Shown: piece after piece, positions 1-64,000 of the stretch
How positions within the stretch are numbered: the stretch's first letter is position 1
Layout: each line of letters opens with the position of its first letter
IMG/VR virus record: IMGVR_UViG_3300038360_000413
Length of the DNA: 64,000 bases
Direction: 5' to 3' (one strand)
Source: a virus
Taxonomy: Duplodnaviria; Heunggongvirae; Uroviricota; Caudoviricetes
The notes under the pieces: model-generated
Database searches by the model: none
What the model was told of the DNA's origin: nothing
What the model saw: only the letters and a program-made list of their open reading frames with translations
Program-made: the position numbers and the translations under genes

Positions 1-7
1 AACTAAA

Positions 8-364
8 ATGAGCAACACAGAACAGATTCCAAAAACAATGACAGACTTTAACAGGTTGGAAGTAATCAATCACTGTACTGGCGATCCGCCTGGCAGAGAG
101 TATGTTCTTTGGACAAAGAAGAAGTTTGTAATAACTACAGACATTCAAGATGACGGCCGCACCTTAAAACTGTTTATTACGGGACCTGAACCCGAACATA
201 CTAAAAATACTGAAGAAAACAGAGAGCGTTTAGCACAAAAGGCTTATGATCATATGGACGAGGGTAGTATCCGTGGTGAAGTAGTGGATCGTATTGAGAA
301 GGATTACAAAGAAAATGATGATATATTTGAAAGCGATTGGGCTGACTTAATAGGAGACGAATAG
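8..364 (+). CDS. hypothetical protein (acidic)
   Basis: 118-aa ORF ending in TAG; next ORF starts at the adjacent ATG in the same frame. Confidence 0.45.
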   Translation: MSNTEQIPKTMTDFNRLEVINHCTGDPPGREYVLWTKKKFVITTDIQDDGRTLKLFITGPEPEHTKNTEENRERLAQKAYDHMDEGSIRGEVVDRIEKDYKENDDIFESDWADLIGDE

Positions 365-628
365 ATGGCACAATCAGAATTAACAGGGTTTGAGTTGATC
401 GACAGTTTAGCTCCTGGAACGGCTTTTAAAATCGAAACACCAGGAGATCGAAGAGAGTCTTTTCTATACTGCAAAGCAGGAAAGAATACAGTATACGATT
501 TGACTCATACTCTTAGGGGGATTCCAGAGTCTTGGTATGACCTCACAGATGGAAGCTTAACAGTGAAAGCATACTTCGGAAAAGTAACTACAGAAACTCT
601 TAAAATCATAACCAACTTACCACTATGA
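365..628 (+). CDS. hypothetical protein
   Basis: 87-aa ORF, TGA stop overlapping next start (ATGA). Confidence 0.4.
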   Translation: MAQSELTGFELIDSLAPGTAFKIETPGDRRESFLYCKAGKNTVYDLTHTLRGIPESWYDLTDGSLTVKAYFGKVTTETLKIITNLPL

Positions 629-864
629 CAAAAATGGTTCGATACGAGGGACGCGATAAGTACAAAACTTGGGACATTATGTTAGATATAGATCTTATGT
701 ATAGCCCAAGCGCAGCTTTTATGTACAGACAAATAGAGTCTCAACTTGAACGACAGTTTGGTATGAAACCAAATTATGAGACAGTTATGAATTCTAAAAA
801 AATGCCCTTCTTTTTCATAACTGAAGCACAAGTAAAAGAGGGCGTAAAAAAAGGAAAACTTTAA
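625..864 (+). CDS. hypothetical protein
   Basis: 79-aa ORF, tight packing with neighbours. Confidence 0.4.
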   Translation: MTKMVRYEGRDKYKTWDIMLDIDLMYSPSAAFMYRQIESQLERQFGMKPNYETVMNSKKMPFFFITEAQVKEGVKKGKL

Positions 865-876
865 GAAAGGAGCACT

Positions 877-1095
877 ATGCACGGCTTTTTCATATTTTTA
901 ATCATAGTAGGAATCATGTTTTTATTAGCATATTATATCATTATTTTAGCTAAAACATTTACAAATGATTCGTATTCAGATTCTCTTAACGACATTGTAA
1001 ACACAAAAGAAGAATTTGTTAAATGCTACTTATACCCAGGATACTTTTGGTACCTGTGTTTTAAGAGAACATATGATGATGACTACGAAGATTAA
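877..1095 (+). CDS. small membrane protein (one hydrophobic helix)
   Basis: 72-aa ORF with N-terminal hydrophobic segment. Confidence 0.35.
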   Translation: MHGFFIFLIIVGIMFLLAYYIIILAKTFTNDSYSDSLNDIVNTKEEFVKCYLYPGYFWYLCFKRTYDDDYED

Positions 1096-2143
1096 TGTAG
1101 TATTATTGTTGGACATGGTACATAAGAAATATATAAATGTACAAAAACATCCAACAGCGGATTTGTGGCTATATAATTATAGTAAATCAGCACAGTATGA
1201 AGGTATCTGGAATGAATGTACTAGAATAGCCAGAGGATTGATATTAGATAAAGATTATAATACCGTATCTAGACCTTTCCCTAAATTTTTTAATATGGAA
1301 GAGCATACGGCAGAAGAAATACCGAATTTGTCCTACACCATATTAGAAAAGTTAGATGGCTCTCTAGGCATCATGTACTGGATCGGAAATACCCCATTTA
1401 TAGCCACAAGGGGTAGTTTTAATTCTGAACAAGCTATGCATGCAACTAGACTTCTACATACAAGACACCGACATCTATGGAAAACCTTCAACAGAGAAAC
1501 AACATATCTTTTTGAAATAATTTATCCAGAAAATAGAATTGTCATAACGTACGAAGGTAAAGACGATATAGTGTTGTTAGCTAAGGTACACAACGAAACT
1601 GGGGACTTTAAAAGTATTTGGGGACAAGGATTTGACCACGCTAAAGAGTATAAATATACAGACTTCCAAACTTTAAAGAATCAAAACTTTAGTAACAAAG
1701 AAGGATATGTTATACGATTTTCTAACAACTTCATGATGAAGATCAAATTTGAGGAATATGTTAGATTGCACAGAATATTAACTGGAGTTACTAGTAGGCT
1801 CATTTGGGAATATTTACGAGATGGCACTGAGTTCAATGAAATCCTAAATAACGTACCAGATGAATTCTATGATTGGGTTAAACTTACTAAAAAAGGCCTT
1901 ACCGATAGGTTTAAAGAAATTAAAGGAAAGGTATATGAAATATTTGATGAGGCTCCAATATATGCCACTAGAAAAGAAATTGCAGAGTGGGCCAAGACTA
2001 AGAAAGGATATACATTTTATTTATTTAAACTGTTGGATTTAGAAAGTCTAGATCCTTTAATATGGAAAAACTTAAAACCAAAACACGAAACACCATTCAT
2101 GGAGGAACATGAAATTAACAATACTACAGGGACTTCCGGCTAG
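1067..2143 (+). CDS. rnlA: RNA ligase 1 (T4 RnlA-like, tRNA repair)
   Basis: Motif I KLDGSL nucleotidyltransferase lysine; YNYSKS...ECRG-like N-terminus collinear with T4 Rnl1; probable start at ATGATGATG about 1067. Confidence 0.8.
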   Translation, partial: EHMMMTTKINVVLLLDMVHKKYINVQKHPTADLWLYNYSKSAQYEGIWNECTRIARGLILDKDYNTVSRPFPKFFNMEEHTAEEIPNLSYTILEKLDGSLGIMYWIGNTPFIATRGSFNSEQAMHATRLLHTRHRHLWKTFNRETTYLFEIIYPENRIVITYEGKDDIVLLAKVHNETGDFKSIWGQGFDHAKEYKYTDFQTLKNQNFSNKEGYVIRFSNNFMMKIKFEEYVRLHRILTGVTSRLIWEYLRDGTEFNEILNNVPDEFYDWVKLTKKGLTDRFKEIKGKVYEIFDEAPIYATRKEIAEWAKTKKGYTFYLFKLLDLESLDPLIWKNLKPKHETPFMEEHEINNTTGTSG

Positions 2144-2972
2144 TGGTAAATCTACTTGGGCAGAGGAGTTCTGTAAGAAAAACAAAAACTACATTCGCGT
2201 AAGCAGGGATGCACTTAGAAATATGCGAGGAGTATATTGGATACCTAAACAAGAAGATCTTATTACTGAATGGGAAAATACTTGTGTACTTAGCGCTTTC
2301 TCACAAGGATTCAGTGTTATACTTGATGCAACTAATTTAGATGTTAATGTAAACAAAGCAAAAATAGCTCTTTATAGAGAAGCTTTAATCGCTAAAGGTA
2401 TTACAGAAGAACTTAAAGTTAGTTATAAAAAATTCCTTGATATATCTCCAGAAGAATGTGTTAGACGCGATCTTCTTCGGAAAAACTCTGCAGGAGAAAA
2501 AGTAATATGGAGTTTCTATAACAGATACTTAGCACCTCTACCTGTAATATATGACGAGGACCCATCATTACCCCATTGTGTGATATTTGACGTAGACGGA
2601 ACATTAGCCCTTAGAGGCGACAGAGGTTCTTTTGATTTCTCGAAAGTCAAAGACGATCTTCCAAATAAACCAGTCATACAAATAGCACAAGCACTGACAG
2701 TGCCAATCATAATATTTACAGGCAGAGATGATATTTGTGAAATAGATACAAAAGATTGGTTACATGGACAAAAAGTGCCGTTCATAGACATGTTTATACG
2801 TGAAACGGTAAACAACGAAAAAGATTCCATAGTTAAGAAACGTATGTTTGAAGAAAACATTCGTGGTAAATACTATGTGGACTTTGTAGTAGATGACCGA
2901 CAACAAGTTGTAGACATGTGGCGCAAAGAACTAGGCCTTACATGTATACAAGTAAATTATGGAGACTTTTAA
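2109..2972 (+). CDS. pseT: polynucleotide 5'-kinase/3'-phosphatase (T4 PseT-like)
   Basis: P-loop GLPASGKSTWA at N-terminus; HAD phosphatase motif VIFDVDGTLA; C-terminal VVDDRQQVVDMW...GDF collinear with T4 Pnk. Confidence 0.9.
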   Translation: MKLTILQGLPASGKSTWAEEFCKKNKNYIRVSRDALRNMRGVYWIPKQEDLITEWENTCVLSAFSQGFSVILDATNLDVNVNKAKIALYREALIAKGITEELKVSYKKFLDISPEECVRRDLLRKNSAGEKVIWSFYNRYLAPLPVIYDEDPSLPHCVIFDVDGTLALRGDRGSFDFSKVKDDLPNKPVIQIAQALTVPIIIFTGRDDICEIDTKDWLHGQKVPFIDMFIRETVNNEKDSIVKKRMFEENIRGKYYVDFVVDDRQQVVDMWRKELGLTCIQVNYGDF

Positions 2973-3753
2973 AGAAAGGAATCAAATGATAAAAAAGAAT
3001 GAACGAAACAAAATAATAAGGTTCATCGAAGAGACTGTAAAAAATGCAGGTAAAACTGGAGTTGTGCTTGGACTGTCAGGCGGAATAGATTCTGCTTTGG
3101 TAGCTTGTTTAAGTGCAGAAGCCTTAGGAACGAATAACGTATTTGCAATATCTATGCCTATGGGTAGGTATCAAACACATGAACTTGCTATAAAACAAGC
3201 TAACCTTTTAGAAATGCATATTTGGAACGCAGAGCTTGATGAGGCATTAAATGTATTATGTGAAACTTTCAATAATTCACAGGACAATCTTCGTGTGGGA
3301 AATATAAAAGCGCGTTTAAGAATGATTACTTTGTATGATTATGCCGCACACGGCAATTGTTTAGTAATCGGTACAGAAAACTTGACAGAACACCTATTAG
3401 GTTATTGCACCAAATGGGGAGATCAGGCTTCTGATTTTGAACCAGTCATTAATTTCTTAAAAACAGAAATTTATCAATTGGCTCAACATTATCTTGATAG
3501 TGGTCAACTTTTAGATGAAATCTACCGCAGAGCTCCTTCAGCAGATCTTTGGGAAGGACAAACAGATGAAACCGAACTTGGACTTACTTATGAGGAAATT
3601 GATGCTTATCTACGACACAAACAGCTACTACTCGACGTGCCGGAATTGGCTGGGCAGGTGTACAACCATCCAGATGTAAAACGAAAAGTCGAAGCGCAAA
3701 TTGCGAGTACTCAGCATAAACACAATACTCCGTCTTTTATTAGGACGGACTAA
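2959..3753 (+). CDS. nadE: NH3-dependent NAD+ synthetase
   Basis: PP-loop SGGIDS motif (VVLGLSGGIDSALVA), about 264 aa typical NadE length. Confidence 0.8.
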   Translation: METFKERNQMIKKNERNKIIRFIEETVKNAGKTGVVLGLSGGIDSALVACLSAEALGTNNVFAISMPMGRYQTHELAIKQANLLEMHIWNAELDEALNVLCETFNNSQDNLRVGNIKARLRMITLYDYAAHGNCLVIGTENLTEHLLGYCTKWGDQASDFEPVINFLKTEIYQLAQHYLDSGQLLDEIYRRAPSADLWEGQTDETELGLTYEEIDAYLRHKQLLLDVPELAGQVYNHPDVKRKVEAQIASTQHKHNTPSFIRTD

Positions 3754-3770
3754 TAACCAAAAACAACAGA

Positions 3771-4508
3771 ATGAGACAAAAGAACGAACATTGGACATTG
3801 GCGGATATCGGGGAAGACAACGACTCAGACCTTGGGAACGATCTAACCCGGTGTCCGCATTGTACAACAAACACATTAGTAGATACAGTAGAAGCGGAGG
3901 AAACTGCAGGACACTTTCAGGTTGAATGTTCTAAATGTAAAATGAGAGGACCAATAGCAGCTAACAAAAGACTTGCATTATCCTTTTGGAAACATTTCAT
4001 TCCATCCTGGCAACCTCTGAAGTATTATGAAAATAATGCCAAAGAATATGGACTTTTTTTAGTTAAAACTCCGACAAGTATGCCAGAATGTCAGTATGTC
4101 CTTGATATTTGGACTTGGACGCAAGCTAGAGAATGGATTTCATTAACAAGTGTTATGTTGGGGTTTATTAATGAATCCCACTTTCCAATACTACCGGGAA
4201 TATATGTAGACCCCCAGCTCACGAGGTTATTACCTATTAAAAATATCAGTGATGAACTTTTGGGCAGATTGCCTTTTAATTTAAATGAATTAGGAGATCG
4301 TAGACGACAAGCGGTTATGTCATCAAATAGGCAAAGAGATGCGTCTGCGGCGGAACAGTATATATACAAAACCGAAAGATTAGGTATTATGTTCGCTACC
4401 GACTATTACCAACTACGTGAGATAATGAAAGCCGCACAAGAAACACGATATAGAGAGCAGAGAGGCTCACTAGGTCATAAATTTAAAGGAGGAACATGGC
4501 AACTATAA
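3771..4508 (+). CDS. protein with N-terminal Lar-like zinc ribbon (CPHC...CSKC)
   Basis: CxxC...CxxC ribbon resembling the Lar/restriction-alleviation family; remainder unknown. Confidence 0.4.
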   Translation: MRQKNEHWTLADIGEDNDSDLGNDLTRCPHCTTNTLVDTVEAEETAGHFQVECSKCKMRGPIAANKRLALSFWKHFIPSWQPLKYYENNAKEYGLFLVKTPTSMPECQYVLDIWTWTQAREWISLTSVMLGFINESHFPILPGIYVDPQLTRLLPIKNISDELLGRLPFNLNELGDRRRQAVMSSNRQRDASAAEQYIYKTERLGIMFATDYYQLREIMKAAQETRYREQRGSLGHKFKGGTWQL

Positions 4509-5080
4509 AACAGAAACCCATGGAACACATAATGATAGACTTGGAGACACTAGGAATTTTACCTACCGCTCCAATCTTACAAATAGCAGCATGCTACTTT
4601 GATCCTGAAACAGGAAAAATAGGAAAATGCTTCGATCATGTACTTGATTGGCAAACAAATGGCTATGGAACAATAGAACGTGAAACAATTGCCTGGTGGC
4701 TTATTCAAAATAAGAGTGCTGGTGCCCCCCTAGTAAATAGAATTACAACACCTATTAAATGGATAGGTGCAGAATTAAATGAATTTGTAAAAATAGAAGG
4801 TTCGGCAAAATACATATGGTGTACAGCACCTTTGACCGATTTAGGTTGTATTAAAAACCTATACAATGCATACGACTGGAAACTACCTTGGAACCATCGA
4901 ATGTATAGAGACGCTAGAACTATGATTGATCTAGCACGACGCCTTGATTGTCCTAAGCCAAAAGTAAATGGAATCAAGCATACAGGAATGTATGATTGCA
5001 AATGGGCCGTTGCGGGAGTATCAGCTGCTTGGCAAAGAATATTTCCAGAAGGCACAGAGTACTTGGGGGAAACAACATAA
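4496..5080 (+). CDS. DEDDh 3'-5' exonuclease (DexA/DnaQ-like)
   Basis: N-terminal MIDLETLG Exo I motif; length about 190 aa. Confidence 0.6.
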   Translation: MATIKQKPMEHIMIDLETLGILPTAPILQIAACYFDPETGKIGKCFDHVLDWQTNGYGTIERETIAWWLIQNKSAGAPLVNRITTPIKWIGAELNEFVKIEGSAKYIWCTAPLTDLGCIKNLYNAYDWKLPWNHRMYRDARTMIDLARRLDCPKPKVNGIKHTGMYDCKWAVAGVSAAWQRIFPEGTEYLGETT

Positions 5081-5604
5081 TGTATATCTCAGTTGACGTA
5101 GAAGCGGATGGAAAATATGTAGGTGATTACTCCATGGTATGTTTTGGTGCTGTTGTGATACAACCGAAAGAAAAAAAGAAAACTTTCTTTGGACGAACAG
5201 CTCCAATTACAGACAACTTTATACCAGAAGCTCTGGCCATAAGCGGATATTCAAGAGAAGAACATTTGGCATTTCCAGAGCCGGAAAAAACTATGAAAAG
5301 TTTTGCAGATTGGGTGGCCAAGGTCTCACCAAAAAGAAGACCAACTTTTATAACAGATAATCCCGCCTTTGATTGGCAGTGGATTAATTATTATTTACAT
5401 AAATATACAGGAAGTAATATATTTGGATTCTCAGCGAGGAGAATAGGAGATTTATATTGTGGATTAGTACAGGATGCGCACGCACCTTGGAAACATCTAA
5501 GAGACACCCATCACACACATCATCCAGTTGATGACGCGATGGGCAACGCAGAGGTAGTGATTAAACTACAAGATATGGGATTGAATATCAACTTCAAAAA
5601 CTAA
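5080..5604 (+). CDS. DEDDh 3'-5' exonuclease paralog
   Basis: MYISVDVEADG Exo I motif and C-terminal H...D motif (HPVDDAM); start overlaps previous stop (TAATG). Confidence 0.6.
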   Translation: MYISVDVEADGKYVGDYSMVCFGAVVIQPKEKKKTFFGRTAPITDNFIPEALAISGYSREEHLAFPEPEKTMKSFADWVAKVSPKRRPTFITDNPAFDWQWINYYLHKYTGSNIFGFSARRIGDLYCGLVQDAHAPWKHLRDTHHTHHPVDDAMGNAEVVIKLQDMGLNINFKN

Positions 5605-5617
5605 GAAAGTACTAATT

Positions 5618-6118
5618 ATGAAACATTTATGTGAAGAATGCACAGATATAGCATTTACAACAAAAAAAGAAACCTTCTTTTCGACTTGTGACGTTTGTAA
5701 AGAAACGACTATGTGCCAAAGATTTAAACATATGCCTGAACTTCCCATTGTAAAAAAAGATATTCAGGTACCCGACACGAAGGAACTTATAAAAGACTAC
5801 GCACAGGCAGTAGAATCCCTGGCACTAGTTTTAAAAGAAGATAGAGTGGCACAAGGATTTTTGCTGGACATCTTAAGACTGCCTACACAGCTTTTACAAA
5901 GTTATAATGAACTATGGCTTCTGTTGGCAAATACATATGCTTTATTAAACAGTCCCAGGGATTTCGCACGTTCTGTAGGTCTTTGTACTGAAATACAAAC
6001 TAGATTTTTCCTAATGTTAAAAGACAAAGGACTTATTAATAAAGACGGCACAGTTAATGATGTGGCTTTATTAAAACTAATAACACCAGATAAACCAGAT
6101 ATGGACGATGACGAATAA
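5618..6118 (+). CDS. zinc-finger protein, unknown function
   Basis: N-terminal CxxC...CxxC cluster; 166 aa. Confidence 0.4.
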   Translation: MKHLCEECTDIAFTTKKETFFSTCDVCKETTMCQRFKHMPELPIVKKDIQVPDTKELIKDYAQAVESLALVLKEDRVAQGFLLDILRLPTQLLQSYNELWLLLANTYALLNSPRDFARSVGLCTEIQTRFFLMLKDKGLINKDGTVNDVALLKLITPDKPDMDDDE

Positions 6119-6320
6119 TGAAGAATTACGACAATATACAGTACTGGAATTAGCGGAACTTATGGCCTCCGCAAAAGTAGAAAAGGTACATGTTAATGAG
6201 TATGAAGATGAACTCTTTTTAGATACTCAAATTCACAGTATACAAAAAGAATTGCGTCGCAGAGCAACTGTTCCGCAAGTTAAGCTTAACCAACCAGATA
6301 TATGCAACAAGTTACAATAA
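6108..6320 (+). CDS. hypothetical protein
   Basis: 70-aa ORF. Confidence 0.35.
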   Translation: MTNNEELRQYTVLELAELMASAKVEKVHVNEYEDELFLDTQIHSIQKELRRRATVPQVKLNQPDICNKLQ

Positions 6321-6712
6321 AAAAGACAGCCCTTTTAGAAAAGTTAAAAGAGAATAGAAAAGAACATAAAAGCGATTATACTATTTCTTTAAAAGGTTAT
6401 AAAATAGAAGCAAAAAAGAAGTATGAAAAAGCATTAAGAAAGTTAGAGAAAAAGGGAAAAGTTACAGAACGTTTTAATTTAAACTGTCCTCAAGCATACT
6501 TAGCACAATATGACACAGCAATTGAAATGTTGGAAATGAGTGAAGAAACTGAATTTGAACTTACACGCAGTGAATTCAAACAATATGTGCAAAATAAATG
6601 GGCTTGGTCCGATCAATTTAATATGAGCAATAATGCTTATTATATGGCAGCAAACGGCAATGTTGGAATCGGTTCTGCAAGTCCAAAACATTCTTTATTA
6701 GTATCTAGTTAA
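6302..6712 (+). CDS. hypothetical protein with C-terminal GNVGIGSASP motif
   Basis: Motif shared with ORFs at 9797 and 60568. Confidence 0.4.
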   Translation: MQQVTIKKTALLEKLKENRKEHKSDYTISLKGYKIEAKKKYEKALRKLEKKGKVTERFNLNCPQAYLAQYDTAIEMLEMSEETEFELTRSEFKQYVQNKWAWSDQFNMSNNAYYMAANGNVGIGSASPKHSLLVSS

Positions 6713-6715
6713 TTA

Positions 6716-7222
6716 ATGAAGAATAAGAAACCTATTAGTTGGGAAGAACAAGTTGAGCTGAACGCAGACATTATAATTAAATGGCTCGACTCACATCCAG
6801 GCGGAACGTTTTATACGAACAGAGGTATTGGGAAATCTCGTGCATTGAGGAAAATCTTTGCACGAGGACCCTGGAACGAGATTTTTATAGTGTGTTTAAA
6901 CAGTGACATGACGGCGGTCCAACAAAGACTAATACACAGCGAATATTCATCAATTCCTCAAAACGTACTAAAATCTAATATTATAGCTTATACAGAATCA
7001 GAGTCAAGGTATAGAGGAGTAGAAAACCTTGCTATATATTTTTCTGATATAAAACCCAGCAGATTTTTGGAACAAAACTTGAGAAACAATATAGCAGGGT
7101 GTATATTAACAGATAATTGCTATGTAACTGTAAAGCAACTACAATCCCCGCATTCTCCGGAACAACAACTACGCCACGCAATGGCTACACAGCATCCGTG
7201 GGAACACGATGTAGAACTTTAA
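6716..7222 (+). CDS. hypothetical protein
   Basis: 168-aa ORF. Confidence 0.4.
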   Translation: MKNKKPISWEEQVELNADIIIKWLDSHPGGTFYTNRGIGKSRALRKIFARGPWNEIFIVCLNSDMTAVQQRLIHSEYSSIPQNVLKSNIIAYTESESRYRGVENLAIYFSDIKPSRFLEQNLRNNIAGCILTDNCYVTVKQLQSPHSPEQQLRHAMATQHPWEHDVEL

Positions 7223-7226
7223 AATT

Positions 7227-7239
7227 TTGGTATAAGAAT
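7227..7239 (+). promoter_or_regulatory. conserved promoter-like motif TTGGTATAAGAAT (extended -10 like)
   Basis: Identical 13-mer also at 55975 and 62557, each in an intergenic region. Confidence 0.4.
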
Positions 7240-7298
7240 AGAGAGATTAAAGAACAATCTCTAAATGAATAAACAAGGCAAAAAAAGAGAGGCTCAAT

Positions 7299-7496
7299 AT
7301 GATTAAGACGGAAAACGTATCTCAGATAGTAAAAGCTTGCGGACCTACTTGCAAGGCTGTACTAAAAGATATGCAAAATAAAAAATTCAACGAAGCTGAA
7401 GAGTTAGTAGGGGATGTAACATTGCCAAATGGACAAAAAGCTAGTGTTTATATAAATATAAGCATTACAGAAACAGGAAAAGGAGTCAAAACATAA
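7299..7496 (+). CDS. hypothetical protein
   Basis: 65-aa ORF. Confidence 0.35.
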   Translation: MIKTENVSQIVKACGPTCKAVLKDMQNKKFNEAEELVGDVTLPNGQKASVYINISITETGKGVKT

Positions 7497-7709
7497 ATGG
7501 GAATATGGTTTATAAGAATATTAGGTATTCTTATTTTCCTATTTTGTGCATGGTTAGTACTAAAACCAAAACGCACCAAAGAGGAAAAAGAAGCACGAAA
7601 ACTTGAAAAAGAACTTCGTACGGCTAGACGAAAGAAATTTAGCCTGGAAGTTATTTCAGAACTAGAAAGTAAACTAGAGTCAATCAAGAAAACAACAATA
7701 AAAAGATAA
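7497..7709 (+). CDS. small membrane protein
   Basis: N-terminal TM helix then charged coiled segment. Confidence 0.4.
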   Translation: MGIWFIRILGILIFLFCAWLVLKPKRTKEEKEARKLEKELRTARRKKFSLEVISELESKLESIKKTTIKR

Positions 7710-7719
7710 AGGATGCTAA

Positions 7720-8679
7720 ATGTATAGCAATCAACCAGAAACACCGTTACAGTTTTTAATACAGTATAAGAAGACAATTCTAATTGTTATATTCGCATTA
7801 TTTGCACTAACGGTAGTGTTAGATGGTACGTATACTGTCGATACGCAAGAACAAGCCGTAGTTACCAGATTTGGTAAGTATCTCACTACTACCGACCCAG
7901 GGCTGCATTTCAAAATACCGTTTGTAGATGATACATATCTGATAAAGGTAGAAAAGCAGTACACACAAGAGTTTGGATTTCGTAAAAACAATCTCCGACG
8001 CAGTGAAGGTCCTAAAAACAATATTCCAAAAGAATCATGGATGCTTACAGGTGATTTAAGTATAGCTGAAGTAAGATGGGTTATTCAATACCGAATCACT
8101 GATCCAGCTGCCTATTTGTTTAATTTTAGGCGACCAGAAGAGTTTATGCGGGATCTTTCAGAAATGGATATGAGAACTTTGGTGGGAGATAGATCCTTCC
8201 ACGAGGCAACTCAGAGAGATCGAGCTGCAATGAGTGTTGAAGCTACTAACAACATGTATAAGTACATGACTAAGTACAATATGGGATTGGAAGTAAACAA
8301 TGTACAAATACATGAATCCTTACCTCCTCAACCTGTTATGGCCTCCTACAATGATGTAAATGTTGCCAAACAAGAGCAAGAGACACTTATCAACGAAGCC
8401 AGACAGCAGTATAATAAAATTATCCTAGAAGTAAAGGGACAAGCAAAGGCTAAGATAAATGATGCAAAAGGTTATGCTGCTCAAAGGGTAAACAATGCAA
8501 AGGGTGACGTAGCTGCATTTATGAAACTAGAAGCGGAGTATTTAAAAGCTCCAGAAATAACAAAGCAACGACTATACTTAGAGGCCATGGATAATATACT
8601 CGCTGGCGCTGTAATAAAGGTTGTTGATGAAGATCTTCAAAGTATTTTACCACACCTAAGTTTAGATGGAGGAAGATAA
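7720..8679 (+). CDS. hflK: SPFH/band-7 protein, HflK-like
   Basis: N-terminal TM, then TQEQAVVTRFGKY...GLHFKIPF band-7 core and C-terminal coiled coil. Confidence 0.7.
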   Translation: MYSNQPETPLQFLIQYKKTILIVIFALFALTVVLDGTYTVDTQEQAVVTRFGKYLTTTDPGLHFKIPFVDDTYLIKVEKQYTQEFGFRKNNLRRSEGPKNNIPKESWMLTGDLSIAEVRWVIQYRITDPAAYLFNFRRPEEFMRDLSEMDMRTLVGDRSFHEATQRDRAAMSVEATNNMYKYMTKYNMGLEVNNVQIHESLPPQPVMASYNDVNVAKQEQETLINEARQQYNKIILEVKGQAKAKINDAKGYAAQRVNNAKGDVAAFMKLEAEYLKAPEITKQRLYLEAMDNILAGAVIKVVDEDLQSILPHLSLDGGR

Positions 8680-9616
8680 AATGTTAAAGAAAATCATTAT
8701 TACAATTATCGGATTTCTTGCCCTTACTGTCGCGTATACCGGAGCATTCACAGTGCTGGAAACGGAACAAGGTGTTATATTACAGTTTGGTAAGGTTATC
8801 AGACAAGTAGATACTGCAGGATTTCATTGGAAATTGCCTTTCATACAAAGCTTTGAAGTAATGGAAAAAAGAAAGCTTGAGTGGGACGGACCACCAACAC
8901 AAATCCCAACTGCAGACAATAAAGTGATATTAGTAGATACCTTTGCAAGATATAAGATCACAAATCCAAAAAGATACTACAAAGCACTTAGAACCGAGCA
9001 ACGAACATTGGCAAAACTAAGTGAAGTTATCAAAGGAGCGAATATTAATGTGGTATCTTCCAGATCATTGGGAGAAGTGGTGAGAAACTCCGACAGACAG
9101 ATGCTGTTGAATTCAGAGGAAACCGAAGACGCAACTATGATGGATTCCAAAGGAACGGTTCAAGCTAAAGGAGCACGTGGTGTAATTCGTGACGAGATAT
9201 TTGAAAAAGTCAACACGATGTTAACAACTCTTGATCTTGGTATAGAACTTGTCAATCTGGAAATTAAAAGAACCTCGTATGTAGCGTCACTGCAGCCTAG
9301 TGTTTTCAAAAGGATGATTTCTGAACAGAATCGAATTGCTGAGAAATATCGTGCTGAAGGCCAGGGACAAAATACCGCTATTCGAAGTCTTATTGACAGA
9401 GATGAGAAAGAAATATTGTCTGAAGCATACAAAAACGCAAAAGACATCACAGGAGCGGCAAACGCAAGTGCAACAAAAATCTATGCCGAATCCTACGAAC
9501 AAAATCCAGATTTTTATGCTTTCTTAAAGTCATTAGAGCTTTATGAAAACACGCTTTCTGGACAGGAATTTATTTTATCAACGAAACATTCGTTTCTGCG
9601 ATATTTAGATAACTAA
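8666..9616 (+). CDS. hflC: SPFH/band-7 protein, HflC-like
   Basis: TM then ETEQGVILQFGKV...GFHWKLPFIQ core; paired with the upstream HflK-like gene. Confidence 0.7.
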   Translation: MEEDKMLKKIIITIIGFLALTVAYTGAFTVLETEQGVILQFGKVIRQVDTAGFHWKLPFIQSFEVMEKRKLEWDGPPTQIPTADNKVILVDTFARYKITNPKRYYKALRTEQRTLAKLSEVIKGANINVVSSRSLGEVVRNSDRQMLLNSEETEDATMMDSKGTVQAKGARGVIRDEIFEKVNTMLTTLDLGIELVNLEIKRTSYVASLQPSVFKRMISEQNRIAEKYRAEGQGQNTAIRSLIDRDEKEILSEAYKNAKDITGAANASATKIYAESYEQNPDFYAFLKSLELYENTLSGQEFILSTKHSFLRYLDN

Positions 9617-9636
9617 CGAAAAGTACGAAAGAATTA

Positions 9637-9661
9637 TAGGTACCTTGCATTGCGCAAGGTG
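9637..9661 (+). terminator. rho-independent terminator-like hairpin
   Basis: GGTACCTTGC-ATTGC-GCAAGGTGCC stem-loop followed by T-rich run; a TTGACT-17-TATATT promoter-like element follows. Confidence 0.5.
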
Positions 9662-9796
9662 CCTATTGACTTTTGATACATATATTTATATATTAAAAAT
9701 AAGCTCATTGTCATGCTAAGTGTTAAAGAACATTTGAGTACGTGTCTGTTAAGGCATACGAATTAGTAAGGCAATAATAACAAACGGAGTTTAATC

Positions 9797-10651
9797 ATGA
9801 TTGCAAAAATCACACACGCCAAACAAGAACTACCTATTTACAAACAAAACAACACAGACCGAGTCTTTTTAGATGATGGCTCAAATTTTGAAATTTTCCT
9901 AAAAAACAATTCCAAAAGAAAAATGGCTGCTACAGTATCCTTAAATGGAGAAAAGATTGGGTATGGTACAAAACTATTATTTCGTCCAGGTGAAAAACTC
10001 TTTTTAGAGTCTTTCTATGGCAACGACCCTCAATCGGGAAAACTATTTGTATTCGATACTTATCGAGTAGATGGAGATATACATACACAGAGAGCTATCC
10101 AAGAAAACGGAAACATTAAAATTACAGTGTATGAACCAGAATCTTCTACAGTTCAATTAATAAAAGATATACCATGGAATTTCACAGGTAGTATGCACAA
10201 TCGAGATATGAATCTTAGATCTTTCACACCACCGAAACCATCCTATGGTGATATGATGTGTTATACTTCTAACTGCTCATATGATGGTGATAATATATCT
10301 ATAAACAGCGCGGGTAATGTAGGACTCGGTACAACAAGTCCTGAGGCTCACTTAAATGTTGAAGGAGATATTGAATATACTAACGACGCAATGGAAGACT
10401 TACAAGACTTATCAGTTAAAACAGGCAGAATAGAAGCCGGAGGCAACTCCGATCAACGATTCCAAAGTGTAAACGATAATACTAACTGGATCATTTATCA
10501 AACATTCAACTTTAAAATACTTCCAAAAAGTGAAATTCATAAGTATGTTAAAAACCCACCACAGAACTGCACAGGATGTGGAACAAGAAAGAAAGTGGCC
10601 ACATGGAAACATTGTCCTACTTGTGGAACTAGATATATAAATACTTATTAA
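9797..10651 (+). CDS. hypothetical protein with GNVGLGTTSP motif and C-terminal zinc ribbon
   Basis: Motif NSAGNVGLGTTSPEAHLNV; C-terminal CTGCG...CPTCG. Confidence 0.45.
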   Translation: MIAKITHAKQELPIYKQNNTDRVFLDDGSNFEIFLKNNSKRKMAATVSLNGEKIGYGTKLLFRPGEKLFLESFYGNDPQSGKLFVFDTYRVDGDIHTQRAIQENGNIKITVYEPESSTVQLIKDIPWNFTGSMHNRDMNLRSFTPPKPSYGDMMCYTSNCSYDGDNISINSAGNVGLGTTSPEAHLNVEGDIEYTNDAMEDLQDLSVKTGRIEAGGNSDQRFQSVNDNTNWIIYQTFNFKILPKSEIHKYVKNPPQNCTGCGTRKKVATWKHCPTCGTRYINTY

Positions 10652-10735
10652 GCTACAAAAATAGAATAAATAGGCAAAAAGGCACTCCGTGAAAAGAGTG
10701 CCTTTTTCTTTTCAATAAACAAATCAGGAGTATTA

Positions 10736-11248
10736 ATGCGATTATTAATAATAGCTATATTATTTGCTAACCTAACAGCTGGAACATATGAGTCTTTAAT
10801 TAAAGAATATCGAAGTTTTACAGACGAACAAAAAGAATCATTGCGAGCTTCGTATGAATTTGGATATCCCGCTGATTTGGGGTATACCTTGGCAGCAATC
10901 GAATGGCAAGAATCTGTAGCAGGTAAGTATAAAATCAACTTACAGGATCCCTCAGCTGGAGCGCATGGTATAAGCATTATGACTTATATGAGCAGACACA
11001 AGGATGAAATAACTAATACTCCTTTCAATAGAAACCGGGTGGCTCAGATGCTGATAGATAGCCACACCTTAAGCTGTAGAGAAGCGTTAGACGAATTGTT
11101 AGATTGGCAACGAGTGCATAACAATAATTGGTCAAAGATCGTTAGATCATACAATGCGGGATACAGTTGGAACGGCCCACAAGCACAGAAATACTTAACA
11201 GCTATTAGAGCTAAAATCAAGGTACTAAAAATTTATGTTCAACTTTAA
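10736..11248 (+). CDS. putative lytic transglycosylase (SLT-like), secreted
   Basis: Signal-like N-terminus; AIEWQES motif resembling the SLT catalytic E-S motif. Confidence 0.45.
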   Translation: MRLLIIAILFANLTAGTYESLIKEYRSFTDEQKESLRASYEFGYPADLGYTLAAIEWQESVAGKYKINLQDPSAGAHGISIMTYMSRHKDEITNTPFNRNRVAQMLIDSHTLSCREALDELLDWQRVHNNNWSKIVRSYNAGYSWNGPQAQKYLTAIRAKIKVLKIYVQL

Positions 11249-11792
11249 AGCTATAATAGACTGGGTGCAAAAACCCAAGCCCTATATTACAATAACACCC
11301 CCAAATGAATTCTTACACACATATCCAGAGATATGGCCCCAATGGAAAAGAAATCATAAACTTCCTATAGCAATCATCTGCGATTTGGATGGAACCTTAT
11401 TTCACCCAGGTAATAGGGATCCATTTGACCCGTCAGAATGTGATTTGGATTTACCAAATATACAACTAATGGTACTATTATCTCTTTGGAAACAGGCAGG
11501 TAAAGATATTATTTACATGACTATGCGTGGATGTGAGTTCTATGAACTTACACAAGATTATATAGATAAATATAATTTATGGACTGGAAATTTAATTATG
11601 CGAGCAACTAATGATCACAGAAGTAGTGCTGTAATTAAAAAAGAATTATATGAACAACATGTAAAAGGAAAATATGATGCCTTTTTAGTATATGAAGATG
11701 ACAATGAGGTTGTCGACATGTGGAGAAACGAAGTAGGCATTCAAGTACATCAACCCAATCCGGGTGACTTAAGAAAACAAGAAAAGGAATAA
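11235..11792 (+). CDS. HAD-family phosphatase related to the Pnk phosphatase domain
   Basis: DLDGTLFHPG motif and EDDNEVVDMWRNEVG matching the PseT C-terminal region. Confidence 0.55.
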   Translation: MFNFKAIIDWVQKPKPYITITPPNEFLHTYPEIWPQWKRNHKLPIAIICDLDGTLFHPGNRDPFDPSECDLDLPNIQLMVLLSLWKQAGKDIIYMTMRGCEFYELTQDYIDKYNLWTGNLIMRATNDHRSSAVIKKELYEQHVKGKYDAFLVYEDDNEVVDMWRNEVGIQVHQPNPGDLRKQEKE

Positions 11793-11793
11793 A

Positions 11794-12624
11794 ATGAACA
11801 AACAGATAACAAATAAAAACATCCACTATCTTATGATAGATCCACAACAAGATTTTATGGATTTACCAGACTCAGCCTTGCCTGTGCCTGGAGCCACAAA
11901 AGACATGGATACGGTGGCCTCTATAGTACAAAAATGGGGACACGAGTTTGAGGATATTCACGTAACAATGGATACACACCAAAGATTGGCTATTTTTCAT
12001 CCAATGTTTATAAGAGATAAAAAAGGTAACATGCCTCCGGTATTTACTGCAATTTCACATGACGAGGTTATGAATGGAACTTGGAAAGCGTTTCATCCAG
12101 TACATCAAGATTGGTTAGAAGAGTATACACAAAAACTGGAAGAGCAAGGAAAATTCAGTTTATTTATATGGCCTTACCATTGTCTATTCGGATCATGGGG
12201 TCACAATGTGTATAAACCACTTTGGGATACTCTTCAAGAGTGGGAAGTCAAAAACAATGCACGTGTCAATTACGTACAGAAAGGTCACAATCCTTTCACA
12301 GAGCATTATTCCGCTGTAAAAGCTGAAGTTATTCGAGATGATGACGAAACGACTAATCTTAATAACAAATTCCTGGACATGCTCTCTAATCCTGAGGTAG
12401 ATATAATTCTTTCATCAGGTGAGGCGTTAAGTCATTGCTGGGCGTTTACTCTTGGAGATGTAGCCGACTACTTCTCTAAAGAGGACATCAAGAAACTGTA
12501 CTTGGTTGAGGGAACTTCCTCTCCAGTAGGCGGCTTTGAAGATGCAGGTGTCGAAGCTATCAAAAACATGAAAGCTAAGGGTATGCAAGTCATTCCCGCT
12601 GCAAACATTCCCGATTTATTTTAG
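11794..12624 (+). CDS. isochorismatase-fold hydrolase (possible nicotinamidase)
   Basis: HYLMIDPQQDF start resembling LIDxQNDF; possible catalytic Cys in SHCW. Confidence 0.4.
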   Translation: MNKQITNKNIHYLMIDPQQDFMDLPDSALPVPGATKDMDTVASIVQKWGHEFEDIHVTMDTHQRLAIFHPMFIRDKKGNMPPVFTAISHDEVMNGTWKAFHPVHQDWLEEYTQKLEEQGKFSLFIWPYHCLFGSWGHNVYKPLWDTLQEWEVKNNARVNYVQKGHNPFTEHYSAVKAEVIRDDDETTNLNNKFLDMLSNPEVDIILSSGEALSHCWAFTLGDVADYFSKEDIKKLYLVEGTSSPVGGFEDAGVEAIKNMKAKGMQVIPAANIPDLF

Positions 12625-12636
12625 AAAGGATATAAT

Positions 12637-13401
12637 ATGCCACGTTACACACCACACAACAACAAGAGCTTTAAAATACCAGGACCTGGAAACCTTAAGT
12701 TTTCACACGTGGAATTGGAAAAGCTGACAGGAACGGATCAGTATACTATTGTGGAAATAGTAAAAGACATTTCCGGATCTGTATATGGATATGCTACTGA
12801 GCTTCAACGAATACAACAGGAAGTTATAAAAGCTCTGAAAAAGTCTCCAAGAGTCGATAATCTATTAATTCGAAATACATCTTTCAACAGCAATGGTATT
12901 GTCGAAGACCATGGATATGACTTATTGGCAGATATTGATGAAAGCCAGTATCCAGTTCCACGCTGCGGCGGAGGAACTCCTCTTTATGATGCTACATTTC
13001 AATCTGTTAAATCAATGCATGCTTTCGGTTCTAAATTATGGAAAAAAGAATTTACCGTCAACGGGCTTATTTTTGTAATAACAGATGGATCTGAAAACTA
13101 TTCCCACATCATTCGAAATGCCTCAGAAGTAAAGGACGCAGTAAATGCGTTAATGGCAGATGAGGAAGCTTTGGAAGAAATTAATGTAGTTCTAATTGGA
13201 GTTAACATTAATGCCTATCGCAAAGCACTAGAAGACTTTCAAAAAGAAAGTGGAATCGTTCAATTTATCGACATTGAAACTGCCGACGAATCGAGCATTG
13301 CCAAAATAATTGGGTTTATTTCCAGAAGTGTTAGTTCCTCTAGTCAGGCACTACTCACAGGTGGAAAATCTCAACAAGTAAGTATCTCCTTAGAGATATA
13401 A
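12637..13401 (+). CDS. vWA-domain protein (TerY-like)
   Basis: MIDAS motif DISGSV and downstream ITDGSEN. Confidence 0.55.
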   Translation: MPRYTPHNNKSFKIPGPGNLKFSHVELEKLTGTDQYTIVEIVKDISGSVYGYATELQRIQQEVIKALKKSPRVDNLLIRNTSFNSNGIVEDHGYDLLADIDESQYPVPRCGGGTPLYDATFQSVKSMHAFGSKLWKKEFTVNGLIFVITDGSENYSHIIRNASEVKDAVNALMADEEALEEINVVLIGVNINAYRKALEDFQKESGIVQFIDIETADESSIAKIIGFISRSVSSSSQALLTGGKSQQVSISLEI

Positions 13402-13534
13402 GAAAGGATTAAGGAAGAAGGTATTAGAATGGTGGCGAAAGATAGCCGCAAATAGTAGAGCAAATATCCATGGCAGCTGACGTCGTGGTTCGATGATAGC
13501 ATTGAAATAATATGTACAGCTCGAAAAAATCATC

Positions 13535-14425
13535 GTGCAGGTATCGAATCCTGTCCATTCTAATACCTTTTTTCCAAAACACATTATGAAGCAAACAAAT
13601 ATAGATAAATTTAGTACGAAAGGAAGCACCCATAAGATCAATCAAGATTACGCATACGTAGAATCTTTAGAAGATGCCAAACTACTTGTTGTCTCAGATG
13701 GATGCTCCAGTGGAAGACTAGTTAGTATCGGATCTAGAATGATGTGTATGCTAGCAACTACGTACTTAAAAACCGCACAATATATAGACGAATTTATTAG
13801 ATTTCCTCGAACATTTGAAATGGCACTAACGGACGGATTGACCGAATTGTTAGATAACGAGGCGCTTGGACTACAAAAGGAAGATCTATTAGCTACAATT
13901 CTAGCCATATATTATGATAATAAAACATCCAGCTACGCATTAAAATATATAGGTGATGGATACATTCTGATAGAATATACATCAGGAGCCGTTATACTGG
14001 AAGAGTTGACATATGATGAAAATAAACCTATGTATCCCATATACTTAACTTCGAAATACGAACTCTCCTCTCCTTGTACTTTAAATCAAAAGTGGTACAT
14101 GAAAGAAAACGGCATATGGATAACATTGGGAACAGGAACAGGGTACAAACGCGCAATTGATACAATTTTCAGTACTTCCGAATCTGTAAAAAGAATGCAC
14201 CTTATTACTGATGGAATGTCGAGTTTTGTAAACAAAGCTACTTTAGAAAAAATTGATGTTACAAAGATAGCTGACGAAATACTCGCATTAAAATCAGATG
14301 ACGGACCATTCATGCAAAGACGTATGAAACGAATGCTTACTCTTTTTGAGAAAAAGAACATCTTTCCTGAAGATGATTTTACAATTGTAAGCCTTAATAT
14401 AAAGGAGATCAAAAGCGATGCATAA
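13535..14425 (+). CDS. PP2C-like protein phosphatase
   Basis: LVVSDGCSSG and LITDGMSSF motifs resembling PP2C metal-binding Asp motifs. Confidence 0.45.
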   Translation: MQVSNPVHSNTFFPKHIMKQTNIDKFSTKGSTHKINQDYAYVESLEDAKLLVVSDGCSSGRLVSIGSRMMCMLATTYLKTAQYIDEFIRFPRTFEMALTDGLTELLDNEALGLQKEDLLATILAIYYDNKTSSYALKYIGDGYILIEYTSGAVILEELTYDENKPMYPIYLTSKYELSSPCTLNQKWYMKENGIWITLGTGTGYKRAIDTIFSTSESVKRMHLITDGMSSFVNKATLEKIDVTKIADEILALKSDDGPFMQRRMKRMLTLFEKKNIFPEDDFTIVSLNIKEIKSDA

Positions 14426-14750
14426 TTCAAAAGAATTTAAACAAATTATTAAAGAAGTAGCAGAACAAAATAAATTAATCAATGCTATAGAGTCTATAAC
14501 ATGGAGTATAAAAACTATCGACAGACGTATGGACTCAGATGAATGTGCTATTTGTGGATTAGAAGCTTTAACAAGAGATAAAGATGGACCCGAGTTGAGC
14601 TCAATTAGTCTCGATTTAATAGATGTAGACACAAGAATTGAATTAGTCGCTAAACAGAAAAGACTATTAATAGAAGAGCGTAGTAAGGCAGAAAATGATT
14701 TACTAATCTTAAGAGAAAGATTTAAAAAAGATGCCAACAGTAATAAATAA
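14418..14750 (+). CDS. hypothetical protein
   Basis: 110-aa ORF. Confidence 0.35.
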   Translation: MHNSKEFKQIIKEVAEQNKLINAIESITWSIKTIDRRMDSDECAICGLEALTRDKDGPELSSISLDLIDVDTRIELVAKQKRLLIEERSKAENDLLILRERFKKDANSNK

Positions 14751-16467
14751 ACGGACTGGAAAATCGACTCAACTAAATGAAAGCAGTGATTTATTAGGTG
14801 AAGGCGGCGAAGGCAGAGTATTTGGTAAAGGCAACGAAGTATTCAAAATTTATATTAATCCCTCCGATGTAATTTCATTAGAAAAGATCAGAGAGTTACA
14901 GAAAATAAAATACAAAAATGTATTTATTCCAAAAGATATGTTAGTAGATCGACATGGTAAGCCTATAGGGTTCACAACAAATAGGGTGAAGAATTTCACG
15001 TATTTGACTCGATTATTTATTACAAGTTTTTGGGATAAGAATAATATCACAGTTGACAACATTGTAGCTTTAACAAAAGAAATGCAACACACGATCAAGC
15101 ATATACATGCACAACAAGTATTAATGGTTGACGGCAACGAGATGAATTATCTTGTAGATAGTAAAACTTATCAGATACCATACTTTATTGATGTAAACGC
15201 TTGGCAGACTCCAAGTTATCCTGCAACAGTAATTATGCCCAACATAAGAGATCATCATTCTTCTAAGTTTTCTGAATTTACAGATTGGTTCTCTTTTGGA
15301 ATAGTATCCTGTCAACTTTTTACAGGATTACACCCATACAAGGGCAGACATCCTCAGTATGCTGGAAGAAAGCAACTAGAAGCTCGTATGAAAGCGAACG
15401 TATCCATTTTCAACAAAGACACTAAAATACCAGGAGCGGTAAGAGATTTAGCTATTATTCCTCCCAACCTCAAAGAATGGTATATTAGAATGTTTGAAAA
15501 GGGAGAAAGATTAGAACCTCCAATGATCGGCAAACACACATTTACGTTTGAAGACAAACCGGTGGTTATTACTAACGAAAACTTCTATGTTCAAATGCTA
15601 GTATCCCTACCACATACTATTACACATCACTACGGAACAAGTGAAAATGATTATCTACAAACAAAAGAAAAAGTATATCAATATGATTTTATCACAAAAG
15701 CTTTAAAAGAATATGATTTAGTAAATAAGAACTCTAGAATATTAATTGACCCGATCCAAGATCAAAAAGCTTATGAAGTGTTTATTGAAAACACACATTT
15801 GCATATAAGAACCTTAGGTCAGTCAACAATTTCTGATACTAAATATAAAGCTGACGAAATTATGATTATAGATAATCGATTATACATAAAAACAGATGAT
15901 AAATTCCAACTAATGCGACTTTTCAAAGGTAGAACAGGACCAATGGTTGCGTCGGCTACAACTTTAAACGTAGCGGCCCAAGCCACACAACTGTTTGATG
16001 GAATGTTGTACTCACTTATAGGACAAAAACATTATCTGTATTTTCCCCAAAAAAATAACATAATTAAAACATTCATATCGGAACATTTGACGGATAGACG
16101 AGTATTAGATGCTAAGTACGAAAATGGTATTTGTATGCTCCGAACAATGAATAAGAAGACCGGTATTGAAGAATATGTATTATATATGAATGTAAATGAT
16201 GCCACGGACGTACAAATTAAACCTACGACGGTATCAATACTAAACTTTGTGTCTCTGCAAAAAAAGAGCTCACCTTTTGTATATCTCCATGAAGACGGCA
16301 AACTAACCCTTCTTCCAAAAGATGGCAGTACAGCAGGAAAAGTTGTAGAGCATAGAAACTTAACGACGAATTTGAAGTTGACGAGATCGGGTGATAGAGT
16401 AGGGTTGCTAACAAGGCACAAGTTCTATCGGGTCTCAACAAAAAAGTCAACAAGAAAAAATAACTAG
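14731..16467 (+). CDS. protein kinase-like protein
   Basis: Gly-rich loop LGEGGEGRVFGKG followed by VFKIY lysine; 578 aa; ends in TAG. Confidence 0.45.
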   Translation: MPTVINKRTGKSTQLNESSDLLGEGGEGRVFGKGNEVFKIYINPSDVISLEKIRELQKIKYKNVFIPKDMLVDRHGKPIGFTTNRVKNFTYLTRLFITSFWDKNNITVDNIVALTKEMQHTIKHIHAQQVLMVDGNEMNYLVDSKTYQIPYFIDVNAWQTPSYPATVIMPNIRDHHSSKFSEFTDWFSFGIVSCQLFTGLHPYKGRHPQYAGRKQLEARMKANVSIFNKDTKIPGAVRDLAIIPPNLKEWYIRMFEKGERLEPPMIGKHTFTFEDKPVVITNENFYVQMLVSLPHTITHHYGTSENDYLQTKEKVYQYDFITKALKEYDLVNKNSRILIDPIQDQKAYEVFIENTHLHIRTLGQSTISDTKYKADEIMIIDNRLYIKTDDKFQLMRLFKGRTGPMVASATTLNVAAQATQLFDGMLYSLIGQKHYLYFPQKNNIIKTFISEHLTDRRVLDAKYENGICMLRTMNKKTGIEEYVLYMNVNDATDVQIKPTTVSILNFVSLQKKSSPFVYLHEDGKLTLLPKDGSTAGKVVEHRNLTTNLKLTRSGDRVGLLTRHKFYRVSTKKSTRKNN

Positions 16468-16484
16468 GAAACCAACATAATATT

Positions 16485-16814
16485 ATGAACAGAATCGAAG
16501 CAAAAAACTTGGTAATAGCAGAAGATAAAGAAACTACTTACGAATTGTATTTACCAGAGTTTGTAAAAAGTGAAGTAAGCATTAAGATGTCGCCTACCCA
16601 TTTAATCGTAAAAACAGCAGATATGACAGGATTACGTGACGTGATACAGCAAGGATTTGAAAACAAATTCCGCTTGTACTCATCAGACGCAACTCCTAAG
16701 AAAAATGATAGATTTCTTACGAAGAATATCAAAGCTGAAATGAACGGATTTTATCTTTTAATTACTATTCCAATCGCTGAAAAATATCACTCAACTGAAA
16801 TTGAAATAGCGTAG
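16485..16814 (+). CDS. hypothetical protein
   Basis: 109-aa ORF; ends in TAG. Confidence 0.35.
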   Translation: MNRIEAKNLVIAEDKETTYELYLPEFVKSEVSIKMSPTHLIVKTADMTGLRDVIQQGFENKFRLYSSDATPKKNDRFLTKNIKAEMNGFYLLITIPIAEKYHSTEIEIA

Positions 16815-16840
16815 TTGGGAAAAAAGACTTGACAACGCTC

Positions 16841-16875
16841 ATATAAGGGTGTATTATAAAATATGTATAATATTA
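16841..16875 (+). promoter_or_regulatory. sigma70-like promoter (TTGACA-17-TATTAT)
   Basis: CTTGACAACGCTCATATAAGGGTGTATTATAAA. Confidence 0.4.
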
Positions 16876-16999
16876 TAGTAAGATTATCGGATTATCAAAG
16901 CCTCTGTATTACCCAGGCCAATGGGCATGGTGTACCTGCAGAACGTTTTAAAAATACGGGCTTTATGCTATAAATAATTTAATATTTTATAAGTTTTTT

Positions 17000-17037
17000 A
17001 AAGCCCGGCAAAGAGAGATCTAACCGGGCTTTTTTTA
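17000..17037 (+). terminator. rho-independent terminator
   Basis: AAAGCCCGG...CCGGGCTTTTTTT hairpin plus T-tract. Confidence 0.6.
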
Positions 17038-17098
17038 TATAATTATAGTTTTTTGACATTGTGAGTTTTTTAAATAGGGCGGCTTTGACCGCCCACAT

Positions 17099-17170
17099 GC
17101 GACTGTGGTCCAATGGCTAAGATTTCTGGCTTCCACCCAGACGATGAGGGTTCGATTCCCTCTAGTTGCT
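17099..17170 (+). tRNA. tRNA-Gly (anticodon TCC)
   Basis: Acceptor GCGACTG/TAGTTGC, anticodon stem TCTGG/CCAGA, loop CTTCCAC, T-arm GAGGG-TTCGATT-CCCTC. Confidence 0.55.
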
Positions 17171-17177
17171 CAATAAT

Positions 17178-17252
17178 GCGAATATAGCTCAGCTGGTCAG
17201 AGCGTAACTTTGCCAAAGTTAAGGTTCGTGGATTCGACTTCCACTATTCGCT
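17178..17252 (+). tRNA. tRNA-Gly (anticodon GCC)
   Basis: Acceptor GCGAATA/TATTCGC, D-stem GCTC/GAGC, loop TTGCCAA, T-arm GTGGA-TTCGACT-TCCAC. Confidence 0.55.
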
Positions 17253-17283
17253 CAAACAATAACTTATTAACAAGGAGTGCATA

Positions 17284-17529
17284 ATGGCACAAAAAGCAAA
17301 ATCCAGTAAAAAAGGAAGAGACAAAGTAAAATGCAAACGTTATTCAGATCGCGAAAGACGAGAGTTTAACAAAGCAGGAAGAGTTGTAAGATACATATTA
17401 GGTAAACCAGGACACGCCGGCAAAGAGATGAAAATTGCTCTACATATAATCGGCGAAGATAAAAATAAAAATCCTGGAGCATTAAAAAAATTTGTTCTTC
17501 GTAAATTAGCTCAACACAATATTTCGTAA
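17284..17529 (+). CDS. small basic protein
   Basis: 81-aa K/R-rich ORF between tRNA genes. Confidence 0.35.
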   Translation: MAQKAKSSKKGRDKVKCKRYSDRERREFNKAGRVVRYILGKPGHAGKEMKIALHIIGEDKNKNPGALKKFVLRKLAQHNIS

Positions 17530-17535
17530 AATAAT

Positions 17536-17632
17536 AGTTAGGTCGTCCAATAGACTAGGATATGTGAAAACGGGTGGTGCAAACCATTGGCGATTAGTAG
17601 CAAATGTAGGTTCAAGTCCTACCCTAACTGCC
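17536..17632 (+). ncRNA. tRNA-like element, 97 nt with encoded CCA, internal fold unresolved
   Basis: Perfect 7-bp acceptor AGTTAGG/CCTAACT, T-arm GTAGG-TTCAAGT-CCTAC, G discriminator and CCA; D-stem GTCC/GGAT; no canonical anticodon arm found. Confidence 0.35.
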
Positions 17633-17990
17633 ATAACGTTTGCTCCTCTGACGTCAACTGTGTGATTATAGCGCACGGGAAGGGGAGCGACCAATTAGAG
17701 GGGGAGTTCTCCGGAGGTCTGCCTTCCAAAGCAGATTGCGCAGGTTCAAGATCCTGTACTCCTCCGCCAATTAACGCAGGTTCGTTTAAATCTAGGACCC
17801 CTCCATTGAGGAGGGAAATGTGGTGTAGTAACCCACACCTGCGGCCAAATTATAAGTAGGAAGTTGGATTAGCGGTACCCATCTTTTAAAGAGTGGGGAG
17901 AGAACTAAAGTTCGAGGATCAGAGTTTATAAACTGAGTGACAGGTGAAAGAAACTGCATCCCTTTGGTGTAATAACACACTACTTATATT
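17633..17990 (+). ncRNA. GC-rich structured non-coding region (unidentified RNA)
   Basis: Local GC far above genome average; only short overlapping ORFs on both strands; a second tRNA-like element (GGGGGAG...CTCCTCC-G-CCA, 17699-17768) and several GC hairpins. Confidence 0.3.
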
Positions 17991-18003
17991 TTTAAAAATG
18001 AAA

Positions 18004-18504
18004 TTATAATTTAGTAGTTGAATGGTCTAAAAGCCAATGGCAATTGGGACACAAATACTTCAAATTAGTCGGTGCATTAACTTCGGCAATTTTGGTAGTT
18101 AAAGGAAAAGTAGAAATTGGTTGAATATGCGCTATTTCCACGTGCGACTCCCAACCACAGTCTTCACAAATTTTAGGACGGTTTTCAAGTTCTAACACAG
18201 ATTTTGCACGACGCCGTATAGGATTATATTTCCAAGGACCTTTTTTATGATATAATTTTTCTTGAATTGTAGCATCATTAAAAGAAGATAAAGCTTTTTT
18301 TCTTCTACAAACATGACAATGTGCATTTTGACGGCTTATTTTATACCCACAAACTATGCAAAGACATATTGCTACTCGTTTTGGATGTTTTCGATTATTA
18401 TAAATTGCTGCACAACTATGTGTACAAAAATTATTTTTAGTCCTTTTAATTTGACTAGGTCTTTTATCAAATTCTTTGGTGCATTGTTTACATTTTACTT
18501 TCAT
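18004..18504 (-). CDS. HNH homing endonuclease
   Basis: CEDCGW...HVEIAH...NLKYLCPNCHWL HNH motif plus N-terminal zinc-finger cysteines; sits on the opposite strand inside the tRNA island. Confidence 0.65.
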   Translation of the reverse strand: MKVKCKQCTKEFDKRPSQIKRTKNNFCTHSCAAIYNNRKHPKRVAICLCIVCGYKISRQNAHCHVCRRKKALSSFNDATIQEKLYHKKGPWKYNPIRRRAKSVLELENRPKICEDCGWESHVEIAHIQPISTFPLTTKIAEVNAPTNLKYLCPNCHWLLDHSTTKL

Positions 18505-18575
18505 GGTTTAATATATAAAACAGAGAGTCGAAAGTCAACACTTATGTTACTTAAGCAACATTTTTAGGATTCAAT

Positions 18576-18650
18576 AGTGCGCGAGTCTGCTAGGTGTAGA
18601 CGTCACTCTGTCACAGTGAATATAGACGGGTTCGAATCCCGTGCGTACTG
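18576..18650 (+). tRNA. tRNA-Asp (anticodon GTC)
   Basis: Acceptor AGTGCGC/GCGTACT, D-stem GTCT/AGAC, anticodon stem TCACT/AGTGA, loop CTGTCAC, T-arm ACGGG-TTCGAAT-CCCGT. Confidence 0.65.
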
Positions 18651-18682
18651 CAAACAAGAAAAATAAAAAGAAAGGAAATAAT

Positions 18683-18922
18683 ATGTTTATAGGTATTCTC
18701 GCAATTCCAATAATTGTATTAACTATAGCAGGGTTTGGTTTTTTAGTATTATCACTAAAAACTAGCTACAAAGGCAAAAGAGCAAAACACTACGGTACCA
18801 TATGTTTAACTTGGGCTGCAGTTATTTGGATCCTTTACATATATGCGCTAGGCGCCACGTATGACGCGTCACCAACAGAAAAAGAACAAGAACAAACGCC
18901 GACAACAGAACAAACAATATAA
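18683..18922 (+). CDS. small membrane protein
   Basis: Two predicted TM helices; RBS AAAGGAAATAAT upstream of ATG. Confidence 0.4.
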   Translation: MFIGILAIPIIVLTIAGFGFLVLSLKTSYKGKRAKHYGTICLTWAAVIWILYIYALGATYDASPTEKEQEQTPTTEQTI

Positions 18923-19033
18923 ACTTACGGGGGTTGGGACTGCAATGGGGTGGTCATTTCTTTTGCACGGAAAAAAACAGACGGAATCGTTCTCCGTAGC
19001 CTCCACTAACACACTAATAATAAAGGACTTGAC

Positions 19034-19306
19034 ATGGATGAACATCCACTAAAATTAAAAGCAGCTGAATATAACGAAGACATGCTATTTGCCGACGGGT
19101 TCGACGAAGCCTTAATAGGAACAGTATCTAGATGTGGTATGAATACAGTGGCTTTATACAATACTTTTAAGTGCATCGAGATACTTATGGTACGCGACGG
19201 TATGACAGAAGAGGAAGCACAAGAATTTTTCGAGTTTAATACCTTAGGTTCTTATGTGGGGGAAAATACTCCATGTTTCACAGAACTATTTTTAGAAGAC
19301 ATCTAA
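19034..19306 (+). CDS. hypothetical acidic protein
   Basis: 90-aa ORF. Confidence 0.35.
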   Translation: MDEHPLKLKAAEYNEDMLFADGFDEALIGTVSRCGMNTVALYNTFKCIEILMVRDGMTEEEAQEFFEFNTLGSYVGENTPCFTELFLEDI

Positions 19307-19311
19307 TTAAT

Positions 19312-19386
19312 GGCGCATTCGTCTAATGGCTAGGACACCAGGTTTTCAGTCTGGGTACAGGAGTTCGACTCTCCTATGCGCTACCA
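19312..19386 (+). tRNA. tRNA-Glu (anticodon TTC)
   Basis: Acceptor GGCGCAT/ATGCGCT, anticodon stem CCAGG/TCTGG, loop TTTTCAG, T-arm AGGAG-TTCGACT-CTCCT, CCA encoded. Confidence 0.6.
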
Positions 19387-19402
19387 TTTACAGGAATCAA
19401 AT

Positions 19403-20059
19403 ATGAAAACAACAAGAAAACGTATTAATAAGCAAATTATTTTGCCCTTTTATATTGACCTTAACACTACGTTTGAAGGTCTTACTAGTGAAATTAAAAC
19501 TAACTTAGATAGAATTGAGAAAGAAGTAGCAGATCAAGGCTACGAAACAGCTAGTATTTGTTTAAAAACTGACTATGACGGTGGTTATGACGTAAATATA
19601 CACGGTATACGCTGGGAAACTGATGAAGAATTAGAAAAGCGTACCAAAACAAATGAAAAGAAAAGCATAGCGGCAAAAAAAGCTGCCAAGGTTAAAGCTA
19701 AAAAGAAAGAAGAAGCTGAACTTGAACTTTATAAAAAGCTACATAAAAAATTTGCAGGCGATCCAAATAACCCAAAAATAATAGTAGGGATAGCTCCCGA
19801 CAAAAATACTGCGAAGTACATGATACAAAAACAATACCCAACCATAACAAATTCATGGACACATCTTTTTAAACATATAACGGATGCTCGCCAATTTCGC
19901 GCAATAACGCACGCTTGGGAACTTCGCGGGTTTAGGGTTGACACATTAATATCTGAGGAAAGTGACAACGCACAAGTAAATGGGGACATAGACCTAATTT
20001 TAAACGAAATGATGGCTAAGGGCGGTACTCACATGATAATTCCAAAAGGAGATATATAA
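19403..20059 (+). CDS. hypothetical lysine-rich protein
   Basis: Start moved to first ATG after the tRNA. Confidence 0.4.
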   Translation: MKTTRKRINKQIILPFYIDLNTTFEGLTSEIKTNLDRIEKEVADQGYETASICLKTDYDGGYDVNIHGIRWETDEELEKRTKTNEKKSIAAKKAAKVKAKKKEEAELELYKKLHKKFAGDPNNPKIIVGIAPDKNTAKYMIQKQYPTITNSWTHLFKHITDARQFRAITHAWELRGFRVDTLISEESDNAQVNGDIDLILNEMMAKGGTHMIIPKGDI

Positions 20060-20259
20060 TGGCAGATTACTGCTGGCAATGCACTATAGATATGTTTGGT
20101 GTAAAAGGCTACAGAAACGATTTAACAAACCTATCTACAAAGGATGACACTGAAAACAAAAAATACGCCCTCACAATTTGTGAAGGATGCGGACCAATTC
20201 AAGTAGACCACACAGGCACTTGTATATCAAAAGATTGCTTGAAAAAGCATAATAAATAA
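20059..20259 (+). CDS. small Cys-rich protein
   Basis: 66-aa ORF with CxxC pairs. Confidence 0.35.
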   Translation: MADYCWQCTIDMFGVKGYRNDLTNLSTKDDTENKKYALTICEGCGPIQVDHTGTCISKDCLKKHNK

Positions 20260-20269
20260 AAGGAAAATA

Positions 20270-20434
20270 ATGGAAAACAATATTTTAACAGTTGCTCGAC
20301 TATGTTTTAATGCAATAGTCGGCACATGTGTATTGTTGTACGGATTAGAAATACAAGCCACATTATTAATTATAGTAGGCGCAAGTTCTCTAGCAGGACA
20401 CTTACTTGGATTTGTACAACAATTTGAAAAATAA
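20270..20434 (+). CDS. small hydrophobic protein (54 aa), not in ORF track
   Basis: ATG after AAAGGAAAATA; two hydrophobic helices; TAA stop at 20432. Confidence 0.3.
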   Translation: MENNILTVARLCFNAIVGTCVLLYGLEIQATLLIIVGASSLAGHLLGFVQQFEK

Positions 20435-20437
20435 ATT

Positions 20438-20456
20438 CCGGGCGGAATTCCGCCCA
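20438..20456 (+). terminator. GC hairpin (CCGGGCGGAATTCCGCCC), possible terminator
   Basis: Perfect palindrome immediately after the small ORF. Confidence 0.35.
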
Positions 20457-20460
20457 TTCT

Positions 20461-20533
20461 AGTGTGATGACCGGGGGCTAGGCATCTGGGTTTTGGAAAC
20501 CTGGATAGATGGGTTCGACGCCCATTCACGCTA
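20461..20533 (+). tRNA. tRNA-Pro (anticodon TGG), D-arm imperfect
   Basis: Acceptor AGTGTGA/TCACGCT, anticodon stem TGGGT/ACCTG, loop TTTGGAA, T-arm ATGGG-TTCGACG-CCCAT. Confidence 0.45.
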
Positions 20534-20557
20534 CAAATAAAATCAGAAAGGCATAAC

Positions 20558-20872
20558 ATGAGAAAAACAATAGATCTATACAGATTTAGAAAAGACGGTT
20601 CGCGAGTATTTAGTGGACGAGATCTCGGTGCATTTGCACGCAAAGCTTGTTACCTTCCAGCTATCGAATTTTTCTTCAAAGAAATAGTAATTGAACTACC
20701 TACAGATACAATAGCAATTAATCCTTCATTCTTTATAGCAATGTTTGGCCCTTCCGTAAAAAGGCTTGGCGAAGCTAAGTTTAAAAAGAAATATAACTTT
20801 GTTTGCTATAAAAGCATTGAACAGGATATTGAGGAAGGTATCAAAGACTGTTTAATGAGAAATAAAATATAA
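20558..20872 (+). CDS. hypothetical protein
   Basis: 104-aa ORF. Confidence 0.4.
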   Translation: MRKTIDLYRFRKDGSRVFSGRDLGAFARKACYLPAIEFFFKEIVIELPTDTIAINPSFFIAMFGPSVKRLGEAKFKKKYNFVCYKSIEQDIEEGIKDCLMRNKI

Positions 20873-21660
20873 TGAAACCTAGAACATTAGTCATGGGCGA
20901 TTTACATGGAGCTCTCAAAGCATTTAAACAATGCATGGAGCGCTGTGAATTCGACTATGAAAACGATACTCTTATATTTATAGGAGACGCGGCCGATGGC
21001 TGGTCCGATGTAGCAGAGGGCATAAATGAACTTCTAAAAATTAAAAACTTAGTATTCATTATGGGTAATCACGACGCATGGCTGCTCGGTTGGCTACAAT
21101 ATGGACAAGCTCCAGAGCTATGGCTAGAACAAGGCGGAGATGAAACAATAGCCAGCTATGTAATGGCTCCAGTCAAGTGGAGAGACAAACATAGATACTT
21201 TCTTGAGAATAAAACTAAACTATACCACATAGACGAACTTAATAATGTTTATGTGCACGGCGGTTTTCATCATAAATACCCCATATCCAAAGAATCAACA
21301 TATAATTTAATGTGGGATAGAACTCTTCTCAATGTTGCTCGTATATACGAAAAACAAGGACATAAGTTTGAAAACTACAGAATTATTTTTGTTGGACACA
21401 CAGCAACTACAGGAATAACAGGCGGCGACGAACCAACATTCTTTTCAAACCTGGTTATGACTGATACAGGCGCTGGATGGTTCGGAAAATTAACCGTTAT
21501 GGATGTTGAAACTTTCGAGTTTTGGCAATCAGACAAGGTCGAAGAACTCTATCCTGAAGAACATGTTGTACGAGTTGCAAAACGCAAAAAAAGAATGAAA
21601 GAAGAAGAGATGAAAGAAAATCTAAGATTCTTTTATGAAAATGAAATAAAGAAAAAGTAG
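20872..21660 (+). CDS. calcineurin-like metallophosphatase (Ser/Thr phosphatase or ApaH-like)
   Basis: GDLHG, GDAADGW, GNHD motifs in canonical order. Confidence 0.7.
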   Translation: MKPRTLVMGDLHGALKAFKQCMERCEFDYENDTLIFIGDAADGWSDVAEGINELLKIKNLVFIMGNHDAWLLGWLQYGQAPELWLEQGGDETIASYVMAPVKWRDKHRYFLENKTKLYHIDELNNVYVHGGFHHKYPISKESTYNLMWDRTLLNVARIYEKQGHKFENYRIIFVGHTATTGITGGDEPTFFSNLVMTDTGAGWFGKLTVMDVETFEFWQSDKVEELYPEEHVVRVAKRKKRMKEEEMKENLRFFYENEIKKK

Positions 21661-21661
21661 T

Positions 21662-21745
21662 GCTGATATTTCCTGAGAGGTCAAAAGGTTCTGATTTGTA
21701 ATCAGATGACGAAAGTCTTCGCAGGTTCGAATCCTGCTATCAGCC
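21662..21745 (+). tRNA. type-II-like tRNA (long variable arm) with anticodon read as TGT
   Basis: Acceptor GCTGATA/TATCAGC, 3-bp D-stem with large loop, anticodon stem TCTGA/TCAGA, loop TTTGTAA, 14-nt variable hairpin GAC-GAAA-GTC, T-arm GCAGG-TTCGAAT-CCTGC. Confidence 0.5.
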
Positions 21746-21766
21746 CAACAAATAAAAGGAACAAAA

Positions 21767-22222
21767 ATGAAAACATTAAACAAAATAATCTTCAACGCAA
21801 AAAAGCCCTCGGGTTATGATGAATACTTTTCTAATTTCGCAGATTCTCCTATTACAATTGATGATATTAAATACCCAACAGTAGAACATGCATTTCAGGC
21901 ACACAAAACCATCAGCCCAACATTGCGTGTTGAAATGGCACAAATGCCAACACCAGGAAAAGCTAAACGTGCGGGTCGCAGAGTAAGCCTTCGCCCAGAT
22001 TGGGAAGAAGTAAAATATGACGTAATGGTCGTTTGCCTAAGAGAAAAGTTCAAGATAGAACTTTACAAAAAAATATTACTCTGTACACAAGATGTTGAAA
22101 TCATAGAAGACGCTGCCCAGTGGAATGACACTGAGTGGGGAATTGGAAAAGACGGAAAAGGCAAAAACCTTTTAGGAAAAGCATTAATGCAAGTAAGAAA
22201 GGAACTAAATGAAAACAAGTAA
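21767..22222 (+). CDS. NADAR-domain protein (YbiA/DUF1768 family)
   Basis: YFSNF...YPTVEHAFQAHK motif typical of NADAR. Confidence 0.55.
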   Translation: MKTLNKIIFNAKKPSGYDEYFSNFADSPITIDDIKYPTVEHAFQAHKTISPTLRVEMAQMPTPGKAKRAGRRVSLRPDWEEVKYDVMVVCLREKFKIELYKKILLCTQDVEIIEDAAQWNDTEWGIGKDGKGKNLLGKALMQVRKELNENK

Positions 22223-22571
22223 AGCGTTTACAGTAATTGAATTAATACTCGTAATAACAATAGTAGGTATTATGGTTACAGTTGGATACCAAAAATTCTC
22301 AAAAGATAAACACAATCAAGAATCATCGACATATACAGAGTATATAGAGGATGAGTATCCTACCGAAGTATCTTCCACACTGCAGTCAGAATTTACTGTC
22401 GTTATTTATGATGAGCAATGGAACGAAACACATAGAGAAACGTTCATTGCTGGACATGCGTTAGTAGAGAAACATAAACTAACTCTTTCTGACAAAAGAA
22501 AAGGAAATATAATTCAGATAATGTATATCAAAGATGAAAATTGGAAACTAATAGAAAACAAAAAATATTAA
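22209..22571 (+). CDS. type IV pilin-like (prepilin N-terminus) protein
   Basis: N-terminus KAFTVIELILVITIVGIM resembles the class III signal/N-methyl-Phe pilin motif. Confidence 0.45.
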   Translation: MKTSKAFTVIELILVITIVGIMVTVGYQKFSKDKHNQESSTYTEYIEDEYPTEVSSTLQSEFTVVIYDEQWNETHRETFIAGHALVEKHKLTLSDKRKGNIIQIMYIKDENWKLIENKKY

Positions 22572-22578
22572 TTTAAAT

Positions 22579-22666
22579 GGATCTGTAAAGTATTAAGGCA
22601 GGTACCCCAGTCTGTAAAACTGGTCCCTTAGGGGTCGAGTGGGTTCAATTCCCTCCAGATTCACCA
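22579..22666 (+). tRNA. tRNA-Tyr (anticodon GTA), type II
   Basis: Acceptor GGATCTG/CAGATTC, anticodon stem CCAGT/ACTGG, loop CTGTAAA, long variable arm, CCA encoded. Confidence 0.65.
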
Positions 22667-22670
22667 TTTC

Positions 22671-22746
22671 GCTCTGGTAGCTCCAATGTTAGAGCAATCG
22701 GCTGATAACCGATAGGTTGGTAGTTCAAGTCTACCTCAGAGCACCA
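22671..22746 (+). tRNA. tRNA-Ile (anticodon GAT)
   Basis: Acceptor GCTCTGG/TCAGAGC, D-stem GCTC/GAGC, anticodon stem ATCGG/CCGAT, loop CTGATAA, T-arm GGTAG-TTCAAGT-CTACC, CCA encoded. Confidence 0.75.
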
Positions 22747-22762
22747 ATAACCAAAAACAAAC

Positions 22763-23119
22763 ATGAAAATTGATTTTAATCAAGTAATAACTAATGCTTT
22801 ATCAGCGTTAGTAACCCTAGTTCTTATAAGCGCTTTCGGAATGATGTGGCGCGGATATTCAACCATAGACACTTCTATAAGCCTAGCAACTGACGAAATA
22901 AAAAAGGCTGTAGAGGAGTTAACCAGTAATACCACATATACAGTCGAAGCAGTTGAACTAATAGAAGAAGAGCTAGCAAACCTTCATAATAGAATTGATA
23001 ATATTCCCACAGAAATATCGGAGGCAGAAGCTGAATCAGAAGTATTTTTCGAGGAAAGCTTCCAGGAACGTCCAAAGGAATATATACAACGTCAATTACC
23101 AAACCTAAAAAAGAAATAA
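22763..23119 (+). CDS. hypothetical protein (N-terminal TM, acidic C-terminus)
   Basis: 118-aa ORF. Confidence 0.4.
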   Translation: MKIDFNQVITNALSALVTLVLISAFGMMWRGYSTIDTSISLATDEIKKAVEELTSNTTYTVEAVELIEEELANLHNRIDNIPTEISEAEAESEVFFEESFQERPKEYIQRQLPNLKKK

Positions 23120-23132
23120 TATAGGATACAAA

Positions 23133-23402
23133 ATGCCTTATTTAAGTAGAACATTATGTTCGGTTCTCGATGAAATGAGGGCCTGCCATAAAACTAGAAA
23201 TTTTACATATTTACCAGGGCTTATCGAAGAGGCACAATCAATGGGAAACCGCATGGAAGCCGCTATCGAGGATAAGAATGATTTGGATACTTACCGAAGA
23301 CAAGGTAAGGCAGTAGAAAAGGAAAACAAAAAGCTTAGAAAAGAGCAAAAGGCTCTTCAAGAAGAAATCGAAAAGCTAAAGAAAAAGAAAGAAAAACCTT
23401 AA
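23133..23402 (+). CDS. hypothetical coiled-coil protein
   Basis: 89-aa ORF, K/E-rich C-terminus. Confidence 0.35.
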   Translation: MPYLSRTLCSVLDEMRACHKTRNFTYLPGLIEEAQSMGNRMEAAIEDKNDLDTYRRQGKAVEKENKKLRKEQKALQEEIEKLKKKKEKP

Positions 23403-23426
23403 CATAAACTTTTAGAAAGGAATTAC

Positions 23427-24590
23427 ATGTTTAAAACAATACCTAGCATCTTATGGAATGATTTTTATCAGTTCACAATGCAGAATGCTGTATTTCAACT
23501 ATTTCCTAACGTAATAAGCAGAGATCGACTCATCACTCGTGGTCATAAAATTAAATATGATGAGTTAATGGTAGGCGAATTAAAAAGGCACATTAGAAAC
23601 ATGTCAGAATTACGCTTACGTGCGCATGAATGTGTGTTTATGCATGCGCAAGGTATTTTTCCACATACTTACTTAGAATACTTAAATGGATATCAATACG
23701 ATCCAACTGAATTGGTAATTCAAAATATAGACGGCTACTTAGATATCTATTCAGAAGGATATACTTATAGCACTATGCTTTGGGAGACACCTATTTTGGC
23801 ACTAATCACTTGGTTAGGCTTAAAATATGATGAAACACAGCAAATGCCTTCCCAAGAAATAATTCGAAAAGAATCGCAGGAAAAAGCGAGTCGAATTAAA
23901 ATGGAAGGGTTGAAAGTTGCTGATTTTGGAGCACGCAGAGCGTTATCTCCAGAAATACATGCCAACGTGGTTGAAACTATGAAAAAATCTTTAGTTGGTA
24001 CCAGCAATGCTTACTTAGCCATGAAAAATGGAATCAAACCTATTGGCACGCAAGCACATAAATGGTATATGCTTAACGCAGCAATATACGGCTACAATAT
24101 GGCAAATCATTTCGGACTTGAAAATTGGGTAAAAGTATATGATGGCAATCTAGGAATAGCTTTACCTGACACATTTACCACACCGGTTTTTCTAGAACAA
24201 ATGACTACCAAACAAACAAAGTTATTTGATGGAATGCGCCAAGATAGTGCCAGTCCGACAAAAATTGGAGAGTCATATATTCGACACTATAAAGATCACC
24301 AGGTCGACCCTCTAACTAAAACTGCTATATTTTCTAATGCTCTTAATTTAGTAAAAGCCGTAGGACTAAGAGATTGGTTTGATGGTAAAATACAAACAGC
24401 ATTTGGAATGGGTGGGTTTCTTACAAACCATCTTGCAGGTATCAAAGTACCAAGCACAGTCTGGAAACTTTCAGAAGTAATGGTGCACGACAAATGGATA
24501 CCTGTGGTCAAACTATCAGATGATCCAGGAAAATATTCCGGAACAGTAGAAGAAATGCAGAGATGCAGAACAACATTGCGGTTAGATTAA
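23427..24590 (+). CDS. pncB: nicotinate phosphoribosyltransferase-like (NAPRTase family)
   Basis: N-terminus LWNDFYQFTMQNAVF matches the NAPRTase N-terminal signature (D-x-Y-K/Q-x-T-M); about 387 aa. Confidence 0.65.
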   Translation: MFKTIPSILWNDFYQFTMQNAVFQLFPNVISRDRLITRGHKIKYDELMVGELKRHIRNMSELRLRAHECVFMHAQGIFPHTYLEYLNGYQYDPTELVIQNIDGYLDIYSEGYTYSTMLWETPILALITWLGLKYDETQQMPSQEIIRKESQEKASRIKMEGLKVADFGARRALSPEIHANVVETMKKSLVGTSNAYLAMKNGIKPIGTQAHKWYMLNAAIYGYNMANHFGLENWVKVYDGNLGIALPDTFTTPVFLEQMTTKQTKLFDGMRQDSASPTKIGESYIRHYKDHQVDPLTKTAIFSNALNLVKAVGLRDWFDGKIQTAFGMGGFLTNHLAGIKVPSTVWKLSEVMVHDKWIPVVKLSDDPGKYSGTVEEMQRCRTTLRLD

Positions 24591-24604
24591 AATCGCACAA
24601 TTAT

Positions 24605-24707
24605 GCACGGTTGGCGCAATCCAAACGCAGCGGCCCGTAAAGCCGTCCCCTTTTAAATAGCTAGCTTACTTAAAGGGTTGGGGGTTAGAGTCCCTCGCCG
24701 TGCTCCA
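24605..24707 (+). tRNA. 103-nt type II tRNA-like gene (anticodon loop CCGTAAA, GTA) with about 30-nt variable arm
   Basis: Acceptor GCACGGT/GCCGTGC, anticodon stem GCGGC/GCCGT, T-arm GGGGG-TTAGAGT-CCCTC (non-canonical T-loop), variable hairpin CCCTTTTAA...TTAAAGGG, CCA encoded. Confidence 0.35.
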
Positions 24708-24711
24708 TTTT

Positions 24712-24803
24712 ACTCCTGTAGTTATAATTGGTAAAACGGCTGATTTATAATCAGTATAGCGTCAGATGAACGTGAGTTCCAGGTTCGAGTCCTGGTGGGA
24801 GTA
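24712..24803 (+). tRNA. type-II-like tRNA (23-nt variable arm) with anticodon read as TAT
   Basis: Acceptor ACTCCTG/TGGGAGT, anticodon stem GCTGA/TCAGT, loop TTTATAA, variable hairpin CGT-CAGATGA-ACG, T-arm CCAGG-TTCGAGT-CCTGG. Confidence 0.45.
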
Positions 24804-24824
24804 CAAACAAAGAAAGGAAACAAA

Positions 24825-24989
24825 ATGATTAAAGCACTGTTCAATGAACTGTATTTAATGACAACACCGATGCTAATGTTTATACATGAATTTTGTGGAG
24901 CATTTGCATTTGGGACATATGAGCAACGTATGCAAACATATGTATTGTGTATAGGCATATTTATGTTTAACATAGCAAAATCTAAATAA
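24825..24989 (+). CDS. small hydrophobic protein
   Basis: RBS AAAGGAAACAAA before ATG; 54 aa. Confidence 0.3.
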   Translation: MIKALFNELYLMTTPMLMFIHEFCGAFAFGTYEQRMQTYVLCIGIFMFNIAKSK

Positions 24990-24995
24990 AAAATT

Positions 24996-25083
24996 GGAGG
25001 CGTAAGCATAATTGGTACTGCACCGGTCTTGAAAACCGTTCAGGGTAACACCTGTGTGAGTTCAAGTCTCTCCGCCTCCGCCA
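24996..25083 (+). tRNA. tRNA-Ser (anticodon TGA), type II
   Basis: Acceptor GGAGGCG/CGCCTCC, loop CTTGAAA, long variable arm, T-loop TTCAAGT, CCA encoded. Confidence 0.65.
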
Positions 25084-25104
25084 ATTAACAAGAAAGGAAA
25101 CATA

Positions 25105-25413
25105 TTGAATACTTCAAAACTTCGCCGCACAATAATAGCAGTTTCGATTGTATTACTTATAATTAATAGTTTAATAATATTTACAAGAAATGAACCTATA
25201 GAGGATGAGTACTACGCACCAATACCTGAAGCTTATGAAATGCAGGTTGAAAATGCAGAAATTGAGCCTGTAAATATAACAGCAAATACAGACGAACCGG
25301 CGTCAACAGAATCAAGCGAAGATGATAACGAGGGATTTTTCTTCGGATTTAGCTTTTTTCAAATAATTATAGCCTGGTGGGCCATTAAAGCCGTTCTTAA
25401 ATTATCTAACTAA
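25105..25413 (+). CDS. membrane protein with acidic linker
   Basis: N- and C-terminal hydrophobic segments. Confidence 0.4.
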   Translation: MNTSKLRRTIIAVSIVLLIINSLIIFTRNEPIEDEYYAPIPEAYEMQVENAEIEPVNITANTDEPASTESSEDDNEGFFFGFSFFQIIIAWWAIKAVLKLSN

Positions 25414-25482
25414 ATCTAACGCACGAATTGGATACAATCCGGAAGGCACTCATGAGTGCTGACGTCTCCAACGTGCGACCAC

Positions 25483-25556
25483 GCACCTGTGGCGCAGCGG
25501 TCTAACGCAGCGGATTCTTACTCCGAAGATCGAAGGTTCAAATCCTTCCAGGTGCA
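25483..25556 (+). tRNA. tRNA-Lys (anticodon CTT)
   Basis: Acceptor GCACCTG/CAGGTGC, loop TTCTTAC, T-arm GAAGG-TTCAAAT-CCTTC. Confidence 0.5.
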
Positions 25557-25559
25557 CAT

Positions 25560-25701
25560 GGCTGAGTAGCGAAATTGGTACACGTTATGACCGGGTCAAC
25601 GTATGAGCATGCAAGCGCCCCGAGAACAACCTGTTGTTTAAAATATGTTTAGCGGCATATGGGACAATAGGAAGTTGAAGGTTCGAATCCTTCCTCGGCC
25701 A
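25560..25701 (+). ncRNA. 142-nt tRNA-like gene with an internal insertion of about 65 nt (or degenerate tRNA)
   Basis: Acceptor GGCTGAG pairs with CTCGGCC 142 nt downstream next to a perfect T-arm GAAGG-TTCGAAT-CCTTC; interior does not fold as a standard cloverleaf. Confidence 0.3.
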
Positions 25702-25726
25702 CACAAATAAATTAACCAACAACAGA

Positions 25727-26185
25727 ATGTACGATTCAGCACCAGATACAATAAAACATATAGCAAGAGTGAAGCACTTCATAGGTGCCATAGCACATGA
25801 GCTAACAAAAAGAGGAGTTCAACATGACGCCTCTAAATTACAATCTCCAGAAAAAGAAACGTTTGACGAACTAACTCCTAAACTAAAAGAATTAAAATAT
25901 GATTCTCCAGAATACCGAGAATCGTTAAAAGAATTAGGAACAGCTTTAGAACATCATTACAACGCCAATTCCCACCATCCAGAACATTACGAAAATGGAA
26001 TAGATGATATGAACTTATTAGATATAGTAGAAATGTTTTGCGATTGGGCAGCGGCAACGGAGAGAACAAAAGACGGAAACTTAGAAGTTTCCATTGAAAA
26101 AAATAAAATTAGATTTGGAATGTCTGATCAGTTAGTAAATATATTTAGAAATTCCATAGAGTTATTAAAAGACAATAATAAATAA
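25727..26185 (+). CDS. HD-domain phosphohydrolase
   Basis: H...HD...D motif (AIAHEL...VQHDASK). Confidence 0.5.
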   Translation: MYDSAPDTIKHIARVKHFIGAIAHELTKRGVQHDASKLQSPEKETFDELTPKLKELKYDSPEYRESLKELGTALEHHYNANSHHPEHYENGIDDMNLLDIVEMFCDWAAATERTKDGNLEVSIEKNKIRFGMSDQLVNIFRNSIELLKDNNK

Positions 26186-26192
26186 CAAAAAT

Positions 26193-26264
26193 AGTGCCGT
26201 AGCTGAGGGGTTTTAGCAATGGTCTTTTAAATCATCGACGTGGGTTCGATTCCCACCGGCGCTA
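26193..26264 (+). tRNA. tRNA-Lys (anticodon TTT)
   Basis: Acceptor AGTGCCG/CGGCGCT, anticodon stem ATGGT/ATCAT, loop CTTTTAA, T-arm GTGGG-TTCGATT-CCCAC. Confidence 0.65.
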
Positions 26265-26313
26265 CAAGTAGTATATTACTACTTCAAGAATAAATAACAA
26301 ATAAAGGAACAAT

Positions 26314-27078
26314 ATGAAAAAGATACTTTTGATTTGTGCAATACTGTTTGCATTTGTATCAGCTCAAACCACTACATTTAGCTTTCCAGCTATAGATACT
26401 TCAATATCTCGCGATATCGCAGTTACTGGTGACTTTGAGACATTTATAGATGTTACTAACAGTGATGCCCTTACCAATGATCTGGGCTATTTAGGCTTCC
26501 AACTTGAAGGAACTAATTGGAACCTCGGCCTCAATATTGAAAATCAGTTAGTTAACGTAGAAGAAGCCAATATCAGCCTTGGAATGTTTACAATGGGACT
26601 ACAGCCACTTCCTTACGGAAATGCTTGGGCCTTACATAGACCTTCTCAAAGCGATTTCTATTCAACTCCTAGAATGCACGACGTACAAACGGGAATTTTA
26701 GTAGGGGATAGGGACTTTGGAATCTTCTATCAGGACAACGACAATTATTGTTGGAGAATTGCTCCAAGTTTCAATGATTTTTTCTGGGTAGATACTATAC
26801 AGTTAGGATATTCCGATAGTGGCACAGAAGGTGTAGAAGCTATTTGGGATTTTAATACTGAAGCTACTCTTTTCAATATGACTGAAAAAGTTCAATTCGA
26901 ATATCTCGATGACGATTTTCTTTGGTACACAACTTCTGTACAACGTGGAAACATGGTAGGTATGTTCGGCGAAATGAACGACGAATCCCTCTGGGGACTT
27001 GGTTATCATTTTGGCGATGTATATCTTGTGTATGAAGATGGTGAATCTCAGATATTATCATTATCAGTAAGCTTCTAA
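26314..27078 (+). CDS. secreted protein (signal peptide)
   Basis: MKKILLICAILFAFVSAQ signal-like N-terminus. Confidence 0.45.
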   Translation: MKKILLICAILFAFVSAQTTTFSFPAIDTSISRDIAVTGDFETFIDVTNSDALTNDLGYLGFQLEGTNWNLGLNIENQLVNVEEANISLGMFTMGLQPLPYGNAWALHRPSQSDFYSTPRMHDVQTGILVGDRDFGIFYQDNDNYCWRIAPSFNDFFWVDTIQLGYSDSGTEGVEAIWDFNTEATLFNMTEKVQFEYLDDDFLWYTTSVQRGNMVGMFGEMNDESLWGLGYHFGDVYLVYEDGESQILSLSVSF

Positions 27079-27116
27079 AAGTTTTATAGCAGATACTTGA
27101 CAGAAGTCAGTCGCTA

Positions 27117-27150
27117 ATCCCGGTAGGTTCTGCCTATCGGGATTGCTTTA
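27117..27150 (+). terminator. rho-independent terminator (11-bp stem)
   Basis: ATCCCGGTAGG-TTCT-GCCTATCGGGAT then TTGCTTTA. Confidence 0.55.
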
Positions 27151-27151
27151 C

Positions 27152-27235
27152 GGTTCTGTGGCGTAATTGGCAGGCGCGCTGTGCTCAAAATGCAGTGTCC
27201 GAAAGGACGTGTGAGTTCAAGTCTCACCAGAATCA
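27152..27235 (+). tRNA. tRNA-Leu (anticodon CAA), type II
   Basis: Acceptor GGTTCTG/CAGAATC, loop CTCAAAA, variable hairpin GTCC-GAAA-GGAC, T-arm GTGAG-TTCAAGT-CTCAC. Confidence 0.65.
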
Positions 27236-27310
27236 CTAATTAATCAGAAAATAAATAACATGAAAAAGGAATATATCGCACTTTAACACCCTTAAATAGG
27301 AGAAGTTAAA

Positions 27311-27508
27311 GTGAAAAACAAAATGTACGAAGAGTTTGCATGGACTACTATTAATAGGCTATACAAAATACTCTATAAAAGAAAAGAATTCAGCCGCAGA
27401 AATATTAATTGTGATAGATGCCCATACCATGGCGGTTGGGAAAATGGCTCATTTATTCGTGATAGAAATTGGAAACGATTTAGAAAAACCAAACACCAGT
27501 ATAAATAA
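27311..27508 (+). CDS. small basic protein
   Basis: 65-aa ORF. Confidence 0.3.
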   Translation: MKNKMYEEFAWTTINRLYKILYKRKEFSRRNINCDRCPYHGGWENGSFIRDRNWKRFRKTKHQYK

Positions 27509-27509
27509 C

Positions 27510-27595
27510 GGCCGGGTGGTGAAACTGGTAGACGCACCGGACTTAAAATCCGACGGGCCTTTGTGCCCATACGAGTTCGAAGCTCGTCTCGGCCA
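27510..27595 (+). tRNA. tRNA-Leu (anticodon TAA), type II
   Basis: Acceptor GGCCGGG/CTCGGCC, loop CTTAAAA, long variable arm, T-arm ACGAG-TTCGAAG-CTCGT. Confidence 0.65.
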
Positions 27596-27874
27596 CTTTG
27601 AAAAGACCTATCCCATGACTTAGGTGTCGGAGGATACGCGATCTGTACTACAGACATGCTAAGCCCCACTAAATATCTGGTATCTCCAGAGGCCGCGAAC
27701 CTGTAGGCACCACTGAGCAACTAGCTGAAATGTATTAAGCCGTATAGTGTAGTGAGAGTGGGAATAATTGGCCCATAACATATAGTTGATAACGCGGGAT
27801 ACAACCTGTTATCTGTAAAATTCGCTATATGAATGATCAAGCGTAAAAAAGCCTTCATAGGTCTTTTCAACTAA

Positions 27875-27945
27875 TGCCCCGTGGTATAATGGTAGAACAC
27901 AAGGTTTTGGTCCTTGGGACAGCGGTTCGATTCCGCTCGGGGTTG
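27875..27945 (+). tRNA. tRNA-Gln (anticodon TTG)
   Basis: Anticodon stem CAAGG/CCTTG, loop TTTTGGT, T-arm AGCGG-TTCGATT-CCGCT; position 1:72 unpaired as in many Gln tRNAs. Confidence 0.6.
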
Positions 27946-27969
27946 CAAATAACATAATCAATAAACTAA

Positions 27970-28179
27970 GTGAAACATATTACAATAATAAATTTTAAAG
28001 AATTTTCTTCAGAACAATTAAAATTATTAAAAGCAACGACGAGAGAAGATGATTTTATTATAGAAATGAATGATTTTTTTAAACTATTGGAAACATTGAC
28101 AACTGAAAAAAGGAAAGAATTAGAATGGAAACTCAAACACATAAAATTAAATGTGAAACAATGGGTCGGAAACGATTAG
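27970..28179 (+). CDS. hypothetical protein (overlaps next ORF by 55 nt in another frame)
   Basis: 69-aa ORF ending in TAG. Confidence 0.3.
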   Translation: MKHITIINFKEFSSEQLKLLKATTREDDFIIEMNDFFKLLETLTTEKRKELEWKLKHIKLNVKQWVGND

Positions 28180-28925
28180 TTACAACAGGCACTACTGATG
28201 CAAGTTCACAACGTTGGGATAGAGTAGCTCATCCTGAAAAAGGATTAGTAGTAAAAAATCAATGGGAAGATTTAAAGCCTTTTTGTGACATTACTCTTTT
28301 ACGAGAAATGGCCCTCATAGGTCCAAATTTAGAAACACACTTATCAGAAAGTAATAGTGAAATTATAATACCGATTGAATTTGATTATAGCACTGCAGAA
28401 ATTCTTACTAAAAAAGCCAACGAGTTACCTCTTATAAATAGAAACCGTATACCCATAGTGTTGAGAGGGGAATTTTTCGATATATTAATAAATACAAAAA
28501 CATTTGAAAAATATGAATTCACGTATTTAGATTTTGACGGCATGTGTGGGTACGATACAGCAGAGCACAGAACAACGATAGCTAAAAGTCTTAAACACGT
28601 ACTAGATGTGTATACTCCAAAGCAATTAATTATTAGATTTACTTTTATACAAAGTCTTCGATGTGCACATACTAATGGTATTGATATAATAAGAGATATG
28701 AGCAAACTTGGGTTTTTTTTAATACCAGCAAAGTTTTCTATAAAAAACAATTTAGAATCTTCAGGTTTCATAAATAACCATGATCAATTTGATTATGTGA
28801 GCTTAATTAATCGTGAAAAAAACATAATTGAAAAAATGAATGCTCCAAAAGAATCTTGTTACTATTATAGAAATCAAGGACGCATGGCACACATGTTGAC
28901 AAATCAATTTATATATGTAGCATAA
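28125..28925 (+). CDS. hypothetical protein
   Basis: 266-aa ORF. Confidence 0.45.
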   Translation: METQTHKIKCETMGRKRLVTTGTTDASSQRWDRVAHPEKGLVVKNQWEDLKPFCDITLLREMALIGPNLETHLSESNSEIIIPIEFDYSTAEILTKKANELPLINRNRIPIVLRGEFFDILINTKTFEKYEFTYLDFDGMCGYDTAEHRTTIAKSLKHVLDVYTPKQLIIRFTFIQSLRCAHTNGIDIIRDMSKLGFFLIPAKFSIKNNLESSGFINNHDQFDYVSLINREKNIIEKMNAPKESCYYYRNQGRMAHMLTNQFIYVA

Positions 28926-28931
28926 AACTTA

Positions 28932-29021
28932 TGCCAGGGTGGGGAAATTTTGGTAGACCCGATACGTTTAGGCCGTATTGATCTTTATGGTCGTGCAGGT
29001 TCGATGCCTGTCCCTGGTACC
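28932..29021 (+). tRNA. tRNA-Leu (anticodon TAG), type II
   Basis: Acceptor GCCAGGG/CCCTGGT, D-stem GGG/CCC, anticodon stem ATACG/CGTAT, loop TTTAGGC, CCA encoded. Confidence 0.6.
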
Positions 29022-29046
29022 AACTTAATAATAAAGGAACAGTAAA

Positions 29047-29421
29047 ATGTTTATAACAAAAGAGTATCTTTCTAATAATCCTGACCACATATTCGTCTTT
29101 GGAGACAATGTTCTGCGATACGGATATGGTGGAGCAGCATCATTACGAGATATGAAAAATACATATGGTTTTATTACTAAACGAAAGCCTAATAATGAAA
29201 AATCTTCGTTCTACAAACCAGACAATTATAAAACTATGTTTGCGGCGGAACTTTTAGATTTGGAAACTGTAATACAGGCACATCCAGAACGAACATATTT
29301 GATTTCTAAACTCGGAGACGGATTAGCTAACAAATACAAGATCTGGGAAGAAGTAATAAAAGATGGTATAAGAATATTAGAGAAATATCCTAACGTAAAA
29401 TTTCTCTTTAAATTCAAATAA
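29047..29421 (+). CDS. hypothetical protein (IFVFGDN...GYGGAA motif)
   Basis: 124-aa ORF; motif hints at a Rossmann-like nucleotide-processing fold, unverified. Confidence 0.4.
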   Translation: MFITKEYLSNNPDHIFVFGDNVLRYGYGGAASLRDMKNTYGFITKRKPNNEKSSFYKPDNYKTMFAAELLDLETVIQAHPERTYLISKLGDGLANKYKIWEEVIKDGIRILEKYPNVKFLFKFK

Positions 29422-29426
29422 ACTAT

Positions 29427-29502
29427 TCTAGGGTAGCTCAATTGGTAGAGCGCCTGATTGTTAATCAGGTGGTTGAGAGTTCAAGTCTCTCCCCTAGAGC
29501 CA
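29427..29502 (+). tRNA. tRNA-Asn (anticodon GTT)
   Basis: Acceptor TCTAGGG/CCCTAGA, D-stem GCTC/GAGC, anticodon stem CCTGA/TCAGG, loop TTGTTAA, T-arm GAGAG-TTCAAGT-CTCTC, CCA encoded. Confidence 0.8.
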
Positions 29503-29504
29503 TG

Positions 29505-29557
29505 CTCCCCCTTTGCGCAAGCCCCGACCTCATGAGTTGACGGCGGGGGAGCTACCA
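29505..29557 (+). ncRNA. 53-nt GC-clamped hairpin/minihelix ending ...GGGGGAGC-T-ACCA
   Basis: GCTCCCCC pairs with GGGGGAGC around a 37-nt interior; no T- or anticodon arm. Confidence 0.25.
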
Positions 29558-29573
29558 ATTAATTAAAATTCCG

Positions 29574-29646
29574 ACGCGGGATAACAGTCAATGCAGATTT
29601 TTGGGCTCATACCCCGGAGCGTGTAGGTTCAAGTCCTACTCCCGCT
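29574..29646 (+). tRNA. tRNA-Met (CAT), initiator-like
   Basis: Loop CTCATAC; three G:C pairs at the base of the anticodon stem (GGG/CCC); position 1:72 C-U unpaired. Confidence 0.55.
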
Positions 29647-29669
29647 ACTAATAACAACATAAAATTCTG

Positions 29670-29747
29670 ACGCAGGGTGATAGCAGTCCGGTAGCTTGCG
29701 AGGCTCATAACCTTGAGGTCGGGGGTTCGAATCCCTCCCCTGCAACC
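29670..29747 (+). tRNA. tRNA with CAT anticodon (elongator Met or Ile2)
   Basis: Acceptor CGCAGGG/CCCTGCA (C1-A72 mismatch), loop CTCATAA, T-arm GGGGG-TTCGAAT-CCCTC, CCA encoded. Confidence 0.6.
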
Positions 29748-29766
29748 ATTTAAAAAAAGGAAACAC

Positions 29767-30255
29767 ATGATAACAATTGGATTATTCGGAACTTGTGGCA
29801 ACAGTAAATGGAGAGATCCATTTATAAGAGTCTACACTGATGAAAAAATTAATTTTTTTAATCCTCAGGTTGAAGATTGGAAACCAGAAGATGCAGCAAT
29901 TGAAGCGGAACATCTGGCATCTGATCAAATAATACTATTTCCCATCACTAGCGAAACCTATGCAATAGGTTCATTAGCAGAAACAGGATTTAGTATTTTA
30001 AATGCTATTAAATTAGATGACCGTAGAGATTTCATAATCTTTATTGATCCTAACTTGGATGAAGTATTAGATAATGAAGTAGCTAGAAAAGAGAGTCTTA
30101 GAGCTCGCGCCTTAGTTCTACAGCATCTTAAAAAGCTGCGTTTGGGTAATTTGTATGTAGTAAATTCATTAGAAGTAATGCTTATTACTAGTATTAGATT
30201 AAATGAAATTGCTCTTATTAAAGAACCCTTGAAGCAGTTTAATCCACATAAATAA
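29767..30255 (+). CDS. hypothetical protein
   Basis: Start moved to ATG after the tRNA (MITIGLFGTCGNSKW...). Confidence 0.45.
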   Translation: MITIGLFGTCGNSKWRDPFIRVYTDEKINFFNPQVEDWKPEDAAIEAEHLASDQIILFPITSETYAIGSLAETGFSILNAIKLDDRRDFIIFIDPNLDEVLDNEVARKESLRARALVLQHLKKLRLGNLYVVNSLEVMLITSIRLNEIALIKEPLKQFNPHK

Positions 30256-30262
30256 ATATCTT

Positions 30263-30336
30263 CTCGATGTAGCCAAGGCTGGTAAGGCGGCACTTTCATA
30301 AGGTGTGTATCGGAGGTTCAAATCCTCCTATCGGGA
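30263..30336 (+). tRNA. tRNA with CAT anticodon (third copy; Met or Ile2)
   Basis: Acceptor CTCGATG/TATCGGG (two G-U pairs), D-stem GCC/GGC, loop TTCATAA, T-arm GGAGG-TTCAAAT-CCTCC. Confidence 0.5.
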
Positions 30337-30338
30337 CT

Positions 30339-30424
30339 GTGTAGGTGGTAGATTTGGGAATACACTCGGCTGTGACCCGAGTTGGAGACAGCTCCTCATG
30401 CGGGTTCGAACCCCGTCCTACACC
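30339..30424 (+). tRNA. type-II tRNA (long variable arm) with anticodon GTG
   Basis: Perfect acceptor GTGTAGG/CCTACAC, 3-bp D-stem GTA/TAC, perfect anticodon stem CTCGG/CCGAG, loop CTGTGAC, variable hairpin GGAG-ACAG-CTCC, T-arm GCGGG-TTCGAAC-CCCGT. Confidence 0.55.
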
Positions 30425-30461
30425 CAAATAAGAAAACATTCCAACAAAATAAGGAAAGGAA

Positions 30462-31451
30462 ATGCAAACGAAAAACAGAAAATATAGCCCTCCCACAGAG
30501 GTATCCGATCAACCTGGTATTCCCGAAACAGCCTTCGATGTGACAGAACAAGATTCAAATACGATATTAGTATTCCAAAACTATTATACACAGTATCAAG
30601 TTAGTGCTGGAAAAGATTACACTCCCTGCCCAGAAACGGTTTCCAGCATACCAAGTGGTTGCTATAAAACCGGATGGAACGGCAATCTAAGCATTCCAGT
30701 TTTTGAAAAACAACCATTTAATATATCTGAACTAATCAGATTTGAAGATAGTATTTTTGAAGAAATTATCGATGAAATTGCAGTTTTTTGGACTATGAAG
30801 CAGAAATACTTAGAACATGGTGAATCACATAAACGAGGATTTTTATTATACGGACCTCCGGGCGGTGGAAAAACATCTTTAGTTAAGCTATTAGTAGATG
30901 ATTTTATTAAAAATGAAGGAATTGTATTTTATTTTACATACCACATAGACGATGGCATCAAAAGATTTAGAGAAATTGAACCCGATGTTCCAGTAATGAT
31001 TATATTAGAGGATATAGACTCTCTCATACAAGATGGTGATTCGGAAAATAAAATACTAGGCTTATTAGATGGAGAAATTCAGTTAGAAAATACTATAATT
31101 TTAGCAACTACAAACTATCCAGAACGTTTGCCTGACAGAATTAAGAATAGACCTTCACGATTTGATAGAATCGAGGCAGTAGGGTTGCCGTCAGCTAAAG
31201 ACAGGACAGTTTATTTGAAAGCAAAAAACACAACTTTGACTTCTGTTCAAATTAAAAAATGGACAAAAGACACTAAAGGGTTTACACTTGCACATATAAA
31301 AGAATTACTACTATCGGTAGAAGTTTTTAATTTAAAGTACGAAGACACTTTAACACGATTAAATATCATGAGAGAAAGATTAGCTACATCTAAAGATTTT
31401 GAAAAGGATATGAACATTAAAAAAACTGGACACGACATAGGTTTTAATTAA
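30462..31451 (+). CDS. AAA+ ATPase
   Basis: Walker A GPPGGGKT, Walker B IILEDID, arginine-finger region; about 330 aa. Confidence 0.7.
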   Translation: MQTKNRKYSPPTEVSDQPGIPETAFDVTEQDSNTILVFQNYYTQYQVSAGKDYTPCPETVSSIPSGCYKTGWNGNLSIPVFEKQPFNISELIRFEDSIFEEIIDEIAVFWTMKQKYLEHGESHKRGFLLYGPPGGGKTSLVKLLVDDFIKNEGIVFYFTYHIDDGIKRFREIEPDVPVMIILEDIDSLIQDGDSENKILGLLDGEIQLENTIILATTNYPERLPDRIKNRPSRFDRIEAVGLPSAKDRTVYLKAKNTTLTSVQIKKWTKDTKGFTLAHIKELLLSVEVFNLKYEDTLTRLNIMRERLATSKDFEKDMNIKKTGHDIGFN

Positions 31452-31466
31452 TCAATTAACAAACTA

Positions 31467-31550
31467 GGGGCGATGCTAGAGCGGTCGAATAGGGTGGTTT
31501 GCAAAACCATCGAGTATATCTCCACATCAGTTCGAATCTGATTCGTCCCT
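31467..31550 (+). tRNA. tRNA with Cys anticodon (GCA) but a 15-nt variable region
   Basis: Acceptor GGGGCGA/TCGTCCC, anticodon stem GTGGT/ACCAT, loop TTGCAAA, T-arm ATCAG-TTCGAAT-CTGAT. Confidence 0.45.
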
Positions 31551-31569
31551 CAAATAACCAAGAAAGATT

Positions 31570-31968
31570 ATGACAACAATAACAACATTATTCATAATAA
31601 TGTGGATTCTTGGAGCGCATACGGCATCGGATTATTTTCTGCAGCCAAAAGATGCTGCTAAAAAGAAATCCATAGACTTAAAAGTCTTTTTACAACACAT
31701 ACTTATATATACAGTAGCCATGAGTATTTTAGTAGGCACTCCTTTAATAATAATTTTAGGATGGACTGAAGCGTCTGTAATGGCGGTGTTACTTTGGCTA
31801 CTTATAACAGGATGCGCGCACTTGTTAGTCGATATATTTACAAAGCATGTTTACATGCATTATTTTTTATTAAGACAAAACAAGAATTTGATTAACGCAA
31901 TTGGTGTCGATCAATATGCACATCAGGTATTTTTAATACTTGCATTTATGTTTGTATTTTTACTATAA
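31570..31968 (+). CDS. integral membrane protein (4 TM)
   Basis: Hydrophobicity pattern. Confidence 0.45.
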   Translation: MTTITTLFIIMWILGAHTASDYFLQPKDAAKKKSIDLKVFLQHILIYTVAMSILVGTPLIIILGWTEASVMAVLLWLLITGCAHLLVDIFTKHVYMHYFLLRQNKNLINAIGVDQYAHQVFLILAFMFVFLL

Positions 31969-31974
31969 TTAATT

Positions 31975-32054
31975 GAGGGTATGGTGAAGTCCGGTCAAAC
32001 ACGTACGGCTTACATCCGTATATTCCCTAGGTTCGAATCCTAGTATCCTCACAA
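31975..32054 (+). tRNA. tRNA-Val (anticodon TAC)
   Basis: Acceptor GAGGGTA/TATCCTC, anticodon stem TACGG/CCGTA, loop CTTACAT, T-arm CTAGG-TTCGAAT-CCTAG. Confidence 0.65.
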
Positions 32055-32171
32055 ACAACTTAACAACAGGAGAGCATCATGCTATAGAAAGCATTATATA
32101 ATAAATCACCTCCTTAAGTACTGTATTTTCCTATAAACAGTAACTTAAAACAATTAACAAGGTAATTTATT

Positions 32172-32483
32172 ATGAACCAAGAAATCTTAAAAATAAAAGA
32201 AGAACAAAAAGCGTTAGGCAAACACATCCGTGAACTTAAAAAGAAAAGAAAAGGAAACGGATCAGATTGGAGACTTCAATGTGAGATAGAAGAAAAATCA
32301 CGTGAGTTCAGACACAAACATATCGCTAGATGTGAATTAAGGGGTCGCACAAGAGAACAAATTGAAGCAAAAGTTAGAGACGGCAACGAGCCTAATGAGT
32401 CTCAAATATCAGTATACAAATCCAAATATTTAAAAAGAATCGAATCGGCTATGGAGCCTGTCTTAGAAAAGGTGGCTTCATAA
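32172..32483 (+). CDS. hypothetical basic protein
   Basis: 103-aa ORF. Confidence 0.4.
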   Translation: MNQEILKIKEEQKALGKHIRELKKKRKGNGSDWRLQCEIEEKSREFRHKHIARCELRGRTREQIEAKVRDGNEPNESQISVYKSKYLKRIESAMEPVLEKVAS

Positions 32484-32779
32484 TGGAGCCGTATTTATAT
32501 ATTATTTGTCGAAGAGATCTGGACCCGGTGTATGCTGCGGTCCAGGGAGGACATGCTTTAGCAGACTTTTTGTTACGTAAAAAACAAAATGACTGGAACA
32601 ATAATTATCTCATATACTTAACAGTTCGAGATGAAAAAGCATTACAGAAATTACGAGACAAACTAATATACAAAGATATAGAAATCGGAAGTTTTAAAGA
32701 ACCAGATTTAAAAGACGAATTAACAGCGCTTGCTATAGAGAATAATCAATCTCTGTTTAAACGCCTGCAAGTACTATAA
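32483..32779 (+). CDS. PTH2-like (aminoacyl/peptidyl-tRNA hydrolase family) candidate
   Basis: AAVQGGHALA segment resembles the PTH2 active-site region. Confidence 0.35.
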   Translation: MEPYLYIICRRDLDPVYAAVQGGHALADFLLRKKQNDWNNNYLIYLTVRDEKALQKLRDKLIYKDIEIGSFKEPDLKDELTALAIENNQSLFKRLQVL

Positions 32780-32785
32780 GCAAAT

Positions 32786-32859
32786 GCGCGAGTAGTTCTA
32801 GCGGCTAGAACAGGAGATTCTAAATCTCTGTGTCGCGGGTTCAAGTCCCGCCTCGCGCA
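32786..32859 (+). tRNA. suppressor tRNA, anticodon CTA (reads UAG amber)
   Basis: Canonical 75-nt cloverleaf: acceptor GCGCGAG/CTCGCGC, D-stem GTTC/GAAC, anticodon stem GGAGA/TCTCT, loop TTCTAAA, T-arm GCGGG-TTCAAGT-CCCGC. Confidence 0.7.
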
Positions 32860-32870
32860 CATAAAATTAA

Positions 32871-32943
32871 CGGCTCCTACGTAGACCAGGTGGATATGCG
32901 GGACTGAAAATCCTGAGAGTGCGGTTCGATACCGCAAGGGGCC
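32871..32943 (+). tRNA. tRNA-Phe (anticodon GAA)
   Basis: Acceptor GGCTCCT/AGGGGCC, anticodon stem CGGGA/TCCTG, loop CTGAAAA, T-arm TGCGG-TTCGATA-CCGCA. Confidence 0.55.
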
Positions 32944-32964
32944 ACAACAATAGGAACAAAAAAA

Positions 32965-33513
32965 ATGAGAACACGTACACTTGTTATTAATAAAAGTTAT
33001 ATGGCTTTACACGTAGTAGATTGGCAAAGAGCAATGACTTTAGTATGTAAAGGTATAGCGGAAAGAGTTGAAACCCATACGGAGGGACACTTACGAACGA
33101 CAAGTGGAGGCGTTAGTAAAGAATGGGGAATGCCAGCAGTCATACGACTTGTAGATTTCAACTTTCCACCAAAAGGCGGACAACAATACCAACGTCTTAA
33201 TAAGCATAATTTATGGATGAGAGACGGAGGTAAATGTGTATATTGCGATATAGACTTAAGCACACACAATATGACTGCAGATCATGTTATTCCTAAAAGT
33301 AAAGGTGGCAAAAAATCTTGGGATAATCTAGTATGTTCTTGTAAGAAGTGTAATGGCAAAAAAGGAGATAAAACTCCAGTACAAGCTAATATGCCTTTGA
33401 AAAAGAAACCATATGCACCAACTCTGAATGCATCTTTATCTATTAAGATAAGGAAAGAAATCAGTCTTTATAAAATAGTCCCTCAAACTTGGAAACCCTA
33501 CATTTTTTGGTAA
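32965..33513 (+). CDS. HNH endonuclease
   Basis: CVYCD...ADHVIPKSKGG...CSCKKCNGKKGDK HNH-N motif. Confidence 0.65.
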   Translation: MRTRTLVINKSYMALHVVDWQRAMTLVCKGIAERVETHTEGHLRTTSGGVSKEWGMPAVIRLVDFNFPPKGGQQYQRLNKHNLWMRDGGKCVYCDIDLSTHNMTADHVIPKSKGGKKSWDNLVCSCKKCNGKKGDKTPVQANMPLKKKPYAPTLNASLSIKIRKEISLYKIVPQTWKPYIFW

Positions 33514-33522
33514 AAGACTTTT

Positions 33523-33598
33523 GCGCCTGTATGCCGCTCGGTTACGAACCGAGAGAAAGCTAATTGGACACATACAGGTTCGACTCCTGTCAGGCGTA
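33523..33598 (+). ncRNA. atypical 76-nt tRNA-like gene: anticodon-arm hairpin (loop TTACGAA, ACG) 7 nt after the acceptor; D-loop-like AGCTAATTGGA after it
   Basis: Acceptor GCGCCTG/CAGGCGT and T-arm ACAGG-TTCGACT-CCTGT are perfect, but arm order is non-canonical. Confidence 0.35.
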
Positions 33599-33656
33599 CA
33601 AATAAAACAGAGAAAATAATAAATAACAAATAATAGGTTTTACCGGGAGGACTTAC

Positions 33657-34340
33657 GTGAAAGTACAGTTGGAATCAAAAGAAAGACTGAAAACCTGTAC
33701 AAAATGTAAGACCAAAAAACCTACAACCGAATTTCATAAAAAAACATCCGCAAAAAGCGGATTGTGTTCACATTGCAAATCTTGTGTAAAAAAATATAAT
33801 GCTGAACATAAAACTGAGATAGCCGAACGCGGTCGAAAATATCGTGTGAAACATAAAGTTGAAATATGTAAAAGAAAACAAAAATATCATGCTGAGCATA
33901 AAACTGAAATAGATAAAAAAAATAAAACATATTATATAAATCACAAAGTTGAAATAGCTGAGCGTAAGCGCAAATATAGAATTAAACATGCAGTAGAAAT
34001 AATCGAAAATCGACGAAAGTATTGTATTAAACATAGTGATAAAATTATAGAACAGACTCGAAAATGGCGAAAGAATAATCGAGATAAACATGCAGCAATA
34101 CAAGCAAAAAGAAGAGCAAATAAAATAGCTCAGACTCCAGTTAATGCCGACATGAAGAAGATCGGTGAGTTTTATACTGAAGCACGTCGGCTAACCGAAG
34201 AAATCGGAATTCCCCACGAAGTTGATCATATTATACCGATAAGTAAAGGAGGACTTCATCACGAAGATAACTTACAGATCCTAACGAAGTCGGAAAATTG
34301 TCGGAAAAGCGATAAACTTCCCGAAGAATTAGAAAAATAA
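33657..34340 (+). CDS. HNH endonuclease with N-terminal K/R-rich repeats
   Basis: C-terminal HEVDHIIPISKGG...NLQ HNH motif; repeated KYRVKHKVEI units. Confidence 0.55.
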   Translation: MKVQLESKERLKTCTKCKTKKPTTEFHKKTSAKSGLCSHCKSCVKKYNAEHKTEIAERGRKYRVKHKVEICKRKQKYHAEHKTEIDKKNKTYYINHKVEIAERKRKYRIKHAVEIIENRRKYCIKHSDKIIEQTRKWRKNNRDKHAAIQAKRRANKIAQTPVNADMKKIGEFYTEARRLTEEIGIPHEVDHIIPISKGGLHHEDNLQILTKSENCRKSDKLPEELEK

Positions 34341-34365
34341 ACAAACAAAATAAAGGTAATAAACA

Positions 34366-36486
34366 ATGAATATTAATTCGATCTTTTTAAGACGAAAGAG
34401 CAAAATATGTCTTCCTGAAATAACAGAAGGCAATAAAGCAATCCCGGTTACTTACTTAGCAGCTATGTTAAGAAATTTCGCAGGGCTTGGATTTATATTT
34501 ACAACAAATGTAATAGAACGTCTAAAATATCTTCCAGTATCTGTACTTGAAGATTTCTATCTAAAGACTATGATTACTCTTAAACAACTAAAAGGTGTTA
34601 AAACCTACGAACCGATGTATCCTAATTTCCCTAAACAGGTAATGGAGGCATCCTCAGCCGAGCTCTTTATGAATGCTATAGTGCAGTATTGGTTTGGCGC
34701 ATATCCAGCATATGAAAAAGAAGAAAGACTTCCTCTTTTTGAAGAAACTGAAATAACTGTAATAGATTTAGGAACTCCAAAAGAATTTGGAAAAATCTTT
34801 CATGACATGATGTCTTCAAATGCCTCTATATCAGAATTAGATAAAAAAGAACTAGACTGGTTCTTTGCAAATCTTACTGATTTGGCATGTCGAATGGTTC
34901 CAGCTGCAATGCCACAAAAAGAAATTTTGGCATATACAGTAGGACTTATTTCTAAATATGTTACTGGGAACATTGAACTTATTATGCCTCTCTTTACAAC
35001 TGCAACAGATGTATTGAGATTGGCTGTGGCTTTGTCTGACGGCGACGTTAGTTTAGCTAAGAAAACTAAGTTCAGAAACTTTACTCGACCAGAACGTAGA
35101 TTGTTCTTAGCAGTTATAAATTCTCTAAATTACTACAATCTTAGAGAAAATATGCAGCAATACAGAGAACCGTGGTTACGTATCGCTCATCAACTACATC
35201 CAGGTGAAGTTCAATTCAAATATCCAACTGCCTTTAAAGCATTTCATGCCCTTCGAAACGAAAACAAAGTGAGAACTTTTGATGGTAAGGTGGAAATAGC
35301 ATTTAAGAACAAAAACTGCGTCGATCTGTGCACGCTTTTGGTCAAAAGACCGGGTGTTTTTGCACGTACATTGGACAGAATTCTTAGAAGTTTTCCAAAC
35401 GAACACGCCCAGATTTTGAGTGAATTTGCAACAGTTGCAGCTGAGGCATCTACTCCTGTACTAATACAAACATTAGCACATATTCGTAAACGTTCGAATA
35501 CTCCTCAATTGCGTTCTTATGTTCCTAAGGGAAACATTGGTAAAGTACAAATTCATGACAATACTTTTACAGACTTACCTTCTGACACTGTTAAAAGTGC
35601 AGAAGCTGTGTGTGAAAAATCTCTTGAAACTAAGTTTAGTGACTTAGATGAAATGCAAACAGTATTCTTAGATGATAACATGGTAGACTATGTAATACCT
35701 TTCGGACAACGTTCAGCTTCTGAAGCTCTACGCATAATTCCAAGAGGATCTCATATGCCATTAGCTGATAAAAGCACCCTACGTCTTTTCACTTGGTGGA
35801 AAAATAACACTGGAAGAGTGGACGTGGATTTATCAGTGCTACTATTTCGTGAGGATTGGAGCACATATGGACGTTTATCATACACAAATCTAAGAGATGA
35901 TAACATACGATCTTATCATAGCGGAGATATCACAAGTCCAGCACCTGCAGGTGCTTGCGAGTTTGTTGATATCAACAAGCAGTCAGCACTACGCAAAGGA
36001 GCCCGATTTGTATTAATGAATCTTCTTTCCTACACACGTCAGCCATTCAAAGATTTCGAGTGTATAGCTGGTTGGATGGACAGAGACGGTATACAATCTG
36101 GTGAAATTTTCGAACCAACTACGGTTACACAGAGATATGATGTAAACAGTGATGTTAGAGTACATATCCCAGTGTTATTTGACCTAAAAGAGAACAAAGC
36201 AATTTGGATCGATTTGGCAATCACTGATAAAATTAACCGAGGCGGAAATAACGTTGAATCTAATGCTGTGACTTTAAACAGGTTAGCGCAAGTAATAACC
36301 GAAAGAGGTTACTACAATTTGCATGAACTGTTCAAATTACACACAAGAGCTCGTAAGGGTAAGTTTGTAGAAACACCCGAAGAAGCGGACGTAGTTTTCA
36401 CTGCTTCCGACTATAAATCTGAAAATAAGCAAACGGTGGTAACGCCGTATGACACTGAAGTAATCGCTGCAGAGTTTCTTCAGTAA
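34366..36486 (+). CDS. large hypothetical protein (706 aa) immediately upstream of the tRNA-like array
   Basis: Long uninterrupted ORF followed by hairpin terminator at 36521-36540. Confidence 0.55.
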   Translation: MNINSIFLRRKSKICLPEITEGNKAIPVTYLAAMLRNFAGLGFIFTTNVIERLKYLPVSVLEDFYLKTMITLKQLKGVKTYEPMYPNFPKQVMEASSAELFMNAIVQYWFGAYPAYEKEERLPLFEETEITVIDLGTPKEFGKIFHDMMSSNASISELDKKELDWFFANLTDLACRMVPAAMPQKEILAYTVGLISKYVTGNIELIMPLFTTATDVLRLAVALSDGDVSLAKKTKFRNFTRPERRLFLAVINSLNYYNLRENMQQYREPWLRIAHQLHPGEVQFKYPTAFKAFHALRNENKVRTFDGKVEIAFKNKNCVDLCTLLVKRPGVFARTLDRILRSFPNEHAQILSEFATVAAEASTPVLIQTLAHIRKRSNTPQLRSYVPKGNIGKVQIHDNTFTDLPSDTVKSAEAVCEKSLETKFSDLDEMQTVFLDDNMVDYVIPFGQRSASEALRIIPRGSHMPLADKSTLRLFTWWKNNTGRVDVDLSVLLFREDWSTYGRLSYTNLRDDNIRSYHSGDITSPAPAGACEFVDINKQSALRKGARFVLMNLLSYTRQPFKDFECIAGWMDRDGIQSGEIFEPTTVTQRYDVNSDVRVHIPVLFDLKENKAIWIDLAITDKINRGGNNVESNAVTLNRLAQVITERGYYNLHELFKLHTRARKGKFVETPEEADVVFTASDYKSENKQTVVTPYDTEVIAAEFLQ

Positions 36487-36520
36487 CTAGACTCATCCAC
36501 CATGTGTGGAAAGAGATGAG

Positions 36521-36545
36521 CCTCCCTTTAACCGGGGAGGCTGTA
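36521..36545 (+). terminator. hairpin terminator (CCTCCC-TTTAACCG-GGGAGG)
   Basis: Perfect 6-bp GC stem after the 706-aa ORF. Confidence 0.45.
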
Positions 36546-36547
36546 AT

Positions 36548-36618
36548 ACGGAGGTAGCTCAACAGAAGAGCGATGGGTCGCTCCCTGCGTGCTGGTTCAA
36601 ATCCAGCCCTCCGTGCCA
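36548..36618 (+). ncRNA. tRNA-like gene with truncated anticodon arm, CCA encoded
   Basis: Acceptor ACGGAGG/CCTCCGT, D-stem GCTC/GAGC, T-arm GCTGG-TTCAAAT-CCAGC, G-CCA; only 18 nt where anticodon arm plus variable should be. Confidence 0.35.
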
Positions 36619-36758
36619 AATTCGCTGGCTATTTTATTGCTTCCTTCTAAACGCCCAGTGGGCACTTGAATAAGGATCAAACAAAAAACAGTAATAAAGA
36701 TTTCCAGCAAACAATTCGTTTGGCTATATGATAGTTTCCTTCCATAATTTGCCTTAAA

Positions 36759-36830
36759 AGCAAGCGGTTGCGGGTTCGAGTCCCGTCACCATCTTCGGGT
36801 GGTGTAGCTCAATTGGTAGAGCTCTTAATC
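36759..36830 (+). ncRNA. permuted tRNA-like module U1
   Basis: T-arm GCGGG-TTCGAGT-CCCGT, CACCATC-TTCG-GGTGGTG closed acceptor, D-arm GCTC-AATTGGTA-GAGC. Confidence 0.45.
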
Positions 36831-37138
36831 CAACTGTCGTGATTTCCAAACACCCTTTTACTAGATCGTTTAATAAGTACGCTTCGTACTTAGAGATACT
36901 TGCAAAAGATCTTCAACGTAAAGAACTTCTCTTCGATGTCCTGACGGGACATCAGAGAAATTCACAAAGACCTCGTACAAACCCCGGCAACCAGGACTTT
37001 TCCTTCCAGATTCATGAACTCTCTACGAGTGTCCATCAAATCGTTACAGGAAACTACCTGGTGCCAGCTTTGTACATAGCCTTTTAGTAGTAAACAAATT
37101 TCGTTTGGCTATTTATAAACTTCCTTCTATAAACGCAA

Positions 37139-37209
37139 TCCGGGGGTCACAGGTTCGAATCCTGTCAGGCTGCTTCGGCGGTCTGTAGCTCAGTTGGCAG
37201 AGCACCGGA
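37139..37209 (+). ncRNA. permuted tRNA-like module U2 (best preserved)
   Basis: TCCGG (anticodon 3' strand), GGGTC variable, ACAGG-TTCGAAT-CCTGT T-arm, CAGGCTGC-TTCG-GCGGTCTG closed acceptor, D-arm GCTC-AGTTGGCA-GAGC, CCGGA (anticodon 5' strand). Unit closed by GTTTGG (37103) pairing with CCAAAC (37238). Confidence 0.55.
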
Positions 37210-37289
37210 CTTTAAAGTAACCCAGTTTATAAGATTTCCAAACACCCTTTTTATATTTGTTGGCCATATAATATGCTTCCTTCTATTAT

Positions 37290-37362
37290 AATCAATGATG
37301 ATGTAGGTTCGATTCCTACCTTCCCCACACCGAGGGGAAGTGGCGCAATTGGTGACGCACAT
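37290..37362 (+). ncRNA. permuted tRNA-like module U3
   Basis: GTAGG-TTCGATT-CCTAC, CTTCCCC-ACACCGA-GGGGAAG closed acceptor, D-arm GCG-CAATTGGTGA-CGC. Confidence 0.45.
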
Positions 37363-37430
37363 GACATGTAGCAATTATGATTTCCAACTATTTTTTTTGT
37401 TTGGCTATGAAAAAGCTTCCTTCTATTATT

Positions 37431-37480
37431 ACAGGTTCAAATCCTGTATTGCTCATTGAGCGATGATTGGTTAAACTAGC
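37431..37480 (+). ncRNA. permuted tRNA-like module U4 (truncated 5' half)
   Basis: ACAGG-TTCAAAT-CCTGT, ATTGCTC-ATT-GAGCGAT. Confidence 0.35.
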
Positions 37481-37820
37481 TTTTTCGATTTCCAAACATT
37501 CTTTTACTAGACCGTTTAATAGGTACGCTACGTACTTAAAGGTAAGCAAAATTACCTTAAACAAAGAACTCTCCCAATATCCACGAGCGGGACCTAAGAG
37601 GTCCAAGATGGATATTGACAGAATTCACAAGAAATACAGAAACCTACTGGCCGGTCAATCCAGGCCTAGGCGACGAGTCAGCCCTGAGCGAACAGTGCCG
37701 ACGTCTTGCCCGGGCCACGGACCACCGGCAACTATGTTTCCGAATCTCTTTTAGTAGTAACACGACAAATTTTAACTTGTTTGGCTATAAAGAAACTTCC
37801 TTCTAAAATGGTTAATAAAT

Positions 37821-37880
37821 CGGTAGCATTGCTATCGGTTTTGTAGGTTCAAACCCTACTCCGCGCTTCGGCGCAGTAAA
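37821..37880 (+). ncRNA. permuted tRNA-like module U5 (anticodon-like hairpin, T-arm, closed acceptor)
   Basis: CGGTAGC-ATT-GCTATCGG hairpin, GTAGG-TTCAAAC-CCTAC, CCGCGC-TTCG-GCGCAG. Confidence 0.35.
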
Positions 37881-38014
37881 ATCAGTTTCTTTGATTTCCA
37901 AACACCCCTTTCGAAAGGCTATTTAATGACTTCCTTCTACTTCTGTTGCCGCCTAACGGCGGTATACTTTCTATGTATAATGAAACCAGTTATTAAGATT
38001 TCCTTTCACCTTTT

Positions 38015-38095
38015 GCTCCCATAGTCACAACGATCTTCTAAGTCGTTATAGTGTAATTGGATCTGTAAATGTAGGTTCAAGTCCTACTGGGAGTG
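38015..38095 (+). ncRNA. atypical tRNA-like gene: anticodon arm (loop CTTCTAA, TCT) 8 nt after the acceptor; D-loop-like TAGTGTAATTGGA after it
   Basis: Acceptor GCTCCCA/TGGGAGT and T-arm GTAGG-TTCAAGT-CCTAC; same non-canonical arm order as the gene at 33523. Confidence 0.35.
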
Positions 38096-38231
38096 CAACG
38101 TCTGGCTATTTTATTGCTTCCTTCTATTTTAGCTCTTAAATGAGCACTTGAATGCTAACCAAAAAAATAGTAATAAAGATTTCTAGACGACTTTTTAAAT
38201 AAAAAAAACAAACAACTACACGGAGGAAACA

Positions 38232-38420
38232 ATGAAGTGTATTAAAAACGTACAAACTGATGAACTAAATCGCGTTACGGATCGAGAGGCAGAGCTATTA
38301 ATAGACTCTAAGGAGTATGTATACGTCAATAAACAACAATGGAAAGACGCCAAAAGACCGACAAAATCGGTAACTGGTACTATAAATACGCTAATTCAGC
38401 AAAGGGGCGTTGTAGCTTAA
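38232..38420 (+). CDS. hypothetical protein
   Basis: 62-aa ORF with RBS GGAGGAAACA. Confidence 0.35.
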   Translation: MKCIKNVQTDELNRVTDREAELLIDSKEYVYVNKQQWKDAKRPTKSVTGTINTLIQQRGVVA

Positions 38421-38446
38421 AAAATATCACCTAGAAAGGGTATAAA

Positions 38447-38842
38447 ATGAACTTATCTATAAAATTAGACACATTTAAAGTAGTTAACGGATATCACGCA
38501 GTTCTTAGCTGGTGTTGGGCTTTTTTTCTTATAGGTCTCATTACAACATCTATAGAAATGGTAATAAGCAATCTCATATTTGCCGCGATAGGTCTTGTCA
38601 TGACATATCAATATCACAAAGTTGCCATTGAACACACAATACTTCTAAGCGTAGTCTCCATGGTCCTAAAAATAGCGGCCGCAGTAGGATTAATATTATT
38701 GGCAAAACATACAGCAGCTGTAAGTGTAGTTGGTATGGCTTTTCTAGTACCTACCTTTGCATTTTTCTATCACGTAATAGAAGCAGGGTATGTACAACAC
38801 TTAGTTCAGCAAAGCGTGCAGAAGGTATTAACAGAAAAATAA
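38447..38842 (+). CDS. membrane protein
   Basis: Multiple hydrophobic helices. Confidence 0.45.
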   Translation: MNLSIKLDTFKVVNGYHAVLSWCWAFFLIGLITTSIEMVISNLIFAAIGLVMTYQYHKVAIEHTILLSVVSMVLKIAAAVGLILLAKHTAAVSVVGMAFLVPTFAFFYHVIEAGYVQHLVQQSVQKVLTEK

Positions 38843-38853
38843 CAATAAATTAT

Positions 38854-38928
38854 ACGAGTGTCGATTTAACTGGCTAAGTCTGCGGATTCCAAACCCGTTA
38901 ATTCAAGGTTCGAATCCTTGCACTCGTG
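38854..38928 (+). tRNA. tRNA-Trp (anticodon CCA)
   Basis: Acceptor ACGAGTG/CACTCGT, D-stem GATT/AGTC, loop TTCCAAA, T-arm CAAGG-TTCGAAT-CCTTG. Confidence 0.55.
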
Positions 38929-38945
38929 CTAACAAAGGAAGAATT

Positions 38946-39482
38946 ATGAAAACAATTGGAATATACGGAGGGTCCTTTGATCCTCCGCATCTAGGCCATC
39001 GAGCCTTTGTAACCTACTTAGACAAACACAATAAAGAACTCAACTCCGGAATCAACCATGACTTATTATTAATTTGTCCATGTATCAATCCATTAAAAGA
39101 CATTACAATGAATGAGAGTTCATACTTTGATAAAGCTATGATGTGTACTGAAGCCTTTCCAGGACATTTTGTTCTACGTCATTACTACGAATATATGGTT
39201 GATCTTATAGATCACTTACGTGCAACATTTTTAAAAACACAAATCACCATTTATATAGGAAACGATGATTCAGCTAAAAGAATAAAGCTTTGGAATGACA
39301 TTGAGTATATTAAATCGCGCACAACTATAACTGTAATTGACTTAGACAAAGTAGTATACGATTCCAAAACAAGCAGCTCTATAATTAGAAAACAAATTTC
39401 AAATAAAGAATACATAGCAGCTGGCCGTGACTTACATAGCGATGTATTGAGCCGCATACTGCAAAATAAACTATATCAATAA
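38946..39482 (+). CDS. nadD: nicotinate/nicotinamide mononucleotide adenylyltransferase
   Basis: IGIYGGSFDPPHLGH = (H/T)xGH nucleotidyltransferase motif of NadD/NMNAT. Confidence 0.7.
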   Translation: MKTIGIYGGSFDPPHLGHRAFVTYLDKHNKELNSGINHDLLLICPCINPLKDITMNESSYFDKAMMCTEAFPGHFVLRHYYEYMVDLIDHLRATFLKTQITIYIGNDDSAKRIKLWNDIEYIKSRTTITVIDLDKVVYDSKTSSSIIRKQISNKEYIAAGRDLHSDVLSRILQNKLYQ

Positions 39483-39498
39483 ATAATCAAAAATAAAT

Positions 39499-39867
39499 AT
39501 GAAAGTAAAAATAGTTTGTAAAACGTGTGAGGGTAAGGGTAAATATGACGCTAAAGGTTTAGTATCATGGCCAATTCCTTGCCCTACCTGTGAAAGAAAA
39601 GGATATGAATTAGCTACCATTTGGGAAGCGGAAAATTCTACTCAACATTGTACGAGTTGTACACATTTAAGCAATACGTATCAGTACACATTAAATGGTC
39701 AGGGAGTATGCTATTTTCGATATTGCAATAAAATAACAACTGCTCCAAAATTAGGAGAAGGCAATTGCTTTACACAAATTGGCGACATATTAAGTCCAGC
39801 ATGGTGTCCAGGAAAAGCCTTAACTCCTAAAGAAACAAAAATAACTATAACAATCAAAAGCAAATAA
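39499..39867 (+). CDS. Cys-rich hypothetical protein
   Basis: Several CxxC pairs. Confidence 0.4.
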   Translation: MKVKIVCKTCEGKGKYDAKGLVSWPIPCPTCERKGYELATIWEAENSTQHCTSCTHLSNTYQYTLNGQGVCYFRYCNKITTAPKLGEGNCFTQIGDILSPAWCPGKALTPKETKITITIKSK

Positions 39868-40260
39868 ATGAGAACACAGCCCGATAAGAGACCATCAGTA
39901 CTGCAAATAATAGTTCCAACAAAGACTTTAATAAGGCCAACTACGTATTATCGAATAGTAGAACGATACTCAAAAGGTGTTCGTACTTTATTTCATGGCA
40001 CTAACCATTCAAGACATTTAGAACCGGGAGTTTGGTTAAAATCCAAAGAACAATTTGTTCAAGATGGAACGGGTGGTCGCATATACACATCAGGGTGGCA
40101 CATTTTAAAAACAAAAGAAGAAGCACAGGCTTTCAAAGACAAACAATTCAGAACACGCCTAGACAAACTTGAGATCATACCTGTACTAATAAAAGGCAAG
40201 ATCTGGAAAAAATCACATTCCAGATCAGAAGTTTGGCTAGCCGAGTGGATGAAAATTTAA
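39868..40260 (+). CDS. hypothetical protein
   Basis: 130-aa ORF. Confidence 0.4.
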   Translation: MRTQPDKRPSVLQIIVPTKTLIRPTTYYRIVERYSKGVRTLFHGTNHSRHLEPGVWLKSKEQFVQDGTGGRIYTSGWHILKTKEEAQAFKDKQFRTRLDKLEIIPVLIKGKIWKKSHSRSEVWLAEWMKI

Positions 40261-40273
40261 AACAAGGAAAGGA

Positions 40274-40825
40274 ATGCAGAACAAAAGAATAAGAGGAACT
40301 TCTCCAGCAGTAATGCTGACAAATCCAAAATTTCCACACAACGTCGGTGCCACAGTGCGCGCCGCATCATGTTGGGGAGTTGAACAAGTTTATTGGACAG
40401 GCCGCAGAGTTCCTCACCCAGAAAATTGGCCTAAAGAACATCGACTTCCAAGAGAAGAGCGTATGAAAGGTTATAGAGATGTAACAATGCTTAAAGCAGA
40501 AACTTTAAAAGATACATTGAAAAACTTTGATAAAGATGTAGTACCTGTTGCAATTGAATTGCGACCTAACTCAGAAATCTTATTTGATTTCATACATCCG
40601 GAAAACGCCATATACATATTTGGACCTGAAGACGGAAGTCTTGATTGGAAAGTACTCCAACATTGCCACAGATTTGTGGTATTACCAACTGCCCATTGTA
40701 CCAATCTTGCAGCAGCAGTAAATGTAGTACTTGCACACAGAAAAGAACAAATGTACAAACGAGGATTAATTCCCAACATCTACGACTTCTTAGAAGAAGA
40801 TAGAGGCTTTATCGCAAACTGTTAG
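40274..40825 (+). CDS. SpoU/TrmH-family RNA 2'-O-methyltransferase
   Basis: NVGATVRAASCWGV (motif 1-like), IFGPEDGSL, TNLAAAVNVVLA (SPOUT motif 3-like); ends in TAG. Confidence 0.55.
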   Translation: MQNKRIRGTSPAVMLTNPKFPHNVGATVRAASCWGVEQVYWTGRRVPHPENWPKEHRLPREERMKGYRDVTMLKAETLKDTLKNFDKDVVPVAIELRPNSEILFDFIHPENAIYIFGPEDGSLDWKVLQHCHRFVVLPTAHCTNLAAAVNVVLAHRKEQMYKRGLIPNIYDFLEEDRGFIANC

Positions 40826-40880
40826 TAAATACCAACAGTACGTACAATATTAACTATTAGTGTTGGTAAATACCAACACA
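40826..40880 (+). repeat. direct repeat GTAAATACCAACA x2 with inverted repeat TACCAACA/TGTTGGTA
   Basis: Seen in the intergenic sequence. Confidence 0.3.
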
Positions 40881-40904
40881 AAGAAACATAAAGGAAACAA
40901 TACA

Positions 40905-41201
40905 ATGTTATTGAAATTCAAATCAAAAATGATAGAAGTAACTCCAAAATTCGACGAACCCTTTACTACAAGGGAAACGACCGTCAATATATTTGCAGGT
41001 GAAAACAAAGAAGAAGAACCCTTAGCTACGGCGATTGTACAACTTCACAGCGGAGATGTAGACGACATAGCAATTGGGCAAAAATATGCTTTTAAAAGAC
41101 TTATGAAATTAAATGCCTTTAATAGGACACAACGAATAGAGCTCTTTAATTCTTTTTGGAATTATTCAAAGAGAACAATGGCTTTAAGACATACGTGGTA
41201 A
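40905..41201 (+). CDS. hypothetical protein
   Basis: Start moved to ATG after RBS AAAGGAAACAATACA. Confidence 0.4.
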   Translation: MLLKFKSKMIEVTPKFDEPFTTRETTVNIFAGENKEEEPLATAIVQLHSGDVDDIAIGQKYAFKRLMKLNAFNRTQRIELFNSFWNYSKRTMALRHTW

Positions 41202-41206
41202 AATTC

Positions 41207-41292
41207 GGAGGGATGGCAGAGCGGTAATGCAGCGGATTGCTAATCCGTGGACGTCGAACGGCGTTCCGTGAGTTCGAATCTCACTCTCTCCG
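41207..41292 (+). tRNA. tRNA-Ser (anticodon GCT), type II
   Basis: Acceptor GGAGGGA/TCTCTCC, 3-bp D-stem, loop TTGCTAA, 19-nt variable arm, T-arm GTGAG-TTCGAAT-CTCAC. Confidence 0.65.
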
Positions 41293-41423
41293 CTTGGGCG
41301 GGGGCGTGGTAGCCTGATGTGTAAGAGCTGGATAGCGAGGGTTCGATTCCCTGAAACATCACAGACCAACTGGTCGCCCTAACAATTTAAAAAACAAACA
41401 AATAATCGAAAGGAGTACAGCTT

Positions 41424-41633
41424 ATGGCTGTAATAACTGGCGCCGCAATTCCTGTTTATCGTATGGTTACTTTACTTAAAGGAAGTGAACTTGAAGCATT
41501 AGGAATGCGAAGAAGTGGCCCGTCTTGCTTATCTATAATAAAAAAAGAGTTTAATCTCAAAGGAAGCAGGAAAAAAGTGCACATAGAATTTGAAAAACTC
41601 ATCAAAATTGAAAAACATAAAATAGGGGTATAA
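41424..41633 (+). CDS. hypothetical protein
   Basis: 69-aa ORF. Confidence 0.35.
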   Translation: MAVITGAAIPVYRMVTLLKGSELEALGMRRSGPSCLSIIKKEFNLKGSRKKVHIEFEKLIKIEKHKIGV

Positions 41634-41638
41634 GAATA

Positions 41639-42028
41639 ATGATAGGAACACTTGTAGTTACAAAACTTTCAATGTTAGGAAATCCTGCAGGATCTGTAGG
41701 AATATGTTACGACACATATAACCTTGGAACAAAATCAGATGGTAATTGTTTTATCTTTGAGAACGGCAATTATGATGGCTTCTCAAATGAAGAAAAAGAA
41801 GTCATGCTAACTAAAGTGGGACAGGCTCCTGATTTTTCATATACATTTGAGCATGTCATGACATTATCAAGAGATTTTGACAATGACAAGTTTAAAGCAG
41901 CTTTCGCAGTTGCAAGAACAAAAGCAAAACATTTAAAATACTTGAAATCAGAGGCCGGAGCCAGTAACAATGATGGGTACGTTCAGCAAGGTTGTAAAGA
42001 AAAAATCAAAGAAATAACTACATGGTAA
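41639..42028 (+). CDS. hypothetical protein
   Basis: 129-aa ORF. Confidence 0.4.
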   Translation: MIGTLVVTKLSMLGNPAGSVGICYDTYNLGTKSDGNCFIFENGNYDGFSNEEKEVMLTKVGQAPDFSYTFEHVMTLSRDFDNDKFKAAFAVARTKAKHLKYLKSEAGASNNDGYVQQGCKEKIKEITTW

Positions 42029-42627
42029 TGAACTTGAGACTTAATGTCCAAAACATCGACACTGACATAGCAGCCTGCACTAAATGTGAGCTCAGAGACG
42101 GATGCGAACGAGTAAATGTTGGAGAGGGTAGTATACCTGCAAATATTTTATTTGTAGGAGACGCACCTGGTCAAGATGTTATAGAAGAAGACGAACCACG
42201 AACTCTAAAAGGACGTTCTGGAAAGTTATTCAGAGAAATCTTAGAAGAAATTAATTTTTCTCATACATACTATATGACCACAATTGTTAAATGTGCTACT
42301 CCAAATAACACAGCGCCATTTCCTTGGGACATAGAAACATGCATACCACATTTGATACGTCAAGTTAAGCACTTAATCAAACCGTTAATAATCGTAGGAT
42401 TAGGGGACATTACAACCCGAAGACTAATAGATTATCCAAAATTATCTTATAACTTCTTTGATGGGCATGGTAAAATAATAGACCTGCCAGGAGGATATAA
42501 GTTTATGGGTATATATCACCCAGCTTCAGCTTTAAGAAGTAAGATTCGAAAAGCTACTCTAATAGAAGACTTACATAAATTAAGTACTGCGTGTGACGCA
42601 ATACTCAACAATAAAAACAAAGGATAA
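42022..42627 (+). CDS. uracil-DNA glycosylase superfamily (family 4/5-like)
   Basis: N-terminal Cys cluster, LFVGDAPGQDV...GRSGKLF and YHPASALR motifs. Confidence 0.6.
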   Translation: MVMNLRLNVQNIDTDIAACTKCELRDGCERVNVGEGSIPANILFVGDAPGQDVIEEDEPRTLKGRSGKLFREILEEINFSHTYYMTTIVKCATPNNTAPFPWDIETCIPHLIRQVKHLIKPLIIVGLGDITTRRLIDYPKLSYNFFDGHGKIIDLPGGYKFMGIYHPASALRSKIRKATLIEDLHKLSTACDAILNNKNKG

Positions 42628-42629
42628 AT

Positions 42630-42938
42630 ATGAATCCGTTTAGCTCAATAACACCTGTAGAAGCGAAAGACTTAACAGGAAAAAAAGCACAAGAAGGACT
42701 AAAGTCATACGAAGAGGGTATGGATCTTTTTACAACCGCTTTAAAACACGTAACTGCCGGTGAAACAAAGTTTGCTGCTCAAAAAAAAGCAAATGACGCT
42801 GAAATAGTTAGAATGCAGACTGAAATAGATGCAGTACTTGCCAAAATAAATACAACAAAAGCACAGAATTTGGGAATTACCAAACAAGTTGCACGTTGTA
42901 AAAAAGCAAAGAAAAAAATACAAACATTCATAGTATAA
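42630..42938 (+). CDS. hypothetical coiled-coil protein
   Basis: 102-aa ORF. Confidence 0.4.
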   Translation: MNPFSSITPVEAKDLTGKKAQEGLKSYEEGMDLFTTALKHVTAGETKFAAQKKANDAEIVRMQTEIDAVLAKINTTKAQNLGITKQVARCKKAKKKIQTFIV

Positions 42939-43002
42939 TAACTATAAATGAAAACTCTAGGACTCTTCTTCGCGGGAGAGTCCTATTTACTAAAGGAATA
43001 TT

Positions 43003-43362
43003 ATGTTTCACGACTCACAAGAATTTAATACGATAGTTAAAATACTATTTCCAGAAGAAAGTGTCTTAGGAGTAAGCACCCCAGAAGTTTTAACAATGTT
43101 CTACGTATCTACAGAAGACATTGAAAAGCAAACAAAAATGCTTGCAATTCTACAAGCCTTAACTAAAGAATATAAAGCTGTATTGCACGCATTTGATCAA
43201 GAAACAGTACCTACAGATGAATTTGCATATTTGCAAAGTAGAATACCGTTTCAGAATTTACCACAGTTGTTTATTTTCTCTCCAAAAAAGAAATTTGCAT
43301 CTATAAATGGCACCCGAACAAAAGAAGAGCTTGTAGTAGCTATAACAAATTTACTAAATTAA
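43003..43362 (+). CDS. hypothetical protein
   Basis: 119-aa ORF. Confidence 0.4.
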   Translation: MFHDSQEFNTIVKILFPEESVLGVSTPEVLTMFYVSTEDIEKQTKMLAILQALTKEYKAVLHAFDQETVPTDEFAYLQSRIPFQNLPQLFIFSPKKKFASINGTRTKEELVVAITNLLN

Positions 43363-43369
43363 ATTCAGT

Positions 43370-43750
43370 GGGGGCGCCCGGTATCGATTATTATACGACG
43401 CGAGAATGGCTCAAGCAGAGTTATTGGCTTAACCAATTAAAACAAACAACTGGCAAAACGCAGTTCGCATTAGCGGCGTAAAGTAACATTTACGGTTATC
43501 GCTCACGTTCTTCTTCTTGACTCCGATAGTTCTGAAGAGCGTCATTTATCGGATCTGTCCAACTGTTTGGGGACGAATAAATAAAGGCACAGCGTTCCAA
43601 AGGTAAAGGGAAGTACGATAACTAATAATAGAGCTCCCGAGATCATTTGTTCTTTTGATTACCTCGTAAACATTGCAAAAGAAATAAGCTTGTAAACAAC
43701 CACCTTGATACTATAATAAGACGGGAGTTCGACTCTCCCCGCCTCCACCA
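43370..43750 (+). ncRNA. ssrA: tmRNA (SsrA)
   Basis: 5' GGGGGCG pairs with CGCCTCC 375 nt downstream, followed by A-CCA. T-arm GGGAG-TTCGACT-CTCCC. Internal tag reading frame GGC AAA ACG CAG TTC GCA TTA GCG GCG TAA (..KTQFALAA*) at 43452-43481. Confidence 0.8.
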
Positions 43751-43771
43751 ATTTTAACCATAAGGACTTAA

Positions 43772-44083
43772 ATGAACGATAAAAACAAAGACGATAACAC
43801 AAAGATTATCAAAATGGGTAACCGAACACCCGCTAATACCACAGAAACAAAACCTGCGGAAACATCAGAAAAAATATCCGCACTACCGCCAGGAATTTCA
43901 CAGCATGCATGTAAAAAATGTAATTCACCACACTTTACACAAGTATTTCAATTGTTTATAGTTTCTAAACTTAATCCAAAAAATTCTACAGGAAAAGATC
44001 AACTAATGCCTACACCAGGCTTTTTGTGTGTAAACAACTGTGAGGAATCTTTCACACCAATAGAGACACGACCTAACCAATAA
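43772..44083 (+). CDS. hypothetical protein with C4 zinc motif
   Basis: 103-aa ORF. Confidence 0.35.
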   Translation: MNDKNKDDNTKIIKMGNRTPANTTETKPAETSEKISALPPGISQHACKKCNSPHFTQVFQLFIVSKLNPKNSTGKDQLMPTPGFLCVNNCEESFTPIETRPNQ

Positions 44084-44089
44084 TAGAAT

Positions 44090-44905
44090 ATGCAAGCATA
44101 CTTAGATATGTTAAAACATGTAATAGACAAGGGAGAATATAGAGATAATCGTACTGGAATAGGTACGTTTGCTGTATTCGGATATCATTATAAAATTGAT
44201 TTGGCGAAAGGCTTTCCCCTATTGACTACGAAAAAGATGTATTATAAATCAGCTATAAGAGAACTTCTCTGGTATTTATCTGGAGAGACTCATATTAGAA
44301 ATCTTCGTAAACACACTAAAATTTGGGATGGCTGGACATCAGAAGAAGATAATTGGAATGTTGGAAAAATGTATGGATATCAGTGGGTTAATTGGGAAAA
44401 ACATACACACGACATTACGGGAAGATGTAAAGTAGAGCATATCAATCAAATACAAAATGTAATCGATATGCTAAAAACAAACCCAAATGATCGCAGAATG
44501 ATAGTAACAGCATGGAATCCCTCAGTACTCGGTGAAATAGCACTTCCTAGTTGCCACATGTTTTTCATGTTCAGCACTATGGGAGGCAAATTAAATTGCC
44601 ATATGACACAACGTTCTGCGGATTTACCACTCGGCGTACCCTTTAACATTACTTGCTATGCAGCACTTACCCAAATGATCGCACAAGAAGTTGGTTTAGA
44701 GGTAGGAGAATTTTCCCATTATTTAAATGACTTACACATATATGAAAATCAAATAGAAGGAGCTTTGAAACAATTAAAACGAGAACCAAGAAGCTTACCA
44801 ACATTAAAAATTAATAAAAAGCCTTTTTGGGACATCAGTTTTGAAGATTTTACATTGGAAGATTATAACCCACATCCTCCAATAAAATTTCCCGTGGCAA
44901 TATAA
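44090..44905 (+). CDS. thyA: thymidylate synthase (ThyA type)
   Basis: RTGIGT, LTTKK, PSCHMFFMF (catalytic Cys), DLPLGVPFNI motifs; 271 aa. Confidence 0.9.
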   Translation: MQAYLDMLKHVIDKGEYRDNRTGIGTFAVFGYHYKIDLAKGFPLLTTKKMYYKSAIRELLWYLSGETHIRNLRKHTKIWDGWTSEEDNWNVGKMYGYQWVNWEKHTHDITGRCKVEHINQIQNVIDMLKTNPNDRRMIVTAWNPSVLGEIALPSCHMFFMFSTMGGKLNCHMTQRSADLPLGVPFNITCYAALTQMIAQEVGLEVGEFSHYLNDLHIYENQIEGALKQLKREPRSLPTLKINKKPFWDISFEDFTLEDYNPHPPIKFPVAI

Positions 44906-44924
44906 ATACAAATAAAAGGAACCT

Positions 44925-45536
44925 ATGAATAACCCTATGAACCCTGAAACACTAGAGCTTATGAGAATTCAATTCGAGATACTGAGCAGACAATTAGAAG
45001 TAGGAATTGATGTAGATAGAAGAATTATTACAGTAGACGGTCTGATTGATATTACGACCCCAGGCTTGCTGAAAAGCAAAATAGACTTAATTACTGGTCT
45101 AACTAACAGTTTTGACCCAATTACTTGGGAAATAACAAGTTACGGCGGATCAGTAGAAGGTATGTTTGGTTGTCTAGATGTTATGAATGAATCAAAAGCA
45201 ATAATAAATGCACATGGTATTGGAATTGCCGCGTCAGCTGCCGCTTGGATATTGATAGCCGCTCCAGGAGAAAGAAGTATGAGTAAAAATGCTTCCTTAA
45301 TGCTACATGAAATGAAAGCCGATCTCGGAGGCGGTGTAGCAGAACTAACAGCGAGCGCAAGTTATCTTGAAGAACGCTTTAGTCAAGCACTCACTGTCTT
45401 AGCAAAAAATTCCAATAAATCGAAAGCATACTGGGCAGGTTTAGTACAAAACACTTTGTACATGTCTGCATCCACTTGTTTAGAATATGGATTAATAGAT
45501 AAGGTAAGAACACATGCAAAACGGAAAAGAAGATAA
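44925..45536 (+). CDS. ClpP-family (S14) serine peptidase-like protein
   Basis: GIGIAASAAAWIL around the putative active Ser, MLHEM helix; about 200 aa. Confidence 0.55.
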   Translation: MNNPMNPETLELMRIQFEILSRQLEVGIDVDRRIITVDGLIDITTPGLLKSKIDLITGLTNSFDPITWEITSYGGSVEGMFGCLDVMNESKAIINAHGIGIAASAAAWILIAAPGERSMSKNASLMLHEMKADLGGGVAELTASASYLEERFSQALTVLAKNSNKSKAYWAGLVQNTLYMSASTCLEYGLIDKVRTHAKRKRR

Positions 45537-45774
45537 TTTTACTGGTATTTCCGATTACAAAGTACCGGATAAATACAAACCATTTGGACCATTCATGAAA
45601 GAATATTGGGACCATGCCATTCCGTTTTTTAGAAAAAATCCCCAAATGGATACTAGAGAACTGAACGAAACTTTTGAACAAATATTAGAAGAGTCTCACA
45701 CAGAGCAAATGAAAGCAGACTTTCGTAACCAAATGATACAAGAAAAAATAATATACGGAGAAAACGATGACTAG
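45514..45774 (+). CDS. hypothetical protein
   Basis: 86-aa ORF ending in TAG. Confidence 0.4.
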   Translation: MQNGKEDNFTGISDYKVPDKYKPFGPFMKEYWDHAIPFFRKNPQMDTRELNETFEQILEESHTEQMKADFRNQMIQEKIIYGENDD

Positions 45775-46405
45775 AATTAGACGTACAAAAGAACAGATGG
45801 AAGCTGGTATGTCAGTAGAGGATGTACGCAGTGGCATAACATTGGACGAATTTAATAAAAATAAAAATGACGAACCCGAATATTCAGTTGTCGCTATTAA
45901 GCCTAATCCAAACACAACTATAAGAACTCGACGCAATAAAGTAGAAATTGCGGCAGGAATGTCAGTTGCTGATTTAAAAAGCGGCATGACCTTAGATCAA
46001 TTTATTGCAAGAAAAAGTAAAAAACAAGAAACAGCAAAGAAGAATCAAAGCAAAGAACTAGCTACTATTGTTAAGCAAGAAACATCTGACGAAGTTAAAA
46101 TGAAACCCACTTGGTTAGGTGGAACTACTGTTACGGAAAAAACTAAAGTTGTAGTAGTTGTTAAAATGATAACTGACAAAGATGAAAAAGGACGAACAGC
46201 TCAACAAATTATTAACGAAGAGTTTGCACTTTGCAATTGGGATTATAAAGTAGTTGAATTTGCATCTAGAAAGAAAAAAGAACAGCCACGTTATTTAATG
46301 AATGATGGCTGGAGATTTATGTTTCTTAACGACCCGAAAGATAGAGATCCAGGCTCCAAGAAACCTGTTACACTACACTTTCAAAAAGCAATTTTGAGAA
46401 AGTAA
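45767..46405 (+). CDS. hypothetical protein with internal repeat (EQMEAGMSVEDVRSGITLDEF / EIAAGMSVADLKSGMTLDQF)
   Basis: 212-aa ORF. Confidence 0.45.
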   Translation: MTRIRRTKEQMEAGMSVEDVRSGITLDEFNKNKNDEPEYSVVAIKPNPNTTIRTRRNKVEIAAGMSVADLKSGMTLDQFIARKSKKQETAKKNQSKELATIVKQETSDEVKMKPTWLGGTTVTEKTKVVVVVKMITDKDEKGRTAQQIINEEFALCNWDYKVVEFASRKKKEQPRYLMNDGWRFMFLNDPKDRDPGSKKPVTLHFQKAILRK

Positions 46406-46410
46406 CTGAC

Positions 46411-46617
46411 ATGAATAAAAAGAAGCAAAAAGCACTCAATAATCTCAGAACACAAATGGGGTTTCCAAATTCCGACATTCTTGGCGGAAAAAAGAGATTA
46501 GAGAATCAAGTGCGCACAATGCTTGAACGCTCTTTTGAAAAAGAAAGCGAACCTTCTAAAGTTATTGATCAATTTATGGAAACCTTCAAAAAAGAAGTAA
46601 TTGACTTTTGGGCTTAA
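46411..46617 (+). CDS. hypothetical protein
   Basis: 68-aa ORF. Confidence 0.35.
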   Translation: MNKKKQKALNNLRTQMGFPNSDILGGKKRLENQVRTMLERSFEKESEPSKVIDQFMETFKKEVIDFWA

Positions 46618-47321
46618 CCCTCATAGGCTTTTAATATTTTTGCGATTAAACCATGTCGTACAATATCTTCTCTAGTAAATTCCAAAGTACCTATTTCATT
46701 TAAAGCACTAAGACGTTCTATAGCGTTGCGTAATCCGTTATCGTATCCTATATCTGATTGTCTAATATCCCCGGCTACAATCATTTTTGAATCCTGCCCT
46801 ATACGGGTTAGAAACGCTTTCATACTAGACTGGGAGGAGTTTTGTGCTTCGTCATATACAATGACAGCGTTATCCCAAGTAAGTCCTCTAAAAAAAGTTA
46901 ATGGAACTTGTTTAATTACACCTGAAGCTCTTAATGTTTCAGCACGATCGTTTCCAATTAACTTTTCTAAATTTTGAAAAAACGGAAGCATAAAAGGTCC
47001 AATTTTATCATCCAAGTTTCCTTTTAAAAATCCAACTCTTTCATCATCTACCGGAACAAGCGGACGACATAATACAATTTGCTCAATGTTGTTGTCTTTA
47101 CTTGATAACGCTTGTAAGGCATATCACATAGTAATAAACGTTTTGCCAGTTCCTGCGGGACCTGTGCAAAATGTTATGTCATGGGTATCGATTGTGTCAA
47201 ATAATAACTTTTGGTTATCAGTTTTGAACTCTAATGATAGTCCATGGTCAGAACCATTTTTGGGATAAAATAATCTTCTCACCTGTTCGAGGGCTTGTCG
47301 TTTGTTTTTACATTCTTGCAT
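46614..47321 (-). CDS. phoH: PhoH-like ATPase interrupted by a single in-frame TGA (47124-47126)
   Basis: N-terminal fragment ends GPAGTGKTFITM-TGA; the same frame continues YALQALSS...LDDKIGPFM into the C-terminal ORF (VIVYDEAQN, IVAGDIRQSD). Confidence 0.6.
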
Positions 47322-47332
47322 AGCTTCTCCAT

Positions 47333-47923
47333 TTAACGATTATTGGGTTTTTTATATGTATAAATGGGCACCTCTCTGTTACTTACAAGATTAGGTGACC
47401 TTGCTGGTCGTGGAACACTTGGAGTTGTGTTAATAGTTGGTGGTGGTGGTGGCGGCGGTTGTAAATGCGGCTGCAGTATTACCGACGGCTGTATCTGAAC
47501 ACTCGAATTAATTACATTGGGTTTTATTTTTATAGGTTTTTCGGGAGCAGGAGTAGGCTCTTTAGCTGTTTTTACTGTCTCTGCAAGAAACTTATGACAA
47601 TCTAAATATTTTTGGTAGGAGTCAACTAAGACTAATCCATAATATAATTCCGGATCATTTCCCTTGTATGGTCCAAGATGTTGAACTTCATCCCATCCGG
47701 AAAGAGCATCTATAGTTTTTATGATGCCAGTATTGTATCCTCAACTTTTGTTGGGATGATGGGTAATAATGTGGCATTTAGCGTCATTTGGTAGAAGAGT
47801 CATTTTGCCATCTAACACTTCAGCATTAATCTCATAACGACGCCAAACAATTTCGTATGTGTCAATTTTTTCAAATAATGGCATATAACATAATATACAG
47901 ATTCCTTCTGTCAATTCAAACAA
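47333..47923 (-). CDS. hypothetical protein with in-frame TGA (47741-47743)
   Basis: 60-aa ORF ...HHPNKS-TGA continues in frame for 136 more codons ([19 protein letters not shown]...PPPPPP...) to TAA at 47333. Confidence 0.45.
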
Positions 47924-47943
47924 CTTTAATAAGAAAGGTCAAT

Positions 47944-48819
47944 ATGCCAGATCCATATCAAGTACTGGGGCTCGACAGCACAGCTACTAAAGAAGAAGCA
48001 CAAAAAGCATTTAGAAATCTTGCTAAAAAATACCATCCTGACAAATCAGCCACTCTTAGTGAAGAAGCCCAACAGGAAGCAGAAGCTAAATTCAAAGAAA
48101 TTAACGAAGCCAACGAGCAAATTCAAAATCCTGAACCAAATCATGATATCCTTAATAACTCTTTTTGGAAACCACCGATTCAGCCTATACAGGAAGTACA
48201 TTTTGTAAATGTATCTCTTAAAGACGCTTATCATGAAAAAACCATAGCCTATCAGTATTATCAATACAACAAAGATCAGGTAAAAAGATGTGATACTTGT
48301 GGAGGAACTGGAACAATAGAAACACGAGAACAACATGGCCAAATGATAGCGATCAGCCAGAAACCTTGTAGCGGGTGTAATGGGAGAAAGATAAAAAAAA
48401 CAGGTACTCCTAAAAAAGTTGATTTAGAAATTCATTTGCAAAACAACTTACCAGCTCATTTAAACTTAGGACTAATTGGCAGCTACGATCCCAACTTTGA
48501 TAGACCGGCTCAGCTCATAATACAGTTTCAATATTCTCATGATGAAGAAAAATATCCTTATGAAATTCGTAATGGCAACATTATAACAAGTAAAGATATT
48601 AAGGTTAGTGAGTGGTTAGAGGGTGCTTCTCATACAGTAAGTATCTTTGATAAACAATTCGAAGTTAAATTAAAGGCTAGAAAGGACTTACAAAAACTTA
48701 GTAAGCTTCAGGGGCAAGGATTTGCAGGTAGAGATGTTTTAATACAATTTAAAATAATGGCTAATGACAAATTAGCATCTGATGCACTACTCAAAATGTT
48801 AAAAGAAGAAGGACTTTAA
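47944..48819 (+). CDS. DnaJ-like protein (J-domain plus Cys-rich zinc finger)
   Basis: DPYQVLGL...KKYHPDK J-domain with HPD; CDTCGGTG...CSGCNG. Confidence 0.6.
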
Positions 48820-48823
48820 AAGA

Positions 48824-48856
48824 GAAGAGGGCAAACCACCCTCTTCTTTTTTTTAT
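48824..48856. terminator. bidirectional rho-independent terminator
   Basis: GAAGAGGG-CAAACCA-CCCTCTTC hairpin flanked by A/T tracts between convergent genes. Confidence 0.6.
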
Positions 48857-48864
48857 ATTAAAAT

Positions 48865-51800
48865 TTAATAAAATTCACCCTTTTCATATTTAGTATTTCT
48901 TCCAAAGTTATCTCCATAGATATAAGCAGGTATCGGATCCTTACCTTTAAGGTTAGCATATAACCCTTTAGCTGCTCCAACAGTTAGCCCAGCTTTAACT
49001 CTGTTCGTACTGATTCTAGTTAACCAATCGTCAACATCTGTATTAAGAGTTTCTATAGATTTGAAGTAAGGAACATATTCAACTCTTTCTAATCCCTCTG
49101 CTTTACGTTTTTTATTAACAAATTTTATATTACTTACAGTCGTCTTATCACCACGTAGAAATCCGCTTTTTTCAGGAGCTTTAGTTACTTCCGCATTATC
49201 TGAAATTCCACGAATTACTGTTTCAAAAGTCTTTTTAAAGAAGTTGCCTCCATAAACCTTATGTGCTTCATCTACTAAATAACGTTGAGCAACTAAATGT
49301 CCTTTTAACTCTCCAAGTTCTTGTGGTTTGATAATGCCGTCACTTAGTACATCACCTTTGTCAATTTGATCATTTACTTTAATTAAAGGCAATCTACCAG
49401 AAGGAATTGTAAAGTCCTTATCATTCGCAGTACCATATCCCTCTATTCGTACATTATATCCGCCAGTCAGGTTCTTATCTATTTTCTTCACCTTTCCTCG
49501 TACAGTAGAAAGAGTAGCTTTTCCTGGTAATTTAACAGGAACTTTTAATAACTGCTCAAGACGAGGAAATCCAGCTTGAATTCCGCCTCCAGCAAGTGCT
49601 GATCCTCCGCTATGGAAGGATTGCATAACTAACTGTGTAGATCTTTCTGTAACGGATTGACTTTCTAAAACTCCAACATTGGTTCCCACAGAAGCAGGTT
49701 GTCCGTTTGGCATTAATCCATAACAGGATTGACATATACCTTCGACAGCCTCACAAGTCAAAGGACTGCGAACATATAATTGTACGCGATTTCTTTTTTT
49801 CGCTTTTCCAACAAGCGTAGAATCTACGATATCGTTTCGTTTACCAATTCCTGTTATTGTTTTTGCCAAATATCTATCTAGTACATCTGGAGAGTCTGTT
49901 TGTATATAAATTCCCTTTTTAGTATCACAATCTTCAACAGTAATTAGTAAACGACGAGTAACATTAAGAAGTGCCTTGTTGAGTGCTCCAGAATCCTGAG
50001 TATTTACAGCTCTATCTACAGTACCTTTACGCACAGCGTATAGCGTTGAATAATAAGAAGCTGTATCCAATCCTTCTCCATATGATTTTAATACAGGATA
50101 TGGAATTGGTTTGCCATGGACATCTGTCAGCACACCTGGCATAGAAATAATTTGTCGAACCGAATCCGGTTTACTAAACGATCCAGAACGTAACATAGTG
50201 AAAATATTGTTTTTTGATTTACTAAACTTCTTATTTTGAGCATCCTGAATTTTCAATGTCATTGCGTTTAGTTTCTTAATTCTATTTTCACCCTTAAATC
50301 TATTTATAGCAGGAAGTTCTTTTTCAATAATAGCATTTCTGTAAGAACGATCTACATCAAAATCTTTTATGGAAATAGTATTTGTATTTCTGTAAGCATA
50401 CATCGCGCCTAGATCCTTCCAAGATTCAATCACATCAGAGAAGTATTTATTATAACTCTTTGCAAGAGTTGTAAGTAATTTGCTAATAGTTTTTTTGTCC
50501 ATAGCACGATCATACTCTTTTAACTTGTCTGGAAGTTCGTGATTAATAAGATATTGACCGATAGTCATTTCTTTTCCATTTAAGAAAAACTGTTCAGTCC
50601 AGGAAATTTTAGCCTTCTTAGCAGCTTGAATGGTTTTATATTTTGCATCAGTTTTTTTAGTAATTAAACTTAACTGGTATAATCCATAAATATATTCTTG
50701 ACCCAATCCAGGCACTACAGAGTTATCTCCATGTTTAAATAAGATTTTACTAGGATACATATGACGAGCTTCAGCAATAGCTTCAGGGCCAACGGGTGTC
50801 ATAATCGACATTGTATCGCCATCATGATCTAAATTTAATCCTGCGTGAATTAACGAATTAACAGCAATAGCTTTTCCTTTTATTAAAACAGGTTTGAATG
50901 CTTGTATACTATGTTTATGTAAAGACGGAGCTCTATTTAATATAACAGGGCGTTTTCTAACAGCTTCTTTTAAAGCATTCCAAGCTAACGGTGATTCCTC
51001 TTCGTAGTTCTTTAAAGCTGCAACTGCTTTTAATCCAGATTGCTTTAATTCCTGTATAACAAAAGGTCTAAACATTTTATAAGCTAGCTTTCTTGGAATT
51101 CCAACTTCATCCAACCCTAAACTAGGTTCTACGGTTATAGTACTTCTAGCACTTACATCTTGTCGCTTAGACCATGTCTTGCCCTGTATTAGCCCAACTT
51201 TTGGCTTACCAATTTCTTTTAATATACCTTTATACTGCTCACCACCATAAGTAGTAGGCTCAATGAACCCCTGCATAGCTTTAACCGTGTTATATAGCGA
51301 GTATTCTGCTAAATCAACATCTTCCTTCGTTAAGTCCTTTTTAGCTCTTAACAAGCTTGTATTGATAATTCCAATATCTCTATAATGTTTATTAATATCA
51401 CTTACAGCTAAATCACCAGAAGGTAATGGCACTGTAGGTCGATATACTGGAGGAAGTACTGGAACATATTTCATTGTATAAGCTTCTTCTGGTCTTAGTT
51501 TAAGATCCTTTAAAGCTCTTAAATATTTTGCCAAAGTGTTTAACTTGTTTACATTGGTAGGAGGTGCGCTTACTAATTCATCAGTTACTGACAATAATTT
51601 AGAGTCTACTTTAATTGCACTTAATGCTGCAATAATTGCTTCCATTCCAGTTAGTTCATTTAGCTTTTCTTTACCTTCAAGAATATCTTCAAAACGTTGT
51701 TGTGTTAAACCAAGTATTTTCATGATCGCATCAGCATACATAGGATTAGAAATTCTAGAAGCCAGCTCAATGTGTGACCAATGTGTTCCTCTTACACCGC

Positions 51801-53526
51801 CAGTTATTTCACGATCGTATAGTCCGCCTTTTCGTGCAGTTAAATTCTTACCAATTAACAAAGCACCAGGATCAAGTAGCTTACCGTTTGATTTCTTTAA
51901 AACATCCTCATCAGTAAGTGGAGAGATGCGAAGTTGATTTCCTTTCTTAGTTATGTTTACACCAAGTCCTTCAATGTAATTTAACATTTTATCAAAAACA
52001 AAATTTCTTGCCGGCTTTGGAGGAACTAATCCAAATTGAATACTTCTCCAGTATTCCTCATTAGCTCTACCTTTTATTTCTCCAATTTCTTGTAAGTTCT
52101 TTTTTGCCCCATGAGCTAAGTATCCATATGTTTCCATCGTACCAACAGTTTGAGCACCTTTGCCGACCGGCTGCTCGTCAATATCGTAAGTACCTAAGTT
52201 TCTTACACCTTGTTTTTTCTTAACTATGTGACGCAATTTCATGAAGTACTGCTTACCAACAAAAATTGGCTTAGCGAAAGCTTTGCCGGATTTACCGTCT
52301 GTTAATATTTCGTCTGGCTCAATTCCATGCTTTTTTAAATCATTTATTACAGTCTGAGTCACATCCTCATCTGGATCTCTAAAGTTATCTACAATATAAG
52401 GCTTTCCAGTTTTAGCAGCTATTTTGCCAGCCGCTGTTTCTAAAATTTGCCCAATATTCATTCGAGAAGGTACACCGTGTGCGTTTAGCATTATGTCAAT
52501 AGGAGTACCATCCTCTCTATGTGGAGCTTCAGAATCGCCAATAATTTTAGTTACAATATATTTATTTCCATATCGTCCGGAATTTCCAGTCCAACTTGTT
52601 TTACCATTACGTCTTATATACACAACACCATTTTCTGTAGTAGGACAACCAACTTTTCCTGAATATTGTATAATTTCTTCAATTTGACCGTTTTGTTGGT
52701 GTACATGGCCATGGTTTACTTGGGGATAGTTTTTAGTACGAATTTGTCTTACATTCCATATATCATAATTTACTGCATTTCCCATCATGGTATCGCCCGC
52801 ATTAGCAACTTTTTGATAGGTAGCACTTTCTCCGACCTTTAAAAATAACTCCATAAGATCATCACGCATCTTAACACTACTAGTAGTAATAACAGCTTGA
52901 TTAGTTTTGTTAATATGACCGTCCCCTTTGATATAAGCATCTAAAAAATATTGTATTATTCTTGGGGAAGCATTTTTTATATTCTGAGGAACAAATTTTT
53001 CATGAGCATGACCAAAAGGTTTTAAATATAAATGAATAGCTTTACCATTAAAACGTATTCTATCTTTACAATAAATAGGAGTGAACCCACAATCTCTTAC
53101 CAAGACTGCAATCTCATCATAATATTCTTTATGTATAATGGGACTTTGGCAAATATCAGTTACATATCCGTTTGAAGTTTTGCAACTAGAACCTTCAGAT
53201 AAGTACCACCCCATTAGAGAGGCATATTCGAAAGTATCCATTTGTTTATCAAATTCTTTTGGAACTACTTTTTTCTTACTTTTCCAAGTTCCATTTTTAA
53301 CATAACGTACTCTTTTTCCTTTAATTTGATCAGGTTTTAAAAATTCATATTTTTTACTATAACGTTTTTTTACATACATTTTATGATCAAGAGTTACAAG
53401 TTGATCAATTAAAGTATTTGCAATGTGATACATAGGTCCTTCATGTTCATATAAATTAATAATAGAAGGTTCTTGATATTCAATTTTATGTGTTTTAGGA
53501 TTTAACGTACAAAATTCATCTTTCAT
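48865..53526 (-). CDS. rpoC: RNA polymerase: intein C-part, beta-subunit C-terminal region, fused to full beta' subunit
   Basis: Beta' catalytic motif NLDHDGD, trigger-loop and clamp regions; N-terminal 315 aa are intein sequence followed by SGRYGNKYIV...VPSRMNIGQILE (RpoB C-terminal region). Confidence 0.8.
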   Translation of the reverse strand: MKDEFCTLNPKTHKIEYQEPSIINLYEHEGPMYHIANTLIDQLVTLDHKMYVKKRYSKKYEFLKPDQIKGKRVRYVKNGTWKSKKKVVPKEFDKQMDTFEYASLMGWYLSEGSSCKTSNGYVTDICQSPIIHKEYYDEIAVLVRDCGFTPIYCKDRIRFNGKAIHLYLKPFGHAHEKFVPQNIKNASPRIIQYFLDAYIKGDGHINKTNQAVITTSSVKMRDDLMELFLKVGESATYQKVANAGDTMMGNAVNYDIWNVRQIRTKNYPQVNHGHVHQQNGQIEEIIQYSGKVGCPTTENGVVYIRRNGKTSWTGNSGRYGNKYIVTKIIGDSEAPHREDGTPIDIMLNAHGVPSRMNIGQILETAAGKIAAKTGKPYIVDNFRDPDEDVTQTVINDLKKHGIEPDEILTDGKSGKAFAKPIFVGKQYFMKLRHIVKKKQGVRNLGTYDIDEQPVGKGAQTVGTMETYGYLAHGAKKNLQEIGEIKGRANEEYWRSIQFGLVPPKPARNFVFDKMLNYIEGLGVNITKKGNQLRISPLTDEDVLKKSNGKLLDPGALLIGKNLTARKGGLYDREITGGVRGTHWSHIELASRISNPMYADAIMKILGLTQQRFEDILEGKEKLNELTGMEAIIAALSAIKVDSKLLSVTDELVSAPPTNVNKLNTLAKYLRALKDLKLRPEEAYTMKYVPVLPPVYRPTVPLPSGDLAVSDINKHYRDIGIINTSLLRAKKDLTKEDVDLAEYSLYNTVKAMQGFIEPTTYGGEQYKGILKEIGKPKVGLIQGKTWSKRQDVSARSTITVEPSLGLDEVGIPRKLAYKMFRPFVIQELKQSGLKAVAALKNYEEESPLAWNALKEAVRKRPVILNRAPSLHKHSIQAFKPVLIKGKAIAVNSLIHAGLNLDHDGDTMSIMTPVGPEAIAEARHMYPSKILFKHGDNSVVPGLGQEYIYGLYQLSLITKKTDAKYKTIQAAKKAKISWTEQFFLNGKEMTIGQYLINHELPDKLKEYDRAMDKKTISKLLTTLAKSYNKYFSDVIESWKDLGAMYAYRNTNTISIKDFDVDRSYRNAIIEKELPAINRFKGENRIKKLNAMTLKIQDAQNKKFSKSKNNIFTMLRSGSFSKPDSVRQIISMPGVLTDVHGKPIPYPVLKSYGEGLDTASYYSTLYAVRKGTVDRAVNTQDSGALNKALLNVTRRLLITVEDCDTKKGIYIQTDSPDVLDRYLAKTITGIGKRNDIVDSTLVGKAKKRNRVQLYVRSPLTCEAVEGICQSCYGLMPNGQPASVGTNVGVLESQSVTERSTQLVMQSFHSGGSALAGGGIQAGFPRLEQLLKVPVKLPGKATLSTVRGKVKKIDKNLTGGYNVRIEGYGTANDKDFTIPSGRLPLIKVNDQIDKGDVLSDGIIKPQELGELKGHLVAQRYLVDEAHKVYGGNFFKKTFETVIRGISDNAEVTKAPEKSGFLRGDKTTVSNIKFVNKKRKAEGLERVEYVPYFKSIETLNTDVDDWLTRISTNRVKAGLTVGAAKGLYANLKGKDPIPAYIYGDNFGRNTKYEKGEFY

Positions 53527-53589
53527 ACTTATTTCTTCTAAAAACTTTCAACCATCGTATGTTAAAAATTCAGTATCTGCACTAACACA
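52582..53589 (-). mobile_element. intein with LAGLIDADG homing endonuclease inserted in rpoB (contains in-frame TGA at 53548-53550)
   Basis: N-terminus CVSADTEF directly after extein GDKL; LAGLIDADG blocks LMGWYLSEGS and FLDAYIKGDGHI; C-terminus ...WTGN followed by +1 Ser. Host site corresponds to E. coli RpoB GDKMAGRHGNKG. Confidence 0.6.
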
Positions 53590-55929
53590 AAGTTTATCAC
53601 CCTCCTTGAAAGGGTGTTTTGATTTTATATAAATATCAATATTTCTACCGTTTATAGCCACATCAGTTACCACGCCTACATCATCCTCATCCCACTCAAT
53701 GACTCTTTTTTTATATTGATTATAAATAAATTTGTTTAATCTTTTTAAAGCACGTTCATTATCATCCAAATCTTTGGTTTCTAAAAGTGCAATAATAGTG
53801 TCACCAGGGTTCACAGTTTGCCCTACTTTAATAACTCCATTTTCTCCTAACTTTTTTTGATTGTCAGGAGTTAAAGTGCCAGGATACCAAGCAACAAATT
53901 TCTTTAAATCAAAAATCGTAAGCTTAGGAGAAAAGAAATGATTTATTTTATGTAGCATACTGTGACTTAATTTTTTAGCAGCGCTTTCAGTTATAACAGT
54001 TCCATCCTCAAAGTTATAACCCTTGTATGCCATATATGCTGTTGTTAAATTTTTACCCAAGGATAAAACACGTCCAGATGAATAATTATTTTCAGCTAAA
54101 GGAGTATCAGACTTAACCTCATCTCCCACTTTGACCGCTGGAGTAGAGTTTAAATATCCATCTTGATTAAGTGGAAAGTTATTATATAATCCTCTCTTTA
54201 TTTCTTCTCCATTTACATCAATATGAACATAATTTTTAGTAATTTTAGTAACAGTTCCTTTTTGCTTTTTACCAGCTTTGTTTGTGCCCAGCACGGGATT
54301 TAAATAGTTACCTAAGAGACTTTCATAAGTTGAAGAGTCATCTCTGCGTACTTGTACTAAAGGCGCCTCTTTCTCGTCGAGGGCCATGGCTTGTGTAACC
54401 ATTCGTGCAGCGGTAGCAGCACGGTTGCCCTGTACATTTTGTATGAAAGGTACTAAATTAGTAGCAAAAGAAAACATAGCCTTAGGAGAACGCATCCAGT
54501 AAGTTACTCGATCTGGAGTAATTTGCTCAAGCTTTCCTTTATACATAACTTTAACCGCTTGTTTTCTAGCTTTTGGTTTTGCCTTTACCAGTTCAAATTG
54601 ATCAGGATAGGCAACATAATTATTATAATATGTCAATGGATTAATATGAATTAGTTTACCTTCATTAGTATAGACAGGAGTTTTAAGATCAGTACCGTGT
54701 TTCTCAACTTCTGACGGCAATCCAATCGTTAATCCAACTTTTCCTGACTCCGGCGTCGATAAAACATCCAAGAATCCTAAGTGAGTTGGTTGTACTGAGC
54801 GCGCATCCATAGTCACAGCATGTCGACTTTTAATACCGCCCGTACCCATTGGAGTGGTTTTACGACGCTCACTTACAATTGTGACAGGGTTGGTTTGAGG
54901 AGGAGTAGAGGTCATATCTCCTGTAGTAAAGAACTCTTTAATCGCTTTGGTAAAAATACCAGCACTAATAATCTCCCTCACGTTGTCCTTTAATCGCATA
55001 CTACGTGCAACTTTCTTTTTTAAAGGCTCCTGACGAGTTTTAAAGTGCTCAACTAATAAATCATCGACACCTAATATTTTTTTAAAGATTAAACTATCTC
55101 TTTCGTCCGGCTTATCTTCGCTGCGCTGAATTTTTAATAACTTTAAAGATGCTGCTAACAATGTAGCCGCGTTAACCTTTTCATAAGATTTGCCTAAAGT
55201 TATTTTTGTTGTTTCAGGATCTACTTCTGTGTATTCATTAAAATACTTTTGTAAGCCTACAATAACTTCTCTAAAATCTTTAGGCTTGTTTTTAAATAGT
55301 TTTGTATAGATAGAGGTCATCTCTGATGCCTCAGTGTTTAAAGCGCCTGCAATGTTTTTGGCCAACAATTCCTCTCCCCAAGCCTTGGAAATGGAGTCTC
55401 GTGAAGCTCCCAATAGATTGAGTAAAGTCCATAAACGATATTTTCGATTAGATAAGATTAAGAAAAACTTTTCACTATGCGGATCTAATTGCATTTTAAA
55501 ATTAAAGCCTTGTGATAAATTAAATTCGCTTTCTAACTCTCCGTTTTGTTTTACTCTGGAATAAATGCCGGATTTACGACGTAGCTGGTTTACAGTAATA
55601 TATTCATTGCCGTCTATAATAGTGGTAAATCTGTTTGTAAGCTTTGGAACTGATCCAATTTTTGCTTTTGTTTTTTTACTAATAGTTTTTCCAGTTTTAA
55701 TATCAATTAAAGAAATATCAGCGTACATAGGCATCTGCCAGCTCTTTCTATTTAGTTTGGTTTTCTTTTGTAGCGGAAAATCGGCGGTAGGTAAAGTATC
55801 GTCTATCAATACATTAGAAATTTCTAAACGACGACCATTGGCTTCTATTGGAAAGTCGGTTTCTATTGCTTTTTTGATGGCTCTTTTTATTTGAGTATTT
55901 TGAGTATCATGTCTTAATGAATTGTCCAT
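53548..55929 (-). CDS. rpoB: RNA polymerase beta subunit, N-terminal about 780 aa, ending 13 aa into the intein at a TGA
   Basis: RpoB-like sequence through ...HPFKEGDKL then CVSADTEFLTYDG-TGA; same frame as the downstream ORF. Confidence 0.75.
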   Translation of the reverse strand: MDNSLRHDTQNTQIKRAIKKAIETDFPIEANGRRLEISNVLIDDTLPTADFPLQKKTKLNRKSWQMPMYADISLIDIKTGKTISKKTKAKIGSVPKLTNRFTTIIDGNEYITVNQLRRKSGIYSRVKQNGELESEFNLSQGFNFKMQLDPHSEKFFLILSNRKYRLWTLLNLLGASRDSISKAWGEELLAKNIAGALNTEASEMTSIYTKLFKNKPKDFREVIVGLQKYFNEYTEVDPETTKITLGKSYEKVNAATLLAASLKLLKIQRSEDKPDERDSLIFKKILGVDDLLVEHFKTRQEPLKKKVARSMRLKDNVREIISAGIFTKAIKEFFTTGDMTSTPPQTNPVTIVSERRKTTPMGTGGIKSRHAVTMDARSVQPTHLGFLDVLSTPESGKVGLTIGLPSEVEKHGTDLKTPVYTNEGKLIHINPLTYYNNYVAYPDQFELVKAKPKARKQAVKVMYKGKLEQITPDRVTYWMRSPKAMFSFATNLVPFIQNVQGNRAATAARMVTQAMALDEKEAPLVQVRRDDSSTYESLLGNYLNPVLGTNKAGKKQKGTVTKITKNYVHIDVNGEEIKRGLYNNFPLNQDGYLNSTPAVKVGDEVKSDTPLAENNYSSGRVLSLGKNLTTAYMAYKGYNFEDGTVITESAAKKLSHSMLHKINHFFSPKLTIFDLKKFVAWYPGTLTPDNQKKLGENGVIKVGQTVNPGDTIIALLETKDLDDNERALKRLNKFIYNQYKKRVIEWDEDDVGVVTDVAINGRNIDIYIKSKHPFKEGDKLCVSADTEFLTYDG

Positions 55930-55974
55930 TAGTTTACCTTATTAAAATTTCTTAATTTCTTAATTCTTAATTTC

Positions 55975-55987
55975 TTGGTATAAGAAT
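55975..55987 (+). promoter_or_regulatory. promoter-like motif TTGGTATAAGAAT preceded by TTCTTAATT x3 repeats
   Basis: Second of three copies of the motif. Confidence 0.4.
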
Positions 55988-56347
55988 AATGTTGAAGGGC
56001 ACTTGTATTTTTTAACCCTGACTTTAATATACTAAGTTTTGGGTTTTCAGTCAACGAAAAACAAGGGGGTAAAAGATGTGATTTTAAAAAGACAAATTAC
56101 ACCAGAAATTGAAGAAGACGAAGAAGGCGTTAACGAGGAGATTTACGTACATCCTAAAGAACGCTAACAATCGAAAAAATTATTATGTGAAAAGGTGTGC
56201 TATACAGGTACACCTTTTCTTTACCTTAATCAGAGAATGAGATGAAAGACTCACAAATAAGACAACATGTAACTAATTTAGTAGATGCAGTTAAAGATCT
56301 ATTTTTAGATATATTTTACCCTGGAAACCAAGAGGAAAAAGAAGAAA

Positions 56348-56701
56348 ATGACGATGACAACGACGCAAATAACAGCAAGGATTCAAGAGATAGTTAAAGC
56401 TCCAATAGAAAAACTTGTAAGACAATTAGAAGATTTACGCTCATTCAGAGCGATTTTCATAGAAGCTAAAATAAGAAAAAATGGAATGGGACTAATAACT
56501 TATATAGATATTGTTGTGCATAGCGATCCAATTACAAGCACAGAAACATACATTCTTCCCTCTGATTTTACTTCACAAAGGGATTTAGAGCTCACATTAA
56601 AATTTAAATTGCGAGAACTTAAAAAAGCGCTAAAAGAAGAAATACGAGTTATAGAGTGGAATGAAAGACAATACGGACTAGAACTTAAACTTGAAAATTA
56701 G
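56348..56701 (+). CDS. hypothetical protein
   Basis: 117-aa ORF. Confidence 0.4.
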   Translation: MTMTTTQITARIQEIVKAPIEKLVRQLEDLRSFRAIFIEAKIRKNGMGLITYIDIVVHSDPITSTETYILPSDFTSQRDLELTLKFKLRELKKALKEEIRVIEWNERQYGLELKLEN

Positions 56702-56709
56702 GAAAGGAA

Positions 56710-57861
56710 ATGACAACTCAATTAGACAAATTTAAAAACGTAGAAAAACAACTAAACTCCTATTTCGTAGAAAGATTAGACGAAATTAGAGGATTGACAT
56801 TAGCACTATTGTCACAAAATAATGTGCTATATTTGGGACCTCCGGGAATATCTAAATCTTATTTAGTTAAAGCATGGTCTATGTGTATACAAGGTGCGAA
56901 CTACTTCGAACATTTGCTTACAAAATTTACAGTACCAGATGAACTTGCAGGACCTTTTTCACTAAGTGGATTAGAGAATGACAAGTTTATTAGAAATACT
57001 ACAAACATGCTCCCGGAGGCTCACATTGCTTTTCTAGACGAAATCTGGAAAGGAAATAGTGGGGTTCTAAACTTCTTATTAAAATTAGCAAACGAACGCA
57101 CCTTCTTTAATAATGGTGAAGAATGTGAAACTCCAATCTTAACAATAGTAGGAGCTTCAAACGAAATACCAGAGGACGATGACAACTTAGAAGCTTTACA
57201 GGATCGATTTATTATAAAGTTTATGGTAAAAGCAATCCAGGAACAGGAAAATTTTATTAAGATGGTATCAAGTGATGATTTTGTCGCAGAGACCTTCTTA
57301 ACTTTAAATGACATAGAAGAAGCACATACGCAAATTGCAAAAGTAAAAATGCCAAAAGAAATGTCAGAATTATTGTATGAAATTAAAGTAGAATTGAAAA
57401 ACGACGAGATAGTAGTTACCGACAGAACTCTAAAAAAAGCAGTTAACATTTTAAAATCCGAAGCTTGGCTAGACGGCTCTAAAGAGGTCAACGAAGATCA
57501 CTTTGATTGTTTGCAACATGTTCTTTGGACTGATCCAGATCACTCTCAAAAAACTGCAACAAAGTTATTTGGATTAGTAGATCCAGCACGCAGCAAGATG
57601 CTTGCAATAATGGATGATTGCAAAGATTTGTTCGCCGATTTAAGTAAAAAGAAAAAAGCGGAAACCAAAGAAGATTTACAAGAAATCATGGAAGGAATAG
57701 TTAAACTAAAAGCTGCTAAAGTAAGACTTACTGAGTTGTACAAAGAAGCAGTAAAAGCAAAAAACAGAAAGAAACAGCAAAAGACGGCTGAGCAAATGAT
57801 TAAACAAGTAAATGTTATGGTTGGAAAACTTGCTTCGTATGTTGGGTTTGATGATGTATGA
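56710..57861 (+). CDS. MoxR-like AAA+ ATPase
   Basis: Walker A LGPPGISKS, Walker B AFLDEIWK, MoxR-like length. Confidence 0.65.
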   Translation: MTTQLDKFKNVEKQLNSYFVERLDEIRGLTLALLSQNNVLYLGPPGISKSYLVKAWSMCIQGANYFEHLLTKFTVPDELAGPFSLSGLENDKFIRNTTNMLPEAHIAFLDEIWKGNSGVLNFLLKLANERTFFNNGEECETPILTIVGASNEIPEDDDNLEALQDRFIIKFMVKAIQEQENFIKMVSSDDFVAETFLTLNDIEEAHTQIAKVKMPKEMSELLYEIKVELKNDEIVVTDRTLKKAVNILKSEAWLDGSKEVNEDHFDCLQHVLWTDPDHSQKTATKLFGLVDPARSKMLAIMDDCKDLFADLSKKKKAETKEDLQEIMEGIVKLKAAKVRLTELYKEAVKAKNRKKQQKTAEQMIKQVNVMVGKLASYVGFDDV

Positions 57862-59366
57862 GACGTATAGATCATAAATTTTATTTAAAAAGAATTAAGA
57901 ATTCTAAATACACAATCAAGCACGATAATTTTGATTTGATAAATTTTCAACAATTGATAAGTGTTAATCCTGAGATGACTAAAGAATTTCTGCTTATGAA
58001 AGATGAATACCCACAGATGCAGGAATTACAACAGGATATTTTTAATTCATTATATAAATACAACCCAACAAAGTTAAAAGACCATGAAATCAATTACGAT
58101 TATTGGCTCAATGCTAACGTAATGGATGCTATTATGAAAAGTAAGCAGTACAAAGAGCTTAGAAGCTTAACCAGATTGGATAAGTTAAATTCCGCAACGG
58201 GAACAAAAATATTATCCACAGAAGCCAAAGATATAATAGAAAATATTCAAGAACGAAGTAAAAAAGCAATGGAAGCTGCGCAACAAGCATATCTTACTGC
58301 TAAGCAACTTGGCGGCAGTGGTAAAAGCACTAAAGCCCAAGGTGGAGAACAACTAACACTTACAGAAGCTATCGAGCGATTACGAGAAGCTGAAAAAGAA
58401 CTTAAAAGTAAGTTAATGACTCCAAAAGAACAGAGGGTAATGGCTCGTGCACTTACTACAGTGGTAAGCAAAACAAAAGAGTCTTCGGATTTAATAACAG
58501 ATTGGGGTTTACAACAATCAGACTCATTTACACGTGTAGGATATCAAGAACAGCTACAGCTAATAAAAGAGTTACAAGAAAATCCAAAACTACGAGCAAT
58601 TGCAGCTCTTATGGGTAGATATAAAAGAATGATTTTAGCTCAAAAACATACTAAAATCAAAAGAGGTTCTGATAGCCTATATGACATTACCTTAGGCAAT
58701 GACCTGGGAAAAGTTATACCTTCAGAAGCTATGAAATTGAAAAACCCCATAACTCGGAAAGTGTTTATTAAGCAATACTATGAAAAGAGTTTACTGCAAC
58801 ACGAATATGAAGGAAAAGTAAAGAAGCATAAAGGAGCTATAGCTATAGCTATCGATGAATCAGGCTCTATGGACGGAGATAAAGAAATTTGGGCAAAAGC
58901 GTTAGCACTTGGTTTAATGGAAATTGCCAGAATGCAAAAAAGAAATCTATTTATAGTACATTTTAATGCAAACGATAAAGAAGTACTACGAGTAGATACA
59001 TTTCTAAAAACCGATCCCTATGACATAAACAAAGTTATCGATTGTGCCACTTATTTTGCTTCAGGAAGCACTAGATTCAGTCCAGCATTAGATTTGTGCC
59101 GAGATCGAATAAACCTGGAAACAGAGTTTTCTACAGCAGATATAATTTTAATCACAGATGGCTCATCCGCAGTTCTTCCAGAATGGGCGACTGCCTTTAA
59201 CACATGGAAAAAAGAAAAAAAAGTTAATACTTATGGAGTAATAATTGATTTCGGATATAGCACAAAAACTGCTATAAAAGATTTTATAGATGACATAACA
59301 CGTATGTCTTCTTTTACTTCAAAAGAAAAAGATCAATTTATGTTCAAAATGATGAACAATTTGTAA
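57858..59366 (+). CDS. vWA-domain protein (MoxR partner type)
   Basis: MIDAS motif AIDESGSMDG in the C-terminal third; gene overlaps the AAA+ stop. Confidence 0.6.
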   Translation: MRRIDHKFYLKRIKNSKYTIKHDNFDLINFQQLISVNPEMTKEFLLMKDEYPQMQELQQDIFNSLYKYNPTKLKDHEINYDYWLNANVMDAIMKSKQYKELRSLTRLDKLNSATGTKILSTEAKDIIENIQERSKKAMEAAQQAYLTAKQLGGSGKSTKAQGGEQLTLTEAIERLREAEKELKSKLMTPKEQRVMARALTTVVSKTKESSDLITDWGLQQSDSFTRVGYQEQLQLIKELQENPKLRAIAALMGRYKRMILAQKHTKIKRGSDSLYDITLGNDLGKVIPSEAMKLKNPITRKVFIKQYYEKSLLQHEYEGKVKKHKGAIAIAIDESGSMDGDKEIWAKALALGLMEIARMQKRNLFIVHFNANDKEVLRVDTFLKTDPYDINKVIDCATYFASGSTRFSPALDLCRDRINLETEFSTADIILITDGSSAVLPEWATAFNTWKKEKKVNTYGVIIDFGYSTKTAIKDFIDDITRMSSFTSKEKDQFMFKMMNNL

Positions 59367-59376
59367 GAAAACGTCA

Positions 59377-59551
59377 CAGTTATAGTAATAGCAACGTATG
59401 CGCAAGTATATTAAACAAGTGCGAATCGTACTTGACAGCTAAAGTAATAAATCAACAAAGCAGGACTGATCCTGAAGCAAGCTTCAGGCCGTCTAAAGAC
59501 GGCGGAACGGGCTATGGAGCCTATCCGACGTCACATGTATAACTGCATTAA
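59377..59551 (+). ncRNA. candidate retron msr/msd ncRNA region
   Basis: Inverted repeats CAGTTATA (59377) and TATAACTG (59538) flank perfect hairpins CCTGAAGC-AA-GCTTCAGG and GCCGTC-TAAA-GACGGC, immediately upstream of the RT gene. Confidence 0.45.
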
Positions 59552-59563
59552 TCACAGAAAAAA

Positions 59564-60484
59564 ATGAACTTATATGAACTATTGGAAACGACTAAAGAGC
59601 AATTAGAAACAATACTTGCTAACAAACATGAACATTATAAATCGTTTCCTATCGCCAAATCAAGTGGCAAATTAAGATGGTTAGATGCTCCTAGCGAGGA
59701 GTTGAAAGCCATACAATCTCAGTTACTAAGAAAAGTGTTTTACAACTTTGCCCCGCATTCAGCCGCTGTAGGTTTTAGAGTGGGCATAGGAGTGCGAGAT
59801 GGCGCCGAAAGACACTTAGGAAACAAAACGTTACTATGTATGGATTTGAAAGACTTTTTCAATTCTATTACATATAATAACGTCATCAAATTACTTTATT
59901 TTCTGACAGATAAACTAAAGAAACACATACCAGAATGGACATACACAGCAGATGACATTGAAACAATGGCAAAGCTGGTTACATACCACAAAGCACTACC
60001 ACAAGGAGCGCCGACAAGTCCAGCTTTGGCTAATTTAGTTTGTTGGAAACTAGATCAAGAGCTAGAAAGACTAGCAAAAGAAAATTCCCTAATATATACT
60101 AGATATGCAGATGATCTGGCATTCAGTCACAAGGACAGTAAATATGACATTCATCCCTTAATTGAAACAATTACAAAACTTATAGAGGGTGATGAGGTAA
60201 CTAATCTACTAGTTAATACCAAGAAAACACGCATTACTAGACCACATCGACGTATGACAGTCACAGGTGTAGTAATAAATGATAAGCTTAGTTTAGCTAA
60301 AAGCTTTAGAAAAAACTTAAGAGCTAGAATTCATAATATTAAAAAATCAGGTATTACAATATCTGAAAAAGAATCAGAAGTAATTAGAGGTCATGTAGAG
60401 TGGATATACTCAATAAATCCCCAAGAGGGACAAAAATTCCGTCAGGCCTTCTCCGGCATTTCAAAGGAGTCCCAGACGACTTAA
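59564..60484 (+). CDS. reverse transcriptase, retron-type
   Basis: RT motifs LPQGAPTSPALANL (QGxxxSP), YTRYADDLAFS (YADD), and retron-typical VTG (RMTVTGVVIND); 306 aa. Confidence 0.75.
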   Translation: MNLYELLETTKEQLETILANKHEHYKSFPIAKSSGKLRWLDAPSEELKAIQSQLLRKVFYNFAPHSAAVGFRVGIGVRDGAERHLGNKTLLCMDLKDFFNSITYNNVIKLLYFLTDKLKKHIPEWTYTADDIETMAKLVTYHKALPQGAPTSPALANLVCWKLDQELERLAKENSLIYTRYADDLAFSHKDSKYDIHPLIETITKLIEGDEVTNLLVNTKKTRITRPHRRMTVTGVVINDKLSLAKSFRKNLRARIHNIKKSGITISEKESEVIRGHVEWIYSINPQEGQKFRQAFSGISKESQTT

Positions 60485-60567
60485 TAATTGAACCAGCACT
60501 TCTGACACAATATTTAAATGAAATTACATATTTAGATAAAATAACTACTACTACCAACTATGGATGT

Positions 60568-61044
60568 ATGATTCCGAGAGCTCCTATGTTTGCCTACTTT
60601 GGAAAAAAGAATGGTGACAAGATGAGAAAATGGATAACACAATATACCCCTATTATACAAAAACTTCAAAAAGAGGAATTAAGAATTTACTCTGCAGGAT
60701 GTATAGGAATAGGAACGACAACACCTTCACCTTCACTTGCTTTACATGTTTATAATCCAAATACTGGTAATTATTCTTTAATGTACCCAGTAGTTTGGTA
60801 TCCGGTATATTTCGAAGCTTTTAAGTATAAAAAGAGAAACTGCACAGCTGTAAGTATTGCGTTTCCTATAAAAATGCTAAAGCAGAAAATTTCATACACT
60901 CCCGGATATTACTATTTAAAAAAGCCGAAAGAGATAAGGATAAGTCGATTAGTAGTTACAAATAAAACAGAAGTGGTTCGTAAACAAATAATACAACTAT
61001 TGAAAGAAGCTAACAGTTTCTTTCTAACAAATAGCCAAAATTAA
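60568..61044 (+). CDS. hypothetical protein with GCIGIGTTTPSPSLALHV motif (possible retron accessory/effector)
   Basis: First ATG after the RT stop within the 60400 ORF frame; motif shared with 6302 and 9797 ORFs. Confidence 0.35.
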   Translation: MIPRAPMFAYFGKKNGDKMRKWITQYTPIIQKLQKEELRIYSAGCIGIGTTTPSPSLALHVYNPNTGNYSLMYPVVWYPVYFEAFKYKKRNCTAVSIAFPIKMLKQKISYTPGYYYLKKPKEIRISRLVVTNKTEVVRKQIIQLLKEANSFFLTNSQN

Positions 61045-61148
61045 CTCATAACTAAGGAGGCATAGTATGAATCGAATACTAAAAGTATTCGGTCTATCTA
61101 TAGCTTACATAACGGTAAAAGTACTGGAAAAAATGATACGACAAAGTT

Positions 61149-61418
61149 TTGAGAAAATGGCAACAGATAAAAAACAGGAACAAAAACAGAATGGCGGAAC
61201 ACTTTAAGATCACTTTGATTACAGGAAAAAAGCAAAGTGAAAATCGCATTCTATATGTAAAAGCAGGACAAGATGATTCGCACGACGGGATCATTCATGC
61301 TTTAAATATAGGACGAAAGATAAGAGGTACTGTTAAAATGATAGTACCTATAGATTACAAAGAATATATGTTAGGAGTAAGTAGAAAGCACTCACCGGAG
61401 TATCCTTTCATATACTAA
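61149..61418 (+). CDS. hypothetical protein
   Basis: 89-aa ORF. Confidence 0.35.
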   Translation: MRKWQQIKNRNKNRMAEHFKITLITGKKQSENRILYVKAGQDDSHDGIIHALNIGRKIRGTVKMIVPIDYKEYMLGVSRKHSPEYPFIY

Positions 61419-61431
61419 TCATTACTAAAAA

Positions 61432-62166
61432 ATGCCTAATGCGTTTACTCGAAATCAAAAAACTATATTATCAATAGATTTCGCACGTAAAAACACATGT
61501 ATGCAAACATGTGAGTATTGCTATGTTGATAATATGGAGCGCATATATCCAGCCTACTTAGGAAAAGTAGAAAGGAATAACGCAATGGCAACTGAAAACC
61601 CGAGTAAATTTGCAAAACAGATAAACGAAGAATACCATAAGGCAAGAAGAAGTAATAGTAAACAACTATTACCACTAAACAAACTACCCATAAGAATATA
61701 CGGTTCAGGAGATTACATTTCCCAACATTTTGAATTTTTAAAACTACTAAAGTTTAAATTCTTTATTATCTCTAAAAACTTGACAAGACTCGATATGATT
61801 AGTCATATTAAACCTTTATTAGAACTAAATAATCTTACTAGTTTATTACTTAGTTTGGATAGTGTAAACAAGAAAAATTTTGAAAACATAAAGTCCCACT
61901 TAGGGCAAGACAAAGTAAAGTTATGTTTTACTGGATTACCAGCTGACTTCCTAGTATTGGAAGAAAACATAAAAGCGAAAGTTGATCCCTTTTTCAATAT
62001 AGGAAAGAGGAGAAAAGCTGATAAAGAGCTGGGACAGACGATCAAAGTCTCATGTCCAGCTGACAACGGAAAAATTCAATTGCAGGAAGCTTGTACAAAA
62101 TGTTCAAGATGTTGGAAATCTTCGGCAACGAAACCACCAAACTGGAATAAATTATGGCAAAGATAA
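61432..62166 (+). CDS. radical SAM protein
   Basis: CMQTCEYC = CxxxCxxC cluster near N-terminus. Confidence 0.55.
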   Translation: MPNAFTRNQKTILSIDFARKNTCMQTCEYCYVDNMERIYPAYLGKVERNNAMATENPSKFAKQINEEYHKARRSNSKQLLPLNKLPIRIYGSGDYISQHFEFLKLLKFKFFIISKNLTRLDMISHIKPLLELNNLTSLLLSLDSVNKKNFENIKSHLGQDKVKLCFTGLPADFLVLEENIKAKVDPFFNIGKRRKADKELGQTIKVSCPADNGKIQLQEACTKCSRCWKSSATKPPNWNKLWQR

Positions 62167-62366
62167 TTACAGAAATAACTGGAAATACCGTTATTACAGC
62201 AAAAGAAATAGATCGAATTTCGGCAGAGTTTCTTCAGATACATAATAGATGGTTGTTAAGACGCTTTAAACGTGACGGAACTTTGGCTAGGAAACTAGCA
62301 AAGAACTTGAAAAACTTAACAATACGTTATATTAAACAATCTTTAGACGAAAGAACAATGTCGTAA
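62154..62366 (+). CDS. hypothetical protein
   Basis: 70-aa ORF. Confidence 0.3.
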   Translation: MAKIITEITGNTVITAKEIDRISAEFLQIHNRWLLRRFKRDGTLARKLAKNLKNLTIRYIKQSLDERTMS

Positions 62367-62556
62367 AAAGAACTGATTTAGATATACGGTAGTGTTTCTT
62401 TATTAATTTAGAGAAACAAACAAATTCGTTTCGAATTTGAAATACCTATAAACATCAAACTGACCCTACGGGTTACTACCAACTGATGTTAGTAAATCAC
62501 AAATAGCGGGGACACTGTGTCCTCGCTATCTACACCCTTAACAAATTTAAAAAAAC

Positions 62557-62569
62557 TTGGTATAAGAAT
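62557..62569 (+). promoter_or_regulatory. promoter-like motif TTGGTATAAGAAT
   Basis: Third copy, at the start of a 1.2-kb ORF-free region. Confidence 0.4.
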
Positions 62570-62599
62570 CTTGTTCTTTAGACGCTTCCTAATTTTTAG

Positions 62600-63600
62600 G
62601 ATAGAAGTATGATTCGTATTTCAAGGTATGATAAATAATACCAAAAACAACAGAATATGCTAGTCTCTCCACTGGTGAGGTCGCGGCCTGTCCCGAACAG
62701 TTACACCATGGTTTACCTCGACGTGACACAAATGTTACAATAATTATTTTATAATTATTCGCAAAATATGAATCACTCCAAGAAACCAGGTTTCACTCTT
62801 CGACAATGTCAGGACTACACAGATCCTGCACCAGTTACGCACTAGATATTGCTGACTATAGTAAAGAACATAAAAAATCTTAGGTAAACGACTTGCAGTT
62901 TACTAGTCTTTTACAAGACAAACAATTACGATACGTATTTGTATAAATACAACCAAACATTCCACTGGTCTAACCCTGACGCGCGAACACCCCTTCAAAA
63001 ATTCGAATGGGTGTCCCCGTCTTACAGGAGTAAGACCCCAGGGAATGTTTTTCCTCGCCCCCCTCAAAATTTGAGGAGGCCTCGATCGGAGGTGACGTGC
63101 ACGCTCATCTAGAGGTACCCGGGTTTTCGCACTGCAGCTCACGGCGCGCCGGCAACGTTGATAGGTATCGATGGGATACCGACTGGAAAACCGTCTGCCG
63201 AAAATTCCTAACTAAGGCTGAAGAATAAGTTCCCCCTGGAACTCGCATGCTAGTAACGAAGCGAGCCCTCCCAGAAGGAGACCCACAAATTCTAGACGGC
63301 GCCAGCTGAAAACTAGACGACGCCGAGCTGACCTGGGAGACGGAGATGACGCCGTCGGAGTCCCGAGCGCTTAAGTGAGACGTAAGTTGCCTTCGAAGAG
63401 ACGGCACTTCCAGTGCGCAAGGATCCATGGTCCCTTGGCCGGGAAAAACCACGCACTCTTTTCTCCAGCTAGAATTCCGAACAAACCAGCAGGAAGAACT
63501 GAGGCCTAAGGGTTCCTGGTTAATGCGCAGTCCGCGGGTCCGGCAGCTAGCTGCGGGAGTCACGGGAACGCAGAAAATAAATTTTGTGCAAGTTGAATAT
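62600..63600 (+). ncRNA. large ORF-free region, strongly GC-rich in its 3' 600 nt: candidate large structured ncRNA
   Basis: No credible ORF; GC sharply above genome average from about 62980; many GC helices (e.g. GGGTCCGGCAGCTAGCTGCGGGAGTC); overlapping both-strand ORFs with biased composition look spurious. Confidence 0.35.
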
Positions 63601-63726
63601 TACCGATTTTAGAAGGAGACACCCGTTTCCTTTTTTTTATCTTAAAAATTATAGGAACATTGACTTATGTTATGGATATAATGTATATTAAAGTATAGAC
63701 TATTTTTAATAAACCAGAAAATTTAA

Positions 63727-64000
63727 TGAACAAACCTAAACTTTTTGTTTGGTGTGACTTTTTATGTCCTACAGGCTTCGGAAATGTTGCCATGAACTTA
63801 CTCGAAGATATGTACAAAGACTATGATGTGTCTATTCTAGGGATCAACTATGACGGAACAAAACGATACGATACAAGTAAATATTTTGTTTACCCAATAA
63901 CCAGAGCAGATCCTTTCGGATTTGAAAGACTTCCCCTTCTAATAAAAAAAGAACAGCCAGACAAAATACTTCTATTTCAAGATATTTTTAATATTGCAGG
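63727..64000 (+). CDS. hypothetical protein, 5' partial (runs off window)
   Basis: ATG at 63727 after a TTGACT...TATATT promoter-like element; open to window end. Confidence 0.35.

Follow-up and report, generated by a model that had tools for sequence, protein, structure and literature searches.

Gene content of the locus

The genes considered here (Table 1) lie within the window, that is, the whole 64,000-nucleotide stretch of DNA that was analysed. All five open reading frames named in the original prediction (those for NadE and the PncA-like, NADAR, PncB, and NadD-like proteins) start exactly where it had placed them, and the last ends at the claimed position. Together with the genes for a vWA-like protein, a PP2C-type phosphatase, and a Ser/Thr-kinase-like protein, the PncA-like gene constitutes a conserved four-gene cassette (11794-16467), which that prediction had missed. 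The window further harbors 26 tRNAs, a tmRNA, ThyA, ClpP, DnaJ, and RNAP, and an annotation search revealed no virion genes within it.

Table 1. Predicted products of the genes of interest, with the evidence for each assignment
Position	Strand	Predicted product	Evidence
2959..3753	+	NadE, single-domain (NH3-dependent type) NAD+ synthetase; NaAD + ATP + NH3 -> NAD+	PF02540, TIGR00552
11794..12624	+	Divergent nicotinamidase (PncA-like, ~265-aa family); nicotinamide -> nicotinate + NH3	Residues, fold, context
12637..13401	+	vWA-like protein, triad member 1	Sub-threshold Pfam VWA, DISGS motif
13535..14425	+	PP2C-type phosphatase, triad member 2	PF13672
14731..16467	+	Ser/Thr-kinase-like protein, triad member 3; ~300-aa C-terminal region of unassigned fold	Weak kinase matches
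21767..22222	+	NADAR-domain protein, syntenic with PncB, outside the pathway	PF08719, TIGR02464
23427..24590	+	PncB, nicotinate phosphoribosyltransferase; nicotinate + PRPP (+ATP) -> NaMN	PF17767 + PF04095, TIGR01514
38946..39482	+	Divergent NadD-type adenylyltransferase; NaMN + ATP -> NaAD (predicted; preference for NaMN over NMN putative)	PF01467, motifs, fold

Enzymes of the predicted NAD+ salvage route

Two of the four enzymes, NadE and PncB, score above curated family cut-offs. In Pfam/NCBIfam profile searches, NadE matched PF02540 with 225 bits and TIGR00552 with 220 bits (cut-off 63.65), and only the synthetase half of glutamine-dependent models was matched. A SGGIDS P-loop is readable in its translation, and the start of the gene overlaps the end of a PNKP gene by 14 nt. 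PncB harbors both family domains and reaches 291.8 bits against TIGR01514 (cut-off 269.55), as the original prediction of an NAPRTase-family protein would have it. Its GTQAH motif—the His included—is invariant in the family alignment, and the protein is 39% identical to PncB of the huge phages LR756501/503 and of L015, a related phage.

The remaining two enzymes are divergent, their assignments being backed by sequence motifs, the predicted structure, and the conservation of their operon context. The NadD-like protein passes a single Pfam threshold, that of PF01467 (CTP_transf_like; 29.5 bits, cut-off 21). All of its 12 best NCBIfam matches are NadD models, each below cut-off (best TIGR00482, 43.8 against 112.45), and every match among PDB sequences is a NadD. 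The residues H15/H18 of the HxGH motif and S143/S144 and R148 of the SxxxxR motif are retained. The core of the AF2 model has a pLDDT of 80-93, and bacterial NadD proteins occupy the top 24 Foldseek positions without exception. An orthologue (43-44% identity) resides in a tightly packed NadE-Nudix-NadD operon of L015. Sequence and model thus support a divergent NadD.

A Francisella-like reversal of the last two steps, in which NadE would make NMN from NaMN ahead of an NMN adenylyltransferase, appears quite improbable: the sequence and fold matches of the adenylyltransferase are all to NadD and none to NadM or NadR, and the models nearest to NadE are those of ordinary NAD+ synthases. NaMN-preferring NadE variants reportedly exist, however, and the adenylyltransferase is too divergent for the NadD equivalog cut-offs. 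The reversal would also fit the bacterial Andreprevotia operon described below, where NadM (NMN-type) follows NadE, and the NadM-Nudix-like gene present in 13/80 viral loci.

For the PncA-like protein, which had been proposed as an isochorismatase-fold candidate nicotinamidase, the profile searches did not bear out the prediction: this open reading frame (276 aa; gene callers elsewhere place the start at 11833) has no match in Pfam and reaches 20.5 bits against NCBIfam PncA, where the cut-off is 174. The assignment is rescued by the stronger tests of structure, residues, and gene context. Nicotinamidases are the only matches in a search of PDB sequences; they also account for all of the top 14 Foldseek matches of the AF2 model (pLDDT 91.8). 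Six residues invariant across the family—D16, D60, H62, H129, K163, and C215—align to D8, D51, H53, H94, K122, and C167 of Pnc1, so that all catalytic and metal residues are kept and the metal site is of the nicotinamidase type. The phage protein is 40-49% identical to bacterial members. Among 80 bacterial genome loci of this family, NrtR adjoins the gene in 55, and SIR2 is present in 24, PncB (within 8 kb) in 15, and NadE in 11. NrtR is an ADP-ribose-responsive repressor and a regulator of NAD+ metabolism. In several bacterial genera the PncA-like gene lies immediately upstream of pncB-nadE, and cultured Andreprevotia chitinilytica displays the order NrtR, PncA-like-PncB-NadE-NadM/Nudix. Structural model, residues, and context identify the product as a putative nicotinamidase-type enzyme.

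Taken together, the four genes cover nicotinamide to nicotinate, NaMN, NaAD, and NAD+ as claimed, and the set, originally called near-complete, is complete in that all four steps are present. Family identity was shown for all four enzymes, and catalytic residues were checked in three, the check in NadE covering the P-loop only. The divergent nicotinamidase would convert nicotinamide to nicotinate, from which PncB would form NaMN at the expense of host PRPP. Next, the NadD-type enzyme would adenylylate NaMN to NaAD, and the single-domain NadE would amidate NaAD to NAD+ with ammonia and ATP. Because the PncA-like and NadD-like proteins miss the curated equivalog cut-offs, we infer from sequence their preference for nicotinamide over other amides and for NaMN over NMN, respectively. 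The best overall explanation, which we consider likely, is that a huge phage carries the genes for all four steps of a deamidating route by which nicotinamide is salvaged to NAD+. Against it counts the cost of the route, which needs host PRPP and approximately 3 ATP per NAD+.

The vWA-like/PP2C/kinase-like triad

The vWA-like protein matches Pfam VWA with 16 bits, below threshold, and a MIDAS-type DxSxS motif (DISGS) can be read in its translation; in bacterial and phage genomes alike, homologues (E 1e-10 to 1e-47) come after the PncA-like gene. The second member reaches 45 bits against PP2C_2 (cut-off 24), and a PP2C gene adjoins the PncA-like gene in 50/80 bacterial loci and in the phage loci L009, L097, L098, L131, and L134. 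The kinase-like protein matches Pkinase below threshold (21.7 bits) and bacterial Ser/Thr kinases in the PDB weakly (E 0.01), and has homologues in bacterial and phage cassettes (E 1e-20 to 1e-94). Neither a zinc ribbon nor an OB fold was detected in its C-terminal region by Pfam and PDB searches. A 110-aa open reading frame (14418-14750) separates the PP2C and kinase-like genes in this genome, but not in the relatives.

The cassette invites another reading, in which the PncA-like protein and the triad are an independent signalling or conflict module of the TerY-P kind, the amidase acts on a substrate other than nicotinamide, and a three-step Preiss-Handler route from nicotinate remains. Triads of vWA, PP2C, and kinase are known as TerY-P signalling/defence modules (PMC11090510), the sub-threshold PncA-like gene is flanked by the triad and lies 11 kb from PncB in the window, and in bacterial loci PP2C is a far more frequent neighbor than PncB. 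We nevertheless regard this reading as improbable. The nicotinamidase residues, metal site, and fold matches described above, together with the adjoining NrtR, argue for nicotinamidase activity; where the triad is missing, the PncA-like gene immediately precedes pncB-nadE; in L134, L063, L065, L074, and L085 the triad is either part of the pncB/nadE operon or next to it; and the TerY-P models of PADLOC do not match it. The triad might perhaps regulate the salvage step.

Gene layout in related phages

In this genome the four enzyme genes are 8-15 kb apart, co-expression is not evident, and neither a shared promoter motif nor an NAD+ riboswitch was found in the window. The description of the set as dispersed therefore holds for this genome, but not for the module, since a related phage (L015/L131-133) carries the PncA-like gene, triad, NADAR, PncB, NadE, Nudix, and NadD within 15.2 kb. 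The NadE-Nudix-NadD genes of the relative are joined by a 1-base overlap and then abut directly; the Nudix gene is absent here. In L134, PncB-PncA-like-vWA-PP2C-kinase-NadE-NadD form a single abutting 6.9 kb array. NadE lies within 10 kb of PncB in 65/80 IMG/VR PncB loci, and all four enzymes are present in 27 of the 80 (13/43 lineages; median span 4.7 kb). PncB, NadE, and the PncA-like gene are also found together in other huge phages, and pathway genes co-occur in LR756511, LR756500, and LR745208. The grouping exceeds chance, as is evident from the one-block relative, the co-occurrence in huge phages, and the IMG/VR counts.

Dispersal is thus a derived state specific to this genome; tRNA genes and other insertions would have split a block that lies in one piece in a relative. 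Identity to the L015 counterparts is only 37-44% for PncB, NadE (37%), and NadD, compared with 57-78% for neighboring genes, which could reflect replacement or relaxed constraint.

The recurrence of this gene order in independent assemblies from several samples makes it barely credible that the genes are bacterial rather than phage-encoded and entered a phage-like contig through an assembly or binning error. Moreover, a phage-type tRNA array is interspersed among the genes, all on one strand and at a uniform 35-39% GC, and the relatives comprise published huge phages as well as IMG/VR viral contigs (142-206 kb). Such an artefact would be in keeping with a window devoid of virion genes and with the PncA-like and NadD-like proteins being most closely related to bacterial ones.

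The NADAR protein

The original prediction had included NADAR in the salvage set, to which it contributes no step. The protein scores 98 bits against PF08719 (cut-off 35.1) and 97 against TIGR02464, the NCBIfam YbiA-type N-glycosidase domain (cut-off 73.7). It is 78% identical to its orthologue in L015, and both genes lie upstream of PncB; its closest phage relatives are T5-like NADARs (41-43% identity). NADAR from T5-related phages (NADAR-Bas32) reverses DarT1 DNA ADP-ribosylation (PMC11257639), and the phage NADARs studied experimentally are DNA ADP-ribosylglycohydrolases countering DarT1 (PMC11257639, PMC11543638). The protein is probably an ADP-ribosyl (N-glycosidic) hydrolase, with ADP-ribosylated nucleic acid as its most likely substrate.

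Possible roles in counter-defence or metabolic supply

With this route the phage would maintain or restore NAD+ levels in the cell it infects. NADase-type defences (SIR2, TIR, DSR) and sirtuins both release nicotinamide, and the route would therefore recycle the product of such defences. By analogy with the experimentally proven NARP1, NARP2, and NARP3, which such recycling would parallel by other chemistry, a counter-defence role is plausible. Experiments on deamidating routes encoded by phages were not found in a literature search, and nothing in the window indicates host NADase defences.

Alternatively, the pathway may be real and yet provide general metabolic support instead of counter-defence, supplying NAD+ for NAD+ consumers of the phage, for a long, resource-hungry infection, or in a host lacking nicotinamide salvage. 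Such a role has been proposed on the grounds of NAD-dependent ligases and further NAD+-consuming functions, and of complementary pathways in phage and host (Li et al. 2024; PMC11662467). It is in line with the abundance of housekeeping-type genes in the window, and the bacterial counterpart is an ordinary NrtR-regulated salvage operon. This alternative is possible, if on balance unlikely: a search of the window revealed no NAD+-consuming phage enzyme, the substrate exactly matches the product of NADase defences, and all phage NAD+-synthesis pathways tested to date (NARP1-3) serve counter-defence. Both roles are compatible and not mutually exclusive.

Comparison with known systems

The core set, Preiss-Handler genes in a giant phage, is of a known kind, since jumbo phages bearing them were described in 2024: 174 of 668 gut jumbo phages carry complete salvage or Preiss-Handler gene sets, for which a counter-defence or supply role was proposed on bioinformatic grounds (Li et al. 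2024, Microbiome; PMC11662467). Like the phage studied here, these "NAD-jumbo phages" are very large and encode pncB, nadD, and nadE, sufficient for converting nicotinate to NAD+. They stem from animal guts and their genes are clustered (e.g., Kuafu_71), whereas the genes are scattered across 36 kb here. In that report, pncA is named in passing only and NADAR is unmentioned (PMC11662467); the present nicotinamidase belongs to a divergent family missed by standard profiles and is accompanied by the triad.

Phage NAD+ rebuilding has been proven to overcome NADase defences for NARP1 (Adps and Namat), NARP2 (Nampt and Nmnat, e.g., in Vibrio phage KVP40), and NARP3 (PnuC and NadR). NARP1 and NARP2 likewise start from nicotinamide. 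However, NARP1-3 are amidated routes of one or two enzymes, in contrast to the four-enzyme deamidating route predicted here, for which counter-defence is plausible by analogy; no Nampt, Adps, Namat, NadR, or PnuC was detectable in the window. The NADAR protein resembles AdfN of T4, NADAR-Bas32, and NADAR-Bas60 (PMC11257639) in being a small stand-alone phage NADAR. It is set apart from these anti-DarT factors, whose activity it may share, by its low identity and its synteny with PncB in two related phages; it also scores above the cut-off for the YbiA-type N-glycosidase domain.

Bacterial NrtR-regulated pncA-pncB-nadE(-nadM) operons share enzyme families and gene order with the phage module, which lacks NrtR. 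Andreprevotia employs a glutamine-dependent NadE and NadM-Nudix, whereas in the phage the NadE is short and of the NH3 type and the adenylyltransferase is of the NadD type. TerY-P triads comprise vWA, PP2C, and Ser/Thr kinase proteins (Anantharaman et al. 2012; Gao et al. 2020, summarised in PMC11090510), and the present triad has the same three parts in adjacent genes, likewise as an accessory of other systems. It is set apart by the unmatched PADLOC models, the kinase-like C-terminal region without detected zinc ribbon or OB fold, and its partnership with a nicotinamidase encoded in an NAD+ salvage operon, a pairing of which our literature search retrieved no description. The feature that this search did not find described is a nicotinamidase family accompanied by a vWA-like/PP2C/kinase-like triad, sometimes within the salvage operon itself, in both bacteria and huge phages.

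A predicted nicotinamide-to-NAD+ route in a huge phage

The original prediction held that five scattered genes make up a near-complete NAD+ salvage set, and all five open reading frames begin exactly at the nucleotides it named (2959, 11794, 21767, 23427 and 38946). The families concerned convert nicotinamide via nicotinate, NaMN and NaAD into NAD+. Judged by family identity, PncA and the Preiss-Handler enzymes PncB, NadD and NadE all appear to be present, so that the predicted coverage of this route holds. The family identity of the enzymes and the conserved clustering of their genes are established here, with catalytic residues checked for the PncB, NadD-like and PncA-like proteins and NadE checked by its P-loop.

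The 64-kb window has a G+C content of 34-39%, carries nearly all of its genes on the + strand and contains 26 tRNA genes (17.1-41.3 kb) as well as a tmRNA gene. Pfam scans of all substantial window ORFs identified an Rnl1-type RNA ligase, PNKP, two SPFH proteins, PP2C, a kinase-like protein, metallophosphatases, AAA and MoxR ATPases, HNH nucleases, a SpoU methylase, UDG, ThyA, ClpP, DnaJ, a bacterial-type RNA polymerase beta/beta' and a reverse transcriptase. When 20 kb of the window were compared with INPHARED by megablast, a tRNA was the only match, and hence no close sequenced phage is present in that collection. The nearest phage-record homologues of PncB, NadE and the PncA-like protein reside on uncultured huge phages of 460-735 kb (LR756500, LR756501/503, LR756511 and LR745208), the phage recurs in several independent assemblies, and a 210,263-bp contig encodes a protein identical to the window NadD. 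It is concluded that the window derives from a huge phage. An exact-protein look-up with PncB found no identical protein on record.

Features of the window (nucleotide positions; "from" marks a start)
Feature	Position	Strand	Remarks
RNA-repair pair (Rnl1-type RNA ligase, PNKP)	1016-2972	+	PNKP overlaps NadE
NadE	from 2959		264 aa
Two SPFH/Band_7 genes	7720-9616	+	adjacent
PNKP-type HAD phosphatase	11235-11792	+	stand-alone
PncA-like	11794-12624		ends in TAG
vWA-like	12637-13401		follows PncA-like; VWA 16 bits, sub-threshold
PP2C	13535-14425		PP2C_2 above cut-off
Kinase-like	14731-16467		Pkinase 21.7 bits, sub-threshold
Long tRNA genes (and others)	21662-21746, 24712-24804, 30339-30425, 31467-31551		
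NADAR	from 21767		151 aa
Pilin-like small protein	22209-22571	+	PF07963 21.7 bits
PncB	from 23427		387 aa
CUA-anticodon tRNA	32786-32860	+	within tRNA array
Protein-poor region	36500-38200	+	tRNA-like genes 36548-36615, 38015-38095
Adenylyltransferase	38946-39482		
tmRNA	43370-43750		
RNA polymerase beta/beta' region	48865-55929	-	junction 53527-53550
MoxR-type AAA ATPase gene	56710-57861		upstream of reverse transcriptase
VWA gene	57858-59366		upstream of reverse transcriptase
Reverse transcriptase	59564-60484	+	306 aa

NadE and PncB

Two of the enzymes are recognized by curated models, as had been predicted. NadE exceeds the cut-offs of both PF02540 (225.3 bits versus 21, covering residues 17-258) and TIGR00552 (219.9 versus 63.65), and its translation contains LSGGIDS, the SGGxDS P-loop of ATP-pyrophosphatases. 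Since its alignment to the glutamine-dependent model (546 positions) is restricted to positions 272-503, it is, by sequence, of the NH3-dependent type devoid of a glutaminase domain. PncB harbors both the N-terminal (PF17767, 84 bits) and the catalytic (PF04095, 146 bits) NAPRTase domains and passes the equivalog model TIGR01514 (291.8 bits versus 269.55), while scoring slightly under the cut-off of the subfamily model PRK05321 (353 versus 379). Within its GTQAH motif, G207, T208 and H211 are invariant in an alignment of phage and bacterial PncB proteins; in this family, the histidine of the GTxAH motif is the site of ATP-dependent autophosphorylation.

A divergent family of probable nicotinamidases

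The original prediction was staked on the NAPRTase-like and isochorismatase-like proteins matching their families. While PncB matches TIGR01514, the candidate nicotinamidase nearly fails, because it has no Pfam match at E<=0.01 and reaches only 20.5 bits on the PncA model NF008623 (cut-off 174); some members of its family carry a faint precomputed PF00857 match only. The candidate belongs to a family of ~265-aa proteins with 740 database clusters at E<=0.001, and what argues for its predicted function is a combination of residues, fold, and bacterial and viral gene context. All of D16, D60, H62, H129, K163 and C215 are invariant in the family, which for D16, K163 and C215 was seen across 27 members. 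In HMMER alignments, D16, K163 and C215 correspond to D8, K122 and C167 of yeast Pnc1, the Asp-Lys-Cys catalytic triad, and D60, H62 and H129 correspond to D51, H53 and H94, the metal ligands. An Asp/His/His metal site, formed by the DxH motif and the histidine of WPxHC, sets nicotinamidases apart from other amidases of the isochorismatase fold. A profile of the family yields significant E-values against the PDB for nicotinamidases only. AlphaFold models the protein with high confidence (pLDDT 91.8), and in a Foldseek search with this model ranks 1-14 are all solved nicotinamidases (E 3e-13 to 1.5e-8; target-normalised TM-score 0.52-0.82), other amidases of the fold ranking lower.

In bacteria, a scan using one genome per species located at least 583 loci of the PncA-like family. 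Among the 80 fetched, the gene adjoins NrtR in 55, and SIR2 occurs in 24, PncB in 15 and NadE in 11. In Andreprevotia, Chitinimonas and Sulfuricella-type loci, pncB-nadE immediately follows the PncA-like gene. In the cultured Andreprevotia chitinilytica, a divergently transcribed NrtR gene is followed by PncA-like, PncB, glutamine-dependent NadE and NadM-Nudix genes; this is a full nicotinamide-to-NAD+ operon with the PncA-like family in the nicotinamidase position. On viral contigs, PncA-like genes are likewise found inside or beside PncB-NadE-NadD arrays. It is therefore concluded that the window gene encodes a predicted nicotinamidase-type enzyme of a family missed by curated models. A probable function is thereby given to a family that is widespread in bacteria but had gone unrecognized at the Pfam and NCBIfam nicotinamidase thresholds.

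The adenylyltransferase

The predicted NaMN/NMN adenylyltransferase passes a single model, the general Pfam family CTP_transf_like (29.5 versus 21). Its 12 best NCBIfam matches are all NadD models, every one far under its cut-off (TIGR00482, 43.8 bits versus 112.45; the best, NF005519, 45.4 versus 315), and its phmmer matches in the PDB with E<0.1 are all NadD. Close relatives are few. Apart from an identical protein, there is a homologue with 43% identity in a related phage, followed by ~180-aa NadD proteins of Campylobacterota with 24-31% identity. In an alignment with these relatives, both nucleotidyltransferase motifs are retained: H15 and H18 of the HxGH motif, within GGSFDPPHLGH, are invariant, and S143/S144 and R148 of the SxxxxR motif are conserved. 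In a Foldseek search with the AlphaFold model (pLDDT 76.5; good core, poor C-terminus), ranks 1-24 are all bacterial NadD, before NMNAT and PPAT; the modest TM-scores (0.52-0.59) are attributable to the poorly modelled C-terminus. The strongest argument for NadD identity is gene context in the related phage L015, where the orthologue terminates a packed NadE-Nudix-NadD array, joined by a 1-base overlap and then abutting, 3.5 kb downstream of PncB. The protein is accordingly filed as a predicted, divergent NadD-type enzyme: the general assignment stands, and the NadD equivalog cut-offs are missed.

NADAR is not a salvage enzyme

For the NADAR protein, the family assignment is borne out (PF08719, 98 bits versus 35.1; TIGR02464, 97.1 versus 73.7), but the salvage role originally ascribed to it is not, as no NADAR activity in nicotinamide or nicotinate salvage has been described. 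NADAR enzymes reverse guanine ADP-ribosylation, those characterised being guanine-ADP-ribose glycohydrolases or YbiA-type N-glycosidases, and DarT1 is neutralised by T4 AdfN as well as by NADARs of T5-related and Vequintavirinae phages (PMC11543638, PMC11257639). Among 304 phage records, the best homologues of the window protein are T5-like NADARs with 41-43% identity. The L015 orthologue is 78% identical and located ~0.7 kb upstream of PncB, separated from it by a pilin-like gene. Its conservation in the same place argues that the NADAR-PncB linkage is real in this lineage; it is not general, however, given that only five of 80 fetched viral loci have a NADAR gene within 10 kb of PncB. The small protein encoded between the two in both phages (4565-4900 in L015) has an N-terminal methylation motif resembling that of type IV pilins.

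Organization of the module in related phages

A scan of IMG/VR with a single PncB protein as query gave no match; with an alignment as query, at least 294 viral stretches encoding PncB relatives were found and 80 loci fetched. Within 10 kb of PncB, these loci contain NadE (65), NadD (44) and a PncA (43), and all four enzymes occur together in 27 loci, which stand for 13 of 43 lineages and span a median of 4.7 kb. L015 and the window have many orthologues in common (about 40-78% identity). In longer IMG/VR contigs of the L015 phage (L131-L133), the whole set—PncA-like, vWA-like, PP2C, kinase-like, NADAR, PncB, NadE, Nudix and NadD—lies within 15.2 kb, whereas the window spreads the corresponding genes over 36 kb, interleaved with tRNA genes, and NadE has been relocated beside RNA-repair genes. 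The clustered viral loci show that the module recurs among phages, and the contiguous block in a relative indicates that the dispersal noted in the original prediction is peculiar to the window genome.

Several further observations concern these neighborhoods. For PncB, NadE and NadD, identity between the window and L015 is just 37-44%, whereas neighboring genes reach 57-78% (NADAR, the SpoU methylase and the ORF at 26314-27078, 75-78%), which suggests faster evolution of the pathway enzymes or their replacement by horizontal transfer. The Nudix hydrolase gene wedged between NadE and NadD in L015 (9408-10001) has no counterpart in the window. Nudix genes accompany NadE in further viral loci (L104, L113, L117, L124, L137 and others), a neighborhood that echoes the bacterial NadM-Nudix fusion. 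The RNA-repair pair is of the T4-like tRNA-repair type, its full PNKP (kinase and HAD phosphatase) being encoded directly upstream of NadE, and the second, stand-alone HAD phosphatase gene ends 1 nt before the PncA-like gene. These HAD/PNKP-type enzymes beside NadE and the PncA-like gene differ from the phosphatase of the aRES paper, a Macro-type ADPR-1P enzyme found in NARP1 operons.

A conserved vWA-like/PP2C/kinase-like triad

The original prediction missed three genes located 3' of the PncA-like gene and encoding vWA-like, PP2C and kinase-like proteins. In the 80 fetched bacterial loci, homologues adjoin the PncA-like gene in the same order, PP2C in 50, vWA-like in 30 and kinase-like in 25; the triad-bearing loci are all from MAGs. 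The whole triad accompanies the PncA-like gene in huge phages (L009/L010, LR745208 and L131-L134), and LR756511 and LR756500 have two of the three partners. In IMGVR_UViG_3300027972_000007 (L134), PncB, PncA-like, vWA-like, PP2C, kinase-like, NadE and NadD genes abut in this order within 6.9 kb, an arrangement that embeds the triad in a pathway operon; it is likewise embedded in an operon in four bacterial loci (L063, L065, L074 and L085). Two adjacent Band_7 genes are found 2 kb upstream of the window cassette, and in the phage-like 231-kb contigs L009/L010 a Band_7 gene (1735-2721) directly precedes the vWA-like/PP2C/kinase-like/PncA-like cassette.

The composition of the triad recalls TerY-P, which combines vWA, PP2C and Ser/Thr kinase proteins (PMC11090510). 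The PADLOC TerY-P protein models gave no match for the triad at E<=0.001, for which reason it is not filed as TerY-P, and neither the zinc ribbon nor the OB fold of the TerY-P kinase fusion was detected at the C-terminus of the kinase-like protein. A sequence search of the vWA-like protein against the PDB returned nothing significant. A literature search found no paper tying such a triad to nicotinamidase or NrtR, and the association of NAD+ salvage operons with a kinase/phosphatase/vWA triad seems not to have been described before. We weakly infer that the triad regulates the salvage step. It follows the PncA-like gene in roughly one in three bacterial loci and in five or more huge-phage lineages, and a rather unlikely further reading is that it constitutes a phosphorylation switch dedicated to nicotinamide salvage, of which huge phages captured both enzyme and controller. 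NAD+ breakdown, or infection, might be the signal for such a switch, which could activate or silence either the nicotinamidase or the route as a whole; if this were true, then the switch together with the predicted four-step route would constitute a 'NARP4'-type counter-defence under regulation, and bacterial NAD+ homeostasis would have a new layer of control.

Regulatory elements and other features

No NAD+ riboswitch or other cis-regulatory RNA was found near the NAD genes with Rfam. A promoter-like motif, TTGGCTAT-N7-CTTCCTTCTA, occurs in seven copies (0.13 expected by chance); it is confined to 36.6-38.1 kb and precedes no NAD gene, and therefore constitutes no evidence for their co-regulation. 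The protein-poor region around it contains two tRNA-like genes missed by ARAGORN and several sub-threshold YrlA (Y-RNA-like) matches (43 bits versus a gathering score of 69; E 1e-7), and resembles a series of small RNA genes with individual promoters.

The CUA-anticodon tRNA, reported as tRNA-Pyl, is effectively an amber suppressor, and TAG terminates 13 of 84 window ORFs. Read-through of the PncA-like TAG would continue in frame to the vWA-like ORF with no intervening stop. Designed read-through fusing the two proteins was nevertheless rejected: same-frame cases number three of 13, as expected by chance, and the frames differ in L134. Some tRNA genes are unusually long—tRNA-Ile(UAU) of 93 nt, tRNA-Thr of 85 nt, tRNA-His of 87 nt and tRNA-Cys of 85 nt—and may contain introns or extended variable arms.

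In the polymerase region, the beta ORF ends with ...GDKLCVSADTEFLTYDG at a TGA, and seven codons on, in the same frame, the next ORF comprises a LAGLIDADG/intein-like segment, the beta-subunit motif GNSGRYGNKYIV and then beta'. The region looks like a beta-intein-beta' fusion broken by one in-frame TGA, which may stem from read-through, from an error in the assembly or from a gene that is truly split; none of the tRNAs found in the window has a UCA anticodon. The reverse transcriptase matches PADLOC retron-type and defence-associated models (E 1e-76 to 1e-50) and, with the ATPase and VWA genes upstream, may form a retron-like or defence-type module.

Role of the route and relation to known systems

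NAD+ depletion is among the commonest bacterial anti-phage strategies. Since NADases release nicotinamide, and since three phage pathways that rebuild NAD+ defeat NADase defences, we infer that the phage route would recycle the nicotinamide liberated by such defences to NAD+; the original prediction had suggested that the set may counter NAD+-depleting defences. Metabolic support, as put forward by Li et al. (2024, PMC11662467), is an equally natural reading and is compatible with counter-defence; were it the only one, the genes would be an ordinary auxiliary metabolic set of a kind already catalogued. A literature search found no experiments on a phage-encoded deamidating route, and none of the three experimentally proven pathways proceeds via PncA, PncB, NadD and NadE. 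The 6.9 kb operon of IMGVR_UViG_3300027972_000007 and a 15 kb block in IMGVR_UViG_3300025602_000002 are candidates for a fourth.

The gene pairs of NARP1 (Adps and Namat), NARP2 (Nampt and Nmnat) and NARP3 (PnuC and NadR) are not represented in the window, where Pfam searches of all ORFs detected none of the Nampt, PRPP-synthetase-like, NadR and PnuC domains; between PncB and the Nampt family of PHROGs there is only a weak match. An earlier survey listed NadV, NadM and NadR as the only phage enzymes of NAD+ synthesis (Iyer et al. 2022). Li et al. (2024, PMC11662467) later reported that of 668 gut jumbo phages 174 encode a full salvage or Preiss-Handler pathway, with a pncB-nadD-nadE cluster among them, so that a phage Preiss-Handler set, the core finding here, is of a known kind. 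By its predicted enzymes the phage fits the definition of a 'NAD-jumbo phage' given there (more than 200 kb, with one or more NAD+ pathways encoded in full), its size being taken from the 210,263-bp contig with the identical NadD. Two features set it apart from the known systems: the nicotinamidase belongs to a divergent family, and this family is coupled, in a manner conserved in bacteria and huge phages alike, to the vWA/PP2C/kinase triad.

Follow-up and report, generated by a model that had tools for sequence, protein, structure and literature searches.

Three tandem tRNA-shaped genes with encoded CCA ends form a GC-rich block in the tRNA array of a large phage

A block at 17536-17847 in the tRNA array of a large phage (Caudoviricetes; IMG/VR record IMGVR_UViG_3300038360_000413) consists of three tandem tRNA-shaped genes, E1 (17536-17633), E2 (17700-17769) and E3 (17775-17847), each of which ends in a G discriminator and a genome-encoded CCA. 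Positions refer to the window, that is, the whole 64,000-nucleotide stretch of DNA that was analysed. A leader hairpin, H (17640-17690), lies between E1 and E2, and a candidate tail, E4 (17851-17988), follows E3; all of these elements are on the plus strand, and the spacing of 3-5 nt between E2, E3 and E4 corresponds to the packing of tRNA genes. In E1-E3, the helices are intact and the loops are aberrant. We give about even chances to the proposal that the three genes encode RNAs that mimic the acceptor/T-arm half of a tRNA without decoding and would be matured by tRNA-processing enzymes.

A first-pass annotation, prepared from the sequence alone, had described a GC-rich structured block at this locus, and the composition bears this out: positions 17536-17848 have a GC content of 50.2%, compared with a window mean of 36.2% (sd 4.2%, 300-nt windows), and only 1.2% of the 300-nt windows in the 64 kb reach at least 49%. 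Most of the other GC islands of the window overlap RNA genes. The annotation had also assigned about 360 nt downstream of E1 to unidentified RNA; this stretch is not a single RNA, but comprises H, E2, E3 and a tail of ~138 nt. E3 had been missed as a third CCA-terminated cloverleaf, and H had not been singled out. The CCA end is encoded in all three of E1-E3, as opposed to 7 of the 26 canonical tRNAs of the same array; at the array rate, the probability of finding it in three out of three is ~0.02. A structured non-coding RNA with tRNA-like, CCA-ending elements is a supported description of the block.

Several complementary searches define how closely these genes resemble tRNAs. At a 90% threshold, ARAGORN returned 30 plus-strand calls and none on the minus strand of the 64-kb window; at 80%, 16 minus-strand false positives appeared, and at the default threshold E1, E2 and E3 were not called. 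For Rfam, the whole window was searched at gathering score, and 17250-18600 (a search space of 1.35 kb) at E<=10; the output there consisted only of sub-threshold tRNA matches and chance snoRNA and CRISPR matches. A relaxed template combining a cloverleaf with NCCA was run on both strands, on 40 block-shuffled windows and on 115 kb of other phage tRNA arrays. Finally, a single-deletion scan removed 5–89 nt from each of E1-E4, with interior-shuffled controls and, as a positive control, the interrupted tRNA gene at 29542, which resolved as tRNA-Met(CAU) in 30 of 30 cases.

E1 (17536-17633, plus strand) is a 98-nt gene recognised from its sequence, its minimum free energy (MFE) fold and an ARAGORN call at the 90% threshold. 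The acceptor stem (AGTTAGG/CCTAACT) is paired at 7 of 7 positions, and the T-arm (GTAGG-TTCAAGT-CCTAC), with 5 of 5 pairs and a canonical T-loop, is followed by the discriminator G and CCA. The first-pass annotation was right to call this half of the molecule perfect, but the CCA ends at 17633 rather than 17632. Its statement that no anticodon arm is recognisable also holds. The D-arm reads GTCC-9 nt-GGAT, with a D-loop (AAUAGACUA) that lacks GG, and the 44-nt interior contains a GU-GAAA-AC mini-hairpin, a GGTGGT-GCAA-ACCATT hairpin and a GC-8 nt-GC element in place of an anticodon arm. The interior hairpins are of the GNRA type, and the best candidate for an anticodon hairpin carries a GCAA tetraloop of 4 nt. 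The ARAGORN identity, tRNA-Arg(ACG), was rejected, as its proposed anticodon stem consists of three G.U pairs and a mismatch. The Rfam tRNA model scores E1 at 14.9 bits (gathering score 29), and the fold is not stabilised above that of shuffled sequences (z -0.8). In the deletion scan, 10 of 2080 variants were called as tRNAs with at least six different anticodons, a result no better than that of the interior-shuffled controls (0-98 matches). The 21-nt T-arm is identical to positions 38067-38087.

The leader hairpin H (17640-17690, plus strand) occupies the interval between E1 and E2. Its MFE fold comprises an outer stem (TTGCTCCTCT/AGGGGAGCGA), an inner stem (CTGTGTG/CGCACGG) and a 7-nt apical loop (ATTATAG), and its energy of -22.7 kcal/mol (z -3.0) was equalled by none of 200 shuffles. 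The arrangement of H followed by E2 recurs as a module at 29503-29649, where a hairpin (GCTCCCCC...GGGGGAGC, then T-ACCAATTA) precedes a non-canonical tRNA-Met-like gene; the sequence GGGGAGC-N-ACCAATTA is common to the block and to 29546. Between the two copies of H, one stem pair is changed on both sides (T-A to C-G) and another on one side (T.G to C-G).

The second CCA-terminated mini-element of the first-pass annotation is real, with coordinates 17700-17769. This 70-nt plus-strand gene, E2, is detected by Rfam below threshold (tRNA model, 25.3 bits, E 0.013; gathering score 29) and by ARAGORN, which draws it with a 4-base anticodon, UCCA, at 80% and lists it again at 90%. The acceptor stem is fully paired (8/8 bp), its top five pairs being G1-C72, G2-C71, G3.U70, G4-C69 and G5-C68. 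The D-arm is vestigial and the D-loop absent. A 5-bp anticodon stem (TCTGC/GCAGA) closes an 8-nt loop, CUUCCAAA, which equals the loop of the phage tRNA-Trp (UUCCAAA) plus one nucleotide; the T-stem (GCAGG/CCTGT, 5/5) likewise carries an 8-nt loop, TTCAAGAT. The top of the acceptor helix is the same in E2, the phage tRNA-Ala(UGC) and the phage tmRNA, and tRNA-Ala and tmRNA are the two known substrates of alanyl-tRNA synthetase (AlaRS). Only one further acceptor stem of the window contains G3.U70. Because the alanine identity helix (G3.U70 within GGGGG/CCUCC) is present, AlaRS could charge E2, although the encoded CCA is preceded by G73, whereas Ala acceptors have A73. The last 15 nt of E2 (CCTCCGCCAATTAAC) are identical to the 3' end and trailer of tRNA-Ser(UGA). 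The fold is mildly more stable than those of shuffled sequences (z -1.6), and the deletion scan produced no canonical tRNA from E2.

E3 (17775-17847, plus strand) is a 73-nt gene with exact cloverleaf dimensions, identified through its sequence, fold and match to the template. Its acceptor stem (CGCAGGT/ACCTGCG) is paired at all seven positions and is followed by TC, a D-arm (GTTT-AAATCTA-GGAC) whose loop, AAAUCUA, lacks GG, and a central stem (CCTCC/GGAGG) with a 5-nt loop, ATTGA (or 7 nt with A33). After a variable region of 5 nt (GAAAT), a T-type arm (GTGGT-GTAGTAA-CCCAC) with 4 of 5 pairs and the non-canonical loop GUAGUAA leads into the discriminator G and CCA. None of 200 shuffles folded as stably (z -3.3). 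On the plus strand, the template matched only E3, tRNA-Glu, tRNA-Ile(GAU) and tRNA-Asn; there was one match on the minus strand and none in the 40 shuffled windows, and in the 115 kb of other phage arrays all matches had 7-nt anticodon loops. The interval of E3 was also called by ARAGORN in organellar mode. The Rfam tRNA model gave no match to E3, and its deletion scan yielded no canonical tRNA.

E4 (17851-17988, plus strand) is a candidate 138-nt tail closed by a 9-bp helix (TATAAGTAG/CTACTTATA), with TTTTT directly after it at 17989-17993. The first-pass annotation had described 220 nt with stable hairpins in this part of the block. Its example, GGTGTAGTAACCCACACC, belongs to E3; the remainder is E4, which holds several small hairpins and a GGTGAAAG segment, but whose GC content is 39.6% and whose fold (z -1.0) is matched in stability by 30 of 200 shuffles. 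ARAGORN, the deletion scan (0 variants) and the cloverleaf template detected no likeness to tRNA in E4, and its Rfam matches did not go beyond chance-level snoRNA hits. Two identities were rejected: a tRNA-Arg(GCG) at 17845-17930, called by ARAGORN at low threshold and discarded once its drawn stems had been inspected, and a decayed tRNA-Glu, the usual neighbour of the closest homologues of the adjacent HNH gene, to which E4 has no similarity. E4 is weakly supported as a structured RNA of the block.

Upstream of the block, two tRNA-Gly genes (17099-17253) and an ORF of 81 aa (17284-17529) form a same-strand run. The ORF has a Shine-Dalgarno sequence (AAGGAG) and ends 6 nt before E1; its product is a highly basic orphan that matches only itself among 5.8 billion proteins, has no Pfam or PHROG family and is modelled by AF2 from the single sequence with low confidence (pLDDT 62). 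On the other side, a minus-strand gene (18004-18504) encodes an HNH homing endonuclease of 166 aa (Pfam HNH_2, 9.9e-6; HNH, 2.3e-4). This gene has its own sigma70-like promoter (18538-18510) and converges on the 3' end of the block. Eight of its nine homologues in IMG/VR (31-43% identity) lie inside phage tRNA arrays, the ninth being a partial match of 23 residues, and the closer homologues P0123 and P0124 (55-56%) are also located within phage tRNA arrays. The 3' end of a tRNA abuts the HNH stop codon in five loci (L012, L015 and L023-L025), and in L021 a co-directional tRNA-Glu begins 4 nt after it. The family to which this HNH gene belongs consists of homing endonucleases resident in tRNA arrays; at least two further HNH genes are present in the array of this phage. 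A role as an RNA partner, similar to that of IscB with omega-RNA, was considered and rejected: the protein has only 166 aa, and its homologues adjoin ordinary tRNAs in both orientations.

Beyond the HNH gene, the next plus-strand gene is a tRNA-Asp at 18576. Elsewhere, the phage encodes a Y-RNA-like array of eight units with tRNA-like domains (36621-38193), a tmRNA at 43370 (88.8 bits, Rfam), a tRNA(CUA) of the amber-suppressor type and, at 38015, a further candidate with an 8-nt anticodon loop. Interrupted tRNAs occur at 29542 and 25560, and also in L021. The phage holds several other non-canonical tRNA genes, and its tRNAs include several that are rearranged or interrupted.

Relatives of the block were sought at several levels, and none of the collections searched yielded a diverged homologue. 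Among GenBank phages, blastn matched only the tRNA-Gly genes, and a search of IMG/VR by pattern and with three flanking proteins revealed no diverged homologue of the locus; the fetched contigs that carry it are identical wherever the block is covered. Occurrences of the locus are in ENA ERZ4231637, ERZ4198920 and ERZ4231634, in Logan SRR12949700, and in JGI 3300037805, 3300038364 and 3300037807. Of the 81-aa and 578-aa neighbours, searched against 5.8 billion proteins, one is the orphan described above and the other has matches of at most 40% identity. A metagenome scan anchored on the metallophosphatase gave a best identity of 47%, with no tRNAs. In GTDB genomes, the exact E1 signature had 0 matches and a class-level E2 pattern had 33, in none of which both stems were paired. 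An E2-like gene was found neither in 185,579 representative genomes nor in IMG/VR.

Compared with canonical tRNA genes (RF00005), the elements of the block share the strand, the tight packing, a 7-8-bp acceptor stem, a T-type arm on the 3' side, the discriminator and the CCA. The acceptor/T-arm half is retained in E1-E3, with a paired acceptor stacked on a T-type arm (acceptor and T-stem pairs of 7/7 and 5/5 in E1, 8/8 and 5/5 in E2, and 7/7 and 4/5 in E3). The other half is not: where a canonical tRNA has a 7-nt anticodon loop with U33, the loops at this position measure 4 nt (the GCAA tetraloop), 8 nt and 5 nt, respectively. The canonical elbow, formed between G18G19 and a UUCRANY T-loop, is impossible in all three: GG is missing from the D-loops of E1 and E3, a D-loop is absent altogether from E2, and the T-loop of E3 is GUAGUAA. 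They also fall below the Rfam gathering score and the ARAGORN default threshold. Since a normal anticodon loop is lacking, E1-E3 probably mimic tRNAs and do not decode.

According to the mimicry proposal, E1-E3 would share a transcript with the two tRNA-Gly genes and the 81-aa ORF upstream and be excised by the tRNA-processing machinery, with RNase P acting at the 5' ends and 3' trimming halting at the encoded CCA, such that stable RNAs of ~98, 70 and 73 nt would accumulate. Elbow-less molecules would presumably be poor substrates for the CCA-adding enzyme, which may explain why the CCA is hard-wired. As acceptor-end mimics, the RNAs would bind or occupy factors that read the acceptor end of tRNA, without translating codons; candidate targets are RNase P, aminoacyl-tRNA synthetases, EF-Tu and host toxins or sensors of the acceptor end. 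With its eight Y-RNA-like units and other non-canonical tRNA genes, the phage invests heavily in tRNA mimicry. A more specific version, which we consider possible but doubtful, casts E1-E3 as decoys or sponges for host readers of the acceptor end, with E2 chargeable by AlaRS, and as a second class of mimic beside the Y-like units. The targets would then be, for example, a synthetase or defence toxins acting on the CCA end or the acceptor stem by modification or cleavage, and the class would be characterised by normal topology, the lack of elbow and anticodon, and a hard-wired CCA.

Phage tRNA arrays are usually read as a codon supply or as spare parts against defence. Should these RNAs be produced and persist as stable species, phages would also encode tRNA mimics of normal topology with a non-decoding role, and E2 would join an acceptor of the alanine type to an enlarged, Trp-like anticodon loop in one natural molecule, of relevance to recoding. 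The proposal, if true, would prompt questions about the host enzymes or defence systems by which the acceptor end is read during infection. A considerable fraction of the RNA genes in arrays of this kind escapes standard tRNA finders and Rfam.

Several explanations compete with mimicry. One is recombination debris: the many tRNA genes of the phage would have undergone duplication and gene conversion, with homing endonucleases of the array as promoters of these events, and E1-E3 and H would be the recent, non-functional pseudogenes or chimeras that resulted. The mosaic identities (the T-arm of E1 with 38067-38087, the end of E2 with tRNA-Ser(UGA), and the sequence shared with 29546), the HNH gene abutting the block, with at least two more in the array and a family that lives in tRNA arrays, and the occurrence of the locus, in the collections searched, only as identical copies all speak for such an origin. 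Random decay, however, should strike helices and loops alike, whereas here every helix is intact and the deviations are confined to loops; moreover, a GC content of 50% persists in a 36% GC genome, the CCA is encoded in all three genes against 7 of 26 real tRNAs, and the copies of H differ by a change on both sides of a stem pair that preserves the pairing. We regard debris as unlikely. It may be observed that mosaic identities to tRNA genes of the same genome, together with an adjacent homing endonuclease, also fit recent recombination products. Decoding by unconventional means is an improbable account, and it centres on E2, which (possibly with E1 and E3 after modification or processing) would be a working tRNA, probably charged with alanine, that reads UGG or the quadruplet UGGA for programmed +1 frameshifting or recoding. 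Quadruplet decoding by tRNAs with 8-nt loops is known from both natural and engineered systems (PMC9094753), and E2 offers an 8-nt loop closed by a clean anticodon stem of 5 bp (TCTGC-CUUCCAAA-GCAGA; ARAGORN anticodon 'tcca') as well as an acceptor helix that appears to be of the Ala type, in a phage that also has the amber-suppressor-type tRNA(CUA) and the 8-nt-loop candidate at 38015. Yet the 64-kb window contains, under standard stop codons, no pair of ORFs that would have to be joined by +1 shifting at an in-frame UGG-A; E2 has no D-arm or elbow, an 8-nt T-loop and G73 in place of A73; a usable anticodon loop is missing altogether from E1 and E3; and E2-like genes are absent from the 185,579 representative genomes and IMG/VR.

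The position of E1, which begins 6 nt past the stop codon (TAA) of the 81-aa ORF, would suit processing signals for RNase P and RNase Z that cut the polycistronic transcript and set the 3' end of the ORF mRNA, the excised RNAs themselves being functionless; in plant mitochondria, tRNA-like structures known as t-elements serve as such cleavage signals (PMC1920247). One element would suffice for this purpose, but three are found in tandem with a leader hairpin, all bearing an encoded CCA that cleavage signals do not need, and there is no downstream plus-strand mRNA to release, the next gene being the tRNA-Asp at 18576; punctuation is accordingly a distinctly unlikely function. Membership in a known structured-RNA family, or an interrupted tRNA of the kind found in Lak megaphages, for which tRNA introns have been reported (Devoto et al., 2019; PMC6784885), might be expected in a window that contains a tmRNA, eight Y-like units and interrupted tRNAs (29542 and 25560, with L021 as a further case). 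Nevertheless, no such Rfam family is detected in the block at E<=10, the phage Y-like model matches T-arm hairpins only and the Y flank motifs are absent, ARAGORN in intron mode finds nothing in the block, and removing any one stretch of 5–89 nt from E1, E2, E3 or E4 does not give a canonical tRNA, whereas 29542 resolves cleanly. As no removal of one segment restores a canonical tRNA, E1-E4 are not simple interrupted tRNAs, and we judge this whole group of explanations very unlikely. Protein coding, finally, is extremely unlikely. Open frames are present, and either the 90-aa ORF (17587-17859) or an overlapping minus-strand ORF of 62 aa would have to be a real gene. However, the three ORFs of the block, which include minus-strand ORFs of 62 aa, are short and mutually overlapping, as noted at first pass, and lack any Pfam or PHROG family; the 90-aa ORF has a TTG start; and gene callers report nothing across the block except minus-strand ORFs of 42 and 39 aa at its 5' edge, in two contigs. 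These frames also pass straight through tRNA-type helices. The first-pass annotation had named a conserved protein, such as that of the 90-aa ORF, as the finding that would speak against structured non-coding RNA with tRNA-like elements; this ORF has two marginal multi-stretch matches among 1.84 billion representative proteins, with none at E<=1e-10, and the RNA interpretation stands.

Comparison with characterised systems places the putative mimics apart from known RNA classes. The first-pass suggestion of an RNase P-like RNA is not upheld: RNase P, tmRNA, tRNA-Sec, the group I intron, ROOL and GOLLD have no match at E<=10 in 17250-18600, nor do RNase P, tRNA-Sec, the group I intron, ROOL or GOLLD reach gathering score anywhere in the window. 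Its other suggestion, Y-RNA-like mimics, also fails, with no YrlA match at E<=10 in the 1.35-kb search space. Like YrlA (RF02553) and the Y-like array of the phage, E1-E3 would be non-decoding tRNA mimics with a T-arm and an acceptor-like helix. YrlA-type units, however, are circularly permuted (T-arm, loop-closed acceptor stem, D-arm) and enclosed by a terminal stem, with no free CCA, whereas the topology of E1-E3 is that of a normal tRNA, with both ends free and the CCA encoded. The flanks of the Y units, GTTTGGCYAT-hairpin-CTTCCTTCTA on the 5' side and GATTTCCAAAC on the 3' side, are absent from 17530-17990. A covariance model built from five Y-like units (R1) recovers all eight, including three on which it was not trained, at 37.7-146.6 bits; on the block, with filters off, it finds only T-arm hairpins (model positions 55-71; 11.9 and 3.8 bits).

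Besides the t-elements of plant mitochondria, mascRNA is another tRNA-like processing signal. With t-elements and mascRNA signals, the block shares a non-decoding tRNA-like fold beside an mRNA end and presumed recognition by RNase P and RNase Z; E1-E3 differ in that they are three in tandem, encode the CCA and lie inside a phage tRNA operon, and their processing is predicted. Frameshift-suppressor and quadruplet tRNAs (sufD-type and engineered qtRNAs) resemble E2 in its 5-bp stem, 8-nt loop and possible UCCA anticodon, but are otherwise canonical; in E2, the D-arm is missing, the T-loop measures 8 nt and the identity signals are mixed. The intron-containing tRNAs of Lak phages are likewise oversized, unclassifiable tRNA-like genes in the arrays of huge phages, with 29542 and 25560 as examples in this phage; E1-E4, by contrast, are not restored to canonical tRNA by the removal of any single segment. 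The tRNA cluster of phage T4 yields the stable RNA species 1 and 2 (rnaC and rnaD), small RNAs with no assigned function that are matured from tRNA precursor transcripts; E1-E3 may resemble them as small RNAs encoded among phage tRNA genes. A homing endonuclease, SegB, is likewise encoded in the tRNA region of T4.

The GC-rich block lies close to the start of a plus-strand tRNA array, in an AT-rich part (36% GC) of a large phage genome. This array comprises 26 tRNAs recognized by ARAGORN, together with a tmRNA and a tRNA(CUA) of the amber-suppressor type; scattered through it are genes for NAD salvage, a SpoU methylase and at least three HNH endonucleases. Two tRNA-Gly genes (17099-17253, +) open the order around the block, followed by an orphan basic 81-aa ORF (17284-17529, +); on the far side, an HNH gene with its own promoter (18004-18504, -) converges on the block, and tRNA-Asp comes next. 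A strong sigma70-like promoter (16829-16857) is located upstream; inside the block, no terminator of canonical type was detected.

Both the compositional and the non-coding character assigned to the block in the first-pass annotation held up. Positions 17536-17848 have a GC content of 50.2%, and 49% is reached in only 1.2% of 300-nt windows; most other GC islands in the window coincide with RNA genes. None of the three ORFs in the block has family support, and when the 90-aa ORF, which had been named as a possible conserved protein, was searched exhaustively with HMMER, just two matches came back, both marginal and multi-stretch. In two contigs, gene callers placed short minus-strand ORFs across the 5' edge of the block; otherwise they left it empty.

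Five modules can be distinguished in the block. In element E1 (17536-17633, +), the acceptor is perfect and the T-arm canonical, both as first described, and a D-arm (GTCC/GGAT) is present; the CCA ends at 17633, not 17632. Three hairpins occupy its 44-nt interior, namely a GAAA mini-hairpin, one of 6 bp capped by a GCAA tetraloop, and a small third one, and it lacks a credible anticodon arm. A two-tiered leader hairpin (H; 17640-17690, +; fold z -3.0) precedes E2 (17700-17769, +), the second element already noticed, which combines an 8-bp acceptor and a vestigial D-arm with a clean 5-bp anticodon stem closing an 8-nt loop (CUUCCAAA); its T-arm loop is also 8 nt. The stable hairpins proposed downstream fared unevenly. 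Part of that sequence is a third, previously unrecognized cloverleaf, E3 (17775-17847, +), with exact dimensions (7/2/4-7-4/1/5-5-5/5/5-7-5/7, then G-CCA), an "anticodon" loop of 5 nt and the T-loop GUAGUAA. The remainder, E4 (17851-17988, +), a tentative module, is closed by a 9-bp AU-rich helix and followed by a T-run; its fold (z -1.0) is no better than shuffles, and its GC content is close to background.

The three tRNA-shaped genes thus keep the acceptor/T-arm half and an encoded CCA intact, with anticodon loops and elbows disabled. Every helix is intact, and each element carries a G discriminator and a genome-encoded CCA (three of three, vs 7 of the 26 canonical tRNAs in the array; chance ~0.02). 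No element has an anticodon loop of 7 nt, and the G18G19/T-loop elbow cannot form in any of them. E2, E3 and E4 are spaced 3-5 nt apart, as adjacent tRNA genes are. At a 90% threshold, ARAGORN made 30 calls, E1 and E2 included, all on the plus strand and none on the opposite strand of the 64 kb, indicating that the tRNA-likeness of these two elements is not due to chance. With a relaxed cloverleaf+NCCA template, the plus strand gave just four matches, E3 and three bona fide tRNAs, the minus strand gave one, and 40 block-shuffled windows gave none; in tRNA arrays of other phages, 115 kb in total, all matches had 7-nt anticodon loops.

Several features tie the block to other RNA genes of the phage. 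The 21-nt T-arm of E1 is identical to the T-arm at 38067, and E2 shares its final 15 nt, trailer included, with the 3' end of tRNA-Ser(UGA). The layout of H and its linker recurs after tRNA-Asn as GCTCCCCC...GGGGGAGC, then T-ACCAATTA, ahead of a non-canonical tRNA-Met(CAU) gene; GGGGAGC occurs in the window only at these two sites, and the two H-type stems differ by a single two-sided change that keeps the pair. This recurrence suggests that a module of leader hairpin and odd tRNA was duplicated, although overall sequence similarity is low. The tRNA-Met(CAU)-like gene (29503-29649) bears a 33-39-nt insertion in its D region behind the H-type hairpin; it was missed by default ARAGORN, as was a second interrupted gene at 25560-25702, a 143-nt unit of ambiguous identity with an insertion of ~55-65 nt.

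E2 shares its top five acceptor pairs (G1-C72, G2-C71, G3.U70, G4-C69 and G5-C68) with the phage tRNA-Ala(UGC) and tmRNA, and G3.U70 is found in just one other acceptor stem. This pair, whose role was reportedly described in 1988 by Hou and Schimmel and by McClain and Foss, is established as the major determinant for recognition by AlaRS, an enzyme that charges minihelices as well. Because E2 carries this determinant, its alanylation is plausible despite G73 in place of A73. The loop of E2 equals that of the phage tRNA-Trp (UUCCAAA) plus one nucleotide.

E1-E3 probably act as mimics of the tRNA acceptor end and would play no part in decoding. They are probably co-transcribed with the tRNA operon, given the strong upstream promoter and the lack of a canonical terminator in the block, and would then be excised by RNase P and 3' trimming. 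Their CCA may be hard-wired because elbow-less RNAs would be poor substrates for the CCA-adding enzyme. Recombination debris is an unlikely origin, since the stems are intact, GC is maintained and the CCA is encoded. A function of E2 as a quadruplet or missense decoder is quite improbable, as no UGGA-dependent ORF pair was found in the 64-kb window with standard stop codons and the body of E2 is very aberrant. We give similarly little credence to the elements acting purely as processing punctuation for upstream mRNA. The block is best placed among the non-canonical tRNA-like genes of phage tRNA arrays.

The interpretation offered by the first-pass annotation is supported in part: that of tRNA mimics stands, and the RNase P-like and Y-RNA-like ones fall. 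Rfam models gave no match in the block at E<=10, whether for RNase P or for tmRNA, tRNA-Sec, YrlA, group I intron, ROOL or GOLLD. The Y-RNA-like idea could be put to a sharp test, since a true Y-like array (36621-38193, +) exists in this phage. It consists of eight tandem units, each with conserved flanks around a cargo of 45-100 nt: GTTTGGCYAT-hairpin-CTTCCTTCTA on the 5' side and GATTTCCAAAC on the 3' side, with GTTTGG pairing with CCAAAC. In five of the eight, the cargo is a circularly permuted tRNA-like domain (T-arm, loop-closed acceptor stem, D-arm). Three units match Rfam YrlA (E 8e-8, 1.5e-7 and 0.026), all under the gathering score, and a covariance model trained on five units finds the full set of eight; run on the block with filters off, this model matches only the two T-arm hairpins, and neither flank motif occurs there. 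No Ro60/TROVE protein emerged: the adjoining 706-aa ORF (34366-36486) matches only PHROG 33734, of unknown function, and has no Pfam or PDB match. Two homologous inserts of ~250-270 nt between consecutive units (36856-37100 and 37502-37775, +; the second GC-rich) start with TTTTACTAGAYCGTTTAATARGTACGCT, end with TTTTAGTAGTAA and have no Rfam match.

Interrupted tRNAs were also considered and rejected. No single deletion in the block elements restores a canonical tRNA; the same scan, with the 29542 unit as positive control, yielded tRNA-Met(CAU) with its 33-39-nt insertion. The neighboring HNH endonuclease, one of three encoded inside the array (18004-18504, 32965-33513 and 33657-34340), was rejected as a partner of the block RNA: its family occurs almost exclusively inside phage tRNA arrays, where homologues (31-56% identity) adjoin ordinary tRNAs in both orientations. 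In the closest homologues, tRNA-Glu abuts the stop codon, and E4, which occupies that position here, bears no resemblance to it.

The block sequence is without difference in fetched contigs from several samples, wherever covered. Relatives of the neighbors other than the 81-aa ORF reach no more than 37-56% identity and offer no intergenic RNA that could be aligned, and scanning IMG/VR and GTDB genomes by pattern returned nothing real. In a distant 228-kb phage relative (JGI 3300043172; 8560-8955, 11836-12010, 12088-12205 and 12200-12620), a weak tRNA-like gene is followed by a gene-free block of ~300 nt at 53% GC; insertions of 50-110 nt interrupt two tRNA genes, and another block, of ~400 nt, is unassigned. 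RNA ligase genes, of the Rnl1 type and others, lie ~8-12 kb upstream in that locus. It therefore seems that such clutter is typical of this phage group. Lak megaphages have been reported to possess tRNA introns, described as "enigmatic", and intergenic regions with high expression (PMC6784885).

Other unusual features accompany the array. Just upstream (13535-16467) are genes for a PP2C phosphatase and for a kinase-like protein of 578 aa, and the relatives of the latter (<=40% identity) include Beggiatoa-type bacteria; the scattered NAD-salvage genes (21767-24590 and 38946-39482) encode NAPRTase, NADAR and a cytidylyltransferase-like protein. An island of ~800 nt (62860-63670, +; GC up to 58%) ends in a hairpin and T-run, folds with z -5.1 on the plus and -4.2 on the minus strand, and has no credible ORF or Rfam match at E<=1, making it a candidate large structured RNA. 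Another GC-rich block of ~270 nt (27597-27875, +), between tRNA-Leu(UAA) and tRNA-Gln, is closed by a long inverted repeat (TTTGAAAAGACCTAT...ATAGGTCTTTTCAA) and has no assigned gene or RNA family. Immediately 3' of tRNA-Ser(GCU), a GC-rich stretch (41294-41380, +) with a T-arm-like hairpin (AGGG-TTCGATT-CCCT) within a 6-bp closing helix (TGATGT/ACATCA) forms a further tRNA-like fragment, without CCA.

Long variable arms are normally confined to Leu, Ser and Tyr tRNAs. Here, tRNA-Thr(UGU) (21662-21746), Ile(UAU) (24712-24804), His(GUG) (30339-30425) and Cys(GCA) (31467-31551) are 85-93 nt long, with long, hairpin-forming variable arms. Two tRNA-like genes with Arg anticodon arms, at 33523-33597 (CUCGG-UUACGAA-CCGAG; ACG) and 38015-38096 (AACGAU-CUUCUAA-GUCGUU; UCU), apparently place an AATTGG-containing D-arm-like segment after the anticodon arm, not before it; the latter scores 39.8 bits with Rfam tRNA and has an 8-nt loop in the ARAGORN reading. 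A further tRNA-like gene (36548-36618; Rfam tRNA 43 bits) encodes CCA and has a 6-nt anticodon loop, and a sub-threshold tRNA-Ala(UGC) with G3.U70 and A73 (18929-19006) is called by ARAGORN at the 90% threshold only. Finally, the gene at 32786-32860, labeled "Pyl" by ARAGORN, forms a canonical, very stable cloverleaf (z -5.0) with anticodon CUA and is therefore of the amber-suppressor type, which suggests that TAG may be sense in part of the phage genome.

Follow-up and report, generated by a model that had tools for sequence, protein, structure and literature searches.

Transfer RNAs that combine a long variable arm with an anticodon other than those of Leu, Ser, or Tyr have been described in several settings. 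Allo-tRNAs and irregular tRNAs, which often lie clustered, are known from Acidobacteria, Proteobacteria, and phages (Mukai et al., 2017, PMC5389517). They possess long arms and many non-Leu/Ser/Tyr anticodons, of which UAU is the commonest. The nev-tRNAs are a eukaryotic, nematode-specific class II type whose anticodons are Gly(CCC) or Ile(UAU), and they are reported to be leucylated in vitro (Hamashima et al., 2012, PMC3333845). T5-like phages carry an 87-nt long-arm tRNA-Thr(UGU) (Bacteriophage 5, AJ604531; Lindwurm, OK143207; L011), with approximately 100 records from cultured phages. Databases list it as a plain tRNA-Thr, and no discussion of its class II shape was found in the literature searched. 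According to the GenBank note of AJ604531, a CUA derivative of this tRNA is an effective amber suppressor. Thus, the long-arm body works in translation. That GenBank note speaks to compatibility with the ribosome and not to the amino acid that is attached.

The window analyzed here is the whole 64-kb stretch of DNA, part of a giant-phage genome. It contains a tRNA array (17099..43750, plus strand) of 26 tRNAs and a tmRNA identified by ARAGORN, all on the same strand and with small ORFs between them. The array has one decoder for almost every amino acid, and decoders for Ala and Arg were not found in it. Four of its genes had been described in an earlier note as having long variable arms together with the anticodons TGT, TAT, GTG, and GCA. 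ARAGORN called all four at identical coordinates, each with a 7-bp acceptor stem, a 5-bp T stem, and a 7-nt anticodon loop with U33. Rfam also folds them as 7/5 cloverleaves with variable arms of 14–23 nt, and the agreement of the two folds confirms that the long arms are real. The scores against RF00005 were 48.8 bits for Thr, 51.2 for Ile, 50.5 for His, and 48.6 for Cys, the last with relaxed speed filters (it was missed by the default gathering run). An 8-nt anticodon loop was proposed by neither program, and the same four anticodons were recovered. Clear hairpins had been claimed for three of the arms; a hairpin is in fact formed in all four. Purine 37 and the T loop GTTCRAnnC are also kept. 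The four genes and their flanks have the same sequence in each independent assembly that covers them (ENA, JGI, and Logan; L001–L009), so they are not assembly artefacts.

The class-II-shaped tRNA-Thr(UGU) (21662..21746, plus strand, 85 nt, anticodon 21697–21699) has a 14-nt variable region (21707–21720), t-GAC-GAAA-GTC-ttc, with a 3-bp stem GAC/GTC, the loop GAAA, and a 3′ spacer of 3 nt. Its architecture is that of the T5-like tRNA-Thr. Both possess G1:C72, C2:G71, a 3-bp D stem, an 11-nt D loop, and UAAUCA from U36 into the anticodon stem. The T5-like arm is 15 nt with a 3-bp stem and a tetraloop. The T5-like gene has A73 and an encoded CCA. In the window gene the discriminator is C73 and the encoded tail stops at C74, and the global identity of the two is at most about 73%. 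The tRNA-His(GUG) (30339..30425, plus strand, 87 nt, anticodon 30372–30374) is also class-II-shaped, with a 17-nt variable region (30383–30399) that contains a 4-bp stem GGAG/CTCC, a 4-nt loop, and a 4-nt spacer. It has a 3-bp D stem, and G1-U2-G3 is paired with C70-A71-C72, followed by C73. The class-II-shaped tRNA-Cys(GCA) (31467..31551, plus strand, 85 nt, anticodon 31501–31503) has a 14-nt variable region (31512–31525), GAG-tatat-CTC-cac, with a 3-bp stem GAG/CTC, a 5-nt loop, and a 3-nt spacer. Its D stem is 3 bp with the 11-nt D loop GAGCGGTCGAA, and it ends in U73. The long-arm tRNA-Ile(UAU) (24712..24804, plus strand, 93 nt, anticodon 24746–24748) has a class-I-like D arm, A1:U72, C2:G71, C4:G69, and A73. 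Its 23-nt variable region (24756–24778) contains a 4-bp stem GCGT/ACGT, the 7-nt loop CAGATGA (24763–24769), and a 5-nt spacer.

Long-arm tRNAs of these types recur widely. The scan patterns were restricted to three elements (anticodon loop, long gap, and T loop) and left the acceptor ends free. Long-arm Thr(UGU), which includes the T5-like gene, was found as at least 78 distinct sequences in at least 102 viral loci. In viral and metagenome contigs there were at least 69 distinct Cys(GCA) sequences (at least 110 loci) and at least 50 of Ile(UAU). His(GUG) gave at least 17, five viral and 12 metagenomic. Among the matches listed, the nearest kin of the four tRNAs are same-anticodon long-arm tRNAs of other phages (72–86% identity); the closest relative of the window Thr(UGU), at 86%, is present in L070, L092, L119, and L133. 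The canonical class II genes of the array, Tyr (22579–22666), Ser (24996–25083; 41207–41293), and Leu (27152–27236; 27510–27596; 28933–29022), are at most 68% identical to the four. The suggestion that the tRNAs arose by single position-36 substitutions in the local copies is thus not supported. In arrays of at least eight tRNAs among the loci listed, a short Cys stood beside a long Cys in 0 of 69, and a short beside a long Thr(UGU) in 6 of 58. Each type is an old lineage that recurs in the tRNA arrays of phages and mobile elements and replaces the short-arm gene.

The acceptor ends carry the marks that match the anticodons, as judged by identity rules from E. coli and a few model organisms, which may not hold in the host of the phage. 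Among the sequences listed, long Thr has G1:C72 in 75/76 and C2:G71 in 76/76, with discriminators U63/A11/C2. Short-arm phage Thr is similar (G1:C72 64/68, C2:G71 62/68, discriminator U59). U73 is found in 64/69 long and 19/21 short Cys, and A73 in 8/8 long Ile(UAU) of a first sample and nearly all of a larger set. All 17 long His have C73, and 15/17 have G at −1, against a background of 56/2084. In the comparison sets, Ser has G2:C71 in 109/121 and G73 in 91/121, while A73 is found in 117/117 Leu and 55/56 Tyr. The discriminators of the window tRNAs are C (Thr), A (Ile), C (His), and U (Cys). The Ser marks G2:C71 and G73 are absent from all four, and no gene among them has both A73 and an anticodon for Leu or Tyr. 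The window tRNA-His begins 1 nt past a tRNA-Met (30263–30337), and T occupies position −1 (30338). Unlike most of its relatives, it thus has no encoded G−1. Judged by this sequence, it may be a poor substrate for HisRS unless G−1 is added after transcription.

In the arms of the canonical types, the unpaired 3′ spacer measures 1 nt for Ser, 2 nt for Leu, and 3 nt for Tyr. Among the sequences listed, long Thr has a spacer of 3–4 nt, long Cys one of 3 nt, and long Ile one of 5–6 nt, and the arm stems of the long types are 3–4 bp versus 5–6 bp in Ser. The D arm of long Thr, His, and Cys is of the class II kind (3 bp and about 11 nt), compared with 4 bp and 7–9 nt in short Thr and His. The arm geometry of the long types is Tyr-like and is neither Ser- nor Leu-like. 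The arm helices are under selection. Pairing of at least 3 bp is possible in 88% of Thr and 91% of Cys arms versus 48% and 45% of shuffles, and each pair of the Thr stem occurs as three or four Watson-Crick types. The Ile arm has a covariation score of 0.60 versus 0.14 when shuffled, which was exceeded in 0 of 500 shuffles.

The four genes are most likely genuine elongator tRNAs with a class II body and cognate identity, which would be charged by ThrRS, IleRS, HisRS, and CysRS, respectively. They would supply the phage with decoders of its own for ACA (ACN), AUA, CAY, and UGY. In the array of the 64-kb window, Thr, His, and Cys are each represented by the long-arm gene alone, although short-arm copies could lie elsewhere in the genome. 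ACA (42% of Thr codons) and AUA (43% of Ile codons) are the commonest for their amino acids in the window. The earlier note had proposed either co-opted scaffolds with a new identity or charging with Ser or Leu. The first of these fits the data.

The leading guess for the benefit of the class II body, still a tentative one, is escape from host tRNA-cutting defences. Such nucleases read the class I tRNA body as well as the anticodon arm. With an enlarged D loop, a 3-bp D stem, and a protruding arm, an isoacceptor from the phage could be cut poorly by them and still be charged. AriB of PARIS cleaves E. coli tRNA-Lys(UUU), Thr(UGU), and Asn(GUU) at U36AAUC|A41, and it also reads U16-U17 of the D loop, according to a predicted model and a U16C mutant (PMC12409363). 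Known phage tRNAs that evade anticodon nucleases are, as here, isoacceptors of tRNAs cut by defences, which include these three, and their escape depends partly on D-loop features distant from the cut site (van den Berg, 2023, PMC10264068; PMC12409363). In those cases the escape is by base changes in a class I anticodon loop or stem and D loop, whereas here an arm is added to give a new body plan. The site UAAUC is kept in 42/78 long-arm versus 18/51 short Thr(UGU) among the sequences listed (Fisher p = 0.048), and the window tRNA retains UAAUCA. In reference T5 the Thr(UGU) gene is short and its site is altered to UAAGCA. At the corresponding place of the tRNA region, the relatives of T5 have a long-arm Thr(UGU) that retains the site. 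In a census of loci that were not selected by anticodon but were biased to phages with at least one long-arm tRNA, the long-arm share was highest for Thr(UGU) (22%) and Ile(UAU) (21%). Cys (11%), Asn(GUU) (10%), and Lys (8–10%) followed, with Val(GAC), Arg(CCU), and Gln at a like level, and the share was 0% for Ala, Gly(GCC), and Arg(ACG). The T5 tRNA-Thr that was tested against PARIS was the 75-nt short form. The known PARIS targets do not include Cys, His, or Ile(UAU) tRNAs, and the window Asn(GUU) has a short arm and yet retains UAAUCA. These three points count against the nuclease idea.

A less likely explanation, though one of some weight, is that the tRNAs are correctly charged and the arm has no special function. 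It would be a tolerated class II inheritance, for example from a tRNA-Tyr-like gene that switched identity, and the helix would persist only since a floppy insert would hurt folding. In arm geometry and D arm, the Thr, His, and Cys types match tRNA-Tyr, which is consistent with this, as is the single base that separates GUA (Tyr) from GUG, GCA, and GUU. The arm loops are GNRA-type tetraloops without conservation, and phages hold both short- and long-arm forms of one anticodon. However, the long type recurs in highly diverse phages and displaces the short form, and its share is strongly uneven among anticodons. Neutrality also offers no explanation for the invariant loop triplet of Ile(UAU).

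It is improbable that the four act outside decoding, whether as regulators or as decoys or sponges that resemble tRNAs and occupy the host enzymes that cut tRNA. In the work of Mukai et al., six variants of allo-tRNA(UAU) showed no suppressor activity, and non-translational roles were suggested for them; Belukhina et al. consider that viral tRNAs, when over-expressed, may be competitive inhibitors of AriB. Against this, the canonical decoding features and identity marks are all kept, the four occupy otherwise empty slots in a near-complete tRNA set, and the T5-like derivative suppresses amber codons.

The least probable reading, and one that the data do not support, is the other proposal of the earlier note, targeted mistranslation. 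Here SerRS, LeuRS, or TyrRS would bind the long arm and attach its own amino acid (Ser, Leu, or Tyr), and ACA, AUA, CAY, and UGY would be miscoded, perhaps to the harm of host proteins. The long arm is the main handle of SerRS, and in E. coli allo-tRNAs insert Ser although their anticodons are not those of Ser (PMC5389517). In addition, nev-tRNAs are leucylated in vitro, and three of the four anticodons are a single base from class II anticodons. However, the acceptor ends are cognate, with C2:G71 and not G2:C71 in Thr and Ile. Allo-tRNAs have acceptor/T stems of 8/4 or 9/3 and Ser or Ala identity (G73 or U73, G3:U70), unlike the window tRNAs. Compared with the nev-tRNAs, the window Thr, His, and Cys lack the A73 required by bacterial LeuRS. 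The arms do not have Ser or Leu geometry, to which SerRS is sensitive, as a single bulge in the arm abolishes its charging (PMC7590224). In addition, the four are not recent mutants of local genes, and 40 ORFs of the window contain 771 ACA and AUA codons, so the phage would miscode its own proteins.

Within the preferred reading of class II bodies with cognate identity, Ile(UAU) is a separate design, with an ordinary D arm and a larger hairpin that displays GAU (24765–24767 in the window). GAU is the major tRNA-Ile anticodon. The triplet lies in a 7-nt arm loop on a covarying stem in 43 of the 51 distinct Ile(UAU) arms listed, that of the window included. In a genome scan the motif was found chiefly in tRNA arrays of Acidobacteriota, where some copies have a Sec/allo-like D arm and a 4–5 bp stem with a tetraloop. 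The GAU arm loop is not mentioned in the main text of Mukai et al. (2017, PMC5389517). A variable-arm hairpin that shows the cognate anticodon triplet has been engineered, and such a pseudo-anticodon arm improved charging by the synthetase (Mukai, 2020, PMC7590224). Those arms were synthetic and were used with a HisRS fused to an extra anticodon-binding domain, whereas the Ile(UAU) arm is natural. The Ile(UAU) arm that displays GAU is a new lead.

The long variable arm of bacterial tRNAs is, by the textbook, limited to the tRNAs for Leu, Ser, Tyr, and Sec. Allo-tRNAs and nev-tRNAs, the exceptions known so far, are oddities that are mischarged or take no part in translation. Four tRNA genes in the window possess such an arm together with other anticodons, Thr(UGU) (21662-21746), Ile(UAU) (24712-24804), His(GUG) (30339-30425), and Cys(GCA) (31467-31551). 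The earlier note had reported these four genes and their non-Leu/Ser/Tyr anticodons, and ARAGORN and Rfam concur on both points. Each gene folds into a cloverleaf with a 7/5 split between the acceptor and T stems and a 7-nt anticodon loop, and neither program offered another placement of that loop. In the Rfam run at the gathering threshold, the speed filters dropped the Cys gene along with five ordinary tRNAs; in a relaxed run, the Cys gene scored 48.6 bits. The sequences of the four genes are identical across independent assemblies from several samples.

The variable regions of the Thr, Ile, His, and Cys genes are 14, 23, 17, and 14 nt long, respectively, and each contains a hairpin of 3-4 bp, as is usual for class II tRNAs (at least 10 nt with a stem-loop). 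The D arms of the Thr, His, and Cys genes are also of the class II kind, with a 3-bp stem and loops of 11, 10, and 11 nt, and their families are alike. These three types possess the whole class II body, including an 11-nt D loop that fits GAGYGGYYRAA, whereas short-arm tRNAs for Thr and His have a 4-bp D stem and a 7-9 nt loop. The D arm of the Ile gene is ordinary-looking, with three pairs and an A-A mismatch. D arms in the Ile(UAU) family are mixed, with 3 or 4 bp and loops of 6-8 nt.

By sequence comparison, the four genes are members of widespread families and not local accidents. Viral contigs were scanned with a pattern consisting of a fixed anticodon loop, a gap too long for class I, and a T loop, and the matches were validated with ARAGORN. 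Long-arm Thr(UGU) was found as at least 78 distinct sequences at no fewer than 102 viral loci, Cys(GCA) as at least 69 distinct sequences at 110 or more viral loci, and Ile(UAU) as at least 50 distinct sequences at viral loci. For long-arm His(GUG), at least five viral and 12 metagenome sequences are distinct; most metagenome matches were due to chance, and 13 genes in 120 loci were real. Among the matches listed, each window gene is closest to a long-arm tRNA of its own anticodon from another phage (72-86% identity). Four viral contigs of 100-205 kb (L070, L092, L119, and L133) contain an adjacent pair that is closely homologous to the Thr and His genes. An origin from the local Ser, Leu, or Tyr genes is not supported; identity to these is at most 68%, no higher than that between unrelated tRNAs. 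A literature search on long-arm or class II phage tRNAs and on pseudo-anticodons did not find these families described.

Other long-arm tRNAs were met as well, for Asn, Lys, Gln, Met, Val, Glu, Phe, Pro, Trp, and Arg. The long-arm share was counted in loci that were unselected for the given anticodon, yet biased to phages with at least one long-arm gene. In this biased census, it was 22% for Thr(UGU), 21% for Ile(UAU), 11% for Cys, 10% for Asn(GUU), 8-10% for Lys, and 9% for Gln(UUG). The same biased census gave at most 6% for most others and 0% for Ala, Gly(GCC), and Arg(ACG); its values for Val(GAC) (12%) and Arg(CCU) (11%) come from only 8-9 sequences each. The reverse case also exists. Genes for tRNA-Leu of 76-78 nt, in which the variable loop is short and class-I-like, are present in many phage and mobile-element arrays, such as the array of the T5-like phage Lindwurm (L409, 5366-5442) and arrays L386, L389, and L398. 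The variable region is shorter than 10 nt in 19-42% of the Leu genes in the pooled set, varying by anticodon.

The probable amino acid of these tRNAs can be read from the acceptor end, which is an independent indicator because every search pattern left it free. By the E. coli rules, Thr identity is defined by G1:C72, C2:G71, G35, and U36, that of Cys by U73 with GCA, and that of His by G-1:C73, and A73 is required for Ile, Leu, and Tyr (reviewed in PMC9976931). The Thr gene possesses all four of its elements. Among the matches listed, long Thr(UGU) tRNAs have G1:C72 in 75 of 76 and C2:G71 in 76 of 76, with U (63), A (11), or C (2) as the discriminator. Short phage tRNA-Thr has the same pairs in 64 and 62 of 68, and U73 in 59. 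Ser tRNAs have G2:C71 in 109 of 121 and G73 in 91 of 121, and A73 is found in 117 of 117 Leu and 55 of 56 Tyr tRNAs. The Cys gene has U73 with the GCA anticodon, as do most long Cys tRNAs (U73 in 64 of 69 among the matches listed) and short ones (19 of 21). Long His tRNAs have C73 in 17 of 17 and G at -1 in 15 of 17 among the matches listed, against a background of 56/2084. Long Ile(UAU) tRNAs among the matches listed have A73 in 8 of 8 in a first sample and in nearly all of a larger set. The Ile gene of the window has A73, C4:G69, A37, and A38, with the anticodon UAU rather than GAU or lysidine-AU.

Marks of Ser, Leu, or Tyr identity were not found together in any of the four genes. Position 2:71 is C:G, C:G, U:A, and G:C in Thr, Ile, His, and Cys, compared with G2:C71 in Ser, and neither their discriminators (C, A, C, and U) nor the unpaired spacers 3' of their arm stems are those of Ser. 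Within the window, this spacer is 1 nt in Ser, 2 in Leu, and 4 in Tyr, compared with 3 in Thr, 4 in His, 3 in Cys, and 5 in Ile. Across the data set it is 1 nt in Ser (109 of 162), 2 in Leu, and 3 in Tyr, and in the long-arm forms among the matches listed it is 3-4 nt in Thr, 3 in Cys, and 5-6 in Ile. Tyr identity additionally involves the anticodon bases G34 and U35. With C73, C73, and U73, the Thr, His, and Cys genes are unlike Leu and Tyr; A73 is present in Ile(UAU) only, and there the 5-nt spacer differs from the 2 nt of Leu and the anticodon is UAU. Arm stems are 3-4 bp in the long forms vs. 5-6 bp in Ser, and arm geometry matters to SerRS (PMC7590224).

Arrays with eight or more tRNAs indicate that the long forms replace the ordinary gene, since among the matches listed a short Cys gene occurs beside the long one in 0 of 69 and a short Thr(UGU) gene in 6 of 58. 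In the 40 largest ORFs of the window, ACA makes up 42% of Thr codons and AUA 43% of Ile codons, together 771 codons or 6% of the total; miscoding would therefore strike the phage itself. Acceptor marks, arm geometry, gene replacement, and codon use make charging with the cognate amino acid the best reading of these sequences. On the same grounds, the mischarging with Ser or Leu, and consequent mistranslation, that the earlier note had considered is unlikely and deserves little weight.

The His gene needs separate comment. It begins with G1-U2-G3 and ends with C70-A71-C72-C73, which is canonical for tRNA-His, and this acceptor top with GUG is the commonest pattern of short-arm phage tRNA-His. 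The G-1 of bacterial tRNA-His is not encoded; the base before G1 is T (30338), 1 nt 3' of the upstream tRNA-Met. Among the matches listed, the closest relative possesses G-1 and a U1-C72 mismatch. A metagenomic long-arm relative (L463) is, like the window gene, clearly without G-1. No Thg1-like gene was found among the Pfam-annotated genes at 20-41 kb. The tRNA may be charged without G-1, may receive it post-transcriptionally, or may be a weak substrate. An 8/4 reading can be drawn with the same RNA, in which G30339 is G-1 opposite C72 of the standard fold and CCA is encoded. This was set aside because the 7/5 fold is all Watson-Crick, except for a G49:U65 wobble of the T stem, and retains U8. 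The numbering is fixed by the L070 relative (72 is C and 73 is C, followed by CCA). The 7/5 fold without G-1 is tentatively kept.

These tRNAs differ from the systems already described. The allo-tRNAs have an 8/4 or 9/3 split of the 12-bp acceptor/T branch, a long D stem with a tetraloop, and either Ser (G73 or U73 with a Ser-type arm) or Ala (G3:U70) identity (Mukai et al., 2017; PMC5389517). In contrast, the four genes are 7/5, have 3-bp D stems with loops of 9-11 nt, lack G3:U70, and have short arms with 3-5 nt spacers. The nematode nev-tRNAs have Leu identity, whereas the four genes have cognate non-Leu marks. The long-arm tRNA-Thr of T5-like phages has gone unremarked and belongs to the same family as the window Thr gene. 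Phage tRNAs that evade anticodon nucleases are related in function but use different means. The four genes are filed as class-II-shaped tRNAs with cognate non-Leu/Ser/Tyr identity.

What follows on the purpose of the long arm in Thr, His, and Cys is inference. Approximately 100 cultured T5-like phages have long-arm tRNA-Thr(UGU), labelled plain tRNA-Thr. In Bacteriophage 5, a CUA derivative of this tRNA is an effective amber suppressor according to the depositors' note, and thus the long-arm body is processed and used by the ribosome. The reference T5 (NC_005859) has a short, 75-nt tRNA-Thr(UGU) at the equivalent place of its tRNA region, with the anticodon stem UAAGCA. It was considered whether the T5 tRNA-Thr(UGU) that counters PARIS is a long form; its length of 75 nt rules this out, and that experimental link was dropped. 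AriB of PARIS cleaves E. coli tRNA-Lys(UUU), Thr(UGU), and Asn(GUU) at U36AAUC/A41 (the slash marks the cut) and also reads the D loop, according to an AlphaFold 3 model and a U16C mutant (PMC12409363). A change of body plan could be an escape route alternative to a change of the cut site. In favor of such an escape, UAAUCA is intact in the window Thr and in the long Thr of T5-like phages, UAAUC is kept in 54% of long-arm vs. 35% of short Thr(UGU) among the matches listed (p=0.048), and a T5-like tRNA-Asn(GUU) has an arm hairpin. However, the T5 tRNAs that were tested against PARIS have short arms, the known PARIS targets do not include Cys, His, or Ile(UAU), and the window Asn(GUU) (29427-29502) is short yet keeps UAAUCA. 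Nuclease evasion is a possible benefit of the long arm, with chances somewhat short of even. The window tRNA-Lys(UUU) (26193-26265) reads U36-A-A-A-U-C, with A at position 39. The same change, U39 to A, makes T5 tRNA-Lys resistant to AriB (PMC12409363).

In the Thr, His, and Cys types, the arm resembles that of Tyr and has a GNRA-type tetraloop of unconserved sequence. The arm stems of Thr and Cys are maintained. A helix of 3 bp or more is possible in 88% of Thr arms and 91% of Cys arms, compared with 48% and 45% of shuffled ones; this shuffle test is the unbiased measure of arm pairing. Each of the two families has about 37 different arm-stem sequences. The Thr stem pairs occur as three to four Watson-Crick types apiece in a register-matched sub-alignment, which was picked by the ARAGORN-predicted register, so that pairing is 100% by construction and the diversity of pair types is the one informative feature. 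RNAalifold did not predict the stem from a MAFFT alignment of 50 long-arm Thr tRNAs because loops of unequal length were misaligned. That the long arm is a tolerated inheritance from a Tyr-like ancestor is rather unlikely.

The Ile(UAU) type is built differently. In most members, the D arm is ordinary, the arm stem has 4-6 bp, the spacer measures 5-6 nt, and the loop 7 nt. Among the matches listed, 43 of 51 distinct sequences, including the window gene, have G-A-U at the center of a loop on a stem of at least 3 bp. This loop is 7 nt long in 42 and 5 nt in one. Positions 3-5 of the 42 seven-nt loops are invariant, position 1 is C or U, and positions 2, 6, and 7 are mostly A, U, and A, for a consensus of Y-A-G-A-U-U-A; the window loop is CAGATGA (24763-24769). 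Shuffled Ile arms gave an average of 1.1 such cases and a maximum of 5 (500 trials). In other long arms, the loop was found in 2 of 154 Ser tRNAs and in none for Leu, Tyr, Thr, Cys, Asn, or Met. The arm stem covaries, with all four pairs varying on both sides and a score of 0.60 vs. 0.14 when shuffled (0/500) and at most 0.10 with partners slid.

In bacterial genomes, a pattern that includes the GAU arm was found on 37 contigs, most of them dense Acidobacteriota tRNA arrays; other carriers are Acidithiobacillus, roseobacters, Prevotella, and others. Some bacterial and some phage copies have a Sec/allo-like D arm. These are probably the abundant allo-tRNA(UAU) group, which is atypical and inactive as Ser suppressors (Mukai et al., 2017; PMC5389517). 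The dense arrays (L371-L407, from Acidobacteriota MAGs and an Acidithiobacillus chromosome) contain up to 38 tRNAs in 8 kb, each with a long-arm tRNA(UAU), and several Bryobacterales arrays additionally have a tRNA with the anticodon ACA. A minority of long-arm tRNA(UAU) genes (on L314, L323, and L060) are without GAU and share a 7-nt loop, CTAACAA, CTAGCAA, or CTCACAA, which points to a second conserved type of arm.

The triplet GAU serves as anticodon in the major tRNA-Ile. [quoted passage not shown] This match, the poor charging, and the engineered precedent make a natural pseudo-anticodon an attractive hypothesis. With its GAU, the arm could bring in IleRS or some other reader of the tRNA-Ile anticodon loop, or it could decoy such a reader. 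The arm GAU could compensate for the poor charging of the UAU anticodon, and it could allow a single tRNA gene, a mobile decoder of AUA, to work in many hosts without TilS. The literature search did not find a natural pseudo-anticodon arm described. It is tentatively proposed, as a reading that is less likely than not, that the Ile(UAU) arm is a natural pseudo-anticodon and, more broadly, that class-II-shaped tRNAs for Thr, Cys, His, and Asn could serve phages generally to have a tRNA chargeable yet hidden from defense nucleases. If this is true, the GAU arm would, to our knowledge, be without natural precedent as a second anticodon-like loop of a decoding tRNA.

The window looks like a piece of a large phage genome. 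Its GC content is about 36%, and its minus strand encodes a split multisubunit RNA polymerase (48865-55929). A 1553-aa ORF of this polymerase (48865-53526, minus) joins beta-type domain 6 to beta-prime-type domains. Its residues 193-245 have a weak LAGLIDADG match that falls short of the Pfam cut-off; an intein or the insertion of a homing endonuclease is a possible source. Megablast of window 21-33 kb against cultured phages gave a single match, a 63-nt tRNA-Met. There is no close cultured relative, since relatives of the RNA polymerase subunit were found only at 30% identity or less. For the AAA ATPase between the His and Cys genes, no relatives were found in the viral contigs searched. An exact-protein look-up gave near-identical strains only, which confirms the sequence and adds no divergence.

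The plus strand at 17.1-43.8 kb contains 26 tRNA genes and a tmRNA with small ORFs between them. Each amino acid has roughly one decoder in the set, apart from Ala and Arg, for which no tRNA was found in the array. Most tRNA genes at 17099-41293 encode C74 only, and N73-C is followed by an A-rich stretch (often CAAATAA or CAAACAA); seven encode the full CCA. These 3' ends suggest a common 3'-processing signal and reliance on a CCA-adding enzyme. One tRNA with a CAU anticodon (29671-29748) has a C1-A72 mismatch, the hallmark of bacterial initiator tRNA, and a second (30263-30337) is a candidate for elongator Met or for a lysidine-type Ile2. A tRNA with the anticodon CUA (32786-32860), an amber suppressor, is called Pyl by ARAGORN. 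TAG is the stop of five of the 40 large ORFs, and the standard code reads the large ORFs intact. Many of the phage arrays compared have a similar CUA tRNA (22 distinct sequences). A tRNA-like sequence (36548-36615; Rfam 43 bits, no ARAGORN call) has normal acceptor, D, and T arms, with a D-to-T gap of only about 18 nt that fits a 3-bp stem and 5-nt loop (GGG-TCGCT-CCC). A degenerate tRNA is one possible identity, and a tRNA-like RNA that does not decode is another. The tmRNA (43370-43750; Rfam 88.8 bits; tag peptide GKTQFALAA) is at the end of the array. Genes among the tRNAs (20872-24590, 38946-39482, and 40274-40825) encode a metallophosphoesterase, NADAR, nicotinate phosphoribosyltransferase, a SpoU-type RNA methyltransferase, and, by a weak match, an NMNAT-like nucleotidyltransferase. 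This amounts to an NAD-salvage set with a possible tRNA-modifying enzyme. An HNH endonuclease is encoded at 32965-33513.

The long arm is thus found on 7/5 tRNAs with the marks of Thr, Cys, His, and Ile, and it is common in phage and mobile-element arrays. Annotation tools that use isotype models may mark such genes as mismatches or pseudogenes; the genes should not be taken for evidence of recoding. Both the commonness of the long-arm forms among phages and the invariance of GAU in the Ile(UAU) arm loop merit follow-up. If the tRNAs are correctly charged, ThrRS, CysRS, HisRS, and IleRS would tolerate the class II body, and the tRNAs would be natural orthogonal-looking scaffolds for genetic-code engineers. 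Phages would repeatedly pick the class II body for particular anticodons, and escape from tRNA-cutting immunity, PARIS and others, would be testable in culturable T5-like phages.
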